Assembly (NCBI GenBank): GCA_965205905.1
Contig: CBDBHZ010000013.1
Coordinates: forward strand, 209,571 to 273,570
Length of the DNA: 64,000 nt
Source of the DNA: Alphaproteobacteria bacterium
Lineage (GTDB): Bacteria > Pseudomonadota > Alphaproteobacteria > JABAAW01 > JAHZMA01
Reading direction: 5' to 3'
Positions 1-64,000 of this stretch are shown piece by piece. Within the stretch, counting starts at the first letter, position 1, and the number at the start of each line of letters is the position of its first letter. A model generated the notes under the pieces. The model was not told the origin of the DNA. It searched no databases and saw nothing but the letters and a program-made list of their open reading frames with translations. Both the position numbers and the translations under genes were made by a program.

Positions 1-2
1 GG

Positions 3-488
3 TTAGGTATCAATCTATTTGATGAAATGCGCTATGATATTGAGGGCAATGAAATTGCTGATTTTGTGCTGAATCAAGACCGCTATCGCAACGCGCAGAT
101 ATTGGTAACAGGCGAGAATTTTGGCTGTGGCTCTAGCCGTGAACATGCGCCTTGGGCTTTGGCAGGCTTTGGCATCACTGCCATTATCGCCCCTAGCTAT
201 GCCGATATTTTTTATAATAATTGTTTCAAAAATGGCGTTTTGCCGATTATTTTACCTGCCGATAAGGTGAAAGAAATCTTAAATGATATTCCGCAAAATC
301 CGAAGATGGCAATTAATCTTACCGCGCAAAATATCATTCATGGCGATAAAGAATATGCGTTTGATGTTGACCCATTCCGCAAAAAATGTCTGTTAGAAGG
401 GCTTGATGATATTGGGCTCACCCTGCAACATGCAAGCAAACTTGATGCGTTTGAACAAAAATATCTTGGCGATAACAACTGGATTTGA
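3..488 (+). CDS. leuD: 3-isopropylmalate dehydratase small subunit (5' partial; starts before the window)
   Basis: The translation GENFGCGSSREHAPWAL...YADIFYNNCFKNG is typical of LeuD. The frame is open from the window start, and the leuB partner lies immediately downstream. Confidence 0.85.
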   Translation, partial: LGINLFDEMRYDIEGNEIADFVLNQDRYRNAQILVTGENFGCGSSREHAPWALAGFGITAIIAPSYADIFYNNCFKNGVLPIILPADKVKEILNDIPQNPKMAINLTAQNIIHGDKEYAFDVDPFRKKCLLEGLDDIGLTLQHASKLDAFEQKYLGDNNWI

Positions 489-506
489 TGATGTTTAGGA
501 AAGATA

Positions 507-1598
507 ATGCCTAACATTTTATTATTAGCAGGCGATGGTATTGGTCCAGAAGTGATGAAGCAAACCAAGCGTGTGCTTGAATGGGCAAGCGATAAAGCAT
601 CGCTTAATTTTACTTTTCAAGATGCGCTGGTAGGCGGTGCTTCGTATGATGAGCATGAAACCCCGCTGACTGATGCGGTGCTGGATGATGCGCTTAATGC
701 TGATGCGGTAATGTTAGGTGCAGTGGGCGGCCCTGATTATGATAATGTGGAGCGGCATTTGCGCCCCGAAGCTGCGTTATTAACATTGCGTAAAGAACTT
801 GATTTATTTGCGAATTTGCGCCCTGCTATTACCTATCCGTCGTTGGCAAATGCCTCTAGCCTCAAGCCAGAATTGGTGAGTGGGTTAGATATTTTAATTG
901 TGCGCGAACTCACGTCGGGCGTGTATTTTGGCACACCGCGTGGCATGGAAACTTTGCCCGATGGCACCCACCGATGCGTGGATACGCAATCTTACACCGA
1001 AGCCGAAATCAGCCGTATCGCGCATGTGGCGTTTGATTTAGCCAAACAGCGCAATAATTTGGTGCATTCTGCTGAAAAAGCCAATGTGATGGAAACAGGC
1101 GCGTTTTGGCGTAAAATTGTAACTGAAACTCATGCGAAGCATTTTTCTGATGTTACGCTAGAACATATTCTTGCCGATAATTGCGCGATGCAGTTGGTGC
1201 GTAACCCGAAACAATTTGATGTATTGGTAACCGATAATCTGTTTGGTGATTTGCTTTCAGATGTTGCGGCGATGCTGACTGGCTCGCTAGGCATGTTGCC
1301 ATCGGCATCATTAGGCGCGTCTGATGCAACTGGCAAGCGCCGTGCGATGTATGAACCTGTGCATGGCAGTGCGCCCGATATTGCGGGGCAAAATATCGCG
1401 AACCCGATTGCTACCATCGCTTCGGCATCGATGATGTTGCGCTATTCATTTAATTGTGAGCAAGTCGCTAGTCAAATTGACAATGCCATCAAAACCGTGC
1501 TAGATAATGGTTTACGCACAGCCGATATTGCTGGCGAGACTGAGAAAACAATATCAACCACCTTTATGGGTGATGCTATTTTGCAAGCGTTGACATAA
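507..1598 (+). CDS. leuB: 3-isopropylmalate dehydrogenase
   Basis: A 363-aa product with the GPEV N-terminus and the [10 protein letters not shown] and [14 protein letters not shown] motifs of isocitrate/isopropylmalate dehydrogenases, adjacent to leuD. Confidence 0.9.
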
Positions 1599-1600
1599 AA

Positions 1601-2434
1601 TTGAGAGAGATGACTATGAAACATGCTACTTTAATTGATGAAGCCCGCAGTAAACTTATTGTTGCGCTTGATGTTCCTAATGTGGAAGAAGCACAAAAAG
1701 TGATTGACGGATTAGGTGATTCTGTTGTTTTTTATAAAATCGGCATGGAACTTATCTATCATGGTGGATTAGATTTAGCAAAAGAATTGAAAAAGCAAGG
1801 TAAAAAGGTTTTTATCGATGCCAAATTGCATGATATTCCACGCACCGTGTTAGCAGCCGCCCGTAATATTGCAAAATATGAAGCTGATTTGCTGACTTTG
1901 CATTGCAACTCTTCTGCCTATCGGGCATTTGAGCAATATCGCGCTGAGGGTGGAAACAGTAATATGAAATGGTGTTTTGTAACAATACTAACATCAGAAG
2001 ATGATAGAGATATTAAGAGAATAAATATTTCTGGAACAGTTAAATCTAATGTTAAAAAATTGGCGGTTGACGCAATAAAACAAGGTGCAGATGGTATTGT
2101 TGCCTCAGCACAAGAAGCAGAATTTTTAAGAAATGCTGGTGATTTGAAAGATAATAATTTTATCATTATAACCCCCGGCATTCGCCCAGCAGGAAGTTCT
2201 CATAACGACCAAAGGCGCGTAACCACTCCCACAAAAGCCGTTCAATCGGGTTCAGATTATCTTGTGGTTGGCAGACCAATTCTTGAGGCGGATAATCCTA
2301 AAGATATGGCTGAAAAAATCATTTCTGAAATTGCTGATGCTCTCGCGGAAAAAGAAAATATTTCTCGCAACCTTTATACGATGCCAGCTAAAAATAAATC
2401 ACCGCAAAAGCAACTCAGTCAAGCGGTGGCATGA
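1601..2434 (+). CDS. pyrF: orotidine-5'-phosphate decarboxylase (type 1-like, with insertion)
   Basis: LIVALDV, FYKIG, FIDAKLHDIPRTV (the D-x-K-x-x-D catalytic motif intact) and ITPGIRP. Confidence 0.8.
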   Translation: MREMTMKHATLIDEARSKLIVALDVPNVEEAQKVIDGLGDSVVFYKIGMELIYHGGLDLAKELKKQGKKVFIDAKLHDIPRTVLAAARNIAKYEADLLTLHCNSSAYRAFEQYRAEGGNSNMKWCFVTILTSEDDRDIKRINISGTVKSNVKKLAVDAIKQGADGIVASAQEAEFLRNAGDLKDNNFIIITPGIRPAGSSHNDQRRVTTPTKAVQSGSDYLVVGRPILEADNPKDMAEKIISEIADALAEKENISRNLYTMPAKNKSPQKQLSQAVA

Positions 2435-2446
2435 TAAGATGACCAT

Positions 2447-3532
2447 GTGATGCAAGACCCCCATGACAGATTGATTGTTGCTTTAGATGTTGCGAACATT
2501 CAGCGCGCATGGGAAATTGTTGATAAATTAGATGATAATGTTAGTTTTTATAAAATAGGTGCAGAGCTTATTTATAATAATGGGTTAGAGTTAGCGCAAG
2601 CCCTCAAAAAAGAAAATAAACGCGTTTTTATAGATGCACAATTGATTGGCTCGCCGCGTAGCATCTTTATGGCTGCTAAAAATATTGAGCTGATAGGTGC
2701 AGATATTGTTACCCTATATGGCAATCATTCCTGCTTTCAAGCGATACAGGCTTACCGTAAAAAACGTGGTTATGATGTCATGAAACTCTGTTGCATTACC
2801 GCGCTTTCATCAGAAACTGAGGCTGATTTGCGTGCCTTGCATCAGCTGGCAGATGATATTGATTTGCCTAGCTATATAGAAAATATTGCGTATCAGGCGC
2901 GTGAGGCGGGTGCTGATGGGGTGGTGGTTTCGGCGCGTGAGGCGCGAAATATCCGTGAAAAAATGGGCAGTGAATTTTTGATTATCACGCCCGGCATTCG
3001 CCCCAAAGGCAGCGGCACTGACGACCAAAAGCGCGTAACAACGCCAGCTGATGCCATTAAAGCGGGCGCAGATTATCTGGTGGTAGGGCGACCGATTACG
3101 CTTGCTGAAAACCCGATATTGGCGGCGCAAAATGTGATTGACGAGATTGACCAAGCGATGGAAAGCAATAGTGTCTCTGGGCAAAGAAACAAAATGGCTG
3201 GGTTTATACCAACACGCAAAAAAGTTAAAGTGGTTGATTCTGCCGATAGGCAAACAGATTTAGGCATTCCGCATAAAATGTTTCAGCAACCCCCAGCGCG
3301 TCAGCAACCCACAATACGAGCAATAAACCCAACGCAGCAGCAATCAAACCCAGAAACTTCATCTGTAGTAATAAAAAAAGATGTACCTTTACAGAATGAA
3401 TATGCCTCAAATCAATCTGCACCAAATCCTGAAAAGAAAGATAAGAACGTGCCCTTATGGGAAGAAGTAAAGCCAGAAAAACGCCCAACGCAAATACCAA
3501 CAGGCGGCTATAAGTCTAAATGGCAACCCTGA
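2447..3532 (+). CDS. PyrF-like paralog with a degenerate active site and a Q/P-rich disordered C-terminal tail
   Basis: Same fold signatures (LIVALDV, FYKIG, ITPGIRP), but the catalytic motif reads FIDAQLIGSP, so the Lys and Asp are replaced. A roughly 110-aa low-complexity C-terminal extension follows. Confidence 0.6.
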   Translation: MMQDPHDRLIVALDVANIQRAWEIVDKLDDNVSFYKIGAELIYNNGLELAQALKKENKRVFIDAQLIGSPRSIFMAAKNIELIGADIVTLYGNHSCFQAIQAYRKKRGYDVMKLCCITALSSETEADLRALHQLADDIDLPSYIENIAYQAREAGADGVVVSAREARNIREKMGSEFLIITPGIRPKGSGTDDQKRVTTPADAIKAGADYLVVGRPITLAENPILAAQNVIDEIDQAMESNSVSGQRNKMAGFIPTRKKVKVVDSADRQTDLGIPHKMFQQPPARQQPTIRAINPTQQQSNPETSSVVIKKDVPLQNEYASNQSAPNPEKKDKNVPLWEEVKPEKRPTQIPTGGYKSKWQP

Positions 3533-3548
3533 TTACGTGATTGATATT

Positions 3549-4829
3549 TTAATGTTCGTCTGATGGCGCAGGCGGGGTGATTTGCAATGATAGAATGCGC
3601 GTTCTTTCCACTTTTAGAATCTTAAACCTAAATCCAAAAAACACAAAAAGCTGATCTTTTTTAGGTAAAATCCGTGCTTCGTGAATCACCAATCCCGCAA
3701 TCGTGGTGGCATCGTCATCAGGCAAATGCCAACCTAATTCGCGGTTTAGGTCGCGAATCGCCACATTGCCATCAACAATATAGCGCCCATTGCGTTTTTC
3801 TAAACCCGCAACTTCAGCATCGCTTTCATCTATGATATTGCCAACAATTTCCTCTATCACATCTTCCAATGTAACAATCCCTAAAAACACGCCATATTCA
3901 TCAACCACCACAGAAAAATGTTCGCGCCTTTTTTGAAAAGATTTTAACTGATATTTTAACAAAGCTGTTTCTGGTACAAACCAAGGCTTACCCGCTATTG
4001 CCAACACATCTTTACGAAGCATATTGCCTTTCTGCCGCCTAAATTCACTCAATAATTGCTTGGCATTCACCACCCCAATAATTTCTTCGATATTATCATC
4101 AAACAGTGGAAACCGCGAATAGGGGCTATCCATCACAACATCAACCATTTGCGAGACATTGCTATTCAAATCAAGCATTTTCACCTCGCGCCGATGCACC
4201 ATCACTTTAGAGACATTGACATCTTCCAAATCTAAGATTGAGTTGAGCATTTTTTTCTCATCATCTGATGGCAAGGTATCATCACGCATTTCAATCGCAC
4301 CGCGCAAAATTTCGGTGCTGCTATCACTATCTTGGTTAATGCTGGTGCCATGCATGCCAAAGGGACGCAATAACAGCCACATCAGCGCTTGCACGATAAG
4401 CAAAATCGGGAATAAGAGAAACAATAAAATTCTCATAAAACCAGCGATACGTAATGAAATGGCATCGGCATATTTTACCGCAATCATTTTAGGCAAAATT
4501 TCAGCAAATAACACGATGGAAACAGTCATAATTAAGGTGGCATAAACCACGCCCTTACCGCCAAATATGCCAATCAAGAGTGATGTTGCCAGCGATGATG
4601 CCAGAATATTGACAAAATTATTGCCCAATAAAATTGCCGAAATCAATCTATCCATGCGCTTTTTCAGGGCAATTAAAATAATTGCGCGCTTATTGCCACG
4701 TTTGGCATCTAGATAGGGGCGCGCTGATGATGCGGTGATGGCGGTTTCAGACCCTGAAAAAAAGCCAGAAATCACAATCAATAATAACACGATAAGAATC
4801 GTTGTGATGATTTCAGCGGTGATAGTCAT
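3549..4829 (-). CDS. HlyC/CorC (TlyC) family transporter with DUF21, CBS and CorC_HlyC domains
   Basis: N-terminal multi-TM DUF21, a central CBS pair and a C-terminal transporter-associated domain. It lies downstream of aroK-aroB, as in many alphaproteobacteria. Confidence 0.85.
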   Translation of the reverse strand: MTITAEIITTILIVLLLIVISGFFSGSETAITASSARPYLDAKRGNKRAIILIALKKRMDRLISAILLGNNFVNILASSLATSLLIGIFGGKGVVYATLIMTVSIVLFAEILPKMIAVKYADAISLRIAGFMRILLFLLFPILLIVQALMWLLLRPFGMHGTSINQDSDSSTEILRGAIEMRDDTLPSDDEKKMLNSILDLEDVNVSKVMVHRREVKMLDLNSNVSQMVDVVMDSPYSRFPLFDDNIEEIIGVVNAKQLLSEFRRQKGNMLRKDVLAIAGKPWFVPETALLKYQLKSFQKRREHFSVVVDEYGVFLGIVTLEDVIEEIVGNIIDESDAEVAGLEKRNGRYIVDGNVAIRDLNRELGWHLPDDDATTIAGLVIHEARILPKKDQLFVFFGFRFKILKVERTRILSLQITPPAPSDEH

Positions 4830-5998
4830 ATTGTTCCATCTAAAATAGCCGATAAATTTTGGTGCAATGTTGCCTCATCAATGCCTGTTACCACTTCCAC
4901 TTTGCCGATTTTATGTGGTAAAATAAGGGTAAAGCTTTCATCATAATTTTTCTTATCATAGCGCATGGCTTCCAGCAAATTATCAGCATTAAGCGGGGTT
5001 TTCAACGCTAATTGATGCGGATTCATCACCATGCCTAAATCGTGAAAATGCGCTTTCACAATTTTTGCTGTGCCTGATGGGCATTTGCCGATATGTTCAG
5101 CATAATCAAACGCCATGCCGATGCCGATTGCCACCGCCTCGCCATGCAGTAAAACCTCACCATCATAACCCGCAAGTTTTTCAAGCGCATGACCAAAACT
5201 ATGACCCAGATTCAGCCATGCCCGAATCCCTGCCTCGCGCTCATCTTGGCTGACAATATTAGCTTTGGCACGGCATGATGTTTCAATCGCATAAAGCAAC
5301 GCATCAGCATCACGCGCTAATAATTGCTTGCCCGATTCTTGCAACCAATCAAAAAATGCGGCATCATTGATTAACGCATATTTGGCAATTTCGGCATAGC
5401 CCGCTTGCAGCTGCCGTTCGGGCAGTTTCTCCAAAAATCGGCAATCAATCAGCACCATTTCGGGTTGATAAAATACGCCAACCAAATTTTTACCCGCCTG
5501 CATATTGATTCCAGTTTTGCCACCCACCGATGAATCAACTTGCGCCAATAAGAGTGGTGGGGATTTGTATCAACCGCACCCCGCGCAAGATTGTGCCAGC
5601 GATGAAGCCTGCCAAATCGCCAGCCACACCCCGCCACCCCATGCGGCAATCACATGGCTACGGTCAATGCCACTTTTAAGAATCGTTTCTAGCATCTGTT
5701 CATAAATTGCGATAGATTTCGCTTTCTCGCCCCTGATTGGCACCTGATGAAGACGGTAGCTAATATTGGCATCGGCAAGCCCTGCTTCCATCTTCTGCCC
5801 ATAATGCTGATAGACGTTTTTATCACAAATGATATGCAACATTGGCTGCTTGCCATTTTGGCAAAGATAATCAGCCAGCAAGCCAACAATATCCAAGCGC
5901 TGCCCGATATGAATCGGATATTGCTGATTCGCGGTTTGCACCTTTATTGTTACGTGATGTGTGTGTGATTCATTCATAGGGTGTTTATTGTGTGGCAT
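4826..5998 (-). pseudogene. aroB: 3-dehydroquinate synthase, split into two ORFs by a frameshift near 5550-5570
   Basis: The N-terminal ORF 5570..5998 (ends ...AAWGGGV) and the C-terminal ORF 4826..5548 (starts ...[14 protein letters not shown]) together cover AroB. The glycine-rich NAD loop is broken at the junction. Confidence 0.8.
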
Positions 5999-6521
5999 AT
6001 TGCGCTATTTTGTCAATAACAATATCGCATGTTACCGCAATATCTTCATCATTCACAACCTCAACATGAATATCGGTTTGCTGATATTCGGCACGGCGTT
6101 CCTCAGAAAGTCTTTCCAATGTGGCTAATGGGTCGTCAGTATGTAAAATAGGGCGGGTTTTTGATTTTTTCAACCGCTTCCATAACACCGCCAAATCAAC
6201 ATCAATCCATAATGTTATCGCTTTTTGCTGTAATAATATTTTGGTTTGCGGGCTTAAAATAGCGCCACCGCCAACCGCCATAATGAAGGGGGGCGGGCGT
6301 TGCATGATACGGCTAATCACGCGTTCCTCGCCTGAACGAAAATAATCTTCGCCAAATTTTTCAAAAATATCAACAATCGACATCTGCGCCGCTTGCACAA
6401 TCTCTTTATCGGAATCAATAAAATCAATCCCGTAAATATCGGCAAGCCTTGCGCCTAATGTGCTTTTGCCGACCCCCATCATGCCTGTTATCACCAAAGA
6501 TTTTGGTAAAGGAAATGTCAT
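5985..6521 (-). CDS. aroK: shikimate kinase
   Basis: Walker A GMMGVGKST and the typical AroK length, upstream of aroB. Confidence 0.85.
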   Translation of the reverse strand: MTFPLPKSLVITGMMGVGKSTLGARLADIYGIDFIDSDKEIVQAAQMSIVDIFEKFGEDYFRSGEERVISRIMQRPPPFIMAVGGGAILSPQTKILLQQKAITLWIDVDLAVLWKRLKKSKTRPILHTDDPLATLERLSEERRAEYQQTDIHVEVVNDEDIAVTCDIVIDKIAQYATQ

Positions 6522-6584
6522 TTTTTATCTCACCATCACATAATTTTTTATCATGATACAATATTATGCTATAATACAGGAATT

Positions 6585-7720
6585 ATGACATTAAATAAAA
6601 CCATTTTATTAATCATTTCGGGTAGCATCGCCGCTTATAAATCAGCTGAATTATGCCGTTTGCTGAAAAAGCAAGGCGCGCGGGTGATTCCGATACTCAC
6701 CAAAGGCGGCTCGCAATTTATTACGCCGCTCACTGTTTCTGCGCTTTGTGGCGAAAAATGCTATATGGATTTATTTAGCCTGACCGACGAAGCTGAAATG
6801 GGGCATATCCGCCTTGCCCGCACGCCCGATGCCATTATTGTTGCGCCTGCCAGTGCTAATTTTATTGCCCGCATCACGCATGGCATGGCAGATGATTTGG
6901 CATCAAGCGTGATATTGGCAAGCGATAAACCGATTTTTATCGCGCCTGCGATGAACCCGTTTATGTATGAAAACCAAGCGACACAAGCGATAATATCAGC
7001 CATTTGCAAAAGCGTGGTATGAATATTATCACCCCAACATCTGGCGATACCGCATGTGGCGAGATAGGGGTAGGGCGCATGGCAGAGATTGAGGTGATTT
7101 ATCAGCAATTAGAGAGATATTTTGCGAATCAGGTAGAATCGCTTTCTGGCGCACCTATCGTTTCATTGGCGGGCAAGAAGATTATCATCACTGCTGGTGG
7201 CACATCAGAGCCGATTGACCCTGTGCGAATCATCACCAACCGTTCCACAGGTAAGCAAGGATTTGAGATTGCCAAACAGTTAAGCGAGGCAGGCGCATCA
7301 GTGACACTGATTTACGGCAATGTGACGCAAGATATAGGCGCACTACCAGTGAATATTACCAAGATTCATGCTGAAACCGCTGATGATATGTTGCAACAGG
7401 TGGAACAAGCATTGCCTGCCGATATTTTTATCAGCGCGGCGGCGGTATCCGATTGGAAAGTGCGTGATGCTAGTCCGCAGAAAATTAAGAAAAATGACGA
7501 TGATAAAGGTGGGGCAACCTATCAAATCACTCTCACTGAAACGGTGGATATTCTCAAACATATCGCGCATCACCAAACCATGCGTCCATCATTGGTGATT
7601 GGCTTTGCTGCCGAGACTGAAAATTTAACGCAATATGCGAAGCGAAGTTTATCAGCGAAAAATTGCGATATGATGATTGCGAATCAAGTGGGGGGCAATA
7701 TCGGCTTTGGCGATAGCTGA
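6585..7720 (+). pseudogene. coaBC: bifunctional phosphopantothenoylcysteine decarboxylase/synthetase (CoaC + CoaB), split by a frameshift at about 7004-7022
   Basis: ORF 6585..7022 is the flavoprotein CoaC half (ISGSIAAYK). The overlapping ORF 7004..7720 is the CoaB half (KKIIITAGGTSEPIDPVRIITNRSTGKQG). Confidence 0.8.
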
Positions 7721-7937
7721 TAATGCGATTTATTTTCTGCAAAAAGACGGTGATAAAAATCAAATCCGAACAATGGCAGATTTTGAGCAAAAGTGATATT
7801 GCGGAGAGATTATGTGAGAAGATTGTTGGGGTTTTTTCGGATTGAATCGGTGCTATAAGCAAAAAGTAAATCTGCCATCAAACGCAACATGCAATGTGCC
7901 TCGTGAGATAACATCCATTCCTAACAAAACCTCATGA

Positions 7938-8291
7938 TTATGAGAGGGTTGGATTTCCATACCTGTAAATATTTGCCCTAATTTTATAAATGCTACTTCT
8001 GACATATTTGGTTGTTCTTCTTTTAATGCAACCCATCACAACACTCACATAAAATTTATAGACATTTACTTCAACAGTTTCTGATGCTGACTGCATCCGA
8101 GTTTTGCCAATAGGTCGCAATTTTAGTTTTTTAGCAATATTACTGCTAATACAAGTAAACTGTGCACCCGTATCAATAAGAGCGTTCACTATCGCACCGC
8201 TACCACTCCTCACCTCATCAGCTGGAACAGTTGAAATACCAACATTTATAATAAGTTGGTTATTTTCTATGATGCCTGTGATACAGGGCAT
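7938..8291 (-). CDS. retropepsin-like (clan AA) aspartic protease
   Basis: A 117-aa protein with the IDTGA (D-T/S-G-A) catalytic motif in an AT-rich islet. Confidence 0.6.
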   Translation of the reverse strand: MPCITGIIENNQLIINVGISTVPADEVRSGSGAIVNALIDTGAQFTCISSNIAKKLKLRPIGKTRMQSASETVEVNVYKFYVSVVMGCIKRRTTKYVRSSIYKIRANIYRYGNPTLS

Positions 8292-8527
8292 ATTGAGAAA
8301 AATCCTAAATCAATAATTTTATCGGTGATATGTTGCACTGAATATATTTTATCGTCATTCATATCACCTGCTTGGCAGGCATCATCAAATGTGCTGAAAA
8401 AACCAACAATTTCGCAATGACGCAATAACACATATTTACCGCTACGAGTTTTCATTAATTCAGGCAATTTTTTTTGAAAAAAGGCAAAATTATCATCAAC
8501 CTCTTTTTGAATATCAATTTGTGTCAT
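8267..8527 (-). CDS. small DUF5678-like protein, co-transcribed with the aspartic protease
   Basis: 86 aa; the pattern GKYVLLRHCEIVGFFSTFDDA...YSVQHI resembles the DUF5678 family. It overlaps the downstream protease ORF. Confidence 0.4.
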   Translation of the reverse strand: MTQIDIQKEVDDNFAFFQKKLPELMKTRSGKYVLLRHCEIVGFFSTFDDACQAGDMNDDKIYSVQHITDKIIDLGFFSICPVSQAS

Positions 8528-8609
8528 TTATCAACCTCAATATAAACAAATATAGAATCAATCATAACATATTTGCAATAACATTAAAAACACTTTTTAT
8601 TGCAAAAAA

Positions 8610-9308
8610 TTACAATTTTTTAAGGAGTGAAGCGGTGCGATACACCCCCCTAAAACACGAAATCCTTGCTTCGGTAAAGTCGGGCAACATTGGCGCAACG
8701 GTATCAAACAAGCCACGTGTGGCGATATGGTGATGCCATTTTTCCCATAATTGCAACATGCCATTCTTGCCATCTGATTGAATCACGGGCGCGATAATTT
8801 TGCCGCCATTATCCATTTGCTCTGCCAAATCTTCGTTAAGATAGGTGATGCCACCTGCGAATAAAATCACGCTATAAGGTGCTTCTTTGGGCCAGCCTTT
8901 GGTGATATCGCCTTCCACAAAAATCACCGTATCTTCTTGAATTTCGGTTAAAACTCGACTGGTATTTTCGGTAAATTCTCTGCTGGTTTCTAACACAAAA
9001 ACGGTTGCGCCCAAATAACCCGCCAATGCCGCCATATAGCCTGCACCGCCAATAATCAGCACGGCATCGCCCGTGCGAATTTCGGCCGCCTGCAACATCC
9101 GCGCCACCAATAATGGCGAGAGCATATAGCGATTATCGCCAATATGCAAATGCTCATCAACATAAGCCATCTGCTTTTTTTCGGGGTCGGCAATAAATAC
9201 TTCGCGCGGAATTGCCATAAAGGCTTCTAGCAAAGCGGGGTCTGCCACATTGCTGGGGCGTAATTGGGTTTCCACCATCATATGGCGTAATTGTTCGTAA
9301 TTGGGCAT
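8610..9308 (-). CDS. pcm: protein-L-isoaspartate O-methyltransferase
   Basis: SAM-binding motif VLIIGGAGYMAALAGYL with PCMT-like length and sequence. Confidence 0.85.
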   Translation of the reverse strand: MPNYEQLRHMMVETQLRPSNVADPALLEAFMAIPREVFIADPEKKQMAYVDEHLHIGDNRYMLSPLLVARMLQAAEIRTGDAVLIIGGAGYMAALAGYLGATVFVLETSREFTENTSRVLTEIQEDTVIFVEGDITKGWPKEAPYSVILFAGGITYLNEDLAEQMDNGGKIIAPVIQSDGKNGMLQLWEKWHHHIATRGLFDTVAPMLPDFTEARISCFRGVYRTASLLKKL

Positions 9309-9320
9309 GAATTCTATCTC

Positions 9321-10946
9321 CTACATCATTGCATAGTTCGGGCCGCCACCACCTTCGGGGGTAACCCAATTGATATTTTGAGTTGGGTCTTTAATATCAC
9401 ATGTTTTGCAATGGACGCAATTCTGGGCATTGATTTGCATCCGTTTTTCACCATTTTCTTCCACCACTTCATATACGCCAGCAGGGCAAAACCGTTCTTC
9501 AGGCGAGGCGTAATCGGCATGGTTGATATTAATCGCCACAGCCTCATCTTTCAGATGCAAATGTGCGGGCTGATTTTCTTCATGGTTCACGCCCGAAAAT
9601 GAGACATTGGTGAGGCGGTCAAAACTCAACACGCCATCAGGTTTCGGGTAATCAATCGGTTGATAATGTTTTGCGGGCTTCAATGAAGCATGGTCGCTAT
9701 GATGCTTGAATGTCCATGGCGCGCGCCCACGTAATAAATAAGTATCAATCGCCGAATAAAGTAGCCCCCAATAAAAGCCAAACTTAAAAGCAGGGCGGAT
9801 ATTCCGCACCTTGTAAAGTTCTTTATACACCCATGATTCTTTTAGATTCTTCTCGTAACTAACGGCTTCTTTTTCGCCATTGGCAAGCGCATCAAACACT
9901 GCTTCTGCCGCCAACATGCCTGATTTCATAGCGGTATGGCTGCCTTTAATTTTCGGCACATTCACAAAGCCTGCGGCACAGCCCACCAGCACACCGCCTG
10001 CAAAAGTAAGCTTCGGGATTGATTGATAGCCACCTTCATTAATCGCGCGTGCACCATAGGCAATTCGCTTACCACCTTGCAAATGTTTGGCAATGGCGGG
10101 GTGATGCTTGAAGCGTTGAAACTCCATATAGGGCATCACATAGGGGTTTTCGTAATCCAAACCAACCACAAAGCCGACAGAGACCATATTATCGTTGAGG
10201 TGATATAAAAACGACCCACCATAGGTTTTGCTATTTAACGGCCAGCCAGCGGTATGGACAATTTTACCGGGCTGTGATTGTGCTTCGGGGATTTCCCATA
10301 ATTCCTTAATGCCGATACCGTAAGTTTGCGGGTTTGCATCATCACGCAGATTGAATTTTTGCAATAATTGCTTGGTGAGTGAGCCATGACAGCCTTCCGC
10401 AAAAATCGTCTGTTTGGCATGTAACTCCATACCGCGCTGATAATTTGCGGTTTCTTTGCCATCTTTGCCAACACCCATATCGCCGGTTGCCACGCCTTTT
10501 ACTGCACCATCTTCGTGATAAAGCACTTCGGCAGCGGCAAAGCCCGGATAAATATCAACGCCCATATTTTCGGCTTGTTCGGCTAACCAGCGGCATAACA
10601 GCCCTAGCGAGATGATGTAATTGCCCTTATTGTGCATTTGCGGTGGGGTTGGCATCCGTAACGCCCATTTTTTGGTGAGCATAAGGAAACTATCGCTTTT
10701 GGCGGGCGTATGGAGTGGCGCGCCTTTTTCTTGCCAATCGGGAATTAATTCATTCAAAGCGCGTGGCTCTAAAACTGCGCCCGAAAGAATATGCGCGCCG
10801 ACTTCACTGCCTTTTTCTAACACGCAGATGCTGAGTTCCTGATTTTTTTCTTGCGCTAATTGTTGCAAGCGTATCGCAGTCGCCAGCCCCGCAGGCCCTG
10901 CCCCGACAATCACCACATCAACTTCTAAAATTTCACGTTCACTCAT
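9321..10946 (-). CDS. electron-transfer flavoprotein-ubiquinone oxidoreductase
   Basis: 541 aa with the FAD fold [11 protein letters not shown] and a C-terminal 4Fe-4S Cys cluster ([12 protein letters not shown]). Confidence 0.9.
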
Positions 10947-10973
10947 TATTATGTCTACCTTAAATATTCTTGC

Positions 10974-12149
10974 TTAATTACGCATAGCTTGGGCTAAATC
11001 ATCGCATAAATCTTGAACATCTTCAAGCCCTACTGATAGCCTCACCGAATTTGGCAGAATGCCTAACCGCAACCGTTGTTCTTCTTCTAACCGCTGATGG
11101 GTCATGGTGGTTGGATGGTTTATTAGGCTTTTGGTATCGCCCAGATTATTAGATATATCAATCACTTGCAAGCTGTTGACGAATTTGAAAAGCTCTGCCC
11201 TATCGCCATCATAGTCGAAGCTAATCAGCGTGCTGCCCATGCTCATCTGTTGCATGGCTAGCTTATATTGCGGATGGCTTGGCAAAGCAGGATAGCGCAC
11301 TGCTTTTATTTTTTGATGGCTTTCCAAAAATTCAGCAATCTTATGGGCAGCATGGCTTTGCGCCTCAACCCTTAAGCGCAATGTTTCTAATCCTTTTAGC
11401 ATCACCCATGCGTTAAACGGGCTCATAGATGGACCTGTATGGCGCACGAATGAAAGCAAATGCTCATCAAGAAATTCTTGTGAACATAGAATTGCACCGC
11501 CTAAACACCGCCCCTGCCCATCAATATGTTTGGTGGTGGAATAGACAACAATATCCGCGCCTAATTCCAATGGTTTTTGCAAAATTGGCGTGGCGAATAC
11601 ATTATCAACCACCAAGCGCGCACCTGCTTGATGCGCTAAATCGGCAATCATGCGAATATCTAACACTTCTAGCAGAGGATTTGAGGGGGTTTCCAAAAAC
11701 ACGGCTTGCGTAGGCTTGCTTAATGCTTGTTCCCAATCCGCTTTATCGTTACCAAGCACAGATACGGTTTCTATGCCGTAACGCGGTAAAATATCGTTAA
11801 TAATATAGTCGCAAGACGAGAATAATGCTTCAGATGCCACGACGCGGTCGCCTTGTTTTAAGAAACAAGCCATCGATGCAAACACTGCCGCCATGCCAGT
11901 AGCAGTTGCGAAACAAGTTTCTGCCCCTTCCAACAATGCCATGCGGTTTTGAAACATTTCCACAGTTGGGTTGCCATAGCGCGAATAGACGTAATGGTCA
12001 ATCTCTTGCTTAAAGCTTGCCTCTGCTTGCTCTACCGATTCGTAAACATAGCCAGAATTCAGAAATAACGCTTCGGAAGTCTCATCAAAATTGCTACGGG
12101 CGATACCGCCACGCACTAAAATTGTATCAATATTTTGCTTTTTTGCCAT
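10974..12149 (-). CDS. metZ: O-succinylhomoserine sulfhydrylase / Cys-Met-metabolism PLP enzyme
   Basis: 391 aa of the PLP-dependent cystathionine gamma-synthase family (VVYSTTKHIDGQGRCLGG). Confidence 0.8.
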   Translation of the reverse strand: MAKKQNIDTILVRGGIARSNFDETSEALFLNSGYVYESVEQAEASFKQEIDHYVYSRYGNPTVEMFQNRMALLEGAETCFATATGMAAVFASMACFLKQGDRVVASEALFSSCDYIINDILPRYGIETVSVLGNDKADWEQALSKPTQAVFLETPSNPLLEVLDIRMIADLAHQAGARLVVDNVFATPILQKPLELGADIVVYSTTKHIDGQGRCLGGAILCSQEFLDEHLLSFVRHTGPSMSPFNAWVMLKGLETLRLRVEAQSHAAHKIAEFLESHQKIKAVRYPALPSHPQYKLAMQQMSMGSTLISFDYDGDRAELFKFVNSLQVIDISNNLGDTKSLINHPTTMTHQRLEEEQRLRLGILPNSVRLSVGLEDVQDLCDDLAQAMRN

Positions 12150-12331
12150 GTCTTACACTCATAATATTATCTATTGCCACAGATGCTAACAGATTTGATA
12201 GTTTTTTGCTAGAAATTTTTATAGTAATTATCATTGCTGAATTTTGTTTATTTTTTCAGCAAATATGTTATAGTGGTCTCTCATTTGGTAAGTTGATATA
12301 TCAATGCAAATATAAAGTTTCAAGATAGTCT

Positions 12332-15223
12332 ATGCGACAATTTATTTTATCCATTATCACATTATTAATATTTTCTTTGTTATTAGTCGGTTGTAGCCTT
12401 GATAGCATCGTTAATGATGCCGTTGATTGTGTAACCGATATTAATGTTGCGCTCAATATTTGCAATGGTGATGATAATGATAATCCAAAGAATGGTGCTG
12501 TTAGCAATAATAATGCTGGTGATAACAATAATAATGGCGGTGGCGACAGCAGCACTGGTGGTGGCGATAACAACGGAGGCGGTGATAATAATAATGGTTA
12601 TGGCATCAGCATTATCGAAAACATTCATACCGCCACGCCCATAAATTTTAATCAGCATGATTTAATCAGTTTTACTGATGAAAATCGTAACAACAAAAAA
12701 AACAATGCTTTACCAATCAATGCTGTGCAAATAACAAAAAACACTGCTACTGATAATGAGGCAATCATCACTGATAAAATCAAGGATGCGGTGGTTGATT
12801 TTGATTATGCGAATAACGGTAAATTTACCAATACAGGATTAAGATTATATTTTGCTGATAAAAAATATCAAATAACTTCCGGTATCGGCCGTGCAGAACA
12901 AATTGAGAGCGCGAGCGTTATCAGTGATAGTGGTGATAATCCTGATGATTTCATCATAGATAGGCGCGCCTCTATCTTTGGCTTTGCGGTCAATCACATG
13001 GCATTGGTAACTTTTCATGTGATGAAAGATGACTATAAAACGCAATTCTATGCCATCACGGGTTATGAAACCGATGCAAGCAAGATACCCATCACTGGCA
13101 TCAGCAAATTTATCGGCACAGGGCGGGGCAAATATTATTCTACGACTGCTGGCTATAATACCATGTTTGATATAGAAGCCGATATTAATTTTGGCAGCCA
13201 GATGATTGATTTAAGTGGCACGAATACATGTCTGTTGGGGAGTGTTTGCAGTCAGAGTGCCAATCAAAAATATGACCTTAATTTTACCACCTCACTCAAA
13301 TATTATACAGGAAAAAATATATTTAACGGCTTGATTGAGACAAAAGGTGGCGAGTCGCAACCAGCATTATCAGGTAATATTGATGTTAATTTTTATGGTA
13401 ATAATGCATCGGAATTCGGTGGCACATTCGCCCTAAAAAATACCTTGCAAGAGGGTGATGCAGGCTATATTGGCTGGTTCGGCGCTATCACTTACACATT
13501 AAACACAAACCATGCTGATACGCCCACAATATTTAATCAACATGGTTTAACCAGTTTTAACGATAATGCCCGCAAAGGCACAAGAAATAATGCCTTTAAA
13601 GCCAGTGCGGTGCAAATCATAAAATATGAAAGCACGGGCAATATCACGCTTAATACAATCAATGGTTCTGTGGTTGAATTTGATTATAAGGATAATGGCG
13701 AATTTGCTGATGAGGGCTTAACATTATATTTTACCGATAAAAAATATGAAATCACCAACGGTATCAGCTATCAGCATTCCATCAATGATTATCAAACCGA
13801 TAGTGATGATGCCGATAATCCTAGCAATTTTGAACTGTTCAGGCGTGTCTTTCATTACGGCTTTACATCAAACCATATGGCATTGGTAACATGGCGGGTA
13901 TATGATGCCGATAATTATGAAAGTTACTTTTATGCTATCACTGGCTTTGAAACAGCGGGTAACGCGCTTCCTAAAACTGGCAGCGCCATGTTTACAGGCG
14001 AAGGGCGAGGGCGATATTATAGCGCAAGCAAGAATATTAATACTTATTTTGATGTGCAGGCAGATGTTGATTTTGGCAACAGAACAGTCAATCTGACTGG
14101 CACAAATTCTTATGATAGTGCTGACCTTAATTTTACCAGTCTGTTACGCTATGATGCCGAACAAAACCTGATAAAAGGTGAGTTTGAAACTGTGGGCGGT
14201 AACAGCTATTCACAATTATTAGGCACGGCAGAGGCAAGGTTTTATGGCATAGGTGATAATGCGGTAAAAGAATTTGGTGGCACATTTGATGCAAAAAATA
14301 ATCAAGCAGGCTATATCGGTTATTTTGTAACAGGTGAAAATTATATCATTGCCACTCCTGCTATAACTGCAATCACGCGTGCCGATATTCCTAAAATGCT
14401 TAATCAACATGGCTTGGCTTCTTTTGTTGATGAGAATCGGCATGACACAGAAAATAATGCCTTACAAACCGCACCTATTGTTGAGATAATTAAAAATGAT
14501 GATAATAAAACAATCAGCACCCATCAAATCAATGATGCTATCGTGGAATTTGACCATGATAGTGAGGGTGATTTTGCTGATACGGGCTTAACATTATATT
14601 TTGCTGATAAAAAATACGCGGTTATAGCGGGCACTGGCACTGATTATAATATCGTTGGCAGTAGCTTTGATAGTGATAATGCCCAGAGCCTCGATAGGCA
14701 AATCAGCACATTTGGTTTAGAGAGACGTTGGGACTATTTTGGTGAACCACATCCTACTTATATGGCATTGATTCATTGGACAGTGGAAGAAAATGACTAT
14801 AAAAGCAAAGGCTTTGCCATAGCAGGATACGAAACAAGCGGTGATGCTATTCCTACCCCTACCATAGTTGGCATTACTCAATTTACTGGCAAGGGGCTTG
14901 GGCGATACCATTCTACCCACATTAACTATGATACCGAGTTTAATGTAACTGCCAATGTTGATTTTAGCGCAACCACAGTGAATTTAATCGGGACAGATGA
15001 AAATCATGCCTCGCTGGATTTTACTGCCAGCTTAACATATCAAGCAGGTATAAACGACATCACGGGCAATATTGAAACTGTGGGTGGTGGCGATTACGCA
15101 AAATTATCTGGAGGCGCCAATGCCAGATTTTACGGACCTAACACAGAAGAATTAGGTGGCACATTTTCTATGCAAAATGATGACGCGGCTTATATCGGCT
15201 ATTTCGGTGCGAAAGAGCAGTAA
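12332..15223 (+). CDS. large surface lipoprotein with three tandem TbpB/fHbp-like lobes (handle plus 8-strand barrel)
   Basis: Lipobox LLVGC|S, an N/G/D-rich linker, then three roughly 290-aa repeats. Each repeat ends in the barrel signature ...FYG.NA.EFGGTF...AGYIG(W/Y)FGA. Confidence 0.65.
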   Translation: MRQFILSIITLLIFSLLLVGCSLDSIVNDAVDCVTDINVALNICNGDDNDNPKNGAVSNNNAGDNNNNGGGDSSTGGGDNNGGGDNNNGYGISIIENIHTATPINFNQHDLISFTDENRNNKKNNALPINAVQITKNTATDNEAIITDKIKDAVVDFDYANNGKFTNTGLRLYFADKKYQITSGIGRAEQIESASVISDSGDNPDDFIIDRRASIFGFAVNHMALVTFHVMKDDYKTQFYAITGYETDASKIPITGISKFIGTGRGKYYSTTAGYNTMFDIEADINFGSQMIDLSGTNTCLLGSVCSQSANQKYDLNFTTSLKYYTGKNIFNGLIETKGGESQPALSGNIDVNFYGNNASEFGGTFALKNTLQEGDAGYIGWFGAITYTLNTNHADTPTIFNQHGLTSFNDNARKGTRNNAFKASAVQIIKYESTGNITLNTINGSVVEFDYKDNGEFADEGLTLYFTDKKYEITNGISYQHSINDYQTDSDDADNPSNFELFRRVFHYGFTSNHMALVTWRVYDADNYESYFYAITGFETAGNALPKTGSAMFTGEGRGRYYSASKNINTYFDVQADVDFGNRTVNLTGTNSYDSADLNFTSLLRYDAEQNLIKGEFETVGGNSYSQLLGTAEARFYGIGDNAVKEFGGTFDAKNNQAGYIGYFVTGENYIIATPAITAITRADIPKMLNQHGLASFVDENRHDTENNALQTAPIVEIIKNDDNKTISTHQINDAIVEFDHDSEGDFADTGLTLYFADKKYAVIAGTGTDYNIVGSSFDSDNAQSLDRQISTFGLERRWDYFGEPHPTYMALIHWTVEENDYKSKGFAIAGYETSGDAIPTPTIVGITQFTGKGLGRYHSTHINYDTEFNVTANVDFSATTVNLIGTDENHASLDFTASLTYQAGINDITGNIETVGGGDYAKLSGGANARFYGPNTEELGGTFSMQNDDAAYIGYFGAKEQ

Positions 15224-15265
15224 TAATATAGTATCAGGATTGTATTTTCCAATCAGGATAATCCT

Positions 15266-15703
15266 TTAAGATTGCCGCCAAGCCAGTCCTGATGCTTTCC
15301 AACCACTGACCGTGCCACGTTTTCCCGTATCATCAGGGCAGCCCTCAAACCCATCGCTGATATTATAGCATTGCGTAAAGCCTTGTGCCGTTGCAGTGAT
15401 TGCCGCCATCATCGAGCGTTGCCCACTGCGACATAAAAACAGCAATTCATCACCCTCTTGCACGCCCTGTTGCTTTAATTGCGTCATAAAATCAGCATTC
15501 TGTGTCATATGTGGAAAGCTAACCCATTCCACGCAAATCACTTGCTTACAATGGCATTCATCTAATTGAGGCAACCCCACAAAGCCCCATTCGGCAGTGG
15601 TGCGGACATCTATCAGCTTTGCTTGCGGATTATCTTGTAATTTTTGCCATGCTTGTTTGGACGTAATATCGCCTTGATAATTGCTCATGATTCTGGACTC
15701 CAT
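15266..15703 (-). CDS. rhodanese-like sulfurtransferase
   Basis: 145 aa with the active-site loop CRSGQRS. Confidence 0.7.
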   Translation of the reverse strand: MESRIMSNYQGDITSKQAWQKLQDNPQAKLIDVRTTAEWGFVGLPQLDECHCKQVICVEWVSFPHMTQNADFMTQLKQQGVQEGDELLFLCRSGQRSMMAAITATAQGFTQCYNISDGFEGCPDDTGKRGTVSGWKASGLAWRQS

Positions 15704-16365
15704 GTTTTCATTTCTTCTTTCGCCAATTCACACCATGCTTGCACCGCTTGATGATTCATCACCGCCTGCAAATATTGCGGATGCTGGCATGGTAGTTGAT
15801 AGGTAAGCAAGCGCGTTACCACTGGCGCAAACATCATATCGGCAAAGGTAAAATCATCGCCTAGCAAAAATTTTCCACCAAATTGCTGAAATGATTTTTG
15901 CCATAATTCATCAATCCGCGCAACATCGGCAAGCACCGCATCACTGGCATCAAAATCCTCCACCTTATTAGCAGAAACAATATCCCCACCAACAATATTC
16001 ATCGGGCAATCGCCACGAAGCGAAGAAAAACTGCTGTGCATTTCTTGAGTGATGATTTTACCCCACCATAAAGCATCATCATTATCGGGCAGTAACCCTG
16101 CCTCTGGGTGCTTATTGGCAAGGTAATCGATAATCACCGTGCTTTCCCATATCACTCTATCACCATCAAATAACACTGGCACAGTATGTGAGCCCGCGCC
16201 CGCGCCGATAATTTCTTCGGTGCGCCCGTCCATTTTCAGATTCACATAGGTGATGGCGAAATCATCAATCAGCCCTTGCATTTTCAAGATATAAAGTGGC
16301 AACCAGCCACGCATTGACCATGATGACCAATTATAGTTACCAATCACAATACGATAATCTGACAT
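15685..16365 (-). CDS. glutathione S-transferase family protein
   Basis: 226 aa with a thioredoxin-like N-terminus (YSSWSMR) and GST C-terminal helices. Confidence 0.55.
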   Translation of the reverse strand: MSDYRIVIGNYNWSSWSMRGWLPLYILKMQGLIDDFAITYVNLKMDGRTEEIIGAGAGSHTVPVLFDGDRVIWESTVIIDYLANKHPEAGLLPDNDDALWWGKIITQEMHSSFSSLRGDCPMNIVGGDIVSANKVEDFDASDAVLADVARIDELWQKSFQQFGGKFLLGDDFTFADMMFAPVVTRLLTYQLPCQHPQYLQAVMNHQAVQAWCELAKEEMKTWSPES

Positions 16366-16392
16366 GGTGATTCTCCCTTTTTCATTTTGCTT

Positions 16393-17535
16393 TTAACTAG
16401 AGACTGTATAGATGCGGTTGCGCTTGCTTTCGGCACGAAACGCCCGCCATAATGAGAGTGATGATGGCTTCTTATGCTTCTGTTGCCGTCTCACCTGATT
16501 GCCGATTTTGAATAATAGCGAGATTTGCAAAAATATGCCAACCCATGCCCGCCATAGACTGCCATCAGGGTCCCAAATATGCGTCATTTCCGCGCCCGCA
16601 CCGTTAAATTCAATAATCTTGAAATTTTTGCCTTGCTTGAAATCATCTAGCGAACGGCATTTAATATCAATCCTGCCATAATAAAATTCAGGAATATCTT
16701 GCGTTAATTTATCAATTTGCGTTATCAGCGCGTCATCAATCAGTGCCTCGCCATCACGGAATATGGTGCCCGATGTATGGCTACCCACCGCTGTGGCACG
16801 AAAATAAGAATCTTCAGGCAAAATATCATCTAGCATGTTGCCATAGCGCATTTCGCAACGTTTTAGTAACCGCTTTGTTGCCGCATTTTTATGCAATAAT
16901 TCGCGAATGGTTTGCGTGCCATCGCCGCTTAATAGAAACGGATATTTCAATGTGAGTGATGGCACAGTAAATTCACCTGTTTGGGGCGAGCGCACATAAA
17001 AAATGCCAATTTCTTCGGTATAATCAGCAAATTCGCAGATGAGGAAAGTCTCATCATGCGGATAATCACGCGCATAATCTATCAGCGTCTCCATATCGGT
17101 GAGTAACTTAACGCCAAAGCCTTTACAGCCAATATCTGGCTTGGCAATCATTGGGAATTTCAGCCCTGTATCTTTCACCGCTTGTTGCAATTTTTGCTTA
17201 TTCAAGCCATCATTATGCAGGCAACAAAAGAGAGGCACATATTGTTTGAGTGGCGTTAGCTGGAATTGTTCGTAAATAGATGATTTGGTTTCATTCACCA
17301 TACCGCCCAAACTGATACTAGGATTCACCAAGCAGGGCAGAGTCCAACTACGATAATAGATTGCCAAACATACCCACCAGAAAAATCCGGGCAGATAGAA
17401 CAACCATGCGGGCAGTGATTCAGCAGGGCTTAACCGTATATCTTTAGGCAAGGGCGGAAAGCAGGGTTGAAAACCTTCTAGCGCACTTTTCTCAATAATT
17501 GGGGAAAGCCATAATTTTTTGTTTATATTAATCAT
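16393..17535 (-). CDS. ATP-grasp domain protein
   Basis: 380 aa with ATP-grasp segments (IAKPDIGCKGFGV ... IIEFNGAGAEM). Confidence 0.5.
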   Translation of the reverse strand: MININKKLWLSPIIEKSALEGFQPCFPPLPKDIRLSPAESLPAWLFYLPGFFWWVCLAIYYRSWTLPCLVNPSISLGGMVNETKSSIYEQFQLTPLKQYVPLFCCLHNDGLNKQKLQQAVKDTGLKFPMIAKPDIGCKGFGVKLLTDMETLIDYARDYPHDETFLICEFADYTEEIGIFYVRSPQTGEFTVPSLTLKYPFLLSGDGTQTIRELLHKNAATKRLLKRCEMRYGNMLDDILPEDSYFRATAVGSHTSGTIFRDGEALIDDALITQIDKLTQDIPEFYYGRIDIKCRSLDDFKQGKNFKIIEFNGAGAEMTHIWDPDGSLWRAWVGIFLQISLLFKIGNQVRRQQKHKKPSSLSLWRAFRAESKRNRIYTVSS

Positions 17536-17580
17536 CGCTTGCTAGTATAGTATTGTTGGTAAGGAAAAAAAAGTAAAAAA

Positions 17581-17985
17581 ATGCAAAAACTAAACTTAAA
17601 AAAATTATGTGTCGGCAGTGATGGCATCGAATCCATGATTCTATGGCAAAAACAGCTATGTGCAGAGCAAAAAAACATCCGCCCAGATGCAGATAGTCCG
17701 TTTCAGCATCTGATTCTGCCATACCATGATACCCGTAATATGCCACGCCAAGCCGATTCACTGCAAGGTGGCTCGCTTTATTGGATACGCAAGAAGAAAT
17801 TCTTTGCACGCCAGAAGATTCATCTGCTAGAAGCGCGCACCTCTGACGAGGGCAAGAAATTTTGCAGGATTTGGTTGAAGCCCGAAATTATCGCAGTAGA
17901 GGCAATGCGCGACCGTATCTTTCAAGGCTGGCGTTATCTGAAAGTAGAAGATAGCCCTGCTGATAAAGACATAGTGGCAATGTAG
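17581..17985 (+). CDS. DUF1489 family protein
   Basis: 134 aa, similar to the alphaproteobacterial DUF1489 family. Confidence 0.5.
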   Translation: MQKLNLKKLCVGSDGIESMILWQKQLCAEQKNIRPDADSPFQHLILPYHDTRNMPRQADSLQGGSLYWIRKKKFFARQKIHLLEARTSDEGKKFCRIWLKPEIIAVEAMRDRIFQGWRYLKVEDSPADKDIVAM

Positions 17986-18046
17986 ATAATCGTAGAGGAT
18001 ACCGAAGATATGCAACGCGAATTACAAAGATTAGGGTTATTGTAAC

Positions 18047-19300
18047 ATGAAAATCGCAATTATCGGCGCGGGCATATCGGGTGTGGGGGCGGCTTATCTG
18101 TTAAGCAAGTCGCATGATGTTACCGTTTTTGAGAAAAATGACTATATTGGCGGGCATAGCCGCACCATTGATGCCTCTATCGCGGGCAAAATGTGCCAGT
18201 GGATACTGGCTTTATTGTGTTTAACAACTGGAATTATCCGCATATTTTAGGCTTTTTTAACGAGATTGGCGTTAAATATCACAACAGCAATATGTCATTT
18301 GGCGTTAGCATCAATAATGGCGCGTTAGAATATTCGTCAAACAGCCTATTCGCGCAGAGAAAAAATATCTTTTCGGGTAAATTTTTGGGTATGTTGAAAG
18401 ATATTGTTAAATTCAATCATTTGGCGTTGCGTTACGCCCAAAAAAACCCTGATGCCAGTCTGCAACAATGTCTTCAAGATTTGAAAATGGGCGATTATTT
18501 CATCAAATATTACATTTTAGCGATGGGCGCGTCTATTTGGAGTTGCCCCACAACAACCATTCTTGATTTTCCTGCCGCGCAATTTTTACAGTTTTTTAAG
18601 AATCACGGGCTATTAAATCTTATCAAACGCCCGCAATGGTATAGTGTTGAGGGTGGTAGCCGCGAATATATTAAATTGGCGAAAGCAAAAAGCAATGCCA
18701 ATTTTATCACCAATAAATCGGTGAAAAAGATTGACTCTGTCCCGCAAAAAACAGCAAAGTAATAATAGGTGTTAATTGAGACAACAGACGGAGAGAGTGA
18801 AACATTTGACCAAGCCATTTTATGTTGCCATGCTGACGAGGCATTACAGATGATAAGCAGCCCACCGAAACTGAGGCTGAGATTCTGGGTGCGTTTTCGT
18901 ATCAGGATAATAAAATTATTACCCATACCGATAAAGATTTTATGCCACGCAACAAAAAATGCTGGTCGAGCTGGGTCTATATTAACCATGCCAAAAACAA
19001 AAAGCAATGAGGATATGGTTTGTTTAAGCTATTGGATGAATAATTTACAAAATCTAAAAACCGATATTCCTATCATTGTTACCTTAAACCCAACAATCGC
19101 CCGAAAGCTGAGTGCATTATTGACGAACATTCGTTCAGCCACCCTATTTTCAACCATGCTGCTATTAAAGCGCAACAGGGTATCAGCGATATTCAAGGCA
19201 AACGCGGGCTATGGTTTTGCGGTGCCTATCAACGTTATGGCTTCCATGAAGATGGCTTGTTAAGCGCGGTGAATGTTGTGAAGCAAATGGGAGAGGACAA
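18047..19300 (+). pseudogene. FAD-dependent amine oxidase of the cfa cluster, broken into three or more frames
   Basis: ORF 18047 has the FAD motif IAIIGAGISGVGAAY. Its continuation appears in ORFs 18193..18762 and 18769..19263, and in a further frame. Confidence 0.7.
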
Positions 19301-19326
19301 TATCGTGGCAGTAAATACCCATCACT

Positions 19327-20077
19327 TTGAATCCCGCTATTTTAACCGCAACAGTGATGCATCGGCGCTTATTGCCTAAAATCAATGGTTTCAACTATCG
19401 CATCTATTATCTGTGTTTGCCGCTTGCCAAAATCAACAAGCACCGATACCAACAAACAATTAGCGGTGAATCGCTTTTCCTTCATCAGTTTTCACAGCAA
19501 AGACCATAATAATAAAGATAATAGCCTGCAACAATGGATTGATGATGTGTTGCGCCAGAATGATATTCATCACAAGATTGATAATATTGCCCTGATTGCC
19601 ATGCCCCGCATATTGGGCTATGTGTTTAACCCTATCAGTTTTTGGCTATGTTTTGATAAAAAACAGCAATTAAAAGCGGTATTATGCGAGGTGAATAACA
19701 CATTTGGCGAAAAGCATAATTATCTTTGTGTGCCTAAATTGAATGATAGCATTCATGCCGATGAGTGGCTAGAGGCTGAAAAATTGTTTCATGTCTCGCC
19801 ATTTTTGAAGATTGAGGGCAAATATAAATTTAGATTCTCAATCAAGGAAAAAACTATCAAAATATGGATTAATTATTATGATAAAGATGATAACAAACAA
19901 TTAGTTACATCGCTGATTGGCGATTTATCACCTTTGAGCAAAAATGCGTTACGGCGTGTTTTTATAAGCCACCCTTTGATTACATTTAAGACAATTTTTT
20001 TGATTCATTGGCAAGCGATGAAACTGCTTGCCAAAAAAATCAAATTCATTCCAAAACCAAAACAGCTGAACTATTAA
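19327..20077 (+). pseudogene. DUF1365 family protein (cfa-cluster member), frameshifted near 19385-19509
   Basis: ORF 19327..19509 (VMHRRLLPKINGFNYRIYYLCL) and ORF 19385..20077 together match DUF1365. Confidence 0.6.
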
Positions 20078-20129
20078 TATCAGCAAAACCTAAGTAAGAG
20101 CCAAAAAAGAGCCAAGAAAGAGACAATTC

Positions 20130-21311
20130 ATGTTACAAAAATATTTTATCAGCACTTTTTTAAAGAATATAGAAAAAATCACCTATGGCACGGCGACAAT
20201 CATCACGCCAGAAAACGAAAAGCATCATTTTGTTGGCAGTGATGATATGGCAGTAACCTTATATGTGAAAAACTGGAATTTTGTTCAAAATATGTTTTTC
20301 AAGGGCAGTATCGGGCTTGCCGAAAGCTACCGCGATGGCGATTTAGATGCCGATAATCTTGTGAATATGCTCACGATGGTGATTAAAAACCAAGAAGTGC
20401 TGAAAAGCTATGTCTATGGTGCATCTTTCATCAATCTTGCATCGCAAATCATGTATTCGTTTCAGGCCAATAGCATCAAGGGCAGTAAGAAAAATATCCA
20501 CGCCCATTATGATATTGGCAATGATTTTTATGAATTATGGCTTGACCCAAGCATGACTTATTCATCAGGCATTTTCAACCAACCCGATGAGTCTCTGTAT
20601 GAGGCGCAACAAAATAAATATGACCGAATCATTGATAAAATTTCTGAAAATTCTAATATCCTTGAAATAGGGTGCGGCTGGGGCGGTTTTGCCGAACGGG
20701 CTTTGCAAAAATTGAACAGTAATTTTAAGGGCGTTACCATATCACAAGAGCAATATGATTTTGCGACTGATAAAATCGCCGATAAAAAGCCCCATAAAAA
20801 TCCAAACGCAAATGCCGAGATAGTGTTTCAGGATTACCGCGAGGTTGAAGGCAAATATGATGCCATCGTCTCAATAGAAATGTTTGAAGCGATTGGTGAG
20901 AAATTCTGGCCTGTTTATTTTGATAAAATCAAATCATTATTGCATAAAAATGGCACGGCAGTGATTCAAACCATCACCATTGGTGAACAACATTTTGACC
21001 GATACCGAAAATCGGGCGATGCGATACGGTCTTTCATCTTCCCGGGCGGCATGTTGCCATCGGTCAGCCGATTTAAGCAAGAAGTGGCGCAAGCAAAGTT
21101 GCAAACGGTTGATATTTTTGAATTTGGCGGTGATTACGCCCTTACCATGAAACATTGGCTGGCGAATTTTGAAAATTGCCTGCCCGCTATTCGCAAAAAG
21201 GGCTTTGATGAGAAATTTATCCGCATCTGGCGTTTTTATCTGGCGATTTGTATCAGTGGCTTTGCCGAAAACCGCATCAATGTGATGCAAGCTGAAATAA
21301 AGCATGAATAA
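20130..21311 (+). CDS. cfa: cyclopropane-fatty-acyl-phospholipid synthase
   Basis: 393 aa with the SAM motif ILEIGCGWGG and CFA synthase family architecture. Confidence 0.85.
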   Translation: MLQKYFISTFLKNIEKITYGTATIITPENEKHHFVGSDDMAVTLYVKNWNFVQNMFFKGSIGLAESYRDGDLDADNLVNMLTMVIKNQEVLKSYVYGASFINLASQIMYSFQANSIKGSKKNIHAHYDIGNDFYELWLDPSMTYSSGIFNQPDESLYEAQQNKYDRIIDKISENSNILEIGCGWGGFAERALQKLNSNFKGVTISQEQYDFATDKIADKKPHKNPNANAEIVFQDYREVEGKYDAIVSIEMFEAIGEKFWPVYFDKIKSLLHKNGTAVIQTITIGEQHFDRYRKSGDAIRSFIFPGGMLPSVSRFKQEVAQAKLQTVDIFEFGGDYALTMKHWLANFENCLPAIRKKGFDEKFIRIWRFYLAICISGFAENRINVMQAEIKHE

Positions 21312-21387
21312 TCTGTAATATCATGTTTACTTTATCAAAAAAAACTCTATGATTGAATGACAATATATTTTTACGGAGGCATTAACA

Positions 21388-21912
21388 ATGAAAAGATTTT
21401 TAACCATACTGATAGGAGCTATCATGCTTAACGGATGCGGGCATTCTCTGCTACATTATAACAATACCACCCCTGAATTTTCTATGCAGGAATTTTTTGA
21501 TGGCGATATTAAAGGCTGGGGTTTCGTTCAAGATTGGCGCGGACGCGTTGTGTCGCGGTTTGATGTAACATTGCATGGCGAATGGGATGGCAATGAAGGC
21601 ACGTTAAAAGAGCATTTCGCCTATTATAATAACAAGGTGCATGATAGAGAATGGCGGCTTGAAGTGCAAGAAGATGGCAGCTATATCGGCTATGCTGATG
21701 ATGTTGTTGGTCCTGCAAAAGGCGAAGTATTAGGCATTGCTGCCAACTGGAATTATTTGATTGATATTGAATTAAATGGCAAAATGCGTCGGTTTAGGTT
21801 CAAAGATTGGATGTGGCAAATGAATGATGATGTTGTTATCAACCGCGCCCATATCAAGAAATTTGGCTTTAAGGTGGCGGAACTCACCTTATTTATGAAA
21901 AAAGAAAAGTAA
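21388..21912 (+). CDS. DUF3833 lipoprotein (cfa-cluster-associated)
   Basis: Signal with lipobox LNGC|G; 174 aa; commonly found adjacent to cfa, DUF1365 and an SDR. Confidence 0.55.
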   Translation: MKRFLTILIGAIMLNGCGHSLLHYNNTTPEFSMQEFFDGDIKGWGFVQDWRGRVVSRFDVTLHGEWDGNEGTLKEHFAYYNNKVHDREWRLEVQEDGSYIGYADDVVGPAKGEVLGIAANWNYLIDIELNGKMRRFRFKDWMWQMNDDVVINRAHIKKFGFKVAELTLFMKKEK

Positions 21913-21917
21913 TAATC

Positions 21918-22686
21918 ATGCTCTTTAGCGGGCAGAAAATATGGCTGATTGGCGCCAGTAGCGGTATCGGCATGGCATTGGCGCATCAGCTTGCAAGAGA
22001 GGGTGCATCGCTTGCATTATCGGCACGGCGCGAGGAAAAATTAAACGCGCTATTGCAGGAATTGGAGGGCGGCAATCATATAGTAAAGCCGCTTGATGTG
22101 GCGCAAATGGAAACAATCGCCGCTACTGCCAAAAGCATCATCACGCATTTCAGCACATTAGATAGCGTGATTTTTCTACCCGCCACTTACACCACCGATG
22201 ATGCGGACACGCAAAACATTAGCGCATATCAATAAGGCGATAGATATTAATTTACGCAGTGTGTTTTATGTGTTAGATGCCGTGTTGCCACAATTTGAAC
22301 AACAAAAATCGGGACAAATTATTTTATGCTCGTCGGTTGCGGGCTATAAGGGGCTACCAAATGGGCAACCCTATTGTGCCACCAAAGCGGCATTGCTGAA
22401 TCTGGCAGAATCCTTACGAATAGATTTACAGCCGAAAAATATTGACGTGAAAGTGATAACACCCGGCTTTGTAAAAACCGAGCTGACTGATAAGAATAAG
22501 TTCCACATGCCAATGCTCATCACGACTGACCAAGCGGCTTCATATATCATCAAAGGCATGGCAAGCAATAAATTTGAGATTCACTTCCCCAAAAAATTCA
22601 CATACATAATGAAGCTGATTAATTTACTGCCCTATCGGCTGTATTTCGGGTTAATGCGTTATGTTAAAAAGAGTCTGAAGGAATGA
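21918..22686 (+). pseudogene. short-chain dehydrogenase/reductase, split by a frameshift near 22198-22235
   Basis: N-terminal ORF with GASSGIGMALA, and a C-terminal ORF with the catalytic Y and K (YCATKAAL). Confidence 0.7.
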
Positions 22687-23943
22687 TGCAACATAATATC
22701 GCCAATCGCACTATTTTTTGTAAAGATAATATTGATATATTGCAAGGCATTGATAGTGAATCGATTGATTTGATTTATCTTGACCCACCTTTTAACAAGA
22801 AGAAAACTTTTACCGCCCCTATTGGTAGCTCTGCAGAGGGTGCCGCGTTTAAGGATATATTCAAGCAAGAAGATGTTAAAAGCGAATGGCTACAAACGAT
22901 TCAGGAAGATAAAGATAATATATTCAATCTGTTAGAGGCGGTTAAAAATATCGAAGGCAAAACTTCTTACAATTTTTGTTATCTTGCCTATATGGCGATT
23001 AGATTGATAGAATGCCATCGCGTGTTAAAAGAGACAGGAAGCCTTTATCTGCATTGCGATTCCACCATGAGCCATTATCTCAAATTATTGCTTGATTGCA
23101 TCTTTGGTGAGAAAGAATTTCCGCAACGAAATTATCTGGGGCTATAGAACGCAAGGGGTTAGCATGAAATGGTGGCCTAGAAAGCACGATAATATCTTTA
23201 TGTATGTGAAAAAGCCGAATTACACTTATACACCAACGATGGAACGGCAACATTATGCCAAGCCATTCAGGCACACAAAAACCGATGATGACGGCAAATT
23301 TTATGCCGATACCTATTTGCGTGATGTATGGGACCATGATGAAACCAAACCTAGAATCAGCCAATCAGCCGAGCGCACGGGTTACCCTACGCAAAAGCCA
23401 TTGGCGTTATTGGAACGCATCATCACTGCATCAAGCAATGAGGGCGATATTGTGCTAGACCCTTTTTGTGGTTGCGCCACCACTTGCGTTGCTGCCGAAC
23501 GGTTGAACCGAAAATGGATTGGCGTTGATGTGTCAGTCAAAGCATTCGAATTGGTGAAAGAAAGATTGGCACACGAAGTAGAATGGGGCGGTAGTCTGTT
23601 TCAGGAAGAATTGGTGGCGTTCCAAACCAAAGCACCGAAGCGCACGGATAGGGGCGAGGATTATATTCTTAAAAAGAGCGTTTATATTATCTCTAACCCG
23701 CAATATCCTGATGATTATAAGGTCGGCATCGCATCTGATGTTCATAGCCGTCTTAATAGCTATCAAACCAGCGACCCTAACCGAAATTATCGGCTTGAAT
23801 ATCATCTGGAAACACCGCATTTCCGCGCCATAGAGGCGTATATTCATCAAAAATACGCTAACAAACATGAATGGGTGCAGGGCGCGTTAAAAAGCATCAT
23901 TGCCGATATTAAAGATAAAGATATGGCAATGAAAAAGGGGTAA
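22683..23943 (+). pseudogene. N6-adenine (beta-class) DNA methyltransferase fused to a T5orf172/GIY-YIG-like C-terminal domain; frameshifted at about 23105-23147
   Basis: DPPF motif in ORF 22683..23147, and the NFRNEIIW and TQKP...LDPFCG motifs in ORF 23092..23943. The frameshift is a +1 within GAGAAAGAA. Confidence 0.7.
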
Positions 23944-24057
23944 CAGCGGTGGATTATCAAAGCCCCGTCAATAATGTTGCATTGCCACCTGATGCGGTGG
24001 TATCGATGCAGATATGACGCTCATGCACAATATGCGCCAGATGCGGAACACCCGTTA

Positions 24058-27000
24058 TCAGCGGAATAATTGCGCCATCGCGCTTGCTAAGTATTTTGGC
24101 ATAATCTTCTGCTTTTTACCCCAATAAATCACAGCATGGAAATTCTGCAATTCTAACAATGCTTCAGGCGCGCAGTTTTCCTCAACTGTTACCGCAACAC
24201 CGCCCATTTCGGTAACATGCGCTACTTGCTGATTCACCGAATCTTTAGCACCCAAACATAAAATCGCACCGCGTGGCACGATACGCCAATGGTTGGTCTC
24301 ACCCGTAACGCTTGGCATGGCTTGTTCTGTAATCAACTTCTCTTGCGCCTGCTGATTGGCATTATCAATGGCTTGCTGTAACGCCGCTATATCAAAATCT
24401 TGTTGCCACTCATCATCGATGGTGATGCGTTCGGTTTTGGCAAAATGCGGGACATAAAGCGGCCCACCTGCTTTAGGGCCAGTGCCTGATAACCCCTCAC
24501 CACCAAAGGGTTGACTGCCAACAATCGCGCCAATCTGATTGCGATTCACATAGATATTGCCCACTTTCAAACGGTTTGCAAGATTTTCAATATGCGCGGT
24601 GATACGGCTATGCAAGCCAAATGTTAAGCCAAAGCCTTTATGGTTAATGTCGCTGATAATAGCATCAATCGCATCGCTTTTGAATGTGGCGATATGCAAT
24701 ACAGGTCCGAAAATTTCTTTTTGTAACTCACCGATGCCACTCACTTTTATCAGGCATGGCGCAATAAAAAAGCCACCATCAGGCGCGTTAATTTGATACA
24801 GCAACTTGCCTTGCGCTTGTTGTTCGGCAATATAATCATCAATATTCTGCTTGGCTTTGCCGTCAATCACAGGTCCAATATCGGTGCTTAACTGACACGG
24901 GTCGCCTAATGTTAATTCATCCATCGCGCCTTTTAGCATCTTTAAAAACGAATCCGCGATTTCCTCTTGTAGATACAAACAGCGCAATGCCGAGCACCGT
25001 TGCCCTGTGGATTGAAACGCCGATACCACCACATCACGCACCGCTTGTTCGGGTAGGGCGGTGGAATCCACAATCATCGCATTTAGCCCGCCTGTTTCGG
25101 CAATCAGGGTGGCATCTGCGCTTAAATAATGCGCCATATTATGGCGGATAATCTTTGCCGTATCGGTAGAACCCGTAAACACCACGCCAGAGATTTTTGG
25201 ATTTTGCGTTAATAATGTGCCAATCACTTTGCCCTCACCAATTATCAGCTGTAACACCGCAGGTGGCACGCCCGCTTTGTGCAGTAACTGCACCGCAATA
25301 AAAGCGGTGAGTGATGTTTGTTCCGCAGGCTTTGCCAATACGCCATTGCCCATCGCTAATGCGGCAGCAATCTGCCCTGTGAAAATGGCGAGTGGGAAAT
25401 TCCAAGGCGATATGGCGGTGAATATGCCCCCAGCAAAATCATCTTGTGATGTGCTATTTATCTTTTCGGCTTCATCAGCATAATAGCGTAAAAAATCTAC
25501 CGCTTCGCGTAATTCACCGATAGCATCAGGCAGCGTTTTGCCCGCTTCTTTGGTTAAAACCGCAAATAATAAACCGAAATTTTCCTCATATAAATCAGCG
25601 GCAATTCGCAAAATCGCCGCGCGCTTGTTGGTGCTGATTTGCCATGCTGTTGCATTATCAATCGCTTTGGTTGCGGTTGGCTTATCGGCATAGATGACGG
25701 TCGCAATTTTCTCACCATTGGCAGGATTATTGACCGCAATCACCTCGCCAGTAACACGCTCACCAGTGGCATTGGCGCCCGCAATGATAGGCGACGCATT
25801 GGGGAGCGCAACATTACGGGCATTATCAATCATGGCAAGCGTTTGTTCATCATTAATATCAAAGCCGCGTGAGTTAATCCGCTTTTCACCAAAAATATCA
25901 CCAAAAATATCAGATGGCTTGACTAAACCATCAGGCATTTTTTGCGTTTCCAGTAACACCATCGGGTTACGCACCATCTGTTCAGGCGTAACGTTTTTAT
26001 CCATGATTTGATGCACAAAAGAAGAGTTCGCGCCATTTTCTAACAGCCGCCGCACCAAATAAGCCAGCAAATCAGGATATGCCCCCACTGGTGCGTAGAT
26101 ACGGCTTTTATGCCCTAATTCTTGCACCATAATATCATGCAATGTTTCACCCATGCCATGCAACCGCTGAAACTCAAAATCGCGGCCGTTCGCCAATGCC
26201 AACACCGCCGCCATCGTATGGGCGTTATGGGTGGCTAATTGCGGATAAAGATAATCGCTATAATCAAATAGTTTTTTCACATTGGCAATATAGCTAACAT
26301 CGGTGGCGGCTTTGGTGGTGAATGCAGGAAAATCGGGCGCGCCTTCAATTTGCGACCATTTCATTTCGCTATCCCAATAGGCGCCTTTCACCAACCGCAC
26401 CATGATTTTGCGCTGATGCTTTTTCGCTAGCCGATAAAGCCAATCCAGCACATAAGATGCCCGTTTGCCATAGGCTTGCACCACCACGCCAAAGCCATCC
26501 CACCCTTGCAAATCTTCCGATGCAAATACGGCTTCGATAATTTTCAGCGATAATACCAGCCTTGCTTGTTCTTCTGCATCAATATTAAGCCCGATATTCA
26601 GGTTTTTTGCATGTTTGGCAAGCGCGTGCATGATTGGCACGATTTCCGCCATCACCCGTTTTTCTTGCGCCACTTCGTAACGCGGATGCAATGCCGAAAG
26701 CTTAACCGATATGCCCGCATTATCAATCACATTATCATGCTGGCACGATGCACCGATGGCTTCAATCGCTTGCTGATAAGATTGATAGTAAAAAGCGGCA
26801 TCTTGCGCGGTGATGGCAGCCTCGCCTAACATATCATAGCTATAGGTAAAGCCTTGCGCCTGATATTGAGAGGAATTTTTGAGGGCTTTGCCGATAGTCT
26901 CGCCCAAAATAAACTGCTTACCCATCTGTTGCATGGCAAGGTTTGCGCCATAACGGATGAAAGGCTTGGCAAGCTGCTTAACGATATTGTTTTGCGTTAA

Positions 27001-27378
27001 TAAATATTGCGCCACACATAAGCCCCTTGTGGTGATATTCACCAAAGCCGATGGCGATGCGCTTAAATGTTGTTGCCAATTAAGGGGGATAATTTTATCG
27101 GCAATCAGCCTATCAATGGTTTTATGATCGGGGGTGCGTAGCATGGCTTCGGCAAGGCACATCAGCGCAACACCTTCATATGTGGATAGGCTATATTGCG
27201 CCAGAAAATACTCCATCAAGCCGTGCTTTTTATGGCTTCGCATTTGCGTAACCCAACCAGCGGCATCATCAGAAATTTTCTGCCATATCTGTGGCGATAA
27301 ATCAAGTTGCGCGCCAAGTTTGGCGATCAAATCATGCTCATTGGCATATTTTGCTTGTAATGTAAAATCATCAACCAT
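24058..27378 (-). CDS. putA: bifunctional proline dehydrogenase / pyrroline-5-carboxylate dehydrogenase
   Basis: 1106 aa with an N-terminal PRODH barrel and a C-terminal aldehyde dehydrogenase domain (catalytic ...GQRCSA). Confidence 0.9.
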   Translation of the reverse strand: MVDDFTLQAKYANEHDLIAKLGAQLDLSPQIWQKISDDAAGWVTQMRSHKKHGLMEYFLAQYSLSTYEGVALMCLAEAMLRTPDHKTIDRLIADKIIPLNWQQHLSASPSALVNITTRGLCVAQYLLTQNNIVKQLAKPFIRYGANLAMQQMGKQFILGETIGKALKNSSQYQAQGFTYSYDMLGEAAITAQDAAFYYQSYQQAIEAIGASCQHDNVIDNAGISVKLSALHPRYEVAQEKRVMAEIVPIMHALAKHAKNLNIGLNIDAEEQARLVLSLKIIEAVFASEDLQGWDGFGVVVQAYGKRASYVLDWLYRLAKKHQRKIMVRLVKGAYWDSEMKWSQIEGAPDFPAFTTKAATDVSYIANVKKLFDYSDYLYPQLATHNAHTMAAVLALANGRDFEFQRLHGMGETLHDIMVQELGHKSRIYAPVGAYPDLLAYLVRRLLENGANSSFVHQIMDKNVTPEQMVRNPMVLLETQKMPDGLVKPSDIFGDIFGEKRINSRGFDINDEQTLAMIDNARNVALPNASPIIAGANATGERVTGEVIAVNNPANGEKIATVIYADKPTATKAIDNATAWQISTNKRAAILRIAADLYEENFGLLFAVLTKEAGKTLPDAIGELREAVDFLRYYADEAEKINSTSQDDFAGGIFTAISPWNFPLAIFTGQIAAALAMGNGVLAKPAEQTSLTAFIAVQLLHKAGVPPAVLQLIIGEGKVIGTLLTQNPKISGVVFTGSTDTAKIIRHNMAHYLSADATLIAETGGLNAMIVDSTALPEQAVRDVVVSAFQSTGQRCSALRCLYLQEEIADSFLKMLKGAMDELTLGDPCQLSTDIGPVIDGKAKQNIDDYIAEQQAQGKLLYQINAPDGGFFIAPCLIKVSGIGELQKEIFGPVLHIATFKSDAIDAIISDINHKGFGLTFGLHSRITAHIENLANRLKVGNIYVNRNQIGAIVGSQPFGGEGLSGTGPKAGGPLYVPHFAKTERITIDDEWQQDFDIAALQQAIDNANQQAQEKLITEQAMPSVTGETNHWRIVPRGAILCLGAKDSVNQQVAHVTEMGGVAVTVEENCAPEALLELQNFHAVIYWGKKQKIMPKYLASAMAQLFR

Positions 27379-27482
27379 CTGATGTCGTCCTTGTTATAGA
27401 GTGGGCTATTGATTTTATCATAGCATAAAAAATGCGAATTGCCTATATGATGTTGGTGATGGGGGTGAGGTTTGCACCCCCG

Positions 27483-27660
27483 CTAGTATTAAGCACAGCG
27501 GGGGGGTTATCGTGGGTTGCACCTTATGAGTATTACACACAAGCGGGGGTTGTTAAGGGGGCATTCGCAAGGGAGCGGACGTAAGTCTCGCGACCGAGAA
27601 GCGAATTCGCGCCCCCTTAAATAATAAAGCCCAACTCCGCCCGCCCTATGTGCTACTCTG
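27483..27660. repeat. MITE-like GC/G-tract palindromic repeat copy (reverse orientation)
   Basis: Contains the core gcggacgtaagtctcgcgaccg and terminal cccccc/gggggg tracts. Confidence 0.7.
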
Positions 27661-27943
27661 CATGGGAACAACGAAATCAGGGTAAAACAATACATTTAGC
27701 ACTTATTTTAACCATAAATCCGAACAAACAAAAAGTTATCCACAGGTTTACTACTTTTTCACAAAGTGTTCTTGATTTGTGTAATAAACTTATGGTAGAT
27801 TAGAAATAAGCCCATTGCGCCCCTCAATAACCGAACCGAATGGCAACCAAAAAACTTCACTATTTTTAATTTCCGCATCATGCGTTTGCGGATAACGTAA
27901 CCTTATGCCCAACTTATGGACATTTTATATAGGAGGACTCATT

Positions 27944-29584
27944 ATGAGTGCTATTGACGTCTTAACCCAAAAACTATCAGGCAGTAACAAGCAAAAAGCA
28001 TGTGATTGTTGCGAAAAACTTGCCAAACGGCAATCTGTCTCACCCAATATCGTGAAAGATGCTTATCAGCAAATCAACAAAAGCGCGCCCAATATCACCG
28101 ATAGGCAGGCATGCGATATGCTGATAACCCTATTCGTTAAGGGCGAGGCTTTATCTACCAAAGAAGAGGAAATCTTAAAGTTTCTTAATCAATCAACCAA
28201 AACCATCACCCAAATATCGCAACCCATGCAGTTTGCGCCCATTTTTAACATTGTGCAGAAAACCAAAAACCAACCAAATTATTTCCGCCCATTAGGTAAG
28301 GTGAATCAGTTTTTCAATCATTTAAGCAACCAAGCCGATTTTAAGAAACTGCTAACGGCGGTCGGCTCTTTATCTCTCACCAAGGAAGAAATCACTGAAT
28401 TGATGGCGGCGCAATATCAGCCAAACTATAGCCCTTCATCACGCACCGATGGGTTAATTAAAGCCATTGATAGAGCGGGAAAGCTTTCGGCACTGCCCGA
28501 AAAAGCGTTTCATAATCTCACCACCCATATCGGCAAAAAGTTTAAGTTTAGCGATATTAATATCAAAAATTTGCAGACTATAGAAAGTGGCAATAAAGGC
28601 AACGATGAATTAAATAATGCACTTTACAACGCCTTTCAGGATAAAAGCAATATTCAATATATGCCGAAAAAAACCAGAGAGCTGTTGCAACCCATCCATA
28701 ATGAGATTCTGAAAGCAAAGATGGAGGATTACACTAAAACTATTGGCACACTTAATGTTTCGCCATCGGTGCATACGCGATTACATGGTTATCAGGCTTT
28801 GTTAATCGATATAGAACAGGGCAAGAAAAAGCCTAGTACGGCTGACCTTGAAAAACTTAATTTGCTATATAATGAATTAAAAAGCCTTGGCAAGCTTGAT
28901 GCCATGCCGAACCGCACGCAAGCCTATCTAGAAAATTACCGTCTGGAACAAGATTTGAAGAAGAAAGCCCCGTTGAATGTTGGTAAATTGCTGGAAAAAT
29001 TAAAACGCGGTGAGACATTGGGAGTTTTTCAAGCTTTTTATCTCAGCAGTCATGCGCCAGATGAGCTTAAAAAACACTGGAAAAATGAAAAAAACCAAAA
29101 ACAATTAGAAACATTATCAAAAGATGTGCGTGATAAGGCGGCAGAAATCAAGAATTTAGATAAATCTGCATTGCTTGAGAGTTTCGAGAAAATCATCGAG
29201 CAAATTCGTGCCGAGCAAGGCAGGGCATCTAACCGCAGATTCTATGTTCCTGCATTGGGCGTTTATATCCAACTTACTGGAAATTTTATGGAATTGCGCT
29301 TCAGGAATAAAGATTTTGGCGGAGTATATAAAGAGACGATGAAGCAAGTAATTAAAGATTCAAAAGATAAAAGTTTGGATGAAATTACCAAAAATCTGCA
29401 ACAATTCAAACTTGTCTATCACAGAGGTTTGGATTTTACGGGTGCCAATCTTAAAACCGATGGCAGTGTGCGCTATATCAAGGATAGTGAGGTTAACCCG
29501 ACAATTTCAAAGGTGTTGGATGTTTCAACGAAAACAACAAGAAGTGGCAAAAAAACCAAAGCCATCACTATTTTAGAAATATAA
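27944..29584 (+). CDS. hypothetical protein (546 aa) with no recognisable domain
   Basis: AGGAGG Shine-Dalgarno 7 nt upstream of the ATG at 27944. The ORF is AT-rich and its stop overlaps the next start. Confidence 0.5.
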   Translation: MSAIDVLTQKLSGSNKQKACDCCEKLAKRQSVSPNIVKDAYQQINKSAPNITDRQACDMLITLFVKGEALSTKEEEILKFLNQSTKTITQISQPMQFAPIFNIVQKTKNQPNYFRPLGKVNQFFNHLSNQADFKKLLTAVGSLSLTKEEITELMAAQYQPNYSPSSRTDGLIKAIDRAGKLSALPEKAFHNLTTHIGKKFKFSDINIKNLQTIESGNKGNDELNNALYNAFQDKSNIQYMPKKTRELLQPIHNEILKAKMEDYTKTIGTLNVSPSVHTRLHGYQALLIDIEQGKKKPSTADLEKLNLLYNELKSLGKLDAMPNRTQAYLENYRLEQDLKKKAPLNVGKLLEKLKRGETLGVFQAFYLSSHAPDELKKHWKNEKNQKQLETLSKDVRDKAAEIKNLDKSALLESFEKIIEQIRAEQGRASNRRFYVPALGVYIQLTGNFMELRFRNKDFGGVYKETMKQVIKDSKDKSLDEITKNLQQFKLVYHRGLDFTGANLKTDGSVRYIKDSEVNPTISKVLDVSTKTTRSGKKTKAITILEI

Positions 29585-30264
29585 TGAAAATAACTGATAA
29601 GATGCGGTTAACCAGTTTTAGGCATCTCTCTCAATCCTTTGTTGTAAAAGGGCAAATCATCAGTAGCACCCATAAAATTGGCTCTGTTATGAAAGATGAT
29701 GGCACAAATGAACATTCCCATATTGAACAAAGAATTGTTGATTTTGCCAAAGTAAGAGAAGCAGTAGGCGCAAATAATAAAGAAATCATTAATGATGCCA
29801 TCATCAATTACCTCAACACACATATTGAAAATAAATGGAAGGAGAGACGAAAAGGTGAGTTTAAGCAATCTGAATTTCTAAAAACAATCAATCCCATGTC
29901 GAATATTGGTGAGAAAGATTTTGTTGGTCTATTTGCGCCATCTAGCAATATTGCCAATCAAATCCGCATCTATGCCAAAAAAGATTGGGATGAACGCGCT
30001 AGTAATATTATCAAAGCCAATAATGCCAACACTGTTGACGAAATTTATAAGGCAATTCATAGTGCCACCTTGCGTGATATACTCACCCTAAAAGCCATGA
30101 TTGATGTGCTATTAAGAATGAAATTGATGTTAGAAACAGTTGGTGAAAAAACTGATTTCTTAAACAAGACCATTCAAAAAGCGCAAAAAACGAAACTGGA
30201 TTTAGAGGATTCTTTTGAAAAAATATTTAAAAACATGAAAATCAAATTCATTGAACAAAAATAA
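29584..30264 (+). CDS. hypothetical protein (226 aa), translationally coupled to the upstream ORF
   Basis: ATAATGA stop/start overlap and an AT-rich sequence. Confidence 0.5.
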   Translation: MKITDKMRLTSFRHLSQSFVVKGQIISSTHKIGSVMKDDGTNEHSHIEQRIVDFAKVREAVGANNKEIINDAIINYLNTHIENKWKERRKGEFKQSEFLKTINPMSNIGEKDFVGLFAPSSNIANQIRIYAKKDWDERASNIIKANNANTVDEIYKAIHSATLRDILTLKAMIDVLLRMKLMLETVGEKTDFLNKTIQKAQKTKLDLEDSFEKIFKNMKIKFIEQK

Positions 30265-30302
30265 AATTTGACAAATTTTTTCCTTTCAACTAAGATGGTA
30301 AG

Positions 30303-30867
30303 ATGAAATATAAAGCATCTTACCATACTTTTTTCACTGTTAGCTATTCTAACATACGTTGTGATATTGCCAGTAAAAAATATTAATGCAACTGACGCTG
30401 AAAAAGCTGATGTGCAACATTTATTTTTTAAAACTTTTTTGGACATGACATATTATAGTCTTGGGCTGAATGATAATATGGATATTGCAAAAGAAATTCT
30501 AAAATTAGAAGATTTAATCGCGCAAGGCGCCAACCCAAATAAAAAATTTGTATTCCCTAGTGACAGTGATGGAGAAAGTTTGGTTACACCTATATCTTAT
30601 ATATTTACGACATGTCGTAATGATCATTACATAGAGGATGCTGGTGGTAAAAATTTTTATTTAGAAATTATAAAATTATTGATTGATAATGGCATAGAGT
30701 GGAATGCTAAAATTTATTACGAAAACGATGATGGCACTTCAGGGTCATATACCATTGCCGATAGAATCAGATGGCTAGAAGAAAATCCGAGCAACAAACC
30801 AGAATGTATCGAAGCGCTAGCTTATGTCAAAACCCACCTCAAAGAAAACAACATCATCATTGAATAA
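30303..30867 (+). pseudogene. secreted short ankyrin-repeat-like protein, paralog 1 (N-terminal frameshift)
   Basis: Conserved promoter and hairpin upstream. The ATG at 30303 is followed by a 1-bp insertion (aaatATaaag versus aaatTaaag). The remaining ORF 30361..30867 retains the ANK-like core and the PECIEALAYVKTHLKENNIIIE tail. Confidence 0.55.
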
Positions 30868-30914
30868 TAAAACCTCGCGGTTGCTCAACACAAAAACCGT
30901 GCGTGTCGCGATAC

Positions 30915-31082
30915 ATTAATATATGGTGGGCTTTGCGGAGTTGGTTTATATATCAAGGGGGGTGCGAACGCGCTTTATCGGTCGCGAGACTTACGTCCGC
31001 TTCCTTGCGCTTTCGGTTTGCCCTTGCACCAATGGCGGGCAAACCTCACCCTTAATAATCCCCCCGCTGTGTTTAATACTGG
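30915..31082. repeat. MITE-like repeat copy
   Basis: atatatggtgggctttgcgg...gcgaacgcgctttatcggtcgcgagacttacgtccgc...ccccccgctgtgtttaatact. Confidence 0.7.
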
Positions 31083-31161
31083 CGGTGGAGTGTATCGCCC
31101 CATACCCCCACGAACAAAAATAAAGTTTGACAAATTTTTTCTTTTCAACTAATATGGTAGG

Positions 31162-31795
31162 ATGAAATTAAAGCATCTTACCATATCTTTTTTAACATTC
31201 GCTATTCTATCATATGTTGTATTTATGGTGATAGAAAATAATGCTGTAATAGAAGCTGAAAAAATGGCAGAAGCTAGAAAAATTGAAAAAGCTCTGATAG
31301 CTGAAAAAATGATAGAAGCTAGAAAAATTGAAAAAGCTAATGTGCAAAATTTATTTGATAGACTTTTTACAGAAACGATACGGTATACTTATGGGCTTGA
31401 TTATGATACCGATATTCCAAAAGCAATTTTAAAATTAGAAAATTTAATTGCACAGGGTGCCAATCCAAATAAAAGAATCATACACGCCGTGGATGGTAGT
31501 GGTTATGTGGATACACCTATATCTTATACTTTTCTTGCATGCAATAATGATAGTTATATAGATGATGCTGATGGTAGAAATTTTTATTTAGAAATTATAA
31601 AGTTATTGATTGATAATGGTGTGGATTGGAATGCTAAAAATTATTATGAGAGCGAAGATACTTCAGGAACAACAAACTATTGCTGACACGCTCAAAAGAA
31701 TGGAAGATGAAGCTGAAAAACGTAACCCAGAATGTATCGAAGTGCTAGCTTATGTCAAAAACCACCTCAAAGAAAATAACATCATCATCGAATAA
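31162..31795 (+). pseudogene. secreted short ankyrin-repeat-like protein, paralog 2 (internal frameshift near 31610-31686)
   Basis: Signal anchor, an EARKIEKA repeat insertion, the ANK-like core, then a frame switch into the conserved C-terminus. Confidence 0.55.
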
Positions 31796-31873
31796 TAACC
31801 GATTATTGGGGTTATTCGCAATCAGTGGTAACAGATATTTGACAAACCTAATTCTATAACTTAATATGGTAAG

Positions 31874-32479
31874 ATGAGAGTAAAATACCATCTTACCATA
31901 TTTTTTTCACTATTCGCTATTCTAGCATATGTTGTATTATTGCCAGTCAAGAATATTAATGCAACTGAAGCTAGAAAAGCTAAGGCAATAGAAGCTGAGA
32001 GAATTGCAAAGGCTAGAGAAGCTGATGTGCAAACTTTTTATGAAATTTTTTTAGATATAACGCAAAGTGGTTATGGAATTGATTCTGATATGTATACTGC
32101 AGAAACAATTTCAAGGTTAGAAACTTTAATTGCACAGGGTGTCAACCCAAACAGGAGTTTTGAACTCCCTAGTGACGGTTATGGAAAAGGCTTTGTTACA
32201 CCTATATCTCATATACTTCTTACATGCACTAATGATAGGTACCTAAATGACGCTGATGATAGAAATTTTTATTTAGAGATTATAAAATTATTGATTGATA
32301 GCGGTGTGAAATGGAATGCTAAAAATTCTTATGATGGCTATCATTATGGTGAATCAGGTGAATCAACCATTGCCGATAGCCTAAGATGGACAGAAGAGAA
32401 CGCGCATAAACCAGACTGTCTCGAAGCGATAGATTATGTCAAAACCCACCTCAAAGAAAATAACATCACGCTAGAATAA
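31874..32479 (+). CDS. secreted short ankyrin-repeat-like protein, paralog 3
   Basis: N-terminal hydrophobic anchor, the ANK-like LIAQGVNPN...TPISHILLTC...EIIKLLIDSGVKWNAKN, and a conserved C-terminus. Confidence 0.6.
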   Translation: MRVKYHLTIFFSLFAILAYVVLLPVKNINATEARKAKAIEAERIAKAREADVQTFYEIFLDITQSGYGIDSDMYTAETISRLETLIAQGVNPNRSFELPSDGYGKGFVTPISHILLTCTNDRYLNDADDRNFYLEIIKLLIDSGVKWNAKNSYDGYHYGESGESTIADSLRWTEENAHKPDCLEAIDYVKTHLKENNITLE

Positions 32480-32525
32480 TAAAACCTCGCGGTTACTCAA
32501 CACAAAAACCGTGCGTTTCTCATCA

Positions 32526-32690
32526 CATTAATATATGGGGGCTTTGCGGTTTAGGTTTTATATATCAAGGGGGGGGGCGAACGCATTAATTTATGGGGGG
32601 CTTTGCGGCATACGCTTTGGCGGTTATGTCCGTAGGACAACCGCCACGCGATGACGCCCCCCATACCCCCCACCGCTGTGTTTAATACTC
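32526..32690. repeat. MITE-like repeat copy (variant internal module, G10 tract)
   Basis: Shares termini with the other copies. Confidence 0.6.
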
Positions 32691-32729
32691 ATATCTAGCT
32701 TGCCTTGATAATTCTTACCTAAATAAAAT

Positions 32730-32790
32730 TTGACAAATTTTTTCCTATAACTTAATATGGTAAGATGAAATTAAAGCATCTTACCATATT
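32730..32790 (+). promoter_or_regulatory. conserved promoter (TTGACA-17-TAATAT) plus a start-codon hairpin of ank paralog 4. The same module sits at 30268-30330, 31127-31195 and 31839-31905.
   Basis: Perfect -35 hexamer, 17-bp spacer and a -10 six to seven nt before the ATG. The inverted repeat atggtaagATG...catcttaccat encloses the start codon. Confidence 0.6.
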
Positions 32791-42590: not shown

Positions 42591-44039
42591 TCAGCCCCTC
42601 ATCTTCTCAATCAAATTCGTGGTAGAAAGATTAGGCATGAGCGCGATGCGTTCCACCGTGCCGCCATTTGCCTGCACAATATCTGCACCCACAATCTCAT
42701 CTATCTGATAATCTTCGCCCTTAAATAATTTATCTGGAGTTATCTTTTGTATCAACTCAAATGGCGTGTCTTCGGTAAAAATCACAATGCCATCAACCGC
42801 CTGCAACCCCGCCAACACCAAAGCGCGATGTTGCTCATCATTCAGCGGACGCGCATCGCCTTTCAGCCGCTTCACCGATTCATCAGCATTCAAGCCCACA
42901 ATCAGCCTATCGCATTTGCTTGCCGCCTCGCTGAGCGAAAACACATGCCCTGCATGGAGAATATCAAAACAGCCATTGGTGAACCCAATGCTTAACCCTT
43001 GCGCGCGCCAACCATCAATCAGGCTAAGCGCATCGTTTTGATTCAGCATTTTCTCGGCAATGGTTTTGATTCGCTTATGCGGCGCAAATTTTAGAATTTC
43101 TTGTGGGGTAACGGTGGCAGTGCCACGTTTGCTGACCGAAACCGCCGCCGTTATATTGGCAAATTCCATCGCCTGCTGTATCGGCGCACCGCCTGCCAGT
43201 GCCAATGCCATCGCGGCAATCACGGTATCGCCTGCGCCTGCCACATCAAACACGGTGAGGATTTGCGCAGGGATATGATGGGCGGTATCGTGGCTGATAT
43301 AGCTCATGCCCTGTTCGGAGCGCGTTACCAAAAGCGCGTTAATATCGGCTTGTTGCAATAATTGACGCGCGGCATGTGTGATGGCATCGTCTGTATCCAC
43401 TGCCAAGCCCGTCGCCTGCTGTAATTCTGCGCGGTTGGGCGTTACCAAATCCGCGCCCTTAAACAGAGTGAAATCCTGCTTTTTGGGGTCGATGATGGTT
43501 TTTACGCCTGCCTGATTCAAGCAAGCCAAGATTTGTGGAAAAGTTTCAGCGGTTAGAATCCCCTTATCGTAATCGGATAGAATCGCGCAATCAGCAGAGC
43601 TGGCAAGCTTCTCAACAGTTTTCAACAAGGCTGCATAATGCTTATCAGAAAAATCACTATTATCCTCAATATCGCTGCGTAACAGATGCTGACCTTGTGC
43701 CACATGCCGAATCTTGGTGGTGGTGGGGCGCAGATTATCAGTGAAGAAATGCGCGTTGAGCGCCTTATCTTCCGCCAGAATTCTGCATAAATCATGTCCG
43801 TAATCATCGGCACCAATCACCGCCACCAAATCCGTAACGCCCGATAAAGAGGTGATATTGCGCGCCACATTGGCAGAGCCACCCGCAAGCTTGGTGGTTT
43901 TGGCGTTTTTCATAATTGGCACGGGTGCTTCGGGGGAAATTCTCATCACCGCACCCTCAATGTAGCAATCCAGCATGGCATCGCCCACCACCATGATGCG
44001 CTTATCTTTGATGTTGTTTAAAATATCGGTAACATTCAT
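42591..44039 (-). CDS. hldE: bifunctional D-beta-D-heptose 7-phosphate kinase / D-beta-D-heptose 1-phosphate adenylyltransferase
   Basis: 482 aa with an N-terminal ribokinase-like domain (DVAGAGDT) and a C-terminal cytidylyltransferase domain (GCFDILHAGH). Confidence 0.85.
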   Translation of the reverse strand: MNVTDILNNIKDKRIMVVGDAMLDCYIEGAVMRISPEAPVPIMKNAKTTKLAGGSANVARNITSLSGVTDLVAVIGADDYGHDLCRILAEDKALNAHFFTDNLRPTTTKIRHVAQGQHLLRSDIEDNSDFSDKHYAALLKTVEKLASSADCAILSDYDKGILTAETFPQILACLNQAGVKTIIDPKKQDFTLFKGADLVTPNRAELQQATGLAVDTDDAITHAARQLLQQADINALLVTRSEQGMSYISHDTAHHIPAQILTVFDVAGAGDTVIAAMALALAGGAPIQQAMEFANITAAVSVSKRGTATVTPQEILKFAPHKRIKTIAEKMLNQNDALSLIDGWRAQGLSIGFTNGCFDILHAGHVFSLSEAASKCDRLIVGLNADESVKRLKGDARPLNDEQHRALVLAGLQAVDGIVIFTEDTPFELIQKITPDKLFKGEDYQIDEIVGADIVQANGGTVERIALMPNLSTTNLIEKMRG

Positions 44040-44806
44040 TGTAATTCGCCTTCGCTATTATTGAGGTTGATTGTGAGCAAATCAAGCAAAAATTCGGCGC
44101 GCTGTTTTAATGTTTGCGCTTCTAGCAAACCTTGCTTTTCTGCTGAAGAAAACGGGCATACCATTGCCAATGATGTTACCAAAACCTCGTCATGCAAGCC
44201 ATCTAGCAATTTTAATTCGAACTCAATCTTTTGCATGGTGAAATAATCTTTGACCGATGAGATTAAGGCTTTGCGGTGTTTGGCATGAATTTCAAATATT
44301 TCGCTATCATCGCGGTAATCGGTGAAATCCATCTCGCATTGCCGATAGGCGGTATCGACCTCTAATTCGCGCACAATGCGGCAACGGTAAAGCCCTTTTA
44401 ATTCAATGTGATATTGCTGTTGTAGGGTTTCGTGCAGGCTGATGATGCGCCCCGCGCAACCGATGCGATAGGTTTCGGGGTTGAGCGGATTAGCACGCAA
44501 TTTTTGCATCCGCTTTTTCCACAGACCAGTTATTTTTGATGGGGTGATGCTTGATGTGGCGATGCTTTCTTCAGATATATTTAATTGGGGCGATTCATTG
44601 TCGCCGTTAGCTGGGCTCTCTTTGGGTTGCACCATTGCAAACATTCGATGCCCCGCTGCCAGTGCATCATCAATCATCGCGATATAGCGCGGTTCAAAAA
44701 TCCGCAAGCTAACGCGCCCCTTTGGCAATAATAACAAATCAGCCAGAGGGAAAATCGGTAAGATTTTGGGTAAATCATCAAATTCAGGGTCAAATCCAGT
44801 TTTCAT
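44036..44806 (-). CDS. Lon protease N-terminal (LON substrate-binding/PUA-like) domain protein
   Basis: LPIFPLADLLLLPKGRVSLRIFEPRYIAM is typical of the Lon N-domain. Confidence 0.65.
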   Translation of the reverse strand: MKTGFDPEFDDLPKILPIFPLADLLLLPKGRVSLRIFEPRYIAMIDDALAAGHRMFAMVQPKESPANGDNESPQLNISEESIATSSITPSKITGLWKKRMQKLRANPLNPETYRIGCAGRIISLHETLQQQYHIELKGLYRCRIVRELEVDTAYRQCEMDFTDYRDDSEIFEIHAKHRKALISSVKDYFTMQKIEFELKLLDGLHDEVLVTSLAMVCPFSSAEKQGLLEAQTLKQRAEFLLDLLTINLNNSEGELQ

Positions 44807-44856
44807 ACCCTATCATAACCGAATTTTCAACAAAATAAAAGTTAAGAAAGTAAAAG

Positions 44857-45867
44857 TTAGGAAAATAAAAGTGCGGAAAGCTTACGCCGTATCATGCTAA
44901 TGCGTGGGTCGGTTGTATCAAGCGCATTCACCATTTCTAACAGATATTTACGGGCGGCATCATCGTTAAAATCACGATTGTGCTTAACGATATGTAGCAT
45001 CTGTTCAGCCGATTCTAGCACATTGCCGCTTTTGAATAATTGTTGCGCGACTATGAAACGCTGTTCTGGTGGCGCGTTATCGGGCAGTTTTGATGAAGCA
45101 GAATCGCCTACAGCCTCACTCACCATTGCCAGTCTTTTTTCTAACCGTTCAATGGTTTTATCGCCCTCTGGCTTTTCAGTGGTTTGAACGATTTGACGTG
45201 CAAAATCATTATCGCCCCTATCTAACAGTAAATGCCCGAATAATGCGACAATATCGGTGCGTTCGGGCATGGCTTCCATGATTTCCCCCAAAGTTGCTTG
45301 CCAATTATCTAATGCATCATTATCCCACTCGTCAGTTTCGCGTGCTTGCTTCAGCCCATCAGTGATTTGGGTGAGCGCGTTTTCAATATCGGCAGGCATG
45401 GCTTGTTCTGGCTCACCCGTGCCAGCGATACCCAATAATTTTTCTATAAATTGCTTAATCTCGCTTTCGGGCAATGCGCCCATAAAAGCATCAATCGGTT
45501 GCCCTTGCCAAAAGGCAAACACCGCAGGGATTGAGCGAATCTGCAACTGCCCCGCAATCATCGGGTTCTCGTCCATATTGATTTTAACCAGCCTGATTTT
45601 GCCATTATAAGCATTGGTTTGCTTTTCTAGTAACGGTCCAAGCTGTTTGCATGGCCCACACCATGGCGCCCAAAAATCCACCATAATCGGGCATTGCATG
45701 CTTGCCTCAATAACATCTTGCATAAAGCTTGCATCAGTGCCATCGCTGATAAACTGGCTTTGCGTTACCACCTCGCCAGAAACAGTATTGCCAGAAGAAA
45801 TAGCGCCACCTAATGTAAAATCATTAACCATAAAAACATATTTACCGATATGTATCAGCATTTGCAA
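44857..45867 (-). CDS. thioredoxin-domain co-chaperone (YbbN/CnoX-like) with a C-terminal TPR region
   Basis: WAPWCGPCK thioredoxin motif plus a helical-repeat C-terminus. The true start is probably the MVNDF Met. Confidence 0.7.
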   Translation of the reverse strand: MQMLIHIGKYVFMVNDFTLGGAISSGNTVSGEVVTQSQFISDGTDASFMQDVIEASMQCPIMVDFWAPWCGPCKQLGPLLEKQTNAYNGKIRLVKINMDENPMIAGQLQIRSIPAVFAFWQGQPIDAFMGALPESEIKQFIEKLLGIAGTGEPEQAMPADIENALTQITDGLKQARETDEWDNDALDNWQATLGEIMEAMPERTDIVALFGHLLLDRGDNDFARQIVQTTEKPEGDKTIERLEKRLAMVSEAVGDSASSKLPDNAPPEQRFIVAQQLFKSGNVLESAEQMLHIVKHNRDFNDDAARKYLLEMVNALDTTDPRISMIRRKLSALLFS

Positions 45868-45961
45868 GTAGTTTTTGCACTATTTTATAATGCAATTAAA
45901 GATTGCAAATAATACTTTTTCATATATTATATCATGAATATTGCTGATAGGAGGAATAGGA

Positions 45962-46612
45962 ATGAATAAAGATAATGAAACAGACTCAAATAAAGAAACA
46001 GCGAAACCCAAAGGCATCATGAGCAAATTACGTTCAATCTTTGATTTTATCAAGCAAGCATATATAGTTGCTAAGCAAACATTTGCATTTATCAATAAAA
46101 TTGGCGATATTATCGGCACGGTTAGAAAAATCATCATGGGGCTGAATCGAACGCTGGTGATTGTAACTTTGTTTATTTTTGTTAGCACAGCGGGCTTTCA
46201 AGGCTATGAAGAATATAAAAGAATAAGAAGACTTATTGAAAAAGTTGAAGGTTATATTGATGAATATAAGGCAAAGGCAGACCAAATAGAGAGGGATATT
46301 GAAAATTTGCGCGATGATTTTCGTAAATTTGAAATAGAATTCAAAGGCAAAGCCCGTGCCGCCAAGCAAAAATTGGAAGATGACATAGATGCCACCAAGC
46401 AAGAGTTGAAAGATAAAGCCGATGCCACCAAGCAGGAATTAAAGGCAAAAGAACAAGAATTGAAAGATAAAGCCGATGCCACCAAGCAGGAATTGAAGGA
46501 TAAAGAACAAGAATTACAGGATAAAGAGAGGGAATTGAGTGATAAGCTTCAAAAAAATAAAGATAAATTAGAAGAAGATAAGAAAAAGTTAAAGAAACTG
46601 CTTGATAGATAG
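45962..46612 (+). CDS. membrane-anchored coiled-coil protein with tandem 18-aa (54-bp) repeats
   Basis: AGGAGG RBS before the ATG at 45962, one TM helix (LVIVTLFIFVSTAGF), then KDKADATKQELKAKEQEL repeats encoded by near-identical 54-bp DNA units at about 46417-46530. Confidence 0.55.
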   Translation: MNKDNETDSNKETAKPKGIMSKLRSIFDFIKQAYIVAKQTFAFINKIGDIIGTVRKIIMGLNRTLVIVTLFIFVSTAGFQGYEEYKRIRRLIEKVEGYIDEYKAKADQIERDIENLRDDFRKFEIEFKGKARAAKQKLEDDIDATKQELKDKADATKQELKAKEQELKDKADATKQELKDKEQELQDKERELSDKLQKNKDKLEEDKKKLKKLLDR

Positions 46613-46718
46613 CCAATTATTTAATGAGGGTAACTTTAAAAAAACGCTTGCATTTTATCTCAATTCAGTTAAAGAATAAACTATCATTATTGGAGGCATT
46701 CTTGTAGGGAGTTTAGTC

Positions 46719-47810
46719 ATGGTGTTAATTGATTGTGATGTCCATAATTATTGGGATACAGCCGATGTGTTGCTTCCTTATTTACAGCCAATGTGGCGCG
46801 ACCGCTATGTAAGAGGCGAAAAACCGGGCCCGAAAAAAGGCACGTTTCCACACGCCCATCGCCCCTATTACCACCCTGAAGGCTTTAAGCGACACGATAT
46901 TAATCCGCAAAGCATGGAAGAATGGTTGCAAGTTACCAAAAAACATTGCGATGACTTTAATATTGACTATGCGATTTTAACGGGCGATGAGCCACCCGAA
47001 GCCTCCACAATTTCTGACCCCTATTATGCCGCAGGTTTGGTGAGCGCGTTTAACGATTTCCAGATTGATACATGGCTACCATATGATGAACGCTTTACCA
47101 CATCGGTGATTATTTGCGCGAACGAGCCACAGTTGGCCGCGCAAGAAATCAGGCGTGTTGGCGGGCATCCGCGTATGGTGCAGGCATTGGCAACCGAAGC
47201 ATCTTTGATGCCATTAGGACACCCATTTTATCACCCTATCTACGAAGCCTGTAACGAAATGGGGATACCATTTGCGATTCATCTGGGCGGGCATGGCGGT
47301 ATTCACGCGCATCATATTGTGGCAAACGGGCCGCTCACCTATTTTTGGGAGGCACATGCCAATTTAGGGCAGGGCGCAATGACGCAAATCACCAGCATGA
47401 TTTCCAATGGCGTGTTTGAAAAATATCCTGATATGAAAATGGTGGTGATAGAATGTGGCGTGTCGATTTTTGCACCAATTTTATGGCGAATAGATGGCGA
47501 TTATAAGGCGTTGAAAAAAGAAACTCCGTGGCTTAAAATGTTGCCATCGGAATATTTTAGACGCAATGTGCGCCTTACCTCGCAACCATTAGAACAGCCT
47601 GATAATATCCAACTTTTATGGGCGGCGTTAGAAGCGATTCATGCTGAAGATACGCTGATGTTCGCCTCTGATTTTCCGCATTGGGATTTTGATAATATCG
47701 ATAAATTAAACATACCGCCCGATATGAAAGAAAATGTGCATGGGCTGACCGCGCTTAAAACTTACCCCAAAATAGCGGCATTAATGCAGGATTATCCTGC
47801 GGCAGGATAA
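46719..47810 (+). CDS. amidohydrolase-2 (ACMSD/metal-dependent hydrolase, PF04909-like) family protein
   Basis: 363 aa with metal-ligand His motifs (DCDVHNYW ... HLGGHGG ... SDFPHWDFD). Confidence 0.6.
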   Translation: MVLIDCDVHNYWDTADVLLPYLQPMWRDRYVRGEKPGPKKGTFPHAHRPYYHPEGFKRHDINPQSMEEWLQVTKKHCDDFNIDYAILTGDEPPEASTISDPYYAAGLVSAFNDFQIDTWLPYDERFTTSVIICANEPQLAAQEIRRVGGHPRMVQALATEASLMPLGHPFYHPIYEACNEMGIPFAIHLGGHGGIHAHHIVANGPLTYFWEAHANLGQGAMTQITSMISNGVFEKYPDMKMVVIECGVSIFAPILWRIDGDYKALKKETPWLKMLPSEYFRRNVRLTSQPLEQPDNIQLLWAALEAIHAEDTLMFASDFPHWDFDNIDKLNIPPDMKENVHGLTALKTYPKIAALMQDYPAAG

Positions 47811-47849
47811 TCCTACAAAATATCGCGGCTGAATGAGAAGGAGACCATC

Positions 47850-48215
47850 ATGGCTGAAAAACAATTTGCGTGCAACATCACTGATGTTAGCCCCGAAAAA
47901 CCCTGTAAAGTCATGCTGAATAAGCGTGATTACGGGATTTATCAGATAGATGATGCCTATTATGCGTTGCGCGATAAATGTCCGCATCGCGGTGGTTCGC
48001 TCTGTGGCGGCCCTGTAACGGGCACCGCGATACCAGTAGATATTAACATCGATGGCTTCCGCTTTATTTATGGGCGCGATAAACAGCTGGTGCGCTGTTC
48101 GTGGCATGGCTGGGAATATGATATTAAAACGGGGGAATGCCTTGCCGATACAAGGCTAAAAGCGCGCAAAGTAGAAGTGGTGCGCGAAGATGATAAAATT
48201 TATCTGATGCTATAA
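47850..48215 (+). CDS. Rieske [2Fe-2S] domain protein
   Basis: CPHRGGSL ... CSWHGWEYD, i.e. the CXH...CXXH Rieske ligands. Confidence 0.75.
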   Translation: MAEKQFACNITDVSPEKPCKVMLNKRDYGIYQIDDAYYALRDKCPHRGGSLCGGPVTGTAIPVDINIDGFRFIYGRDKQLVRCSWHGWEYDIKTGECLADTRLKARKVEVVREDDKIYLML

Positions 48216-48241
48216 TCGCTGATAATAAAAGGAGAAATGCG

Positions 48242-49306
48242 ATGGTAAGAATTGATTGTGATGTGCATAATTTCTGGCATAGTGCCGAAGTGTTGCTACC
48301 CTATCTTGCGCCCGAATGGCGTGACCAATTTAACCGTGGCGAAATGCCGGGCCCGCGGGGCAGTCTGCCTTATGCCAACCGCGCTTATCTGTTAAGCGAA
48401 GGCTTTAAGCGCATGGATGTTGATGCTGACGATATGGAAGGCTGGATTAAGCTAACCCAAGACCATCTTGATTTATATGCTATTGATTATGGCATTCTCA
48501 CATCTGATGAGCCGTTGGAAGTTTCCACGCTTGCCAATCCGCATTATGCGGCGGCACTGGTAACGGCATATAATGATTGGCAGGCTGATACATGGCTGAA
48601 AGCTGATAAAAGATTTAAGGGTTCAATCGTTATATCGCCCACCGCGCCAGATTTGGCGGCAAAAGAAATTAGGCGGTTGGGTGATAATAAAAATATGGTG
48701 CAGGTTTTATCGTCTGAAGGGTCGCAAATGCCTTACGGACACCCGTTTTATCACCCGATTTACGAAGCCTGTAACGAAGTAGGCTTGCCATTTGCGATTC
48801 ATTTGGGCGGGCATGGCGGTATCAATAACTGCAATATTGCCAATGGACCGCTCACATTTTCGTGGGAGGCACATGCGCTGTTGGCGCAAGGCGCGATGAC
48901 TCATTTAAGCTCGATGATTGCCAATGGCGTGTTTGAAAAATATCCTGACCTAAAATTTGTGATTGTGGAATGCGGCGTTTGTTGGATAGGACCCTTATTA
49001 TGGCGGTTAGATGCCGATTATAAAGCGTTGCGTAAAGAAACCCCATGGCTGAAAATGTTGCCATCGGAATATTTTAGGCGCAATATCCGCGTTGGCACGC
49101 AACCGTTGGAACAGCCCGAAAAGAAGCAACATTTGGCAGCAATGTTGGAAGCGATTTATGCTGATGAAACGCTGATGTTTGCCTCTGATTTTCCGCATTG
49201 GGATTTTGACGATATTGAAAAACTGAATATTCCAAAATCAATGCGCGATAATGTGCATGGGCTGACGGCGTTGAAGACGTATCCGCGGATTCCGAAGCCA
49301 GTATGA
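48242..49306 (+). CDS. amidohydrolase-2 family protein, paralog of 46719..47810
   Basis: Collinear with the first amidohydrolase, sharing its His motifs, and visibly >50% identical to it in the aligned core motifs. Confidence 0.6.
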   Translation: MVRIDCDVHNFWHSAEVLLPYLAPEWRDQFNRGEMPGPRGSLPYANRAYLLSEGFKRMDVDADDMEGWIKLTQDHLDLYAIDYGILTSDEPLEVSTLANPHYAAALVTAYNDWQADTWLKADKRFKGSIVISPTAPDLAAKEIRRLGDNKNMVQVLSSEGSQMPYGHPFYHPIYEACNEVGLPFAIHLGGHGGINNCNIANGPLTFSWEAHALLAQGAMTHLSSMIANGVFEKYPDLKFVIVECGVCWIGPLLWRLDADYKALRKETPWLKMLPSEYFRRNIRVGTQPLEQPEKKQHLAAMLEAIYADETLMFASDFPHWDFDDIEKLNIPKSMRDNVHGLTALKTYPRIPKPV

Positions 49307-49330
49307 AGCACCGCAACCCACGCCATCGGC

Positions 49331-49425
49331 AGTATTGAACACAGCGGGGGGGGGGCGTCATCGCGAGCTGATTGGCGCACCGCCAGAATCAGCAAAGCGT
49401 ATGTCGCAAAGCCCCCCATATTATT
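49331..49425. repeat. MITE-like repeat copy (short, G10 tract)
   Basis: Termini only. Confidence 0.5.
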
Positions 49426-49632
49426 ATGTATCGCAAAACGCTAGATGCTAATGCTGACGAATCTTGAAACACGCACCGCCTATGTGCTACACACCGCCGT
49501 TATTCCACACGTCTGAAAAAAATTAAGATGATGCGACTATAAAGGGTTAGGGTAAAATGCAAATATTCTTTAGATTATTTAGTCTATAATGAAAATATCT
49601 CTTTACATCAAATGTAATGTTGTCTTACACTA

Positions 49633-50319
49633 ATGCAGTGGTGTTGGTTTATTGAAAGGTTACTTACTTTTATGTGGGATAGAAAAAAAATATTTGAAAG
49701 ACTGATAGGCTATATTATTTTTATGCCTGATACAAATAATTTTTTAAAAAACCTAATTAGTAAAAATTGGATACTTATATCTTGTGTTCTTTTTGGTGGG
49801 CTTTTCTATTTTTTATTTTTCTCTTACTTTGATGTATCACCGCACCCCATACTTAATTCTAAAATAAAGTATGAAAATGATATAAATGTTAATGATTTAG
49901 TCACCATTCTTTTAACTGCCGTTACAGTTGTTTTAACAGCAGTAGCTGTTATTATAACGCTTTTAGCTATTTGGGGATATAAAAATATCAAAAAAGAATC
50001 AATTGATAAATCGAGTGAAAAATCAATTGAACGTGTTGAAAATAGCATGAGAGAAGGTGGTGAATTACACAAACTTTTAACAAGTAGAATAAAAACAGAA
50101 TTTACAGAATATGCTCCAATTCAAGATTACATTGATGGTATTGTGAGTAGAGCTGTAGAGACTAAAATCGAAGAACATAATGCTAAATTTGAAGAAAACA
50201 TTTATGATGCTATCATGGAAAACGTAGAAGATAAAATTACAGAACATGATAGTATTATTGATAATAAAATTGCTAAGGCAATAGAAGAACGCCACCATGA
50301 TGGTAATATAGACTATTAA
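49633..50319 (+). CDS. two-TM membrane protein with an acidic coiled-coil C-terminus (island gene 1)
   Basis: Very AT-rich ORF ending 13 bp upstream of the ImmA-like gene. Confidence 0.45.
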   Translation: MQWCWFIERLLTFMWDRKKIFERLIGYIIFMPDTNNFLKNLISKNWILISCVLFGGLFYFLFFSYFDVSPHPILNSKIKYENDINVNDLVTILLTAVTVVLTAVAVIITLLAIWGYKNIKKESIDKSSEKSIERVENSMREGGELHKLLTSRIKTEFTEYAPIQDYIDGIVSRAVETKIEEHNAKFEENIYDAIMENVEDKITEHDSIIDNKIAKAIEERHHDGNIDY

Positions 50320-50331
50320 GAGATATAAAAA

Positions 50332-50847
50332 ATGACAGAAATTAAAAAAAATCACTCTAAAGAATGGAATAATTTGCCTGAGAAAACACAGGACATCATT
50401 AAGAAATATCAAAAGGTTGATATGCCAAAAGTTCCTGTAGGTAAAATTGCACAAGAGTTGGGATTAATAGTAAAATCTTCTTCTTTACCTGTCCGTATAT
50501 CAGGTGAAATACGCCCAGATGGAAATGAATTTATTATCCGCATCAATAGGCATGAAGCGAAACAACGTCAACGCTTTACCTTAGCCCATGAAATATCTCA
50601 CTATTTGTTACATAGAGATAAAATTAACGATGGTATCGAAGATAATGTGCTATACCGTTCTCAACTTAGCAATATTCAAGAACATGAAGCCAATCGCCTT
50701 GCCGCTGACATTCTTATGCCATGGGAAATTATAGAAGCGCAGTTAGAAGGAAAAAACAAAGATGATGAAAATACTATTGAAGAAATAGCCAGTGTTATGG
50801 AAATTTCTACTGTTGCCCTAAGAATTAGGTTAGGTATTAAAATATAA
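50332..50847 (+). CDS. ImmA/IrrE-family zinc metallopeptidase (island gene 2)
   Basis: HEISHYLLH (HEXXH) preceded by the typical ImmA/IrrE N-terminal region; 171 aa. Confidence 0.7.
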   Translation: MTEIKKNHSKEWNNLPEKTQDIIKKYQKVDMPKVPVGKIAQELGLIVKSSSLPVRISGEIRPDGNEFIIRINRHEAKQRQRFTLAHEISHYLLHRDKINDGIEDNVLYRSQLSNIQEHEANRLAADILMPWEIIEAQLEGKNKDDENTIEEIASVMEISTVALRIRLGIKI

Positions 50848-50849
50848 AG

Positions 50850-51968
50850 ATGGTGGATTTCAAAAATATTCCATATATACCTATTTTAACAACACGACCT
50901 GCAGAGCTTACTGCTTTACGCGAGTTACCTACTAGTGATAAAAAGAAATTGATGCCTGCAATACAATTACGACCATGGCTAACTTCAAAAGAATTTGATA
51001 ACACAATTGCTAAAATAGACGAAGCCTATGGCAATAATAGAGAATGGATAAGCAATCTTGATGAATATTATGAAGAACCACTGCCAAACCCAGAACAACC
51101 ATCCAAAGACACAAGACCTGCAATAACAACTTTTAAATCGCTTTTAGAACCTGCAAATGGTTATGAGAATTGGTGTGCTTTTGTTGAAAAACACCCTAAT
51201 ATGATACCATGTGTGCAATTAAGCGCAATAGAACAACTTGAAGAACAACTAAAAAAACTCTTAAATTTAAACCGTGGTGTTGTTTTCCATCTCGATGGAA
51301 AACATAAAGAAAAATTACAAGAATATAAAAATAACTTTGATATAATCTTTGAAATTCTTAAGAAAAACCAAGCAGCTTCAAATATTCTTTTTATTATTGA
51401 TTTTAAAACAATTACAAACACACAAGATATTTTAATCCTATTCGGTTATTGGAACGACCTTATTACGAAAATATTGAAAAATTCTTATAGCATTGCAATT
51501 TCAGGGACAAGTTTTCCATCAAGCTTTACAGATGCGCCACTTAGTCTGGCAATAAAAGAAAGAAAAATATATGAACTTATAAATAATGATAATAATGGTA
51601 ATATTATTTATAGCGACAGGGGTAGCACACGTATCAATGAGAAAAGGCAACAAGGTGGTAGCAAACCAATACCGCGTATAGATTATCCCGTTAAAAATGA
51701 CTGGCATTTCTTTAGAGAAAATAAAGAAACTAATTATAATACGCTTGCCAAACAAGCCATTGAATCTAGTAATTGGGATAATAAACTATTCCTTTGGGGA
51801 ACAGAATTAATTAAAGCTACTGCTAGTTCCAATAAATTGTTAGATATAATCAGTAGCCCAGTAAAAGCTACTGCTGTAAGAATTAATATCCACCTGCATA
51901 TGCAACTATTTTATAACGATGATGATAGTAATGCCTATTTAGAGACGGATGATGATTGGGAAGATTAG
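50850..51968 (+). CDS. hypothetical 372-aa protein (island gene 3), translationally coupled to the ImmA-like gene
   Basis: 3-bp intergenic gap and AT-rich sequence. I recognise no domain. It should be compared with the Pfam Beta_protein family. Confidence 0.45.
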   Translation: MVDFKNIPYIPILTTRPAELTALRELPTSDKKKLMPAIQLRPWLTSKEFDNTIAKIDEAYGNNREWISNLDEYYEEPLPNPEQPSKDTRPAITTFKSLLEPANGYENWCAFVEKHPNMIPCVQLSAIEQLEEQLKKLLNLNRGVVFHLDGKHKEKLQEYKNNFDIIFEILKKNQAASNILFIIDFKTITNTQDILILFGYWNDLITKILKNSYSIAISGTSFPSSFTDAPLSLAIKERKIYELINNDNNGNIIYSDRGSTRINEKRQQGGSKPIPRIDYPVKNDWHFFRENKETNYNTLAKQAIESSNWDNKLFLWGTELIKATASSNKLLDIISSPVKATAVRINIHLHMQLFYNDDDSNAYLETDDDWED

Positions 51969-51972
51969 AAAG

Positions 51973-52710
51973 TTATTTTTCGCCAATAGAAATTGGGTTG
52001 CCAAAAATATTTTCTTTTGATTGTAGTGAAAGATAATACATATACATATCATCACATTCTTGTTCCTGATTAACGACTCTTGAATGATATGGATATTTTC
52101 TTAATGAATTTATATCGTCTATATTAATATCTCTTGACACAAGCGCTTCTTTAACCTGATTTGTGATTTCGCGGTGTTGATTTTTTAATTTTTGTAAAAC
52201 ATGTTGACGTAAAATTGTTGCACTTAAACTCATAGCTAAATTCTGTAACTCTAACCTTTTACAATGACTCGCTTTAATTTTATTTTTGGACAAAATCGTT
52301 TTTAAGTCTGCAACAGTGAGCATTTTTATCAAAATGGTTTTATTCAATAATTTTTCTGATTTGCCTTTTCTTATTACCTTAATTCCCTTTTCAGGGCAAA
52401 ACTCCCATACAGCAACTTTTTGAGGTGTGGTATTTAATACATGTTCAGAATGGCAAGGCGCACATATGATATGAAGCTTATCACAAAATTTTAGAAAATC
52501 TTCAACTTGCCCTGATAGACGAGATAAATTATCTGCCTCTGTTTTTATCTCAAAAAAGTATAAAGAATTATTGATAAGAGCAATATCAATCCGCCTTGCA
52601 AAAGAATCAACAACCAATTCATTTGCAATAAAATTATCATTTGTATGATTCTTTTCCAGCAAATATTGAATAAGTTTTGCTTTTACCAGTTTTTCGTGTC
52701 CATTTCTCAT
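51973..52710 (-). CDS. PD-(D/E)xK nuclease-like protein (island gene 4, convergent)
   Basis: ELVVDS...RIDIALINNSLYFFEIK fits an E/D...D...ExK restriction-endonuclease-fold motif. Confidence 0.45.
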   Translation of the reverse strand: MRNGHEKLVKAKLIQYLLEKNHTNDNFIANELVVDSFARRIDIALINNSLYFFEIKTEADNLSRLSGQVEDFLKFCDKLHIICAPCHSEHVLNTTPQKVAVWEFCPEKGIKVIRKGKSEKLLNKTILIKMLTVADLKTILSKNKIKASHCKRLELQNLAMSLSATILRQHVLQKLKNQHREITNQVKEALVSRDINIDDINSLRKYPYHSRVVNQEQECDDMYMYYLSLQSKENIFGNPISIGEK

Positions 52711-52761
52711 AGTCTAACTATATAGCATTAAAACTATTAATGTAACAAAAAAAATTCTACC

Positions 52762-52789
52762 TTGCATTTCCACCGCTAACCCTATATAC
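52762..52789 (+). promoter_or_regulatory. candidate sigma70-type promoter (TTGCAT-15/16-TATATA) facing a gene-free region
   Basis: Near-consensus hexamers. Downstream there are only two intrinsic terminators and no ORF. Confidence 0.3.
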
Positions 52790-53020
52790 TTACATCATCG
52801 TTTGAAAAGATTTCGAGCGTGGGGCTTAGTAACCTCTTACATAATTCGGTTGCATCAATCGATATTGACGCTTTTTTCGTTACATTGTAATTTGCGTCAA
52901 GGATGCACCGTTCTCAGCTTGGCTGGGAAGCGGTGCTATATGTCCAAGCGCCTTGTTTTTTAATATTGTGCCAAAAAGCGTCGCGCCGTTTTTAATTATG
53001 TAAGCGGTTACTAATTCCCA

Positions 53021-53048
53021 GCTACTAGAGTTTTCTAGTAGCTTTTTT
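53021..53048 (+). terminator. intrinsic terminator hairpin with T-tract
   Basis: gctactagag-ttttc-tagtagc followed by tttttt. Confidence 0.5.
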
Positions 53049-53128
53049 GTTGATGCCTTGAAATTCTGTGCATTGATGAAACGCTTATTTGGTTAACAAC
53101 CGCTAATACAATAAAAACGGCGCGACTT

Positions 53129-53163
53129 CACCCCTCATTATTTTTGATGAGGGGTGTTTTTTT
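53129..53163 (+). terminator. intrinsic terminator hairpin with T-tract
   Basis: cacccctcat-tatttttg-atgaggggtg followed by ttttttt. Confidence 0.6.
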
Positions 53164-53251
53164 GATGGCGGTGTTTGTTGCAGGTGTATAATACATAGGG
53201 CGGTGCATGGGTCGAGATTCGTCAACACAAAAACCATGCCTGCCTCCACAC

Positions 53252-53395
53252 ATTAATTATATGGGGGGCTTTGCGGAGTCGTTTTATGTATCAAGGGGGG
53301 TGCGAACGCGCTTTATCGGTCGCGAGACTTACGTCCGCTTCCTTGCGCATACCCCCCTTGATAATCCCCCCGCCGTACCAAATACTGGCGGTGGT
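53252..53395. repeat. MITE-like repeat copy
   Basis: Canonical core. Confidence 0.7.
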
Positions 53396-53439
53396 GAGTG
53401 TCTCGGTTACACAACACGCAGGCGGTGCGTTTCTCTCAA

Positions 53440-53889
53440 TCAATACAGCGAACGTAAAATTATTTTCATTTCTATGATAATTTTTACTTTCACATCATCA
53501 CATTTCTGTTTTGATATTTTGATACTATTTTTATCCGAGATATTATCATCAAGATGGCTATCATTAGCGCATGTTATAAGAAACTTCTTATATTCTATTT
53601 TACCACGATATGGTATTCTTAAAAATGTTCGTTTATTGTTAAACGCATCAACCAACGCATCTAATTCAGCAGATTTAATTTTCAATAAACGCCTATATTC
53701 ATTTAATGCCTGCGTGCTCACTGTGTCTTTATCAAGAAATATATTATCCCATTCGCTCAAAAGTTCCATTGATTTACTCATGATTTTATCCGCAAGTGTA
53801 TTCAAAGCATGTAAGCGCACGCTCAAATAATGGGCAACAAAAACACTGGTTACGGCAACAATAATGGATATGATGCTTTGATATAACAT
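53440..53889 (-). CDS. hypothetical membrane-anchored protein (149 aa)
   Basis: N-terminal TM helix in an AT-rich islet between two MITE copies, paired with the upstream DUF4325-like gene. Confidence 0.4.
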   Translation of the reverse strand: MLYQSIISIIVAVTSVFVAHYLSVRLHALNTLADKIMSKSMELLSEWDNIFLDKDTVSTQALNEYRRLLKIKSAELDALVDAFNNKRTFLRIPYRGKIEYKKFLITCANDSHLDDNISDKNSIKISKQKCDDVKVKIIIEMKIILRSLY

Positions 53890-53908
53890 GACTTAATTGA
53901 TAAAAAAA

Positions 53909-54286
53909 TCAGGAAGCTTGCTTATATTCTTTAAATATGTCTTTTATCATCTCGGCATATCGGGGGGTTTGTTTAGATATAAGAACAATATTTTTATATG
54001 GCATATTCATATCAAATAATTTTCCAAATGATTCATCTACAAAAGGAAAGAGATAGCCATCTGTGTCATCTAAATCAATAATCAGTTTCTCACCCTTTTT
54101 GAGGTTTTTCAGCGCAGGAATTAGAACATTATCTCTAAATTCTTCGCCCGAATTACGCCCTTGCCAACTGAAACGCGGACCGGGTGAAGAGCTAAAATCT
54201 TTAGCAATTTTGATAGTGTGAGGCATTTTTTTACCCTCCTGATTGATAATAATATTTAATTTACCAAAATTGAGAGTATTTTGCAA
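53909..54286 (-). CDS. DUF4325-like (STAS-like) small protein
   Basis: 125 aa with the pattern ...GEKLIIDLDDTDGYLFPFVDESFGKL, like the DUF4325 STAS-like family. Confidence 0.4.
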   Translation of the reverse strand: MQNTLNFGKLNIIINQEGKKMPHTIKIAKDFSSSPGPRFSWQGRNSGEEFRDNVLIPALKNLKKGEKLIIDLDDTDGYLFPFVDESFGKLFDMNMPYKNIVLISKQTPRYAEMIKDIFKEYKQAS

Positions 54287-54293
54287 GACATTA

Positions 54294-54495
54294 TATTATA
54301 TGGGGGGCTTTGCGGTTTAGGTTTTATCTATCAAGGGGGGTGCGCTTTCTCAACAGCGTTTATTGTATCAAGGGGGGGGCGGTCGCGCTTCTCGATGCGC
54401 GCTTGTCAAATTTATGTCCGTTGGACAATTTGCCAAGCAGACGCCTCTTGCGCGAACCCCCCTTGATAATCCCCCCGCCGTACCAAATACTAGCG
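54294..54495. repeat. MITE-like repeat copy (variant module, G8 tract)
   Basis: Termini plus the internal module shared with 33375..33610. Confidence 0.65.
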
Positions 54496-54611
54496 ATAGT
54501 GTAAATTGCTGTTACACAACACTCTGGCATTGCGTATCACGAAACTCTTGCGTGAATAAATCCATTATGCTACACTGATAGGCTATTTTATTTATCAGCA
54601 GGAGTTTTACC

Positions 54612-55640
54612 ATGACCACTTCACCAGACTCATACGCCATTGCCGTATTAGGCGCGACAGGTAATGTTGGGCGCGAGATGCTTGCCATTTTGGCAGAGCG
54701 CGATTTTCCAATATCGCAAGCATACGCATTGGCATCGCAAAAATCAGTCGGACGGCAGGTGAGTTTTGGCGATAAAGACCTCGACATCCAAGATGCCGAT
54801 AGCTTCGACTATTCCAAAGTGCGCTTGGTATTCTCATCAGCGGGCGCGGCAATTTCTGCCAAACTTGCCCCAAAAATCACGGGTGCAGGTGCGGTGCTGA
54901 TTGATAACACCTCGCAATTTCGTATGGATGAAGATGTGCCACTTATTGTGCCAGAGGTGAATCCGCACGCGCTTAATAATTACAAAGCGCGCAATATCAT
55001 CGCCAATCCAAATTGTTCCACCATTCAAATGGTGCTGGCATTAAAGCCAATCCACGATGCTGTGCCAATCAAACGGGTGGTGGTTTCTACCTATCAGTCG
55101 GTTTCGGGTGGCGGCAAATCCGCAATGGATGAATTGTTCAATCAAACGCGCGGAATTTACGTCAATGATTCCCCAACGCGTGAGCATTTCACCAAGCAGA
55201 TTGCGTTTAATGTGATACCGCATATTGATAGTTTCATGGATGATGGTGCCACCAAAGAAGAGTGGAAAATGAAAGTTGAGACCCAAAAAATCATGGAAGC
55301 CGATATTGCAGTCCATGCCAACTGTGTGCGGGTGCCTGTGTTTATCGGGCATGGCGAGATGGTGAATATTGAGTTGACCGCGCCGATGAGCGACACCCAA
55401 GCAACTGAAATTCTGATGGAAACTGAAGGCTTGGTGGTGATTGACCATCGCGCTGATGAGGGCTATCCAACCCCTATTGAAATTGCGGGCGAAGATGGCG
55501 TTTATATCAGCCGTATCCGCGAAGATGATACCGTGCCATACGGGCTTTCAATGTGGGTTGTGGGCGATAATCTCCGCAAAGGGGCTGCGTTAAATGCGGT
55601 GCAGATTGCCGAAAAAATGCTAGAAATGAAACTGCTATGA
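54612..55640 (+). CDS. asd: aspartate-semialdehyde dehydrogenase
   Basis: 342 aa with VLGATGNVG and the NCSTI active-site Cys. Confidence 0.9.
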   Translation: MTTSPDSYAIAVLGATGNVGREMLAILAERDFPISQAYALASQKSVGRQVSFGDKDLDIQDADSFDYSKVRLVFSSAGAAISAKLAPKITGAGAVLIDNTSQFRMDEDVPLIVPEVNPHALNNYKARNIIANPNCSTIQMVLALKPIHDAVPIKRVVVSTYQSVSGGGKSAMDELFNQTRGIYVNDSPTREHFTKQIAFNVIPHIDSFMDDGATKEEWKMKVETQKIMEADIAVHANCVRVPVFIGHGEMVNIELTAPMSDTQATEILMETEGLVVIDHRADEGYPTPIEIAGEDGVYISRIREDDTVPYGLSMWVVGDNLRKGAALNAVQIAEKMLEMKLL

Positions 55641-56840
55641 GCGATGATATTGCAGACAATATTATCCCATGTTATGGGCGGTTTCCGCTACGTTTTGTGC
55701 GGGGCAAGGGTGCCTATATCTTCACCGAAGATGACACCCCCTATCTGGATTTTGCCTCTGGCATTGCGGTGAATGCGCTGGGGCATAGCGATAAGGGTTT
55801 GTGCGATGCGCTCCGCAGTCAAATTGATACTATATGGCATTGCTCGAATCTCTATCATATTCCACAACAGCAAGAATTAGCCACCATGCTGGCAGAAAAA
55901 TCATTTGCTGACCGCGTGTTTTTCTGCAATTCAGGGCTTGAAGCCAACGAAGCCATGATAAAATGCGCGCGCCGTTACCATTATGAACGTGGCGATAAAA
56001 ACCGCAATGTGATACTCACCTTAAGCGGTGCGTTTCATGGCAGGTCGCTGGCAACATTGGCGGCAACGGGCAACCCCACAATATCTTGAGGGTATGGGTC
56101 CGACTCCGCAAGGCTTTAAGCAGGTGAAACGTGATGATGTCGCCACAGTGGCAGCCGCGATTGATGATAAAACTGCCGCCATTTTGGTTGAACCCGTGCA
56201 GGGTGAGGGCGGGCTATATCCGTTATTGAACAATGATTATTTGAAGCAGTTACGAAGCCTTGCTGATAGGTCTGGTATTTTGTTACTGTTTGATGAGGTG
56301 CAATGCGGTGTTGCGCGCACGGGTAAATTATGGGCGCATCAACATGCGGGCATCAGTCCTGATGGTATGAGTTTAGGCAAAGGGCTAGGCGGTGGTTTTC
56401 CAGTGGGCGCGTTTTTGGCAACCGAGAAACTAGGCACAGCGTTAAGCGCAGGCACACATGGCAACACATTTGGCGGTAATTATCTGGCGATGACGGTGGC
56501 GAAACATATTATCAGCACAGTTAGCAAGCCCGATTTTTTAGGCAATGTGGTGAAGCAGGGGCAGGATTTAAGCGCAAAGTTACAGCAATTATGCCAAAGC
56601 TTTCCCGATATGATTACCGAAATTCGGGGCATGGGGCTGATGCTTGGTATCAGGCTTGCCGATGATTATAGCAATAAAGATTTGGTGGCGGGCTTGCATC
56701 AGCAACAGATGCTGACTGTGCCAGCGGGCGATAATGTGGTGCGGTTACTGCCACCATTAAATATCGGCTCTGATGTGCTAGATGTGGCGGAACAGAAACT
56801 TGGTAACGGATTAAAGGCGTTACAAAAAGGAGGTGCATAA
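55637..56840 (+). pseudogene. argD: acetylornithine aminotransferase, split by a frameshift near 56028-56089
   Basis: N-terminal ORF 55637..56089 and C-terminal ORF 56028..56840 (LLFDEVQCGVARTGKLWA with the PLP lysine region) together cover ArgD. Confidence 0.75.
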
Positions 56841-57946
56841 TGAAACCACTAATGAAAAAACGCATAGGCGGTGATTTTTTATGCCTCACCCGTATGGATA
56901 GCCGAACCTTGCGGACGATTTTGGATATTGCCATTAAAATGAAGAAGAAGCGCAAGACCGAACAATTTTTGAGTGGCAAAATTCTAGCGATGATTTTTGA
57001 TAAGCCATCAACCCGCACCCGAGTCAGTTTTGATGTGGCAATGCGCCAGTTAGGCGGCGCGATTACTGCGCTTTCGGGGCAGGAAATGCAGCTTGGGCGT
57101 GGCGAGAGCATTGAAGATACCGCCAAAGTTTTATCGCGCTATGTCAATATTATTATGATACGCACGGCTGAAGAACAGCGCCTGCTAGATATGGCGGAAC
57201 ATGCCACTGTGCCAGTGATTAACGGGCTGACTGATGATTCTCACCCCTGCCAAATCATGGCGGATATGATGACGTTTGAAGAGCATAGGGGCAGCATTAA
57301 GGGCAAGAAAATTGCATGGCTGGGCGATGGCAATAATGTTTCGGCAAGCCTTGCCCATGCGGCGCGTCATTTTGGGTTTGAACTGCATTTGGCAGTGCCA
57401 GAAGCACGGCTTGGCTTTTTGGATAAAGCGGTTAAGTGGGCAAATCAGGATAATCAATGCGTGCATATCAGCGCGACTGCCCAAGATGCGGCGCAGGGCG
57501 CACATGCGGTGGTAACCGATACATGGGTATCGATGGGTGATAATGCCGATAATGGCAATGGAGGAGGCGAAGTTAATTCATTCTTCATGCCCTATCAGGT
57601 CAATGCGGGGATTATGCGTCAAGCCAATGCTGATGCGGTATTTATGCACTGCCTGCCCGCGCATCGTGGCGAAGAGGTAACGGCTGAAGTGATGGATGGC
57701 GCGCAATCGATTGTGTGGGACGAGGCTGAAAATCGCCTGCATGTTCAAAAAAGCATTATCCTTGTGGTGTCTGGGTGGCAAACGTGGTTTGCTATTGCCG
57801 AACCGCTTTTTCGCGAACAGGAAGAAAAAACCACATCGCCCTCGTGTTGCGTAACACGCACCCCCTGTCTTCACGGGGGCAAGCCCTTGATACGATACCC
57901 AATAAGGCAGATAATAATTCTTGACTGTTTTTACTCGCTAATATAA
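56840..57946 (+). CDS. argF: ornithine carbamoyltransferase; an abnormal roughly 55-aa C-terminal extension suggests a 3'-end frameshift near 57750
   Basis: STRTR, HPCQ and HCLP motifs. The protein should end soon after ...AENRLHVQK but runs on. Confidence 0.75.
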   Translation: MKPLMKKRIGGDFLCLTRMDSRTLRTILDIAIKMKKKRKTEQFLSGKILAMIFDKPSTRTRVSFDVAMRQLGGAITALSGQEMQLGRGESIEDTAKVLSRYVNIIMIRTAEEQRLLDMAEHATVPVINGLTDDSHPCQIMADMMTFEEHRGSIKGKKIAWLGDGNNVSASLAHAARHFGFELHLAVPEARLGFLDKAVKWANQDNQCVHISATAQDAAQGAHAVVTDTWVSMGDNADNGNGGGEVNSFFMPYQVNAGIMRQANADAVFMHCLPAHRGEEVTAEVMDGAQSIVWDEAENRLHVQKSIILVVSGWQTWFAIAEPLFREQEEKTTSPSCCVTRTPCLHGGKPLIRYPIRQIIILDCFYSLI

Positions 57947-57959
57947 AATAGATTTACTA

Positions 57960-58172
57960 TTGTTTTTATCATTGAGGATACAAATTATGACTAAGCTTCA
58001 ACAGTCAATTGCTGATAATTCCCATCAGGAAACCTATGAAGAGCCTGATGAGTTTGATTTAGAGCTCATTAAACTTGCGGATGAAGTTATAGCACGGAAT
58101 GAAAAGCGATTCACCCATAATGAAGTGATGAAAGAGCTAGGTCCAGAATTTTACGAAAAATATAAGAATTGA
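57960..58172 (+). CDS. putative antitoxin of a type II toxin-antitoxin pair
   Basis: 70-aa acidic protein whose stop overlaps the start of the RelE/ParE-like gene. Confidence 0.4.
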   Translation: MFLSLRIQIMTKLQQSIADNSHQETYEEPDEFDLELIKLADEVIARNEKRFTHNEVMKELGPEFYEKYKN

Positions 58173-58457
58173 GTGATGACAGAGGCTATTTACTCGGTTT
58201 CTGCTAAAAAGTCATTAAAGAAAATCCCGCAAAGCTATCAAAATAAAATTATTAAAGCCATTGAAGTTGATTTGAAAGCAAATCCTTTTCAAAATAGTGT
58301 TTTAATAAATTCTCAAGCTTATAGAAGACATAAAAAGAATATCGGAAACTATAGAATCATCTATATAATTCTAGATGATGAAAAAATTGATATTTTAGAT
58401 ATTTTACTCATTGGGCATCGCAAGGATATTTATCAAAAAATGAAGCGCCTGCCGTAA
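58173..58457 (+). CDS. RelE/ParE-family type II toxin
   Basis: NYRIIYIILDDEKIDILDILLIGHRKDIY is the characteristic C-terminal RelE/ParE pattern. Confidence 0.6.
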   Translation: MMTEAIYSVSAKKSLKKIPQSYQNKIIKAIEVDLKANPFQNSVLINSQAYRRHKKNIGNYRIIYIILDDEKIDILDILLIGHRKDIYQKMKRLP

Positions 58458-58469
58458 TATTCTCTGGAA

Positions 58470-58790
58470 TTGCAACTTGGTTGCAATTCTAGCGGATATT
58501 AATTGCGGAGGGGTTACAAGGGGCTTCCTTGCGTCAGCAAGGTCGTAAAGCCCCTTGCTAGCGAATTTTAGCTTTGCTAAAATTCTAGCGTATAATTAAT
58601 GAACGGAGGGGGTATAGGGGGCGTCTTGCCGATAAGGCAAGTCGTAAAGCCCCTTGCTAGCGAATTTTAGCTTTGCTAAAATTCTAGCGTATAATTAATG
58701 AACGGAGGGGGTATAGGGGGCGTCTTGCCGATAAGGCAAGTCGTAAAGCCCCCTACTAGCGAATTTTAGCTTTGCTAAAATTCTAGCGAA
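58470..58790. repeat. tandem array (about 3 units of about 96 bp) of a palindromic element (gctagcgaattttagctttgctaaaattctagcg core)
   Basis: Three near-identical units are visible by eye. The same palindrome occurs after tRNA-Phe (36660-36700). Confidence 0.7.
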
Positions 58791-60843
58791 TGTAACGTGC
58801 CCCGAACGCGCCTATATAGGTCTTGCTTGTGCCTTCAGTTAGCTTAAATGTGCCACCTGCTTCTTGTGCATCTGCGCCATAAAGCTTCATCACGGCTGTG
58901 CCATCGCTAAGATTAGCGTTACTCGTATCACCCCTAAACCATTTATGGTGGGGGTCATAATCCAAATCAGCATCAAAATCGAGGTCAGCTGCATCGCTTG
59001 AGGAAGTGCCAGTAAAGCCGTATGCAATGAACTGACTTGAAGAGATAGACGGCAATGATGTTTTGCGTGTGCCTGTAACCGCAAGAGTAGCAGAAGCATT
59101 CTCAAAATTAGCTACGATGGCTACCGTGCCACGCGTTAACATGGTGGTGCTACCTTCTGTGTAAAAACCATAGCTTTTGCCGTTAAAAGTGGCATTGCCA
59201 GTTCTTGGTCTATCATTGGTGGCTAAGCCTGTTGAAAAAACGCCAAAATCGCTGCCTTTTTTCCAAATACCAAGCGTCTGATATTGCCAATCTGTTGGGG
59301 TAATAGTGCCGCCGCCGCCGCCTACCTTTTCATCATCATGCAGCGCCAGCCAATCTGATGAGCCTGCTGATGTGTGATGAACACGTAAATCACCCCCTAC
59401 TTGGTCATCATCATCACCAATATGGAACCTAGTCGACGTAGGTCCGTTACTATCAAAAGTGCCAATATCGGTGTCAGTGCCATCAATCGCCTTTGATTTC
59501 AGAATAACACTATAAGATAAATTAGAGGCTAATTGCGTTATTCTTGCTGTTTGGCTGGTAATCTCACCTGCATTGCTAACACCAATCGCGTTATATGTTT
59601 TTGCAGAAATGCCGCTTCTGTTTAATTTATAATGCGTCAAAAAAGTCGCTGTGTCTGTATCCCCGAATATATACACGATGGGTGGAGGTATTCTGTTTGC
59701 CACCGAATACACCGTAATAATATTGCTCGCTGGCACTATCTATCATTGCAAATGTGCCACCCAATTCATCAGCCGCATTATCGCCTGTGCCATAAAAACG
59801 GGCTTCGGCAAAGCCTTCCATAGCATGCCACTGAAACAGTGCCGTTAATATTATTTTTTGCGGGTTCATAATTTAATTCGGCGGTAAAATCAAGATAAGA
59901 TAAAGGAAACTGATTCACGCAAGGATAAGTCACTACATTATCAAAGCATTGTATTGTATTTAAGGTTTTCAAGCCTATTGTGCGGGCAGAAAAATCAATA
60001 GTTGCTGTTAAGTCAAATGCAGGAGTGTAAGACAATGCTTCACTGTTGTAAACGCCATTACCTGTACCCTTAAACATAATCGTTTCAGTCATTTCGCCTA
60101 TCTTGGCATCTGATGTTTCTATGCCTGCAATGGCAAAACCGATATAGGAATTAAAATTATCAGTTGTCGTGGTTATATCATCAGGCAGAGATGCCGTAAA
60201 GGTGGCCCAAGCGCCAACTATCATATAGTTTGTTGTAAATTCAAACGCATCATCAAAGTAGCTGGTTGATTCTCTTGCTAGCACTTATAAAACTTAGAGG
60301 ATTATTGCTATTATCAATTTTTCCTACAAATTCTAGCTCATCACTGGTTTCAGTTAGGGTTAGAATTTGTTCACCATCATATGTGGCTGTATATGTTTGG
60401 TCAGCAACATAAAGGCTTGTTGAATAAATATATCCGTCTGTATCAAATGTTAGCGATAGACGGGGCGCAGTGATTTTGGAAATAATAATAGCATCTTCTG
60501 TAATATGGTTTTCATTCCATGATTCTGTGGGGTCAGAACGGTTAAAGGTTTGATTGAGATTGAATTGCACGGCAATAGCATCTAACACAAGCGTTTTCTT
60601 CTCATTCTCTTTTGCAGCTGCCGATGCCTCGTCAAGAGAATTATAAGTCAGATGTTCTATTGGCGGAATATCAGTATTTGTTGGAATATCATCACCGATA
60701 CTAATGCTATAAACCCTCACAATATCACCAACCTTAGCATCATTACCCGCTGGGCTATCATTGCTTGATGAAGAGCTAGTGCATGCCGCCAATAAAATGG
60801 CGCATGACAGCGATAATAAGAGGTTTTTACTTGAATGTAACAT
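58783..60843 (-). pseudogene. degraded third member of the multi-lobed TbpB-like lipoprotein family (four or more overlapping ORF fragments)
   Basis: N-terminal fragment with lipobox LLAAC|T at 60843. The fragments 59778..60284, 59627..59869 and 58783..59736 carry the FYG...GGTF...YIG.FGA barrel signatures. Confidence 0.6.
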
Positions 60844-60929
60844 CGGTTTTCTCCTTAACGATATGGAATATATAGATTAACACATAAACACTCTATTAGA
60901 AAAATAATAAAGAGTCAAGATTGATTATT

Positions 60930-61100
60930 TAAGGGGGTGAGGGTTGCGACTCCCTCAGTGTTACACACAGCGGTGGGGGTATGGGGGGCGTCTTGGCAAG
61001 AGAGCGGACGTAAGTCTCGCGACCGAAGCCAAGTCGCAAAGCCCCCCATATATAATGCAAAGCGCGTTCGCACCCCCCTTGATAATCCCCCCGCTGTGTT
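60930..61100. repeat. MITE-like repeat copy
   Basis: Canonical core. Confidence 0.7.
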
Positions 61101-61276
61101 TAATACTAAAATCGTGATTGCTTTAATAAACTATCACAATATTTCAATGCTTTACCTATAAATATATAAGTCAAGCTTACCTATCTCTCTCTTTTTGCTT
61201 GTTTGTTGCGATTTGCTTTATTATAATATGCGTTAAAATGCCAATTAAAACATTATAATGTTGAGGATAAGCCATC

Positions 61277-62722
61277 ATGTCAGATAAAAATATGCTTAAA
61301 TTCGTTGATGAAGAACGCGCAATGCCCTTATTACGCGATGCAGATACAAGGGTGAAAGATTATCAAGAAATCTATCAATCCTTCAGTGCAAAGCAAGCTG
61401 AATCGCAATCGGCGCGGTGTTCGCAATGCGGTGTGCCATATTGTCAAATCCATTGCCCTGTTAGCAATAACATACCCGATTGGCTGATGCGGGTGGCAGA
61501 AAACAGGCTAGATGAGGCGTATTTGCTCTCATCGCAAACCAATGTGTTGCCCGAAATATGCGGGCGGATATGTCCGCAAGATAGGCTATGCGAGGGGAGT
61601 TGCGTATTAGAACAATCTGGGCATGGCACGGTAACGATTGGCGCGGTTGAAAAATATATCACCGATACCGCGTTTGATAATGGCTGGGTGCAACCGATTA
61701 AACCGCTTAGCGAATTAAAACAAAGTATCGGCATTATTGGCGCAGGTCCAGCGGGGATTGCGGCGGCGGCACGGTTGCGCGAATGTGGCTATCAGGTGGT
61801 GATTTACGATGCTTATGACCGTGCAGGTGGCTTGCTGATTTACGGGATTCCGTCATTTAAGCTAGAAAAAGACATTGTGGCGCGTCGGGCAGATTGGTTG
61901 GCACAATCAGGCGTTAAATTTGTGCTGAATTGCCGTATCGGTAAAGATAAAAAATTTGCTGAATTGCGTAAAACTCACGATGCGGTGCTGATTGCCACTG
62001 GCGTTTATCAGGCGCGTGATATTGGTGATGGTGCAGATAGTCAAAATCTGGTCGCGGCACTGGATTATCTTACGCATAGTAATAAGCTGGATTTGGGCGA
62101 TAAATTATCAAGCAATGCAGAATTCAATGCCAAAGGTAAAAAAGTGGTGGTTATCGGTGGCGGTGATACCGCAATGGATTGCGTGCGGACGGCAGTAAGG
62201 CAAGGCGCAAAATCGGTGCAATGTCTATACAGACGCGACCGTGCCAATATGCCGGGCTCGGTGCGCGAGGTTGCCAATGCCGAACAAGAAAATGTGGAAT
62301 TTTGTTGGTTGGTTGCGCCCGATGGATTTATCAGCAAAGATGGCGTGATTACCGCTGTGCAAGCACAGAAAATGAAGCTTGGCGAAAAAGCGCGTGATGG
62401 CAGGCAGGCGATACTGCCCGATGCAAATGCCGATATAGAAACATTTCCTGCCGATATGGTGGTGCAAGCGCTTGGTTTTGAACCCGAAAATCTGCCTGAA
62501 CAATTCGCTGATAAGGCGCTCCCCGTTACGCAATGGGGCACATTGCGCGCGCGCTATCCTGATATGATGCTGGAAAGCGATAATGCTGATGCTGATAACA
62601 CGCATGATGGTATATTTGCCGCAGGCGATATTGTGCGTGGTGCATCATTAGTGGTGTGGGCAGTGCGCGAAGGGCAAGATGCGGCGACAGGCATTCACCA
62701 ATGGCTACAGAATAAAAGATGA
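61277..62722 (+). CDS. gltD: glutamate synthase (NADPH) small subunit
   Basis: 481 aa with Fe-S Cys clusters and the GAGPAG FAD/NAD folds. Confidence 0.85.
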   Translation: MSDKNMLKFVDEERAMPLLRDADTRVKDYQEIYQSFSAKQAESQSARCSQCGVPYCQIHCPVSNNIPDWLMRVAENRLDEAYLLSSQTNVLPEICGRICPQDRLCEGSCVLEQSGHGTVTIGAVEKYITDTAFDNGWVQPIKPLSELKQSIGIIGAGPAGIAAAARLRECGYQVVIYDAYDRAGGLLIYGIPSFKLEKDIVARRADWLAQSGVKFVLNCRIGKDKKFAELRKTHDAVLIATGVYQARDIGDGADSQNLVAALDYLTHSNKLDLGDKLSSNAEFNAKGKKVVVIGGGDTAMDCVRTAVRQGAKSVQCLYRRDRANMPGSVREVANAEQENVEFCWLVAPDGFISKDGVITAVQAQKMKLGEKARDGRQAILPDANADIETFPADMVVQALGFEPENLPEQFADKALPVTQWGTLRARYPDMMLESDNADADNTHDGIFAAGDIVRGASLVVWAVREGQDAATGIHQWLQNKR

Positions 62723-62732
62723 AAGTAAGATA

Positions 62733-64000: not shown

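Follow-up and report, generated by a model that had tools for sequence, protein, structure and literature searches.

The gene examined here, W1, is a 963-aa open reading frame on the forward strand (positions 12332 to 15223) of the 64-kb stretch of DNA that was analysed (hereafter the window), with ends exactly as given in the first-pass annotation. Two promoter-like sites, which are consensus matches only, lie upstream at positions 12143-12170 (TTGCCA-16-TATTAT) and 12206-12234 (TTGCTA-17-TATCAT). The protein starts with MRQFILSIITLLIFSLLLVGC, followed by Ser, and carries a canonical lipobox (LLLVGC) at aa 16-21; taking as the criterion a signal peptide that ends in a lipobox of the form [LVI][ASTVI][GAS]C, W1 is a predicted lipoprotein. 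An N/G/D-rich stretch spans approximately aa 45-93 of the tether that follows, and both the lipobox and the low-complexity linker described in the first-pass annotation are thereby borne out. Position +2, next to the lipid cysteine, is a Ser; the Asp of E. coli-type Lol avoidance is missing, and retention in the inner membrane is not supported by the E. coli rule. That the product is instead soluble, a binding protein shed or released in the manner of a hemophore and lacking any cell anchor, is very improbable, given that the lipobox cysteine is present, and a type I signal peptide absent, in W1, in the two paralogues within the window (W2 and W3) and in nearly all members of the family. Slippage-prone repeats were considered for the tether and rejected; all that was found in its DNA is a weak tandem repeat (21 bp x 2.5) at positions 12491-12542.

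Table 1. Features of the W1 gene and its paralogues in the window, with positions counted from the first nucleotide of the window.
Feature	Position	Strand	Basis
Upstream intergenic region	12150..12331	+	sigma-70-like promoter matches
Lipoprotein signal peptide with lipobox, aa 1-21, MRQFILSIITLLIFSLLLVGC	12332..12394	+	translation
Tether, aa 22-97: short two-Cys segment, then N/G/D-rich low-complexity sequence	12395..12622	+	sequence
Lobe 1, aa 98-394, handle and 8-stranded barrel (barrel ~aa 257-387, nt 13100-13492)	12623..13513	+	unit HMM, 399 bits
Lobe 2, aa 395-672, handle and barrel (barrel ~aa 551-673)	13514..14347	+	unit HMM, 368 bits
Lobe 3, aa 673-963, plus stop codon (barrel ~aa 848-962, nt 14873-15217)	14348..15223	+	
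W2, 1301-aa lipoprotein, lipobox LTAC, four units	37851..41756	+	four unit-HMM hits, 304-342 bits
W3, lipobox LLAAC, ~2 units, split into four pieces over three frames	58786..60876	-	unit HMM

The remainder of W1 consists of three tandem units (Table 1). Pairwise identities among them range from 42 to 46% (46% for lobe 1 with lobe 2, 42% for lobe 1 with lobe 3), and the BLASTP E-values (1e-65 to 1e-78) are far beyond chance. Each unit closes with the same motif, FYG...E[FL]GGTF...YIG.F, which reads FYGNNASEFGGTF...AGYIGWFGA in lobe 1, FYGIGDNAVKEFGGTF...AGYIGYFVT in lobe 2 and FYGPNTEELGGTF...AAYIGYFGA in lobe 3, confirming the earlier description of three units of roughly 290 aa that each end in a barrel signature.

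A comparison with the TbpB_B_D model, which the first-pass annotation had named as a check, gave a clear result: Pfam PF01298 matches W1 in three stretches at 54.7 bits, where the gathering score is 26. The NCBIfam equivalog for Slam-dependent lipoproteins (NF041636, slam_lipo) reached 47.4 bits on W1, below its cutoff of 80. When the PDB was searched with a profile built from 37 units, TbpB and LbpB were the only significant matches, and these were marginal (E 8e-4 to 7e-3). The AF2 model of lobe 3 from the 37-unit alignment has a mean pLDDT of 94 and a pTM of 0.91, and its handle and barrel superpose on those of a solved TbpB lobe; the structures nearest to a W1 lobe are TbpB, hemophilin, LbpB and HpuA. 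By sequence and by fold, W1 belongs to the TbpB_B_D superfamily. In the model of the full-length mature protein all three lobes are folded (mean pLDDT 83.5), while the overall pTM is 0.44, the linkers fall below a pLDDT of 50 and the underlying alignment is shallow, at 11 sequences. The low pTM and low-confidence linkers suggest that the lobes are arranged as beads on a string rather than in a fixed assembly, and a rigid three-lobe rod was rejected on the same values, which with an alignment of this depth are weak evidence.

W1 is accompanied in the window by two paralogues. W2 is intact, scores 53.6 bits with the TbpB_B_D model and is identical to the public protein P0030, which is encoded on a contig of 278,247 bp. 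W3 is a frameshifted and decayed third copy: the unit HMM recovers it in pieces at 59781-60284, 59630-59872 and 58786-59739, with an N-terminal piece at 60256-60876, and the syntenic position in a related locus (L004) is occupied by an intact four-unit gene. The broken state of W3 could be taken to mean that the three-unit structure of W1 is itself an assembly artefact or that the gene is non-functional, the more so since the related genomes are metagenome-assembled genomes (MAGs) and some relatives contain units so alike that they are easily misassembled. The units of W1 are, however, too divergent from one another for an assembler to have collapsed or duplicated them, the open reading frame is intact across 2.9 kb, all three lobes fold confidently in the models, and three-unit orthologue-like proteins are present independently in many assemblies. 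We therefore regard the probability of an artefact as negligible.

The three-lobe protein is one of a large family. A word-indexed search with W1 returned 15 relatives with three to six units, and those with names were all designated "transferrin-binding protein-like solute binding protein" from MAGs of "Alphaproteobacteria bacterium". An exhaustive profile search over 1.84 billion representatives of clusters at 50% identity matched 1,324 proteins at E<=1e-3, a number that falls to 716 at E<=1e-10 and to 144 at E<=1e-30. A lipobox is present at the N-terminus of nearly all the 154 family members that were looked at. Among 66 complete members the number of units per protein ranges from one to ten with a mode of three (18 of 66), and the largest member of the family has 14 units in 4,491 aa. 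The first-pass annotation had considered a tandem three-lobe version unusual, whereas three lobes proved to be the commonest architecture, making W1 a typical small member rather than an outlier. At some loci the family genes form tandem arrays. The picture is that of a largely undescribed, fast-changing and probably lineage-specific family, strongly expanded, with one to 14 lobes and many genes per genome, found in uncultured bacteria.

The housekeeping genes allow the lineage to be placed. The nearest named relatives of LeuB are from Rhodospirillales (63-66% identity), and closer LeuB relatives exist, one of them encoded on a contig of 1.93 Mb, which shows synteny to the window and suggests a genome size of about 1.9 Mb. 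A scan of one genome per species identified 11 loci, all in a single MAG, Alphaproteobacteria bacterium X_S6_bin.7 (JAHZMA01); the scan used narrow peptide patterns, which may have missed other species and which probably account for only one species-representative genome being matched. The housekeeping flanks of one of these loci (L001) are collinear with the window and 80-86% identical to it in DNA. Together with LeuB, this upholds the alphaproteobacterial background noted in the first-pass annotation, and the lineage, as judged from these comparisons, is related to Rhodospirillales. In a 2026 study, JAHZMA01 appears among MAGs from Vazella and Haliclona sponges, beside orders of nudibranch and coral symbionts with genomes of about 1.9 Mb (PMC13393909). 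The closest sequenced relative is hence a sponge MAG, and the host so indicated is that of the relative.

A different tempo is evident in the family genes of these two otherwise similar genomes. The loci of X_S6_bin.7 hold at least 14 family ORFs with two to 11 units each, amounting to 73.6 kb. The interval from metZ to the rhodanese gene contains the three-unit W1 in the window and a seven-unit gene of 1,797 aa in X_S6_bin.7; alignment at the identity of the flanks is confined to ~65 nt at the start and ~210 nt at the end of the two genes. Another site is occupied by a DNA methylase in the window and by a family gene in X_S6_bin.7. A protein nearer to W1 than the L001 gene, the orthologue P0001, shares its signal peptide and the Cys-containing anchor segment of the tether and has at least six units; counterparts of W1 units 2 and 3 are recognisable at 67-70% identity (67% between lobe 2 and unit 4 of P0001), and three of the P0001 units are recent duplicates (87-92% identical). 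Lobe number varies at a syntenic locus, and some lobe duplications are recent.

The nearest structures (TbpB, hemophilin, LbpB and HpuA) and a TbpB-like lipidated N-terminus with a flexible anchor peptide could point to a classical bipartite co-receptor for iron piracy of the TbpB, LbpB or HpuA type, which, when iron is limiting, would capture an iron or heme protein of the host and deliver it to its partner TonB-dependent transporter. Several observations make this improbable. No TonB-dependent receptor was found adjoining at least 16 family genes in the window and the related loci. Regulation through a Fur box was likewise rejected, as the best matches upstream of nine family genes (10-13 of 19 positions; 13 of 19 for W1) equal those in random 200-bp windows. 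Chains of 3-14 lobes and at least 14 paralogues per genome are at odds with a single receptor pair, and TbpB is only marginally similar in sequence (E 8e-4). W1 is accordingly not to be classed as a TbpB-type iron receptor.

Nor is W1 demonstrably a Slam-dependent lipoprotein. Known cargo often adjoins its Slam gene, and the first-pass annotation had seen no Slam gene in this window. Our searches agree: Pfam scans, which covered the window ORFs of at least 400 aa that were unrecognisable from their translation as well as most of those of at least ~280 aa, and phmmer with an alphaproteobacterial T11SS OMP revealed no DUF560/SlipAM gene in the 64 kb. A Slam/T11SS OMP was likewise not detected in ~195 kb of related loci (L001-L012, L014), with ~40 larger ORFs Pfam-scanned including those of the window, and the precomputed Pfam assignments for the genes called in L012 and L014 include neither SlipAM nor a TonB-dependent receptor. 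As a positive control we used a Salipiger plasmid, the single match in a search of a plasmid collection and one confined to the barrel, on which a single-barrel TbpB_B_D protein is immediately followed by an OMP verified as SlipAM/TPR_Slam; phmmer with this OMP matched none of the stop-to-stop ORFs of at least 40 aa in the window and none of the L001-L012 ORFs. Two further candidates, a 559-aa ORF in the window and a 505-aa ORF beside the family gene of L008, were rejected as Slam since they are without a Pfam match and not SlipAM-like.

These results bear on the main rival to a surface location, in which W1, once brought to the outer membrane by Lol, would stay on its periplasmic side without being flipped and would have a binding or structural role in the periplasm, the TbpB fold being reused without Slam. 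It would account for the lack of a Slam/DUF560 gene in the window and in the related loci that were fetched, and for the slam_lipo score below cutoff. In TbpB the C-terminal barrel is the targeting domain, and the terminal barrels of the W1 family show no clear extra constraint that would correspond to this: identity is 0.380 in terminal and 0.373 in internal barrels, and 0.489 and 0.495 over the last 45 positions, which is no meaningful difference. (At the DNA level, the 3' end is the best-conserved part of W1 in comparison with its orthologue and paralogues.) We nevertheless consider a periplasmic location unlikely and infer surface exposure from the fold as known in its relatives, together with the extreme divergence between otherwise close genomes; to our knowledge, every characterised protein of the TbpB fold is surface-exposed or secreted. 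Arrival at the surface in the absence of a canonical adjacent Slam might involve a distant T11SS or a route so far undescribed for Alphaproteobacteria.

Comparison with known systems indicates which aspects of W1 are new. The first-pass annotation had assigned such proteins one or two lobes and had limited them to Neisseriaceae, Pasteurellaceae and Moraxellaceae. This is too narrow, as T11SS OMPs are known from Roseobacteraceae/Rhodobacteraceae and occur in Sphingomonadaceae (PMC8406197), and T11SS cargo with two to three handle-barrel copies has been predicted in silico in Sphingomonas and Psychrobacter (Grossman et al. 2025, Microb Genom 11:001406; PMC12282271). The Salipiger pair is a further alphaproteobacterial case: the cargo protein of Salipiger sp. 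CCB-MM3 (WP_066110826; 292 aa) is 32% identical to W1 across its single barrel and is followed directly by the T11SS OMP WP_157374347 (SlipAM/TPR_Slam), a neighbour that W1 does not have. The proteins of Sphingomonas and Psychrobacter, with which W1 was compared by description, resemble it in architecture, being mostly lipoproteins with tandem handle-barrel pairs behind a low-complexity N-terminus; one of the two groups is alphaproteobacterial, as is W1, and both are known from bioinformatics alone (PMC12282271). W1 shares the handle-barrel pairs, of which it has three. It differs in its tether, which is N/G/D-rich instead of consisting of Pro-Thr or PTD repeats, and in having no T11SS neighbour, whereas those proteins were found through an adjacent cluster-1 T11SS OMP gene; their two to three copies also contrast with up to 14 in the W1 family, which has at least 14 genes per genome.

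TbpB and LbpB, which bind transferrin and lactoferrin on the surface of Neisseriaceae, Pasteurellaceae and Moraxellaceae, have two lobes, with the N and C lobes specialised, in contrast to the three lobes of W1 (1-14 in its family), which are all of one type, and sequence identity between them and W1 is 13-21%. Unlike TbpB and LbpB, W1 has neither an adjacent TbpA-like receptor or Slam nor a Fur box, and has many paralogues; they belong to vertebrate pathogens, whereas the closest sequenced relative of the W1 genome is a sponge-associated alphaproteobacterium. Hemophilin/HphA, fHbp, NHBA, HpuA and PmSLP-1 are Slam/T11SS cargo with a single lobe and bind heme, factor H, heparin, haemoglobin and factor I, and none of their ligand sites is recognisable in W1. 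In the literature that was searchable, we found no match for chains of up to 14 lobes or at least 14 family genes per genome, nor for syntenic variation in lobe number, a missing adjacent T11SS gene or an occurrence in sponge-derived genomes. TbpB-barrel cargo in Alphaproteobacteria is already known; what is new is the W1 family, in its size, range of lobe numbers and dynamics.

We suggest, with a probability of roughly 0.6, that W1 serves as a binding or coat lipoprotein on the cell surface, modular in build and quick to diversify, in a lineage related to symbionts. It would be anchored in the outer membrane by its lipid through a flexible low-complexity tether, and the mature protein would consist of three independently folded TbpB-type lobes with short flexible linkers between them, each lobe comprising a beta-sheet handle and an 8-stranded soluble barrel. 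Export to the surface could proceed via a T11SS/Slam-like or another route. The variable handle and barrel loops could contact external ligands such as host, prey or nutrient molecules, and the lobes presumably have a binding function. The repertoire may have been diversified through duplication, loss and divergence of whole lobes as well as through gain, loss and decay of whole genes, and the family may be under diversifying selection. A bolder version of this scenario, which we put forward tentatively and as the less probable one, is that symbionts of sponges and other marine invertebrates use the poly-lobe lipoproteins as a hypervariable coat on the cell surface or as a repertoire for interacting with the host. 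This repertoire would take up ~4% of a ~1.9-Mb genome and be diversified by lobe duplication and loss and by gene decay, much like the variable surface lipoproteins of pathogens.

Almost all that is known of the TbpB/fHbp fold comes from pathogens of vertebrates, in which iron piracy and complement evasion depend on it and licensed vaccines are based on it. In the W1 family, TbpB-type lobes form chains of up to 14, and at least 14 such genes occur in a small genome that has a sponge symbiont as its closest sequenced relative. If surface-exposed, the proteins of the W1 family would be prime candidates for molecules of symbiont-host contact, and would provide a test of whether T11SS/Slam copes with very large cargo of many lobes or a different route exists. 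The "transferrin-binding protein-like solute binding protein" labels assigned in such MAGs conceal a distinct architecture.

Besides the three-unit gene under study, the window holds two further members of the family of lipid-anchored TbpB-type proteins. The first, W2, is intact, and a public protein identical to it is encoded on a contig of 278,247 bp, a length also recorded for the contig of family member P0009. The second, W3, is distributed over several reading frames, either because it is a pseudogene or through a frameshift in the assembly; in the relative, its syntenic counterpart (L004, 7736-11788) is intact and comprises four units. Variation is also evident at the level of gene content, since a common conserved block is followed by a DNA methylase gene in the window but by a three-unit family gene in a related MAG (L010, 5124-8606).

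Features of the window, with positions in nucleotides unless marked kb
Feature	Position	Strand	Remarks
Tandem repeat	12491-12542		weak, in frame, 21 bp x 2.5
DNA methylase fused to T5orf172 domain	23092-23943	+	downstream of conserved block
First low-GC island	~28000-34000
559-aa ORF	27905-29584		first low-GC island
W2, second family member	37851-41756	+	1301 aa, lipobox LTAC, four handle-barrel units
Second low-GC island	~50000-54000
PF14350 'Beta protein' gene	50850-51968		second low-GC island
W3, third family copy	58786-60876	-	lipobox LLAAC; four pieces, three reading frames
GC-rich, partly palindromic intergenic repeat	60947-61091; 42445-42535		contains ...GGGGCTTTGCGACTTGGCTTCGGTCGCGAG...CCCCCACCGCT...
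Fragments of this repeat	near 27.58, 30.96, 32.66, 36.72-36.80, 49.41, 53.29-53.37, 54.46 kb

The number of units reaches its maximum in two database proteins, P0016 (4,491 aa) and P0154 (4,497 aa), which carry 14 units each; their first ~10 units represent a second subtype, matching the unit profile only from position ~40-110 onward. In another relative, P0009, the lobes are separated by an unrelated Gly/Thr/Asn-rich repeat block (aa 340-650). An 11-unit gene encoding 3,303 aa is found in locus L006 of the sponge MAG, and a Cas9 gene with HNH_4, RuvC_III and Cas9_a domains (10008-13865) lies directly downstream of it. Family genes can also be seen in arrays: at least four stand head-to-tail (992, 1164, 958 and 1030 aa), together with fragments, in ENA ERZ25069264 ctg6096_3x_l (L014, 1-13514), a single 28-kb contig of low coverage.

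On plasmid NZ_CP014597 of Salipiger sp. CCB-MM3 (L013, 7515-9637), a single-barrel TbpB_B_D protein is followed directly by a gene annotated solely as 'tetratricopeptide repeat protein'. Its product is a SlipAM/TPR_Slam T11SS outer-membrane protein according to Pfam, and the two genes therefore constitute an under-annotated alphaproteobacterial cargo-secretin pair.

The GC-rich intergenic repeat, which looks like a REP/MITE-type element, is scattered across the AT-rich genome of the window and across its relative, and is also present in the related loci L002, L004 and L008, the last with three copies. The two low-GC islands (GC 0.32-0.39 as opposed to ~0.43) may be mobile or defence islands; in the first, the 559-aa ORF and a 226-aa ORF gave no Pfam match. 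Within the gene under study, the tandem repeat lies in the DNA for the N/G/D-rich tether, and could allow for variation in tether length.

Follow-up and report, generated by a model that had tools for sequence, protein, structure and literature searches.

Modular repeats that combine a few short cassettes in variable copy number are known from the BOX elements of Streptococcus pneumoniae and from the RIMEs (Rhizobium-specific intergenic mosaic elements), the latter being intergenic mosaics of large palindromes and an alphaproteobacterial precedent for the family described here, which is modular in the same way; the sequences and hosts of both are unrelated to it. In REPINs the ends are conserved while the spacer varies without losing its hairpin, and tandem arrays comprise up to five of them (PMC3337134). 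The present family, encountered in a 64,000-nucleotide stretch of alphaproteobacterial DNA (hereafter the window), is a new lineage-specific case of a known kind, namely the mosaic palindromic repeats represented by REP/BIME, REPIN and Correia elements.

Repeat clusters in the window

Self-BLAST recovers, on both strands, all 11 positions at which the initial annotation had placed at least 11 copies of a repeated element, and motif-bearing intergenic clusters number 11, all between 27.4 and 61.1 kb. The copies align as a non-coding family, and the modular variants, inverted-repeat termini and both orientations ascribed to them are borne out. The repeats described as an element of 120-250 bp are real; the element itself is not a single unit and resolves into a cluster of an approximately 72-nt unit, a tail and flank modules. 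The 37-nt core is found exactly three times (starting at 30964, 36736 and 53302) and the left terminus eight times with at most three mismatches, where shuffles are expected to yield zero matches to either. A covariance model (CM) of the unit matches nine of the 11 sites at E<1e-3, with a weak match at 58.5 kb (E 0.006-0.04) and a marginal one at 49.3 kb (E 0.8), and returns no credible unit from 1-27 kb. Summed, the clusters occupy about 2.5 kb, i.e., 3.9% of the window and approximately 30% of the intergenic DNA in 27.4-64 kb. The reported adjacency to tRNAs extends to all three tRNA genes of the window, each with a cluster no more than 150 nt away, while the statement that copies border every AT-rich islet fails at the AT-rich stretches at 8-9, 12-15 and 19-21 kb, which are without elements. 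A match at 59749-59816 is a coding repeat and hence not an element of the family. The clusters, with the repeated segment from self-BLAST in brackets, and one neighbouring feature are:

E1, 27485..27640, minus strand (27461-27640): two tail modules at about 27485-27556, core hairpin unit 27552-27622 and a left-linker remnant, modules assigned by BLAST; CM 59.7 bits, E 1.4e-13; in the divergent gap between putA and a 559-aa gene without assigned function.
E2, 30884..31096, plus strand (30877-31100): flank module F, left termini L1 and then L2, core unit 30952-31028 (H1 inner hairpin and an extra hairpin, exact 37-mer core from 30964), right terminus R2, tail; CM 29.1 bits.
E3, 32496..32690, plus strand (32497-32700): F, L1, truncated left end of L2, complete type-1 unit 32593-32664 with inner hairpin GGCGGTTATGTCCGTAGGACAACCGCC, tail; CM 26.7 bits; DNA fold -27.9 kcal/mol, z -5.5.
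E4, 33342..33654, plus strand (33343-33654): F, L1, L2, long core unit 33443-33536 (H2 inner hairpin), two tails, F; CM 28.5 bits; adjoined by tRNA-Ala (33682-33756, minus strand).
E5, 36663..36822, plus strand (36647-36822): palindrome P 36663-36695, directly 3' of tRNA-Phe, core unit 36724-36796, tail; CM 75.6 bits, E 8e-18.
E6, 42437..42575, minus strand (42429-42598): type-1 unit 42460-42531 (minus) and tail, back-to-back with an R2-tail remnant 42542-42575 (plus); CM 49.9 bits; fold z -4.2; hldE stop codon 16 nt on, tRNA-Asp 150 nt away.
E7, 49325..49495, minus strand (49319-49495): divergent type-1 unit 49350-49417 (stem CATACGC/GCGATG, C10 tract, termini and stem matching E3) and F-like flank; CM 12.2 bits only; fold z -4.2; left border of islet B.
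E8, 53197..53433, plus strand (53183-53433): F, L1, L2, core unit 53290-53362 (H1), R2, tail hairpin, F; CM 75.5 bits; fold z -3.3, the second C-run pairing with the outer G-run and the tail forming a hairpin; directly downstream of the ncRNA candidate.
E9, 54288..54538, plus strand (54288-54538): L1, truncated L2, long core unit 54367-54467 (H2), R2, tail, F-like module; CM 38.9 bits; fold z -4.1; upstream of asd (54612-55640).
E10, 58467..58838, minus strand (58467-58805): tandem array of 3 x 99 bp (direct-repeat family D16) with module matches, each repeat being palindrome P plus a 44-nt mini type-1 unit without inner hairpin; weak CM matches at 58516-58559 and 58713-58756.
E11, 60966..61107, minus strand (60933-61129): type-1 unit 60981-61049 (minus) and tail, inverted left end of L2, R2-tail (plus); CM 43.6 bits; whole cluster enclosed by terminal inverted repeats, imperfect and about 22 bp long (AGTRTTANACACAGCGG-G5/6).
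ncRNA candidate, 52760..53165, plus strand: multi-copy and structured, not a member of the repeat family.

The ncRNA candidate adjoining the elements is a novel by-product of the analysis. It carries its own promoter-like sequence (TTGCAT-N17-TATAxT) and one or two intrinsic terminators, and an element of like orientation comes after it in all five copies that could be read.

Unit structure and covariation

A common structure with Watson-Crick covariation, modular reassortment and tandem or nested arrangement of the units can all be read directly from the copies. The basic unit is an imperfect hairpin of about 72 nt, T-ATCAAGGGGGG-TGCG-(variable stem)-CTTCTCGG-(variable inner hairpin)-CCTTG-(stem)-A-CCCCCCTTGAT-A, and a second terminus type reads TATGGGGGGCTTTGCG...CGCCCCCCATA. 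Usually a tail, CCCCCCGC...CTCAATAYT, comes after the unit and contains its second C-tract (AATCCCCCCGC...CTCAATAYT). The clamp is a G6/C6 stem, TATCAAGGGGGG...CCCCCCTTGATA or TATGGGGGGC...GCCCCCCATA, in which, as in the other G/C tracts, homopolymer lengths may be unreliable since frameshifts split several window genes. The internal loops further inward are asymmetric and conserved (left-hand TGCGR; left-hand CTTCTCG against right-hand CTTG), and the two inner helices vary freely in sequence and always keep their complementarity. Units, tails and a second palindrome combine into clusters of 100-370 bp, and all units are intergenic.

The 29 distinct units define 23 pairs, with double compensatory changes in 12 of them. 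In the stem pairing test 95.9% of cells are paired, as compared with 45-54% when the partners are slid, and double-change cells number 92 versus 29 in shuffles, a value attained by none of 500 shuffles. Five of the six pairs of helix 2 covary (one G-U only), and the DNA fold z-scores of the tested elements range from -3.3 to -5.5. The stem covariation consists almost only of Watson-Crick swaps; the near absence of G-U and C-A intermediates, together with a random orientation relative to genes (18 sense, 14 antisense, 12 convergent and 8 divergent), points to units that are DNA-level and not strand-specific.

The modules are exchanged at several scales. Within the window an identical H1 inner hairpin is paired with three different stems and both terminus types, and a single exchanged stem arm distinguishes L003 from L032, which are duplicated loci. 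Positions 33351-33425 of E4 are 100% identical to 30892-30966 of E2, and the cores of E5 and E8 are 98.6% identical. Additionally, a junction at which the start of L2 is followed by an L1 unit recurs, E3 looks like a unit nested within a unit, and a tandem array of 4 x 87 bp is present in L027/L040.

Distribution, turnover and gene islets

The family is restricted to one clade. It is found in three related alphaproteobacterial assemblies: two MAGs (at least one of them sponge-associated) and an ENA metagenome assembly, represented by contigs. Units also lie outside the window: the two related MAGs contain about 70 more in 272 kb, and others are present in a closer relative, on two contigs. A 19-mer scan of 185,579 species genomes returned the two related MAGs and three single chance matches; no units were found by the CM in 408 kb of control loci or in viral contigs, and the literature gave no match to the family.

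Presence or absence and cassette replacement are observed directly at orthologous sites: a site may lack an element, carry one, or carry another cassette. The E6 site in L039 and the E11 site in L014 are the two found empty in a relative. At the same two sites the window shares the tail with L093 and L094, respectively, but has a different unit, L093 carrying an H2 unit in place of E6 and L094 a plus-strand H3-type unit in place of E11. In L037 an element lies on the matching side of the orthologue of the E1 neighbour and differs in stem and inner hairpin. The module of palindrome P and mini-unit seen in E10 lies 3' of tRNA-Asp in L039 and L093 and is also present in L094. Further, paralogous empty/filled sites show replacement, not insertion. 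Dispersed units are 95-99% identical within a genome versus a maximum of 81% between species, and dispersed, near-identical copies specific to the genome are present in both genomes from which several units were sampled. The recent proliferation initially proposed thus stands insofar as copying and homogenisation within lineages are recent, given these identities and the two empty sites. A single burst, however, is too simple: the family is old, to judge from termini conserved in a genome whose proteins are only 74-82% identical, and some element sites are common to different species. Gene conversion alone could have generated the dispersed near-identical copies; de novo transposition was not seen.

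Elements are located at an islet indel and a rearrangement breakpoint, and mark the sites of gene islets and rearrangements. The E8-islet C-E9 stretch of the window corresponds to a single element in L093, and at its junction there the left flank, head and core of E8 are joined to the right flank of E9, such that islet C plus one element constitute an indel flanked by direct element copies. The segment at 42.2-48.8 kb is inverted relative to asd between the window and L093, which could be an assembly error since the contigs of the closest relative, two in number, have low coverage ('2x'). The clusters flanking islets A and B are inverted with their heads pointing inward, each of four tandem small paralogues save one is followed by a cluster, and in relatives single accessory (defence-type) genes are bracketed by elements.

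Origin of the family and comparison with known systems

Tandem arrays, nested units and mosaic clusters liken the family to REP/BIME/REPIN rather than to MITEs, and it probably consists of lineage-specific, non-coding, GC-rich palindromic repeats of the REP/REPIN type in BIME-like mosaic clusters. Units would be copied to new intergenic sites, preferably beside or into existing units, and possibly as folded single-stranded DNA, with a putative trans-acting, structure-specific enzyme, not found here, recognising the conserved clamp and loops. Copies would also undergo gene conversion and template switching with one another, so that the units are continually homogenised and shuffled, and homologous recombination between direct or inverted copies may insert or delete accessory (defence-type) islets and invert segments. 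A crude HUH-motif screen of 344 ORFs plus Pfam detected no HUH transposase, tblastn with RAYT and IS200 TnpA queries had no match in about 350 kb, genome fragments only, and there is no transposase or integrase among the approximately 65 window ORFs scanned. Against this reading, the unit is one long hairpin and not a doublet of short palindromes; nor is a GTAG-type 5' tetranucleotide evident in it.

The initial annotation had labelled the element MITE-like. A canonical MITE derives from an IS by deletion and is moved when a DDE transposase binds its terminal inverted repeats, with duplication of a short target (TA or 5 bp). Such an origin would account for the small size and lack of coding capacity, the empty orthologous sites, the terminal inverted repeats, which are perfect over 12 bp and reach 19-21 bp in some copies (CTTTCATAGTATCAAGGGGGG...), and the TA at the start and end of both terminus types. 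This TA is invariant, however, so that a TA target duplication is indistinguishable from the terminal inverted repeat itself, and no consistent target-site duplication was found. At the hldE/tRNA-Asp site a TGACA repeat, the sole 5-bp case, flanks a 236-bp insert; this repeat overlaps one of the modules and encloses extra non-repeat DNA. Both paralogous and orthologous empty/filled comparisons amount to replacement instead of clean insertion, neither parent IS nor transposase was found in the window ORFs scanned or in about 350 kb, and tandem arrays, an asymmetric tail, conserved internal loops and internal-stem covariation are unexpected if the ends alone matter; a MITE origin is unlikely and the label is not supported.

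Structure-specific recombination sites, comparable to integron attC or phage att, at which a dedicated recombinase captures and swaps accessory or defence islets, would match the Campbell-type signature of the islet C indel, the inward-facing clusters around islets A and B, the bracketed defence-type genes, the clusters after all but one of the small paralogues and the attC-like freedom of stem sequence under a conserved structure. Yet the same indel is explained by homologous recombination between 150-250-bp repeats, no integrase or recombinase occurs among the window ORFs scanned or beside the islets, and no R/L-box-like conserved core is common with attC; the units are randomly oriented relative to genes, and also form tandem arrays or separate housekeeping genes and phage-structural genes, which renders this account quite improbable. 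It is very doubtful that the family is a functional RNA or cis-regulatory element (terminator, mRNA 3'-end stabiliser or promoter carrier) under selection in transcripts. Stable hairpins do stand at gene ends, and E. coli REPs stabilise upstream mRNA, but the hairpins are followed by no T-run, and in the 27.3-37 kb scan, covering five of the 11 clusters, terminator-like sites all lie outside elements; the suggestion that copies shape terminators is not supported. The parallel suggestion for promoters comes down to a consensus resemblance at the unit-tail junction, TTGATA-N16/17-(T)AATACT, an outward-facing sigma-70-like pattern; orientation is unbiased with respect to both transcription (18 vs 14) and the downstream gene (31 vs 32). 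G-U pairs, frequent in the neighbouring ncRNA candidate, are nearly absent from the units, and there is no Rfam match.

The REP/REPIN-type reading can be set against the described systems. Like integron attC sites, the units are folded hairpins of conserved structure and free stem sequence downstream of small accessory genes, with one islet indel between direct copies; unlike them, they come without IntI or conserved R''/R' core sites, and are randomly oriented, dispersed genome-wide and arrayed in tandem. Rickettsia palindromic elements similarly form dense hairpins of about 100-150 bp in an alphaproteobacterial host living with a eukaryote, but typically lie in-frame within coding genes, whereas the units of this family are without exception intergenic. 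The Neisseria Correia elements (NEMIS) are comparable in size (100-160 bp), in the TA that ends their terminal inverted repeats, in promoter-like ends, in a dense distribution at gene ends and in presence/absence among strains. They differ in having an IHF site, TA duplication, RNase III processing and a terminal inverted repeat that is uniformly 26 bp long, the family described here being mosaic, stem-covarying and without demonstrated duplication. The REPINs and RAYTs of Pseudomonas (PMC3337134, PMC3116915) share with it a length of about 70-110 nt, inverted conserved ends around a copy-specific hairpin spacer, tandem arrays, and vertically inherited lineage-specific populations with near-identical 'master' copies. 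Unlike in REPINs, the ends here are not themselves short palindromes (REPs), the internal loops also carry conserved motifs, two terminus types share inner cassettes, and no flanking single-copy RAYT has been seen so far. With the REP/BIME of Escherichia coli and other enterobacteria the family shares no sequence similarity; its unit measures about 72 nt versus about 35 nt for a REP, with a G6/C6 clamp, two inner helices and a C-tract tail, no RAYT was found in the approximately 350 kb searched, and the host is an alphaproteobacterium of 43% G+C. Nevertheless, the two have in common short GC-rich imperfect palindromes confined to intergenic regions, an expectation of hundreds of copies per genome, mosaic clusters with other short motifs, alternating successive hairpin arms, tandem arrays, tolerated operon-internal copies and an association with rearrangement hot spots.

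The repeat clusters and their basic unit

An all-against-all BLAST of the window returns non-coding repeated segments at the same eleven places (clusters E1-E11, 27.4-61.1 kb) where the initial annotation had located copies of a MITE-like element. The 37-nt core and the left terminus quoted there are likewise genuine, the former occurring exactly three times and the latter eight times at three or fewer mismatches, with no occurrence of either in dinucleotide-preserving shuffles. The description of a single element with modular variants holds as far as the modules go; however, the entity itself is a cluster of modules, with a basic unit of ~72 nt. Units measure 70-136 nt and clusters 100-370 bp, and neither holds conserved ORFs. 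As had been noted, copies sit next to tRNA genes, a cluster lying within 150 nt of all three in the window. The further statement that they border every AT-rich islet is too strong, given AT-rich stretches free of elements at 8-9, 12-15 and 19-21 kb. The same BLAST reveals nothing comparable to the clusters in the first 27 kb, where operons are tightly packed and intergenic DNA totals a mere 1.4 kb, no gap exceeding 217 bp. Intergenic sequence in the remaining part of the window adds up to 8.3 kb, and clusters account for ~2.5 kb (~30%) of it.

Side-by-side reading of the window copies and ~70 copies from related genomes yields the unit architecture T-ATCAAGGGGGG-TGCG-R-[6-7 nt stem]-CTTCTCGG-[inner hairpin]-CCTTG-[stem']-A-CCCCCCTTGAT-A. 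The terminal inverted repeats TATCAAGGGGGG/CCCCCCTTGATA are invariant or nearly so across 29 units and reach 19-21 bp in some copies. A second terminus type, TATGGGGGGCTTTGCG...ACGCCCCCCATA, is fitted by the covariance model onto the same architecture. Longer variants of 101 and 127-136 nt carry larger inner cassettes, and a mini-unit of 44 nt at 58.5 kb is devoid of the inner hairpin. Almost every unit is followed by a tail, AAT-CCCCCCGC-YNTRCTCAATAYT-AGCGGWGG-TGCGTGTC, which is itself predicted to fold and whose second C-tract is kept even by the solo units of the most distant genome. TATCAA is similar to the WATCAA half of the IHF consensus, but on direct reading the TTR half is absent and an IHF site was rejected. 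The remaining modules comprise a left head (ACATTAWTATATGGGGGGCTTTGCGG plus a linker), the tail-like flank module F, and P, a perfect palindrome unrelated to the unit (GCTAGAATTTTAGCAAAGCTAAAATTCGCTAGC), which in three genomes lies immediately 3' of tRNA genes, mostly with a mini-unit. Some units stand alone; others are arranged in tandem (4 x 87 bp in the genome CBDETR01; 3 x 99 bp at 58.5 kb), back-to-back or nested, with a recurring nested junction in which the start of the left end L2 is followed by a complete type-1 unit.

The left arm of P, (T)ATCCGCTAGAATT, lies 3' of all tRNA genes examined, from three genomes; it could represent a trailer or terminator that the tRNA genes share, or else a module associated with tRNA 3' ends. 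Its sites are:

33654-33681, window
36655-36700, window
42060-42100, window
Downstream of tRNA-Asp, in locus L039 of JAHZMA01 and in L093, a contig of ENA ERZ25069264

The 440-bp spacer at 41757-42200, between a giant TbpB-like ORF and tRNA-Asp, contains further repeat modules, namely the hairpin CATTCCGACGAAAGTCGGAATC, with 84% identity to positions 2424-2487 of the related locus L022, and the F-like GGCGGAGAGTGCGTGTC; these show that the genome has more repeat families than that of the hairpin unit. Several conserved genes of the window are each broken into two ORFs that overlap or adjoin (4826-5998, 6585-7720, 21918-22686, 22683-23943 and 55637-56840; 3-dehydroquinate synthase, CoaBC, a short-chain dehydrogenase (SDR), an N6/N4 DNA methylase-T5orf172 fusion and a class-III aminotransferase). 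They reflect either homopolymer/frameshift assembly errors or pseudogenisation in a host-associated genome, and the lengths of G/C tracts should for that reason not be over-read.

Symmetry at the DNA level and distribution among genomes

In an alignment of 29 distinct units, RNAalifold and explicit pair counting identify 23 pairs in three helices. Paired cells amount to 95.9%, versus 45-54% when the partners are slid by 1-3 columns, and both sides have changed in 92 cells, versus 29 +/- 4 in shuffles, none of 500 of which reaches 92. In both inner helices five of the six pairs covary, and the changes are almost all from one Watson-Crick pair to another, including C:G to G:C flips; among the ~170 cells of Helix 2 there is one G-U and three C-A. 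This near absence of G-U pairs contrasts with their abundance in a neighbouring ncRNA candidate. Folded as single-stranded DNA, the units give z-scores of -3.3 to -5.5. Their orientation relative to flanking genes, called in the related loci by our own greedy ORF procedure, is unbiased (18 sense, 14 antisense, 12 convergent, 8 divergent). The initial annotation also had the elements shaping terminators, yet none of the seven terminator-like sites in 27.3-37 kb, a number equal to the shuffle expectation, falls inside an element. Rfam 15 at the gathering threshold matches the three tRNAs and leaves the repeat family unmatched, and relaxed searches of 30.8-33.7 and 52.7-54.6 kb return chance-level matches only. 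Taken together, the Watson-Crick swaps, unbiased orientation, lack of terminators and lack of an Rfam match indicate that the symmetry belongs to the DNA, or to both strands, and not to a strand-specific transcript.

That the family reaches beyond the window is borne out by R1, the covariance model of the hairpin unit, which recovers ~70 distinct units from 272 kb of related loci, whereas 408 kb of unrelated control loci yield none. A scan of 185,579 species, each represented by one genome, for CCCTTRATAATCCCCCCGC found 36 loci in the MAG JAHZMA01 ('Alphaproteobacteria bacterium X_S6_bin.7') and five in the MAG CBDETR01; three isolated matches in cyanobacteria and Aeromonas were rejected, the unit being absent there. 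No unit was found in the viral contigs searched, a literature search for the motif strings returned chance matches only, and one on MITEs in sponge symbionts returned none. JAHZMA01 is described as a sponge-derived genome (Vazella/Haliclona) earlier placed in the GTDB order JABSOH01 (PMC13393909), and the presence of FlbT in the window confirms an alphaproteobacterium. The relatives compare with the window as follows:

JAHZMA01: genes 84-87% identical (nucleotide)
CBDETR01: asd 82% and GltD 74% identical (protein)
ENA ERZ25069264, contigs L093 and L094: 88-91% identical (nucleotide)

The ORF at 54612-55640, just after cluster E9, was considered as argC from its Pfam domains; this was rejected, since homologues carry the annotation aspartate-semialdehyde dehydrogenase (asd). 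A metagenome scan with the GltD-like protein gave matches of at most 59% identity, which are for that reason useless for empty-site analysis. The persistence of the clamp and loop motifs between genomes at ~74-82% protein identity predicts a dedicated DNA-binding or cleaving protein.

Turnover of copies, islets and the adjacent ncRNA candidate

Units within JAHZMA01 have a median identity of ~72%. Near-identical dispersed copies occur in both genomes with several sampled units: JAHZMA01 has one set of six and one of four at 96-99%, and in the window the cores of E5 (~36.7 kb) and E8 (~53.3 kb) are 98.6% identical although 16.5 kb apart. The highest identity between species is 81%. The commonest inner hairpin takes a form peculiar to the window, GAGACTTACGTC, which is present in six units and joined to three different stems and both terminus types; JAHZMA01 and L093 have GAGGCATAAGCC or GAGGGCAAGCCC in its place. 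The sole difference between two duplicated loci of CBDETR01 is exactly one swapped stem arm, a case read as gene conversion.

Among orthologous sites, the hldE/tRNA-Asp spacer is empty in JAHZMA01 and filled in the window and in L093, where the gene-side tail is shared but the units are different and oppositely oriented; L093, like L094, is a '2x' contig with fragmented genes. The spacer upstream of the GltD-like gene follows the same pattern. In JAHZMA01 the cluster upstream of a 559-aa gene is present with another stem and inner hairpin, and has a different upstream neighbour. The possibility that the element supplies the last codons and stop of hldE was rejected, as translations of the C-terminus show coding conserved to its own stop, and a three-way alignment places the start of the element just past it. 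The empty/filled comparisons provide a single candidate target-site duplication, TGACA, the others being sequence replacements, and the AT-rich flanks of the solo units of CBDETR01 show no consistent duplication. Clusters follow three of four tandem paralogues at 30.3-33.3 kb, the remaining one having an unrelated spacer of 39 nt after it, and a clean insertion boundary is not seen. These small genes (30361-33328; ~170-200 aa, with signal-peptide-like N-termini) each have a promoter-like TTGACA-N17-TAATAT site and lack Pfam or PADLOC matches; the second appears frameshifted near its 3' end.

In L093 a single element lies upstream of asd, with left flank, head and core matching E8 and right flank matching E9 (~54.3 kb); this composition, E8 on the left and E9 on the right, implies that the window differs by islet C, which lies between those clusters, plus one element, a difference bounded by direct element copies. 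The same contig, with a coverage of only about 2x, appears to have the 42.2-48.8 kb segment inverted relative to asd; it lacks islets B and C and carries the ncRNA candidate between inverted elements. In relatives, elements bracket single accessory genes (an AAA_15/OLD-like ATPase, a T5orf172 protein, phage Mu Gp45/46-like proteins). As the clusters mark sites of islet gain, loss and rearrangement, they should be useful comparative-genomics markers for these symbionts. They also account for assembly breaks and for the inflated intergenic spacers of the repeat-rich part.

The AT-rich islet at 49633-52710 (32% G+C), between E7 (~49.3 kb) and E8, has no counterpart at the equivalent position of L093. 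Its genes code for an unknown protein of 228 aa, an M78 peptidase (PADLOC capP/RmrA-like), a 'Beta protein' (PADLOC beta / PD-Lambda-2_C-like) and a 245-aa protein hit by the PADLOC model 'cll' (E 2e-49), and it looks like a defence islet. Between it and E8 lies the ncRNA candidate, a multi-copy feature of ~290 nt:

Window 52760-53165 (+), copy directly upstream of E8
L002 6296-6575, copy in a related locus
L009 2223-2506 (-), copy in a related locus
L023 1027-1308, copy in a related locus
L026 419-700, copy in a related locus
L034 7724-7998, copy in a related locus
L093 about 6945-7383 (-), copy in the ENA contig

A promoter-like TTGCAT-N17-TATAAT-like sequence is conserved, and an intrinsic terminator, AGCTACTAGAGTTTTCTAGTAGCTTTTTT, is present, some copies having two. 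RNAalifold predicts 89 pairs, 16 of them with compensatory changes and many G-U, including long-range helices; its indels are not multiples of three, and it has no Rfam match. In all five readable copies it is followed by an element in the same orientation, while the upstream neighbours are different accessory genes. It offers an independent lead for RNA discovery.

Two very large ORFs of the window (963 and 1301 aa; 12332-15223 and 37851-41756) consist of internal repeats of ~290 aa that each terminate in a beta-barrel motif resembling TbpB_B_D (GGTF...GYFGA), and have a 317-aa relative (58783-59736). They are multi-domain TbpB-handle lipoprotein-like proteins, unusual for an alphaproteobacterium. 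A supposed twelfth copy of the repeat at 59749-59816 was rejected as a coding repeat of this family. A 223-aa ORF at 45902-46636, with 33- and 54-bp tandem repeats, is probably coiled-coil; the ~730 bp that it takes up correspond to just 27 bp in the orthologue from JAHZMA01 (L039), and no hairpin elements are found at its borders.

Mode of spread and comparison with known repeat systems

The best-supported reading is that the hairpin family is a repeat of the REP/REPIN/BIME type, i.e., a structured DNA palindrome. The conserved clamp and loops, the free but complementary stems and the obligatory asymmetric tail point to a trans-acting protein that would recognise the unit as a folded strand. 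The repeat would spread, by preference beside or into existing copies, which could be homogenised by gene conversion or template switching and secondarily supply homology for islet indels and inversions. No transposase or integrase is found among the ~65 ORFs of the window, none of the 344 ORFs of window and loci is an HUH candidate with a Y1_Tnp match, and tblastn with RAYT and IS200 queries returns nothing, negatives that are weak because the sequence searched consists of repeat-flanking genome fragments.

MITEs are non-coding, multi-copy elements of less than ~600 bp with terminal inverted repeats, a fixed-length target-site duplication and a parent autonomous IS. The hairpin family shares the size, non-coding nature, copy number and terminal inverted repeats; however, the sites compared give no consistent target-site duplication, and no parent IS with matching ends was found in the 64-kb window and ~290 kb of related loci, so that a canonical MITE appears unlikely. 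An att-like role, in which the copies serve as recombination sites that capture islets, is quite improbable, as no recombinase was found in the window or next to the islets and the orientation is random. Integron attC sites, in particular, are accompanied by an adjacent intI integrase and arranged as cassettes in one orientation with R''/R' core sites, whereas the window has no detectable integrase, the units point either way and their conserved motifs are others. A function as an RNA or cis-regulatory element has very little probability in view of the almost exclusively Watson-Crick covariation, the unbiased orientation, and the absence of terminators and Rfam matches.

A more far-reaching scenario, to which we assign a low probability, is that elements and adjacent ncRNA candidate form the boundary module of an undescribed islet-exchange platform. 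An HUH-type enzyme or recombinase would recognise the G6/C6-clamped hairpin with its conserved loops, and this structure-specific activity would insert accessory and defence islets or swap them between copies, with the ncRNA travelling with one end. Compatible with this scenario, though no proof of it, are the E8 - islet C - E9 indel, the inverted clusters that face head-inward around islets A and B, the single defence genes bracketed by elements in relatives, and the ncRNA-element pairing, co-oriented in five of five copies.

Returning to the REP/REPIN/BIME-type reading, REP/REPIN-RAYT systems share with the hairpin family an extragenic imperfect palindrome, foldable as ssDNA, with a variable self-complementary interior, as well as BIME-like tandem or mosaic arrangements. 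The RAYT is an HUH/Y1 transposase gene, usually single-copy and flanked by its repeats; a REPIN is a doublet of short inverted REP palindromes, which carry a conserved 5' GTAG-like tetranucleotide. By this definition the hairpin family differs, in that its conserved ends ATCAAGGGGGGTGCG / ACCCCCCTTGAT are not palindromes and have no conserved GTAG-like motif. It closely matches published REPINs, which have conserved ends and a spacer that varies yet remains able to fold, and which occur in tandem arrays with as many as five members (PMC3337134). Some traits are also held in common with the Correia, BOX, RIME and RPE elements. Hence, the family works like REP/BIME and REPIN while not being a demonstrated member of these or of the Correia, BOX, RIME or RPE families; as a sequence family it is new, its repeat type is known, and the lineage had no described example. 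It adds a well-defined REP/BIME-like family with a structural consensus to the Alphaproteobacteria, in an uncultured host lineage of which at least one member is sponge-associated.

Follow-up and report, generated by a model that had tools for sequence, protein, structure and literature searches.

The 64,000-nucleotide stretch of DNA analysed here, referred to as the window, belongs to an uncultured alphaproteobacterium, has a G+C content of 42% and contains a FlbT homologue. Within it lie four tandem, co-directional small genes, the products of which begin with a hydrophobic anchor or signal and continue as ankyrin-like repeats. The genes had been designated ank paralogs in the original prediction, and at the profile level they are ankyrin-like, the family profile matching designed ankyrin repeats with E = 6e-10, but the match to Pfam Ank fell below the cut-off. 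The four genes and the gene that precedes them are arranged as follows:

29584..30264, + strand: upstream gene of 226 aa, co-directional with the paralogs; read-through from it would meet hairpin 1 first
30303..30867, + strand: ankyrin-like paralog 1, frameshifted by an extra A in the loop; the ORF resumes at a GTG at 30361
31162..31795, + strand: ankyrin-like paralog 2, frameshifted near 31683; the C-terminus lies in the ORF 31610-31795
31874..32479, + strand: ankyrin-like paralog 3, intact, 201 aa, with an N-terminal signal or anchor
32765..33328, + strand: ankyrin-like paralog 4, intact, 187 aa

The extra A of copy 1 is apparent when its loop, AAATATAAAG, is set against AAATTAAAG. Promoter and hairpin are intact in both frameshifted copies (1 and 2), which may be pseudogenes or products of faulty assembly. 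Positions 31248-31338 of copy 2 consist of in-frame tandem coding repeats with 18-, 27- and 45-nt periodicity, which specify AEKMxEARKIEKA-like units; related insertions were found in copy 3 and in many homologues, as a variable Lys/Glu/Ala-rich linker after the membrane anchor.

A pattern scan for TTGACA-N15-19-TAWKAT returned exactly four matches in the 64-kb window, at 30268, 31127, 31839 and 32730, all of them on the + strand and all with a spacer of 17 nt. Shuffled sequence gave an expectation of 0.45 matches and reached four in 0 of 100 shuffles, a comparison in which the four promoter copies, being paralogous duplicates, do not count as independent events. The -10 hexamer is TAAGAT in copy 1 and TAATAT in copies 2-4, and the scan thereby bore out the prediction that TTGACA, a 17-nt spacer and TAAGAT or TAATAT are kept in all four copies. 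The ATG had been placed 6-7 nt after the -10; the gap is exactly 6 nt (GGTAAG or GGTAGG) in each of the four window copies, making the A the 7th nucleotide, and is 7 nt in none of them.

The ATG forms the 3' end of one arm of an inverted repeat, ATGGTAAGATG, the complement of which, CATCTTACCAT, lies 9-12 nt downstream in codons 5-8. This 11-bp repeat holding the ATG, which had also been predicted, was confirmed as exact in copies 1, 3 and 4 and as interrupted by one G-T position in copy 2. The 5' arm spans from the inside of the -10 to the G of the ATG, and pairing reaches 13-14 bp in copies 2-4, where it covers most of the -10. The loops of copies 1-4 measure 10, 9, 12 and 9 nt, and a T6-T7 run follows within 1-3 nt of the 3' arm in all four. 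The promoter and hairpin modules are located as follows:

30268..30334, + strand: module 1, with -35 TTGACA at 30268-30273, -10 TAAGAT at 30291-30296 and ATG at 30303-30305
+ strand: module 1 hairpin, with 5' arm 30295-30305, a 10-nt loop, 3' arm 30316-30326 and T6 at 30329-30334
31127..31193, + strand: module 2, with -35 at 31127-31132, -10 TAATAT at 31150-31155 and ATG at 31162-31164
+ strand: module 2 hairpin, with 5' arm ATGGTAGGATG at 31154-31164 (one G.U), 3' arm 31174-31184 and T6 at 31188-31193
31839..31907, + strand: module 3, with -35 at 31839-31844, -10 at 31862-31867 and ATG at 31874-31876
+ strand: module 3 hairpin, with 5' arm 31866-31876, a 12-nt loop (one codon extra), 3' arm 31889-31899 and T7 at 31901-31907
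32730..32795, + strand: module 4, with -35 at 32730-32735, -10 at 32753-32758 and ATG at 32765-32767
+ strand: module 4 hairpin, with 5' arm 32757-32767, a 9-nt loop, 3' arm 32777-32787 and T7 at 32789-32795

The -35 of module 1 starts 3 nt past the stop codon of the 226-aa gene. Folded as RNA, the window hairpins gave -15.0 to -16.8 kcal/mol (z = -4.7 to -6.0), and 0 of 200 shuffles folded as well. When the whole window was searched with the Rfam covariance models, only three tRNAs were returned at the gathering threshold, and nothing relevant was returned between 30150 and 33400 at E <= 1; with no covariance-model match, membership in any Rfam family was ruled out.

The protein family is small, with 27 matches, and its database relatives carry the name 'Alphaproteobacteria bacterium'. 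Seven contigs with usable upstream DNA (two ENA metagenome assemblies) yielded 16 further copies of the module, for a total of 20; the set left out P0002, P0003, P0010 and P0017, and P0009 ends at a contig edge. Only two or three closely related genomes or metagenomes contributed the 20 copies, which therefore represent a narrow lineage. Every copy has TTGACA, a 17-nt spacer (18 nt in one), a TAnnnT-like -10 (TAATAT, TATTAT, TAAGAT, TATGAT, TACGAT, TAAACT or TAGTTT), a 6-7-nt discriminator and an ATG that ends the 5' arm. The invariant TTGACA, the spacing of 17-18 nt and a spacer sequence less conserved than the hexamers are those of a sigma-70-type promoter. Stems range from 9 to 14 bp and loops from 9 to 12 nt, with -9.9 to -16.3 kcal/mol for the stem-loop alone and -10.7 to -17.1 kcal/mol for hairpin RNA including the -10. 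A T6-T8 run begins within 0-2 nt of the 3' arm in 19 of the 20 copies, and a T-rich run is present there in all 20. The stems are of three unrelated sequences, ATGGTAAGATG, ACTAGAAAGATG and AGGGTATGA, each of which starts in or just after the -10 and ends at the ATG:

Type i stem: ATGGTAAGATG / CATCTTACCAT, 17 copies including type ia
Type ia stem: GGC / GCC in place of GGT / ACC, a T-A to C-G double change, at L008:1003, L007:2765 and L007:1855
Type ii stem: ACTAGAAAGATG / CATCTTTCTAGT, before ankyrin proteins of 461-464 aa, with two unrelated loop sequences
Type iii stem: AGGGTATGA / TCATACCCT, before relatives of 308-324 aa

A U.G intermediate of the T-A to C-G change was found at L003:4891. 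Types i and ii both preserve the T-run but read it in different frames, as ATA TTT TTT T (type i) and as AGT ATT TTT TTA (type ii). A covariance model built from the 20 copies (R1) found no further copy in the window or in the related contigs L001-L008, and a protein-profile search of genome, metagenome and viral contig collections found no relatives. A scan of genome and metagenome contigs with the palindrome as a DNA pattern gave 32 matches, about the number that we estimate for chance; these were rejected as unrelated hairpins in unrelated taxa. Promoter context was found at none of the 32, the single upstream TTGACA (L040) being off the promoter spacing.

In start-site selection by sigma-70, the modal start is the 7th nucleotide past the -10. 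In the 17 type i copies and in one of the two type ii copies this nucleotide is a purine, the A of the ATG; in type iii and in the remaining type ii copy the A is approximately the 8th. All 20 copies have ATG as their start codon. Copies 3 and 4 have no usable Shine-Dalgarno sequence (anti-SD duplex of -2.8 kcal/mol), and many other genes of the window have GGAG or AGGAG, with anti-SD duplexes of -6 to -13 kcal/mol. The proposal that transcription starts at the A of the ATG is thus plausible as a prediction, given the promoter geometry, the constant ATG and the missing Shine-Dalgarno sequence. It is likewise plausible, from this predicted start site, that each paralog constitutes an independent leaderless transcription unit. 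A census of the window returned no genes with the strict leaderless promoter geometry other than the ankyrin-like copies; its sole other match, a TTG codon at 26691 on the - strand, was rejected as internal to a 1106-aa ORF (24058-27378). In one of the related contigs (L002:6801-6838), TTGACA-17-TAAAAT-6-ATG stands before an unrelated 96-aa ORF and is not accompanied by a hairpin; on this basis other genes of the lineage may use the leaderless promoter geometry.

A transcript starting at the A of the ATG would hold only the AUG, 3 nt of the 5' arm, and so would have no hairpin. RNA folded from the ATG gave 0 to -4.9 kcal/mol across the 20 copies, no better than shuffles in the two window copies that were compared. 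The original prediction had envisaged an AUG-proximal hairpin on a leaderless mRNA, the two halves of which proved to be mutually exclusive: no single RNA can be leaderless and also contain this hairpin.

Covariation was scored on a 14-bp helix (alignment A3) in which type iii is out of register and therefore counts against the helix. In this alignment 92.1% of cells were paired, compared with 86.6% in shuffles and 30-57% when the partners were slid, and changes on both sides were seen at five pairs (14 cells). The covariation score was 0.183, against 0.090 in shuffles, of which 0 of 500 reached 0.183, and against at most 0.071 when slid. The covarying pairs, alignment columns 5/43, 6/42, 7/41, 9/39 and 11/37, all lie at or upstream of the 3rd nucleotide after the -10. 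The codons CAT CTT ACC ATA TTT TTT were 100% identical at their third positions in the 17 copies of types i and ia, compared with an average third-position identity of about 0.68 over the next 26 codons. Within the arm only one codon change was seen, a non-synonymous one (Thr to Ala), and it is matched by a compensating change in the non-coding 5' arm. Conservation was 0.66-0.68 in the promoter spacer and 0.84-0.95 in the hexamers and hairpin; with the spacer below the elements that flank it, the constraint is specific to the motif and not that of a gene-conversion tract. Three stem sequences, compensatory changes and frozen synonymous sites together indicate selection on structure, and the hairpin is, judging from this comparison of sequences, under selection as a structure.

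Because the covarying pairs lie upstream of any feasible start, the molecule that folds would be either read-through RNA or single-stranded or cruciform DNA. Upstream of about -45 the copies show no sequence conservation (identity 0.24-0.55), and in several of them this stretch is the coding 3' end of another gene; no conserved alternative promoter was found upstream of this point among the copies. Every one of the 20 copies has a co-directional gene ending 0-260 nt upstream of it, and in five cases the stop codon of that gene is 0-10 nt before the -35. In the helix, four G.U cells were counted against one A.C cell. Both strands fold about equally (-15.8 and -15.3 kcal/mol), a result that does not separate RNA from single-stranded DNA. 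The T-run is found on the + strand side only, and in two reading frames, which points to the + strand transcript as the probable folding molecule.

The reading that we favour, and to which we would give about an even chance of being right, is that the hairpin terminates or silences read-through RNA while the leaderless transcript that starts within it escapes. The model proceeds from what was observed, namely geometry, structural conservation and a leaderless RNA that does not fold, and from these we infer the start site, termination and occlusion. With its near-consensus sequence (TTGACA-17-TAATAT), the sigma-70-type promoter would set the start on the A of the ATG, and the gene's own mRNA, lacking the 5' arm, would present an unstructured 5' AUG. 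The hairpin, made of a 5' arm (last bases of the -10, discriminator and ATG) and a 3' arm (codons 5-8), would form only in RNA begun upstream, which here means transcripts reading in from the co-directional gene before it; in such RNA, the hairpin and its U6-U8 run would act as an intrinsic terminator. Should an RNA escape termination, its AUG would still be buried in the stem, and the net outcome would be the expression of each gene solely from its own promoter. For the two full hairpins that were scored, the AUG of the fully transcribed form was about 99% paired at 20-45 °C (P(unpaired) <=0.011).

Compared with all stem-plus-T-run structures of the 64-kb window, on both strands, the four sites rank among the strongest. 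Across the 20 copies the stems are AT-rich and the loops 9-12 nt, and the tail of type iii is weak; a 12-nt loop is also present in the likely true terminator after the 1301-aa gene, at 41786-41813. A terminator discriminant trained on E. coli gave a mixed result, being positive for only 8 of the 20 copies. The stem-plus-T-run scan of the window found no comparable terminator after the last gene of the array. The T-run doubles as codons for Ile-Phe-Phe of the hydrophobic signal segment. Elsewhere in the window, tandem terminator-like hairpins at 53020-53043 and 53129-53156 (+ strand; -13.4 and -19.8 kcal/mol), each followed by T5-T7, occupy the gap before a gene at 53207.

The same palindrome, from -10 to +24, could instead act as DNA, by binding a dimeric repressor or by extruding as a cruciform, and so control the leaderless promoter. 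We regard such a DNA operator as unlikely. Repressor operators classically lie, as this palindrome does, over the -10 and +1, but no regulator gene is conserved beside the arrays, and three arm sequences occur in the same contigs (L003, L004 and L007), so that no single regulator would read them all. The repeat is perfectly palindromic in most copies, yet G.U-type intermediates break the DNA symmetry while keeping the pairing, and the spacing of the half-sites varies from 9 to 12 nt; this same spacer disfavours extrusion of a cruciform, even though both strands fold equally well. A simple palindromic operator with a fixed half-site was rejected, given three arms, spacings of 9, 10 and 12 nt and asymmetric changes of the G.U type. 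A role for single-stranded DNA is also conceivable, in that the hairpin could be a recombination site for duplication or exchange of the paralog cassettes, or a relic of duplication or gene conversion. The copies stand in direct orientation in tandem arrays, a GC-rich repeat (described below) brackets the module, and two of the four genes are frameshifted, all of which would be in keeping with such a history. No recombinase gene lies nearby, however, conservation is motif-specific and not tract-like, and the compensatory changes and three stem types favour selection on pairing over copying; we consider this explanation improbable.

Two further alternatives would have the hairpin act in the gene's main mRNA. 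If that mRNA came from an unrecognised upstream promoter, the hairpin could be a cis-acting translational repressor opened by a trans factor such as a helicase, an sRNA or a protein, as its conserved structure and its burial of the AUG at about 99% pairing probability would allow. This would leave an invariant consensus promoter without a role and would provide no Shine-Dalgarno sequence for use once the stem had opened, and the DNA upstream of about -45 is not conserved (0.24-0.55) and in several copies is the coding end of another gene; we hold it to be distinctly unlikely. The other alternative, raised by the original prediction, is that the hairpin on a leaderless mRNA serves as a translational thermosensor. 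Promoter geometry and hairpin do both exist, but a leaderless RNA with only 3 nt of the 5' arm does not fold, and the covarying pairs occupy positions that would go untranscribed. The full hairpin is itself predicted to be closed at 20-45 °C and so would make a poor thermometer; it is without the mismatches or weak pairs of known RNA thermometers, and even at 80 °C its AUG is predicted to be >79% paired. Thermosensing accordingly did not hold up, and we consider it very improbable.

The proposed termination and silencing of read-through RNA may be compared with several known systems. The shielding of IS10 and IS50 (Tn10 and Tn5) against external promoters, known as fold-back inhibition, was reportedly described by Davis, Simons and Kleckner in 1985, by Krebs and Reznikoff in 1986 and by Schulz and Reznikoff in 1991. 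These elements have their native start within a potential hairpin. RNA made from their own promoter is without the 5' arm and is translated, whereas read-through RNA folds and hides the start codon. The likeness to the present modules is that the predicted native start is inside the hairpin, so that only externally begun RNA would fold over the start codon. The differences are that the mRNA is here predicted to be leaderless, that the 5' arm is the -10 and discriminator itself, that the T-run adds a terminator signature to an AUG-occluding hairpin, and that the genes are tandem ankyrin-like paralogs rather than a transposase. No transposase was found in the ankyrin-like module, and the resemblance to IS10 and IS50 is one of mechanism and not of family.

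In pyrC and pyrD of enterobacteria, said to have been worked out by Turnbough and co-workers, the position of the start decides whether the 5' arm of a hairpin occluding the ribosome-binding site is included in the transcript. The modules share with these genes an occluding hairpin whose 5' arm is in the transcript or not according to the start site. The alternative starts of pyrC and pyrD, however, are 2-3 nt apart in one promoter, and the selected pairs here reach into the -10; start-site switching in the discriminator was rejected as the main explanation for this reason. RNA thermometers (ROSE, fourU) belong to the 5' UTR of leadered mRNAs, and their stems, which are weak or mismatched, melt at 30-42 °C. 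They too place a hairpin over the start region, but the stem here is a perfect one of 11-14 bp, predicted to be mostly closed at 80 °C and absent from the gene's own transcript. Assignment to this class was rejected on two of its defining features, a hairpin in the own mRNA and melting in the physiological range.

Leaderless mRNAs include those of lambda cI from PRM and of Tn1721 tetR, and many are found in Actinobacteria, Deinococcus and Caulobacter. Like these, the present genes have a -10 situated 6-7 nt before an obligatory AUG and no Shine-Dalgarno sequence. To our knowledge, no known leaderless mRNA starts inside a conserved, covarying hairpin, whereas the predicted leaderless start of the ankyrin-like genes is embedded in one.

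In the literature on fold-back inhibition and on leaderless genes in Alphaproteobacteria, only a statement on IS200 was pertinent: its left-end terminator 'protects against impinging transcription' (PMC4513863). That terminator occupies nt 12-34, the start site is at about nt 40, and the native mRNA has its Shine-Dalgarno sequence masked by a separate stem (PMC4513863). As in IS200, a hairpin terminator at or just upstream of the gene start would block outside transcription; in contrast to IS200, where the terminator is upstream of the start, one hairpin here overlaps promoter, start site and first codons. Relative to IS10, IS50 and IS200, the module would be set apart by four features: the predicted leaderless RNA, the -10 and discriminator as a hairpin arm, the combined signatures of terminator and AUG occlusion, and the occurrence in a cellular paralog family.

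Taken as a whole, the module may be a self-insulating leaderless cassette, in which a hairpin of the -10, discriminator and first codons terminates and silences all transcripts but those of its own promoter; we put the likelihood of this a little below even. If it is correct, promoter bases and N-terminal codons would co-evolve. Paired changes of ACC to GCC (Thr to Ala) with GGT to GGC, and of Phe to Ile with TAATAT to TATTAT, were observed. Selection on RNA structure would then extend into both promoter and protein N-terminus, and about 65 nt would combine a promoter, the terminator of the preceding gene, a translational lock against read-through and a leaderless start. Such a module would be a compact natural means of expressing tandem paralogs strictly independently of one another in what is probably a host-associated alphaproteobacterium, would widen the read-through-protection logic of IS10 and IS50 to ordinary cellular gene families and leaderless mRNAs, and would offer a ready-made insulator part for synthetic biology. 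More speculatively, individually controlled, membrane-anchored ankyrin paralogs could matter for host interaction. For annotation, a caution is that a start-codon hairpin beside a promoter may be absent from the gene's own transcript.

The surroundings of the array also contain repeated elements. The 3' end of the 226-aa gene (window 29584-30264, ending in …GAACAAAAATAA) is fused straight to the -35. A relic of this gene lies upstream of copy 2 (31108-31123) and of several copies at related loci (L003:4345-4852; L007:2584-2733), and elsewhere fragments of it are interspersed with ankyrin-like copies, which suggests that the ancestral duplication unit comprised the 226-aa gene, the promoter and the ankyrin-like gene. 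A protein of 559-822 aa is encoded before ankyrin-like arrays at several loci (window 27905-29584; L001:2613-4622; L002:2589-5000; L003:726-3146; L005:2458-4926), so that the whole module would be multi-copy in the lineage. These proteins gave no Pfam match, and NCBIfam, searched with the window copy only, gave none either.

A GC-rich repeat of about 250 bp is present at 30878-31120, 32490-32700 and 33336-33600 on the + strand of the window and, inverted, at 27420-27630. It starts about 7-10 nt past the stop codons of ankyrin-like copies 1, 3 and 4, and the inverted copy is upstream of the 559-aa gene. By these positions the repeats bracket the whole module of 559-aa gene, 226-aa gene and four ankyrin-like genes; the repeat may be a MITE-like element or a module boundary. 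Over 69 nt, the segments at 27495-27563 and 33528-33596 are 100% complementary.

Follow-up and report, generated by a model that had tools for sequence, protein, structure and literature searches.

The gop-beta-cII cassette of P4, listed in DefenseFinder and PADLOC as gop_beta_cll, protects against lambda and P1, and its Gop protein is toxic without Beta (PMC9122126). According to the same source, Gop and Beta were initially described as a toxin-antitoxin-like pair. The phage gene orf184 triggers cell death via gop-beta-cII (bioRxiv 10.1101/2023.04.06.535777). In the PD-lambda-2 system, defence requires a Beta-like C protein, and an Xre-M78 protein is toxic on overexpression (Vassallo et al. 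2022, PMC9519451). There the peptidase itself is toxic, and the neutralising role does not fall to Beta (PMC9519451). In the present work, an island of four genes was analyzed in a window of 64,000 nucleotides (the whole stretch of DNA under study). Judged from sequence comparison, the island is a conserved four-gene variant of the P4 gop-beta-cII cassette to which a zinc peptidase has been added. Its new part is the combination of a two-TM protein with no detectable relation to Gop, a minimal M78 peptidase without HTH or sensor domain, Beta, and cII. The four-gene variant is undescribed in the literature searched and in PADLOC-DB 2.0, and no experiments on any four-gene cassette were found in that literature.

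ORF calling gave four intact genes at 49633-52710 (Table 1). The GC content of 49500-52760 was 30.6%, the lowest of any 3.26-kb stretch in the window, compared with 42.5% for the whole window and 46-49% for the flanking housekeeping genes. A preliminary description of the locus had noted an AT-rich four-gene island of about 30% GC in surroundings of about 42%, and these values agree with it; over the wider span used there, 49500-53200, the GC content was 31.8%. The close spacing behind the operon that it proposed for genes 1 to 3 was likewise found, but its gaps of 13 and 3 bp were start-minus-end differences. The intervening bases number 12 between genes 1 and 2, 2 between genes 2 and 3, and 4 between genes 3 and 4. 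Genes for an amidohydrolase, a Rieske protein, asd, argD, and argF flank the island, and these flanks contain no gene for an integrase, a capsid, or replication, and none linked to cos.

Table 1. Features of the four-gene island and its flanks (positions in the window)
Feature	Position	Strand	Length	Description
Gene 1	49633-50319	+	228 aa	ORF; small inner-membrane protein
Gene 2	50332-50847	+	171 aa	ORF; minimal ImmA/IrrE (Peptidase_M78) zinc metallopeptidase
Gene 3	50850-51968	+	372 aa	ORF; Beta-family protein, P4 Beta homologue
Gene 4	51973-52710	-	245 aa	ORF; cII / sce7726-family, convergent on Beta
Beta C-terminal tail codons	51945..51965	+		T-D-D-D-W-E-D; C-terminus comparison
Left repeat copy	49320..49480 (repeat about 49320-49424, 29-nt stretch 49452-49480)	-		MITE/REP-like, GC-rich; repeat comparison
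Right repeat copy	53199..53433 (repeat 53256-53433, 29-nt stretch 53199-53227)	+		Same MITE/REP-like repeat, inverted relative to left copy

The bracketing MITE copies reported earlier (49331-49425 and 53252-53395) were recovered with slightly shifted boundaries. A 29-nt inverted stretch is common to 49452-49480 and 53199-53227, and the terminal 20-mer of the repeat lies at 49405-49424 (-) in the left copy. This 20-mer occurs 8 times in the window, compared with 0.02 occurrences expected by chance, and the MITE/REP-like element is present there in at least 8 copies. The flanking copies are genuine, yet nothing about them is particular to the island. A composite transposon formed from them was not adopted as an explanation because the repeat is common in the intergenic regions of the window. 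An Rfam search of the non-coding sequence in 52650-53300 gave no significant match.

The relationship to P4 is carried by genes 3 and 4. Gene 3 matched Pfam Beta_protein (PF14350) with E = 3.3e-48, which bears out the earlier suggestion of a P4-type Beta protein. The PADLOC "beta" model matched at 2.2e-38 and the PD-Lambda-2_C model more weakly, at 5e-13; P4 Beta itself aligned with 27% identity (BLASTP, E = 2e-28). The predicted fold is a TIM barrel. Many of the polar residues are invariant, which suggests that Beta is an enzyme. A structure search with this model, as the preliminary description had advised, returned generic TIM barrels and no specific relative, and sequence searches for solved structures of Beta and of cII gave none. 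Gene 4 matched NCBIfam sce7726 at 2e-36, the PADLOC cll model at 2.2e-49, and P4 cII with 34% identity (BLASTP, E = 4e-30). In the structural model it has an N-terminal PD-(D/E)xK nuclease fold with E31, D42, and E54-x-K56, followed by a C-terminal helical domain. The motif residues are invariant in 31 and in 53 homologues, and the protein combines the restriction-endonuclease-like fold with the D...(D/E)xK motif characteristic of the PD-(D/E)xK superfamily, so that the earlier reading as a nuclease-like, sce7726-like protein was correct. A single-sequence search with cII returned cII alone; the homologues were obtained by a profile search.

The layout also follows P4. In both cassettes a small two-TM protein comes first, Beta begins 2 nt after the preceding gene, and a convergent cII abuts the 3' end of Beta. 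The genes that had seemed to fit no arrangement that could be named can therefore be placed, since two-TM protein, Beta, and convergent cII together are the gop-beta-cII layout. Two differences concern the arrangement: an M78 peptidase gene lies between the membrane protein gene and beta, where P4 has Gop directly upstream of beta, and the 4 nt between the 3' ends of beta and cII leave no room for a terminator such as the one annotated at this position in P4.

The gene 1 product has two hydrophobic helices. A junction rich in Lys (GYKNIKK) follows, and the protein ends in a cytoplasmic tail that is helical and acidic. TM2 and the junction, GY(K/R)xIK, are common to 27 homologues, whose alignments begin at Met31. 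This residue corresponds to ATG 49723, which is likely the true start and gives a protein of 198 aa; the 228-aa product was absent from the protein collection, where the products of genes 2-4 were present. Homology of gene 1 to Gop was rejected on sequence. No alignment with P4 Gop was obtained by BLASTP, hhalign gave a probability of about 1%, and the PADLOC gop model, which detects P4 Gop at 4.8e-70, detected none of the gene 1 homologues at E up to 1. Gene 1 shares with P4 Gop its position and the architecture of two TM helices plus a helical tail, with no homology detectable in the sequences. Because PADLOC-DB 2.0 recognises beta and cll but its gop model misses gene 1, system-level annotation may miss the cassette.

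Conservation of the gene set was assessed in related loci. In each of the 39 loci with enough flanking sequence, the membrane protein is followed by M78, Beta, and a convergent cII, a property of this Beta subfamily rather than of all Beta proteins, because the loci were retrieved by motifs of the subfamily. The co-occurrence called for earlier was thus seen in every related locus examined; these came from Alpha- and Gammaproteobacteria, from plasmids, and from viral contigs. The four proteins co-vary, with correlated matrices of pairwise distance (r = 0.68-0.84, Mantel p = 0.001). In 31 of 31 loci the GC content of the cassette was below that of the flanks, the mean difference being 10.8 points. 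Among the genes nearby are HipAB, Mrr, and HNH restriction genes, integrases, AlpA, primase, and relaxase. The cassette is widespread in Proteobacteria, and a profile of the window's Beta subfamily collected 1,488 clusters at 50% identity (E up to 0.001). P4 Gop gave no match in plasmids, and P4 Beta found only near-identical P4 copies in viral contigs. Decayed copies exist as well (L034 in Symbiopectobacterium, L039).

It is very unlikely that the island is a decaying, non-functional remnant of a P4-like satellite or prophage. The founding example does reside in P4, in Pasteurella phage Pmp11 a relative adjoins the gene for the CI repressor, and the island is AT-rich with repeats on both sides. 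However, each of the four ORFs has its full length, the genes are tightly coupled, the catalytic residues are invariant, the housekeeping flanks contain none of the phage-type genes listed above, and the truly decayed copies look different.

Gene 2 matched Pfam PF06114 Peptidase_M78 with E = 3.3e-19 (69.3 bits, cut-off 22). The HExxH motif is H86-E87-x-x-H90, and its H86, E87, and H90 do not vary among 30 homologues. The gene had been called an ImmA/IrrE Zn-peptidase, and with this match the profile searches (Pfam, NCBIfam, PADLOC) confirmed all of the M78, Beta_protein, and sce7726 guesses. M78 peptidases such as ImmA, IrrE, and CapP work by cleaving partner proteins, and for ImmA/IrrE peptidases the cleavage of HTH repressors is the mode known so far. 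The best PADLOC match was CapP (5.6e-29, positions 8-150 of the 242-position model), and PD-Lambda-2_B matched at 7.2e-9 (positions 291-374 of the 402-position model). The closest solved relatives, IrrE 3dte, CapP 7t5t, and similar proteins, have 291-393 aa compared with 171 aa for gene 2, which therefore is missing their extra domains; no HTH domain or C-terminal sensor domain was found in it. PD-lambda-2 likewise combines an M78 peptidase (B) and a Beta-family protein (C) in one operon. The two systems differ in that the peptidase domain here is not fused to an Xre-HTH, the P4-type "beta" model fits gene 3 far better than the C model, a membrane protein and a cII nuclease are present, and a HigB-like toxin (A) is missing. 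Searches of Pfam, NCBIfam, and PADLOC returned neither HigB nor PD-Lambda-2_A for any protein of the island.

The M78 catalytic domain with HExxH is also shared with the CapH/CapP, ImmR/ImmA, and DdrO/IrrE switches. Since IrrE and CapP are the closest solved relatives, and in an Azospirillum plasmid variant a sigma factor accompanies a full-length CapP-like peptidase, a stress switch was considered, in which DNA damage would lead the peptidase to control expression of cII as a nuclease for repair or degradation, unconnected with phage. We regard this as highly improbable. The peptidases of the switches are longer (291-301 aa) and carry extra domains that gene 2 lacks, and the cassette contains no HTH substrate gene or other transcription factor. 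The CapP match is partial, the HTH and CBASS genes expected beside a CapH/CapP CBASS regulator are absent from the island and its flanks, and no SOS-type regulon adjoins the cassette. A stress switch would also leave the membrane protein and Beta unexplained, and the loci lie in genomic neighbourhoods of defence genes and mobile elements.

The preliminary description had seen a resemblance to RosmerTA logic in the membrane protein next to an ImmA-like peptidase. On this view the two would be a membrane toxin and an ImmA peptidase-antitoxin, with Beta and the nuclease as unrelated passengers. A membrane protein gene does lie immediately upstream of gene 2, comparable to the putative toxin gene beside the M78 peptidase gene in RosmerTA, and RmrA models match gene 2 at 1e-10 to 3e-5. 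These weak matches cover the peptidase part alone. RmrA, at about 360-400 aa, is more than twice as long as gene 2 and joins an HTH to the peptidase, and RosmerTA has two genes (RmrT/RmrA) where four are obligate here. Beta and cII are missing from 0 of the 39 loci and co-vary with genes 1 and 2, and they form the conserved core common to P4, phage Pmp11, and the Azospirillum plasmid, whereas the upstream partners vary. Membership in RosmerTA was therefore not upheld, and there is very little chance that the passenger explanation is correct.

Altogether, the island is probably an anti-phage cassette that was acquired horizontally, works by abortive infection or as a toxin-antitoxin system, and belongs to the Beta/cII family founded by P4 gop-beta-cII. 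The earlier proposal of a defence module holds in so far as the cassette is of defence type; it is a four-gene variant of a known family and not an uncharacterised cassette type. The description of Gop and Beta as a toxin-antitoxin-like pair and the copies found on plasmids and beside relaxases and integrases fit an addiction module that stabilises mobile islands or plasmids and has no role in phage defence. Such a module is unlikely, because the relatives P4 gop-beta-cII and PD-lambda-2 are both anti-phage in experiments, the island in the window has housekeeping neighbours and no integrase or replicon to stabilise, and a nuclease plus a peptidase with invariant active sites exceed the needs of a simple addiction pair.

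A further characteristic of the four-gene cassettes is an acidic and aromatic C-terminal tail of Beta with the near-invariant consensus T-D/E-D/E-D/E-W-x-D. D372 is invariant among 71 sequences, and T366 and W370 nearly so. The tail is predicted to be disordered, with a pLDDT of about 60 for the last residues. When the C-termini from 34 loci were compared with those of P4, Pmp11, and Azospirillum, the tail was seen only in M78-containing cassettes. It is missing from P4 and Azospirillum Beta, and Pmp11 Beta, which ends in ...EEMKDWSYE, retains the D-W pair alone.

For the anti-phage cassette, a working can be proposed. The layout suggests that genes 1-3 are co-transcribed and translationally coupled, and that the opposing cII transcript can overlap theirs. 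By its position and architecture the two-TM protein would be a killing effector on the inner membrane, like Gop. Beta would silence the effector and respond to infection, by analogy with the neutralisation of Gop by P4 Beta and with the C protein that PD-lambda-2 requires for defence. The peptidase would be the switch, which on a phage cue cleaves a partner and so releases the effector. Its most likely target would be the disordered Beta tail, or alternatively the acidic tail that the membrane protein extends into the cytoplasm. The fusion of membrane protein and peptidase as one ORF in one Sphingomonas genome was observed at a locus with a truncated cII. The cII protein, with its predicted fold and catalytic residues, may be an active PD-(D/E)xK nuclease that serves as a second arm or as a DNA sensor. 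Because PD-lambda-2 has a toxic peptidase and does not rely on Beta for neutralisation, the roles of Beta and peptidase may differ here from this assignment. A more far-reaching reading, protease-gated killing at the membrane, is possible but rather doubtful. In it, Beta, perhaps itself an enzyme, would restrain the sensor-less M78 peptidase, infection would lead the peptidase to cut the C-terminal tail of Beta or the cytoplasmic tail of the membrane protein, and the two-TM effector would be freed, with cII acting in parallel.

Both gop-beta-cII and PD-lambda-2 are validated anti-phage systems, and the four-gene form links the two, with the Beta and cII core from the P4 side and the peptidase from the PD-lambda-2 side. 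It offers testable leads in the sensor-less minimal peptidase, the Beta terminal tail, the natural membrane protein-peptidase fusion, and the invariant cII nuclease site. If the protease-gated reading is true, it would give a first mechanistic handle on the Beta/cII family, including P4 gop-beta-cII and PD-lambda-2, and would add a new way in which ImmA/IrrE peptidases act.

Gene content and organization of the island were established by position (table). The spacers measure 12 bases between genes 1 and 2 and 2 bases between genes 2 and 3, which upheld the tight operon of genes 1 to 3 put forward in the preliminary description and corrected its gaps of 13 and 3 bp. Genes 3 and 4 are convergent, with stop codons 4 bases apart, and the true start of gene 1 is probably the ATG at 49723. 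The low GC content seen at first reading was borne out, with 30.6% across 49500-52760 compared with 42.5% in the window and 46-49% in the flanking genes; it is the lowest of any equal-sized stretch within the 64-kb window. Ordinary chromosomal genes were found on the left (two amidohydrolases and a Rieske protein) and on the right (asd, an argD-like gene and argF), and no integrase, tRNA or phage gene adjoined the island in these flanks. The argD-like gene, a class-III aminotransferase at 55637-56840, consists of two overlapping ORFs (55637-56089 and 56028-56840) matching the N- and C-terminal parts of one Pfam model; the split reflects a frameshift, pseudogenization or an error in the sequence.

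Positions of the cassette genes and of the repeated element in the window
Feature	Position	Strand	Remark
Gene 1	49633-50319	+	intact ORF
Gene 2	50332-50847	+	intact ORF
Gene 3	50850-51968	+	intact ORF
Gene 4	51973-52710	-	intact ORF
MITE/REP-like element family	copies at 30918, 32588, 33377, 42517, 49405, 53256, 54295, 61035		GC-rich, roughly 100-240 bp

As initially described, repeat copies bracket the island: a GC-rich element lies on both sides in inverted orientation (~49320-49480 and 53199-53433). Members of the family are mostly intergenic, come in several length variants and share a conserved end, A(T/A)TATATGGGGGGCTTTGCG. Because the same element is present in at least eight copies in the 64-kb window, a reading of the flanking copies as transposon ends was not adopted. 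Between gene 4 and the right copy, 52711-53250 is non-coding (40% GC) and gave no Rfam match. Besides an inverted repeat of 27 nt (52820-52846/52994-53020), it contains two strong intrinsic terminators on the plus strand (53020-53050, 53129-53165), and it could be a small RNA site or provide terminators for the gene 1-3 operon after antisense transcription through gene 4. A second AT-rich islet of two genes (53440-54286, minus strand, 31.9% GC) is located between direct MITE-like copies at 53256-53433 and 54295-54538. One product, of 149 aa, has a hydrophobic helix at its N terminus and matched no family; the other is a 125-aa DUF4325/STAS-like protein (Pfam 2.7e-8). Plasmid-borne STAS-like proteins of this kind are annotated beside "ATP-binding protein" genes; such a gene is absent at the islet. 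Further acquired DNA may be represented by a low-GC stretch (about 35%) at 28400-33400, which holds three repeat copies, and by an ORF of 223 aa at 45941-46612 that is low in GC, strongly strand-skewed and unmatched in Pfam.

The co-occurrence of the four genes in other genomes was then assessed. When one genome per species was scanned, 35 loci with a window-like Beta were obtained, and further loci were added from contig look-ups, plasmids and viral contigs. Every one of the 39 distinct loci that had sufficient flanking DNA kept the order membrane protein, M78 peptidase, Beta, convergent cII, a perfect co-occurrence that applies to the window's Beta subfamily only, through whose motifs the loci were retrieved. 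With a profile of this subfamily, 1,488 clusters (50% identity) were matched at an E-value cut-off of 0.001, and 299 at a cut-off of 1e-30. Hosts were alphaproteobacteria (Micavibrio, Brevundimonas, Sphingomonas, Ancylobacter, Neorhizobium) and gammaproteobacteria (Vibrio, Pseudomonas, Alteromonas, Shewanella, Acinetobacter, Morganella and others). The distance matrices of the four proteins correlated pairwise (r = 0.68-0.84, Mantel p = 0.001), and mean identity was highest in the peptidase (50%), followed by Beta (41%), cII (30%) and the membrane protein (23%). In about 18 loci the Beta and cII genes share 4 nt at their 3' ends; in others the overlap reaches 55 nt. The RosmerTA-type logic suggested initially, taken here as a pair of membrane protein and peptidase with the other two genes as passengers, is a less likely reading of the island. 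In all of the 31 loci compared, the cassette was poorer in GC than its flanks (mean difference 10.8 points), and the neighbors included HipAB, Mrr- and HNH-type restriction genes, integrases, AlpA, primase and relaxase. Partial or decayed copies occur in a Symbiopectobacterium locus (L034) and in locus L039. That the island itself is a dead satellite remnant was likewise judged less likely; its four reading frames are intact.

The assignment of gene 2 to the ImmA/IrrE zinc peptidases held: it carries a Peptidase_M78 domain (Pfam E = 3.3e-19), and H86-E87-x-x-H90 was invariant in the 30 homologues compared. The top PADLOC match was CapP, covering only positions 8-150 of the 242-position model, and the closest solved structures were those of IrrE and CapP (291-301 aa). 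With 171 aa, the gene 2 protein is a bare catalytic module that has neither an HTH nor the additional domains present in IrrE and CapP, and an IrrE-like stress switch was considered less likely. ImmA, IrrE and CapP work by cutting a partner protein, often close to its C terminus. Since the extra domains are missing, control of the peptidase would have to come from a partner, most obviously from Beta, to which it is translationally coupled.

Gene 3 belongs to the Beta_protein family (Pfam E = 3.3e-48; PADLOC "beta" 2.2e-38, PD-Lambda-2_C 5e-13) and gene 4 to the sce7726 family (NCBIfam E = 2e-36; PADLOC "cll" 2.2e-49), as had been guessed for both. The AlphaFold2 model of Beta is confident (pLDDT 92.3) and shows a TIM barrel. 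About 25 residues, many of them charged, were invariant in an alignment of 71 sequences, a pattern that points to an active site or to a conserved surface for binding. In four-gene cassettes the extreme C terminus of Beta carries a near-invariant T-D/E-D/E-D/E-W-x-D, modeled as disordered. This tail is absent from the P4 and Azospirillum Beta proteins, and the end of Beta from phage Pmp11 (...EEMKDWSYE) has the D-W pair only. Because the conserved terminal motif is found only where an M78 peptidase is present, it may well be where a protease docks or cleaves. In gene 4, E31, D42 and E54-x-K56 were invariant among homologues and the C-terminal half is helical. Some cII proteins (window, and related loci L002, L004, L007, L021, L024 and L031) share a C-terminal (I/L)FG-x-x-P motif, e.g. 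KENIFGNPISIGEK, which is absent from other cII subfamilies.

The gene 1 protein matched no curated family. Its two hydrophobic helices are joined by a Lys-rich junction to a tail that is acidic and helical, and by the positive-inside rule both termini would be cytoplasmic. Three of the membrane genes in the related loci escaped phmmer and were identified by eye; they have the same conserved TM and GY(R/Q) junction. In Sphingomonas sp. 7/4-4 (L025, 3982-4992, NZ_CP115960.1), membrane protein and peptidase form a single 336-aa ORF, a weak sign of physical association as it is a single case in a locus whose cII gene is truncated to about 127 aa.

Although the preliminary description could name no arrangement for the Beta and nuclease genes, the layout is that of phage P4, where gop (133 aa) is followed 2 nt downstream by beta and a convergent cII, annotated by NCBI as a sce7726 family protein. 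Window Beta and cII are 27% (E = 2e-28) and 34% (E = 4e-30) identical to their P4 counterparts. Gop resembles the gene 1 protein in architecture, with two TM segments and a helical tail, but no relatedness was detectable. The temperate Pasteurella phage Pmp11 (L054, 3095-5387, OR544128.1) carries a P4-type cassette directly downstream of its CI repressor gene. Its three genes, all annotated as hypothetical, encode a small protein of 131 aa (two hydrophobic segments, helical tail), Beta and convergent cII; the PADLOC gop model did not match the 131-aa protein either. In these cassettes, therefore, the first position is held by fast-evolving small membrane proteins, and Beta and cII form the stable core. 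Another architecture built around this core is found on an Azospirillum ramasamyi plasmid (L041, 2005-5810, NZ_CP029836.1), where a distant Beta and an overlapping convergent cII gene lie beside a divergent operon that encodes a sigma-70 family factor together with an unknown protein of 141 aa and a CapP-like peptidase of full length (PADLOC capP 1.7e-62).

The gop-beta-cII system guards E. coli against lambda and P1, and Gop is toxic without Beta (PMC9122126). Cell death is triggered through it by the coliphage accessory gene orf184 (bioRxiv 10.1101/2023.04.06.535777). A pure addiction module was regarded as less likely for the island. Its membership of the Beta/cII defense family is well supported. 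We favor, with moderate confidence, an abortive-infection type defense cassette, in which the membrane protein would be the effector, Beta its neutralizer or a sensor, and the peptidase the switch releasing the effector, while cII would sense DNA or serve as a nuclease arm. Results on PD-lambda-2 warn that the division of roles may be a different one. In that system, a HigB-like protein is accompanied by an Xre-M78 fusion, toxic on overexpression, and by a Beta-like protein needed for defense, not for neutralization (PMC9519451). No literature on the mechanism of Beta or cII, or on the four-gene form, was found. The cassette is thus uncharacterized, as first proposed, in its combination and not in its family: the components and two pairings are already known, whereas the four-gene combination, the membrane-protein family, the minimal peptidase and the Beta tail motif are new to the literature and models searched.
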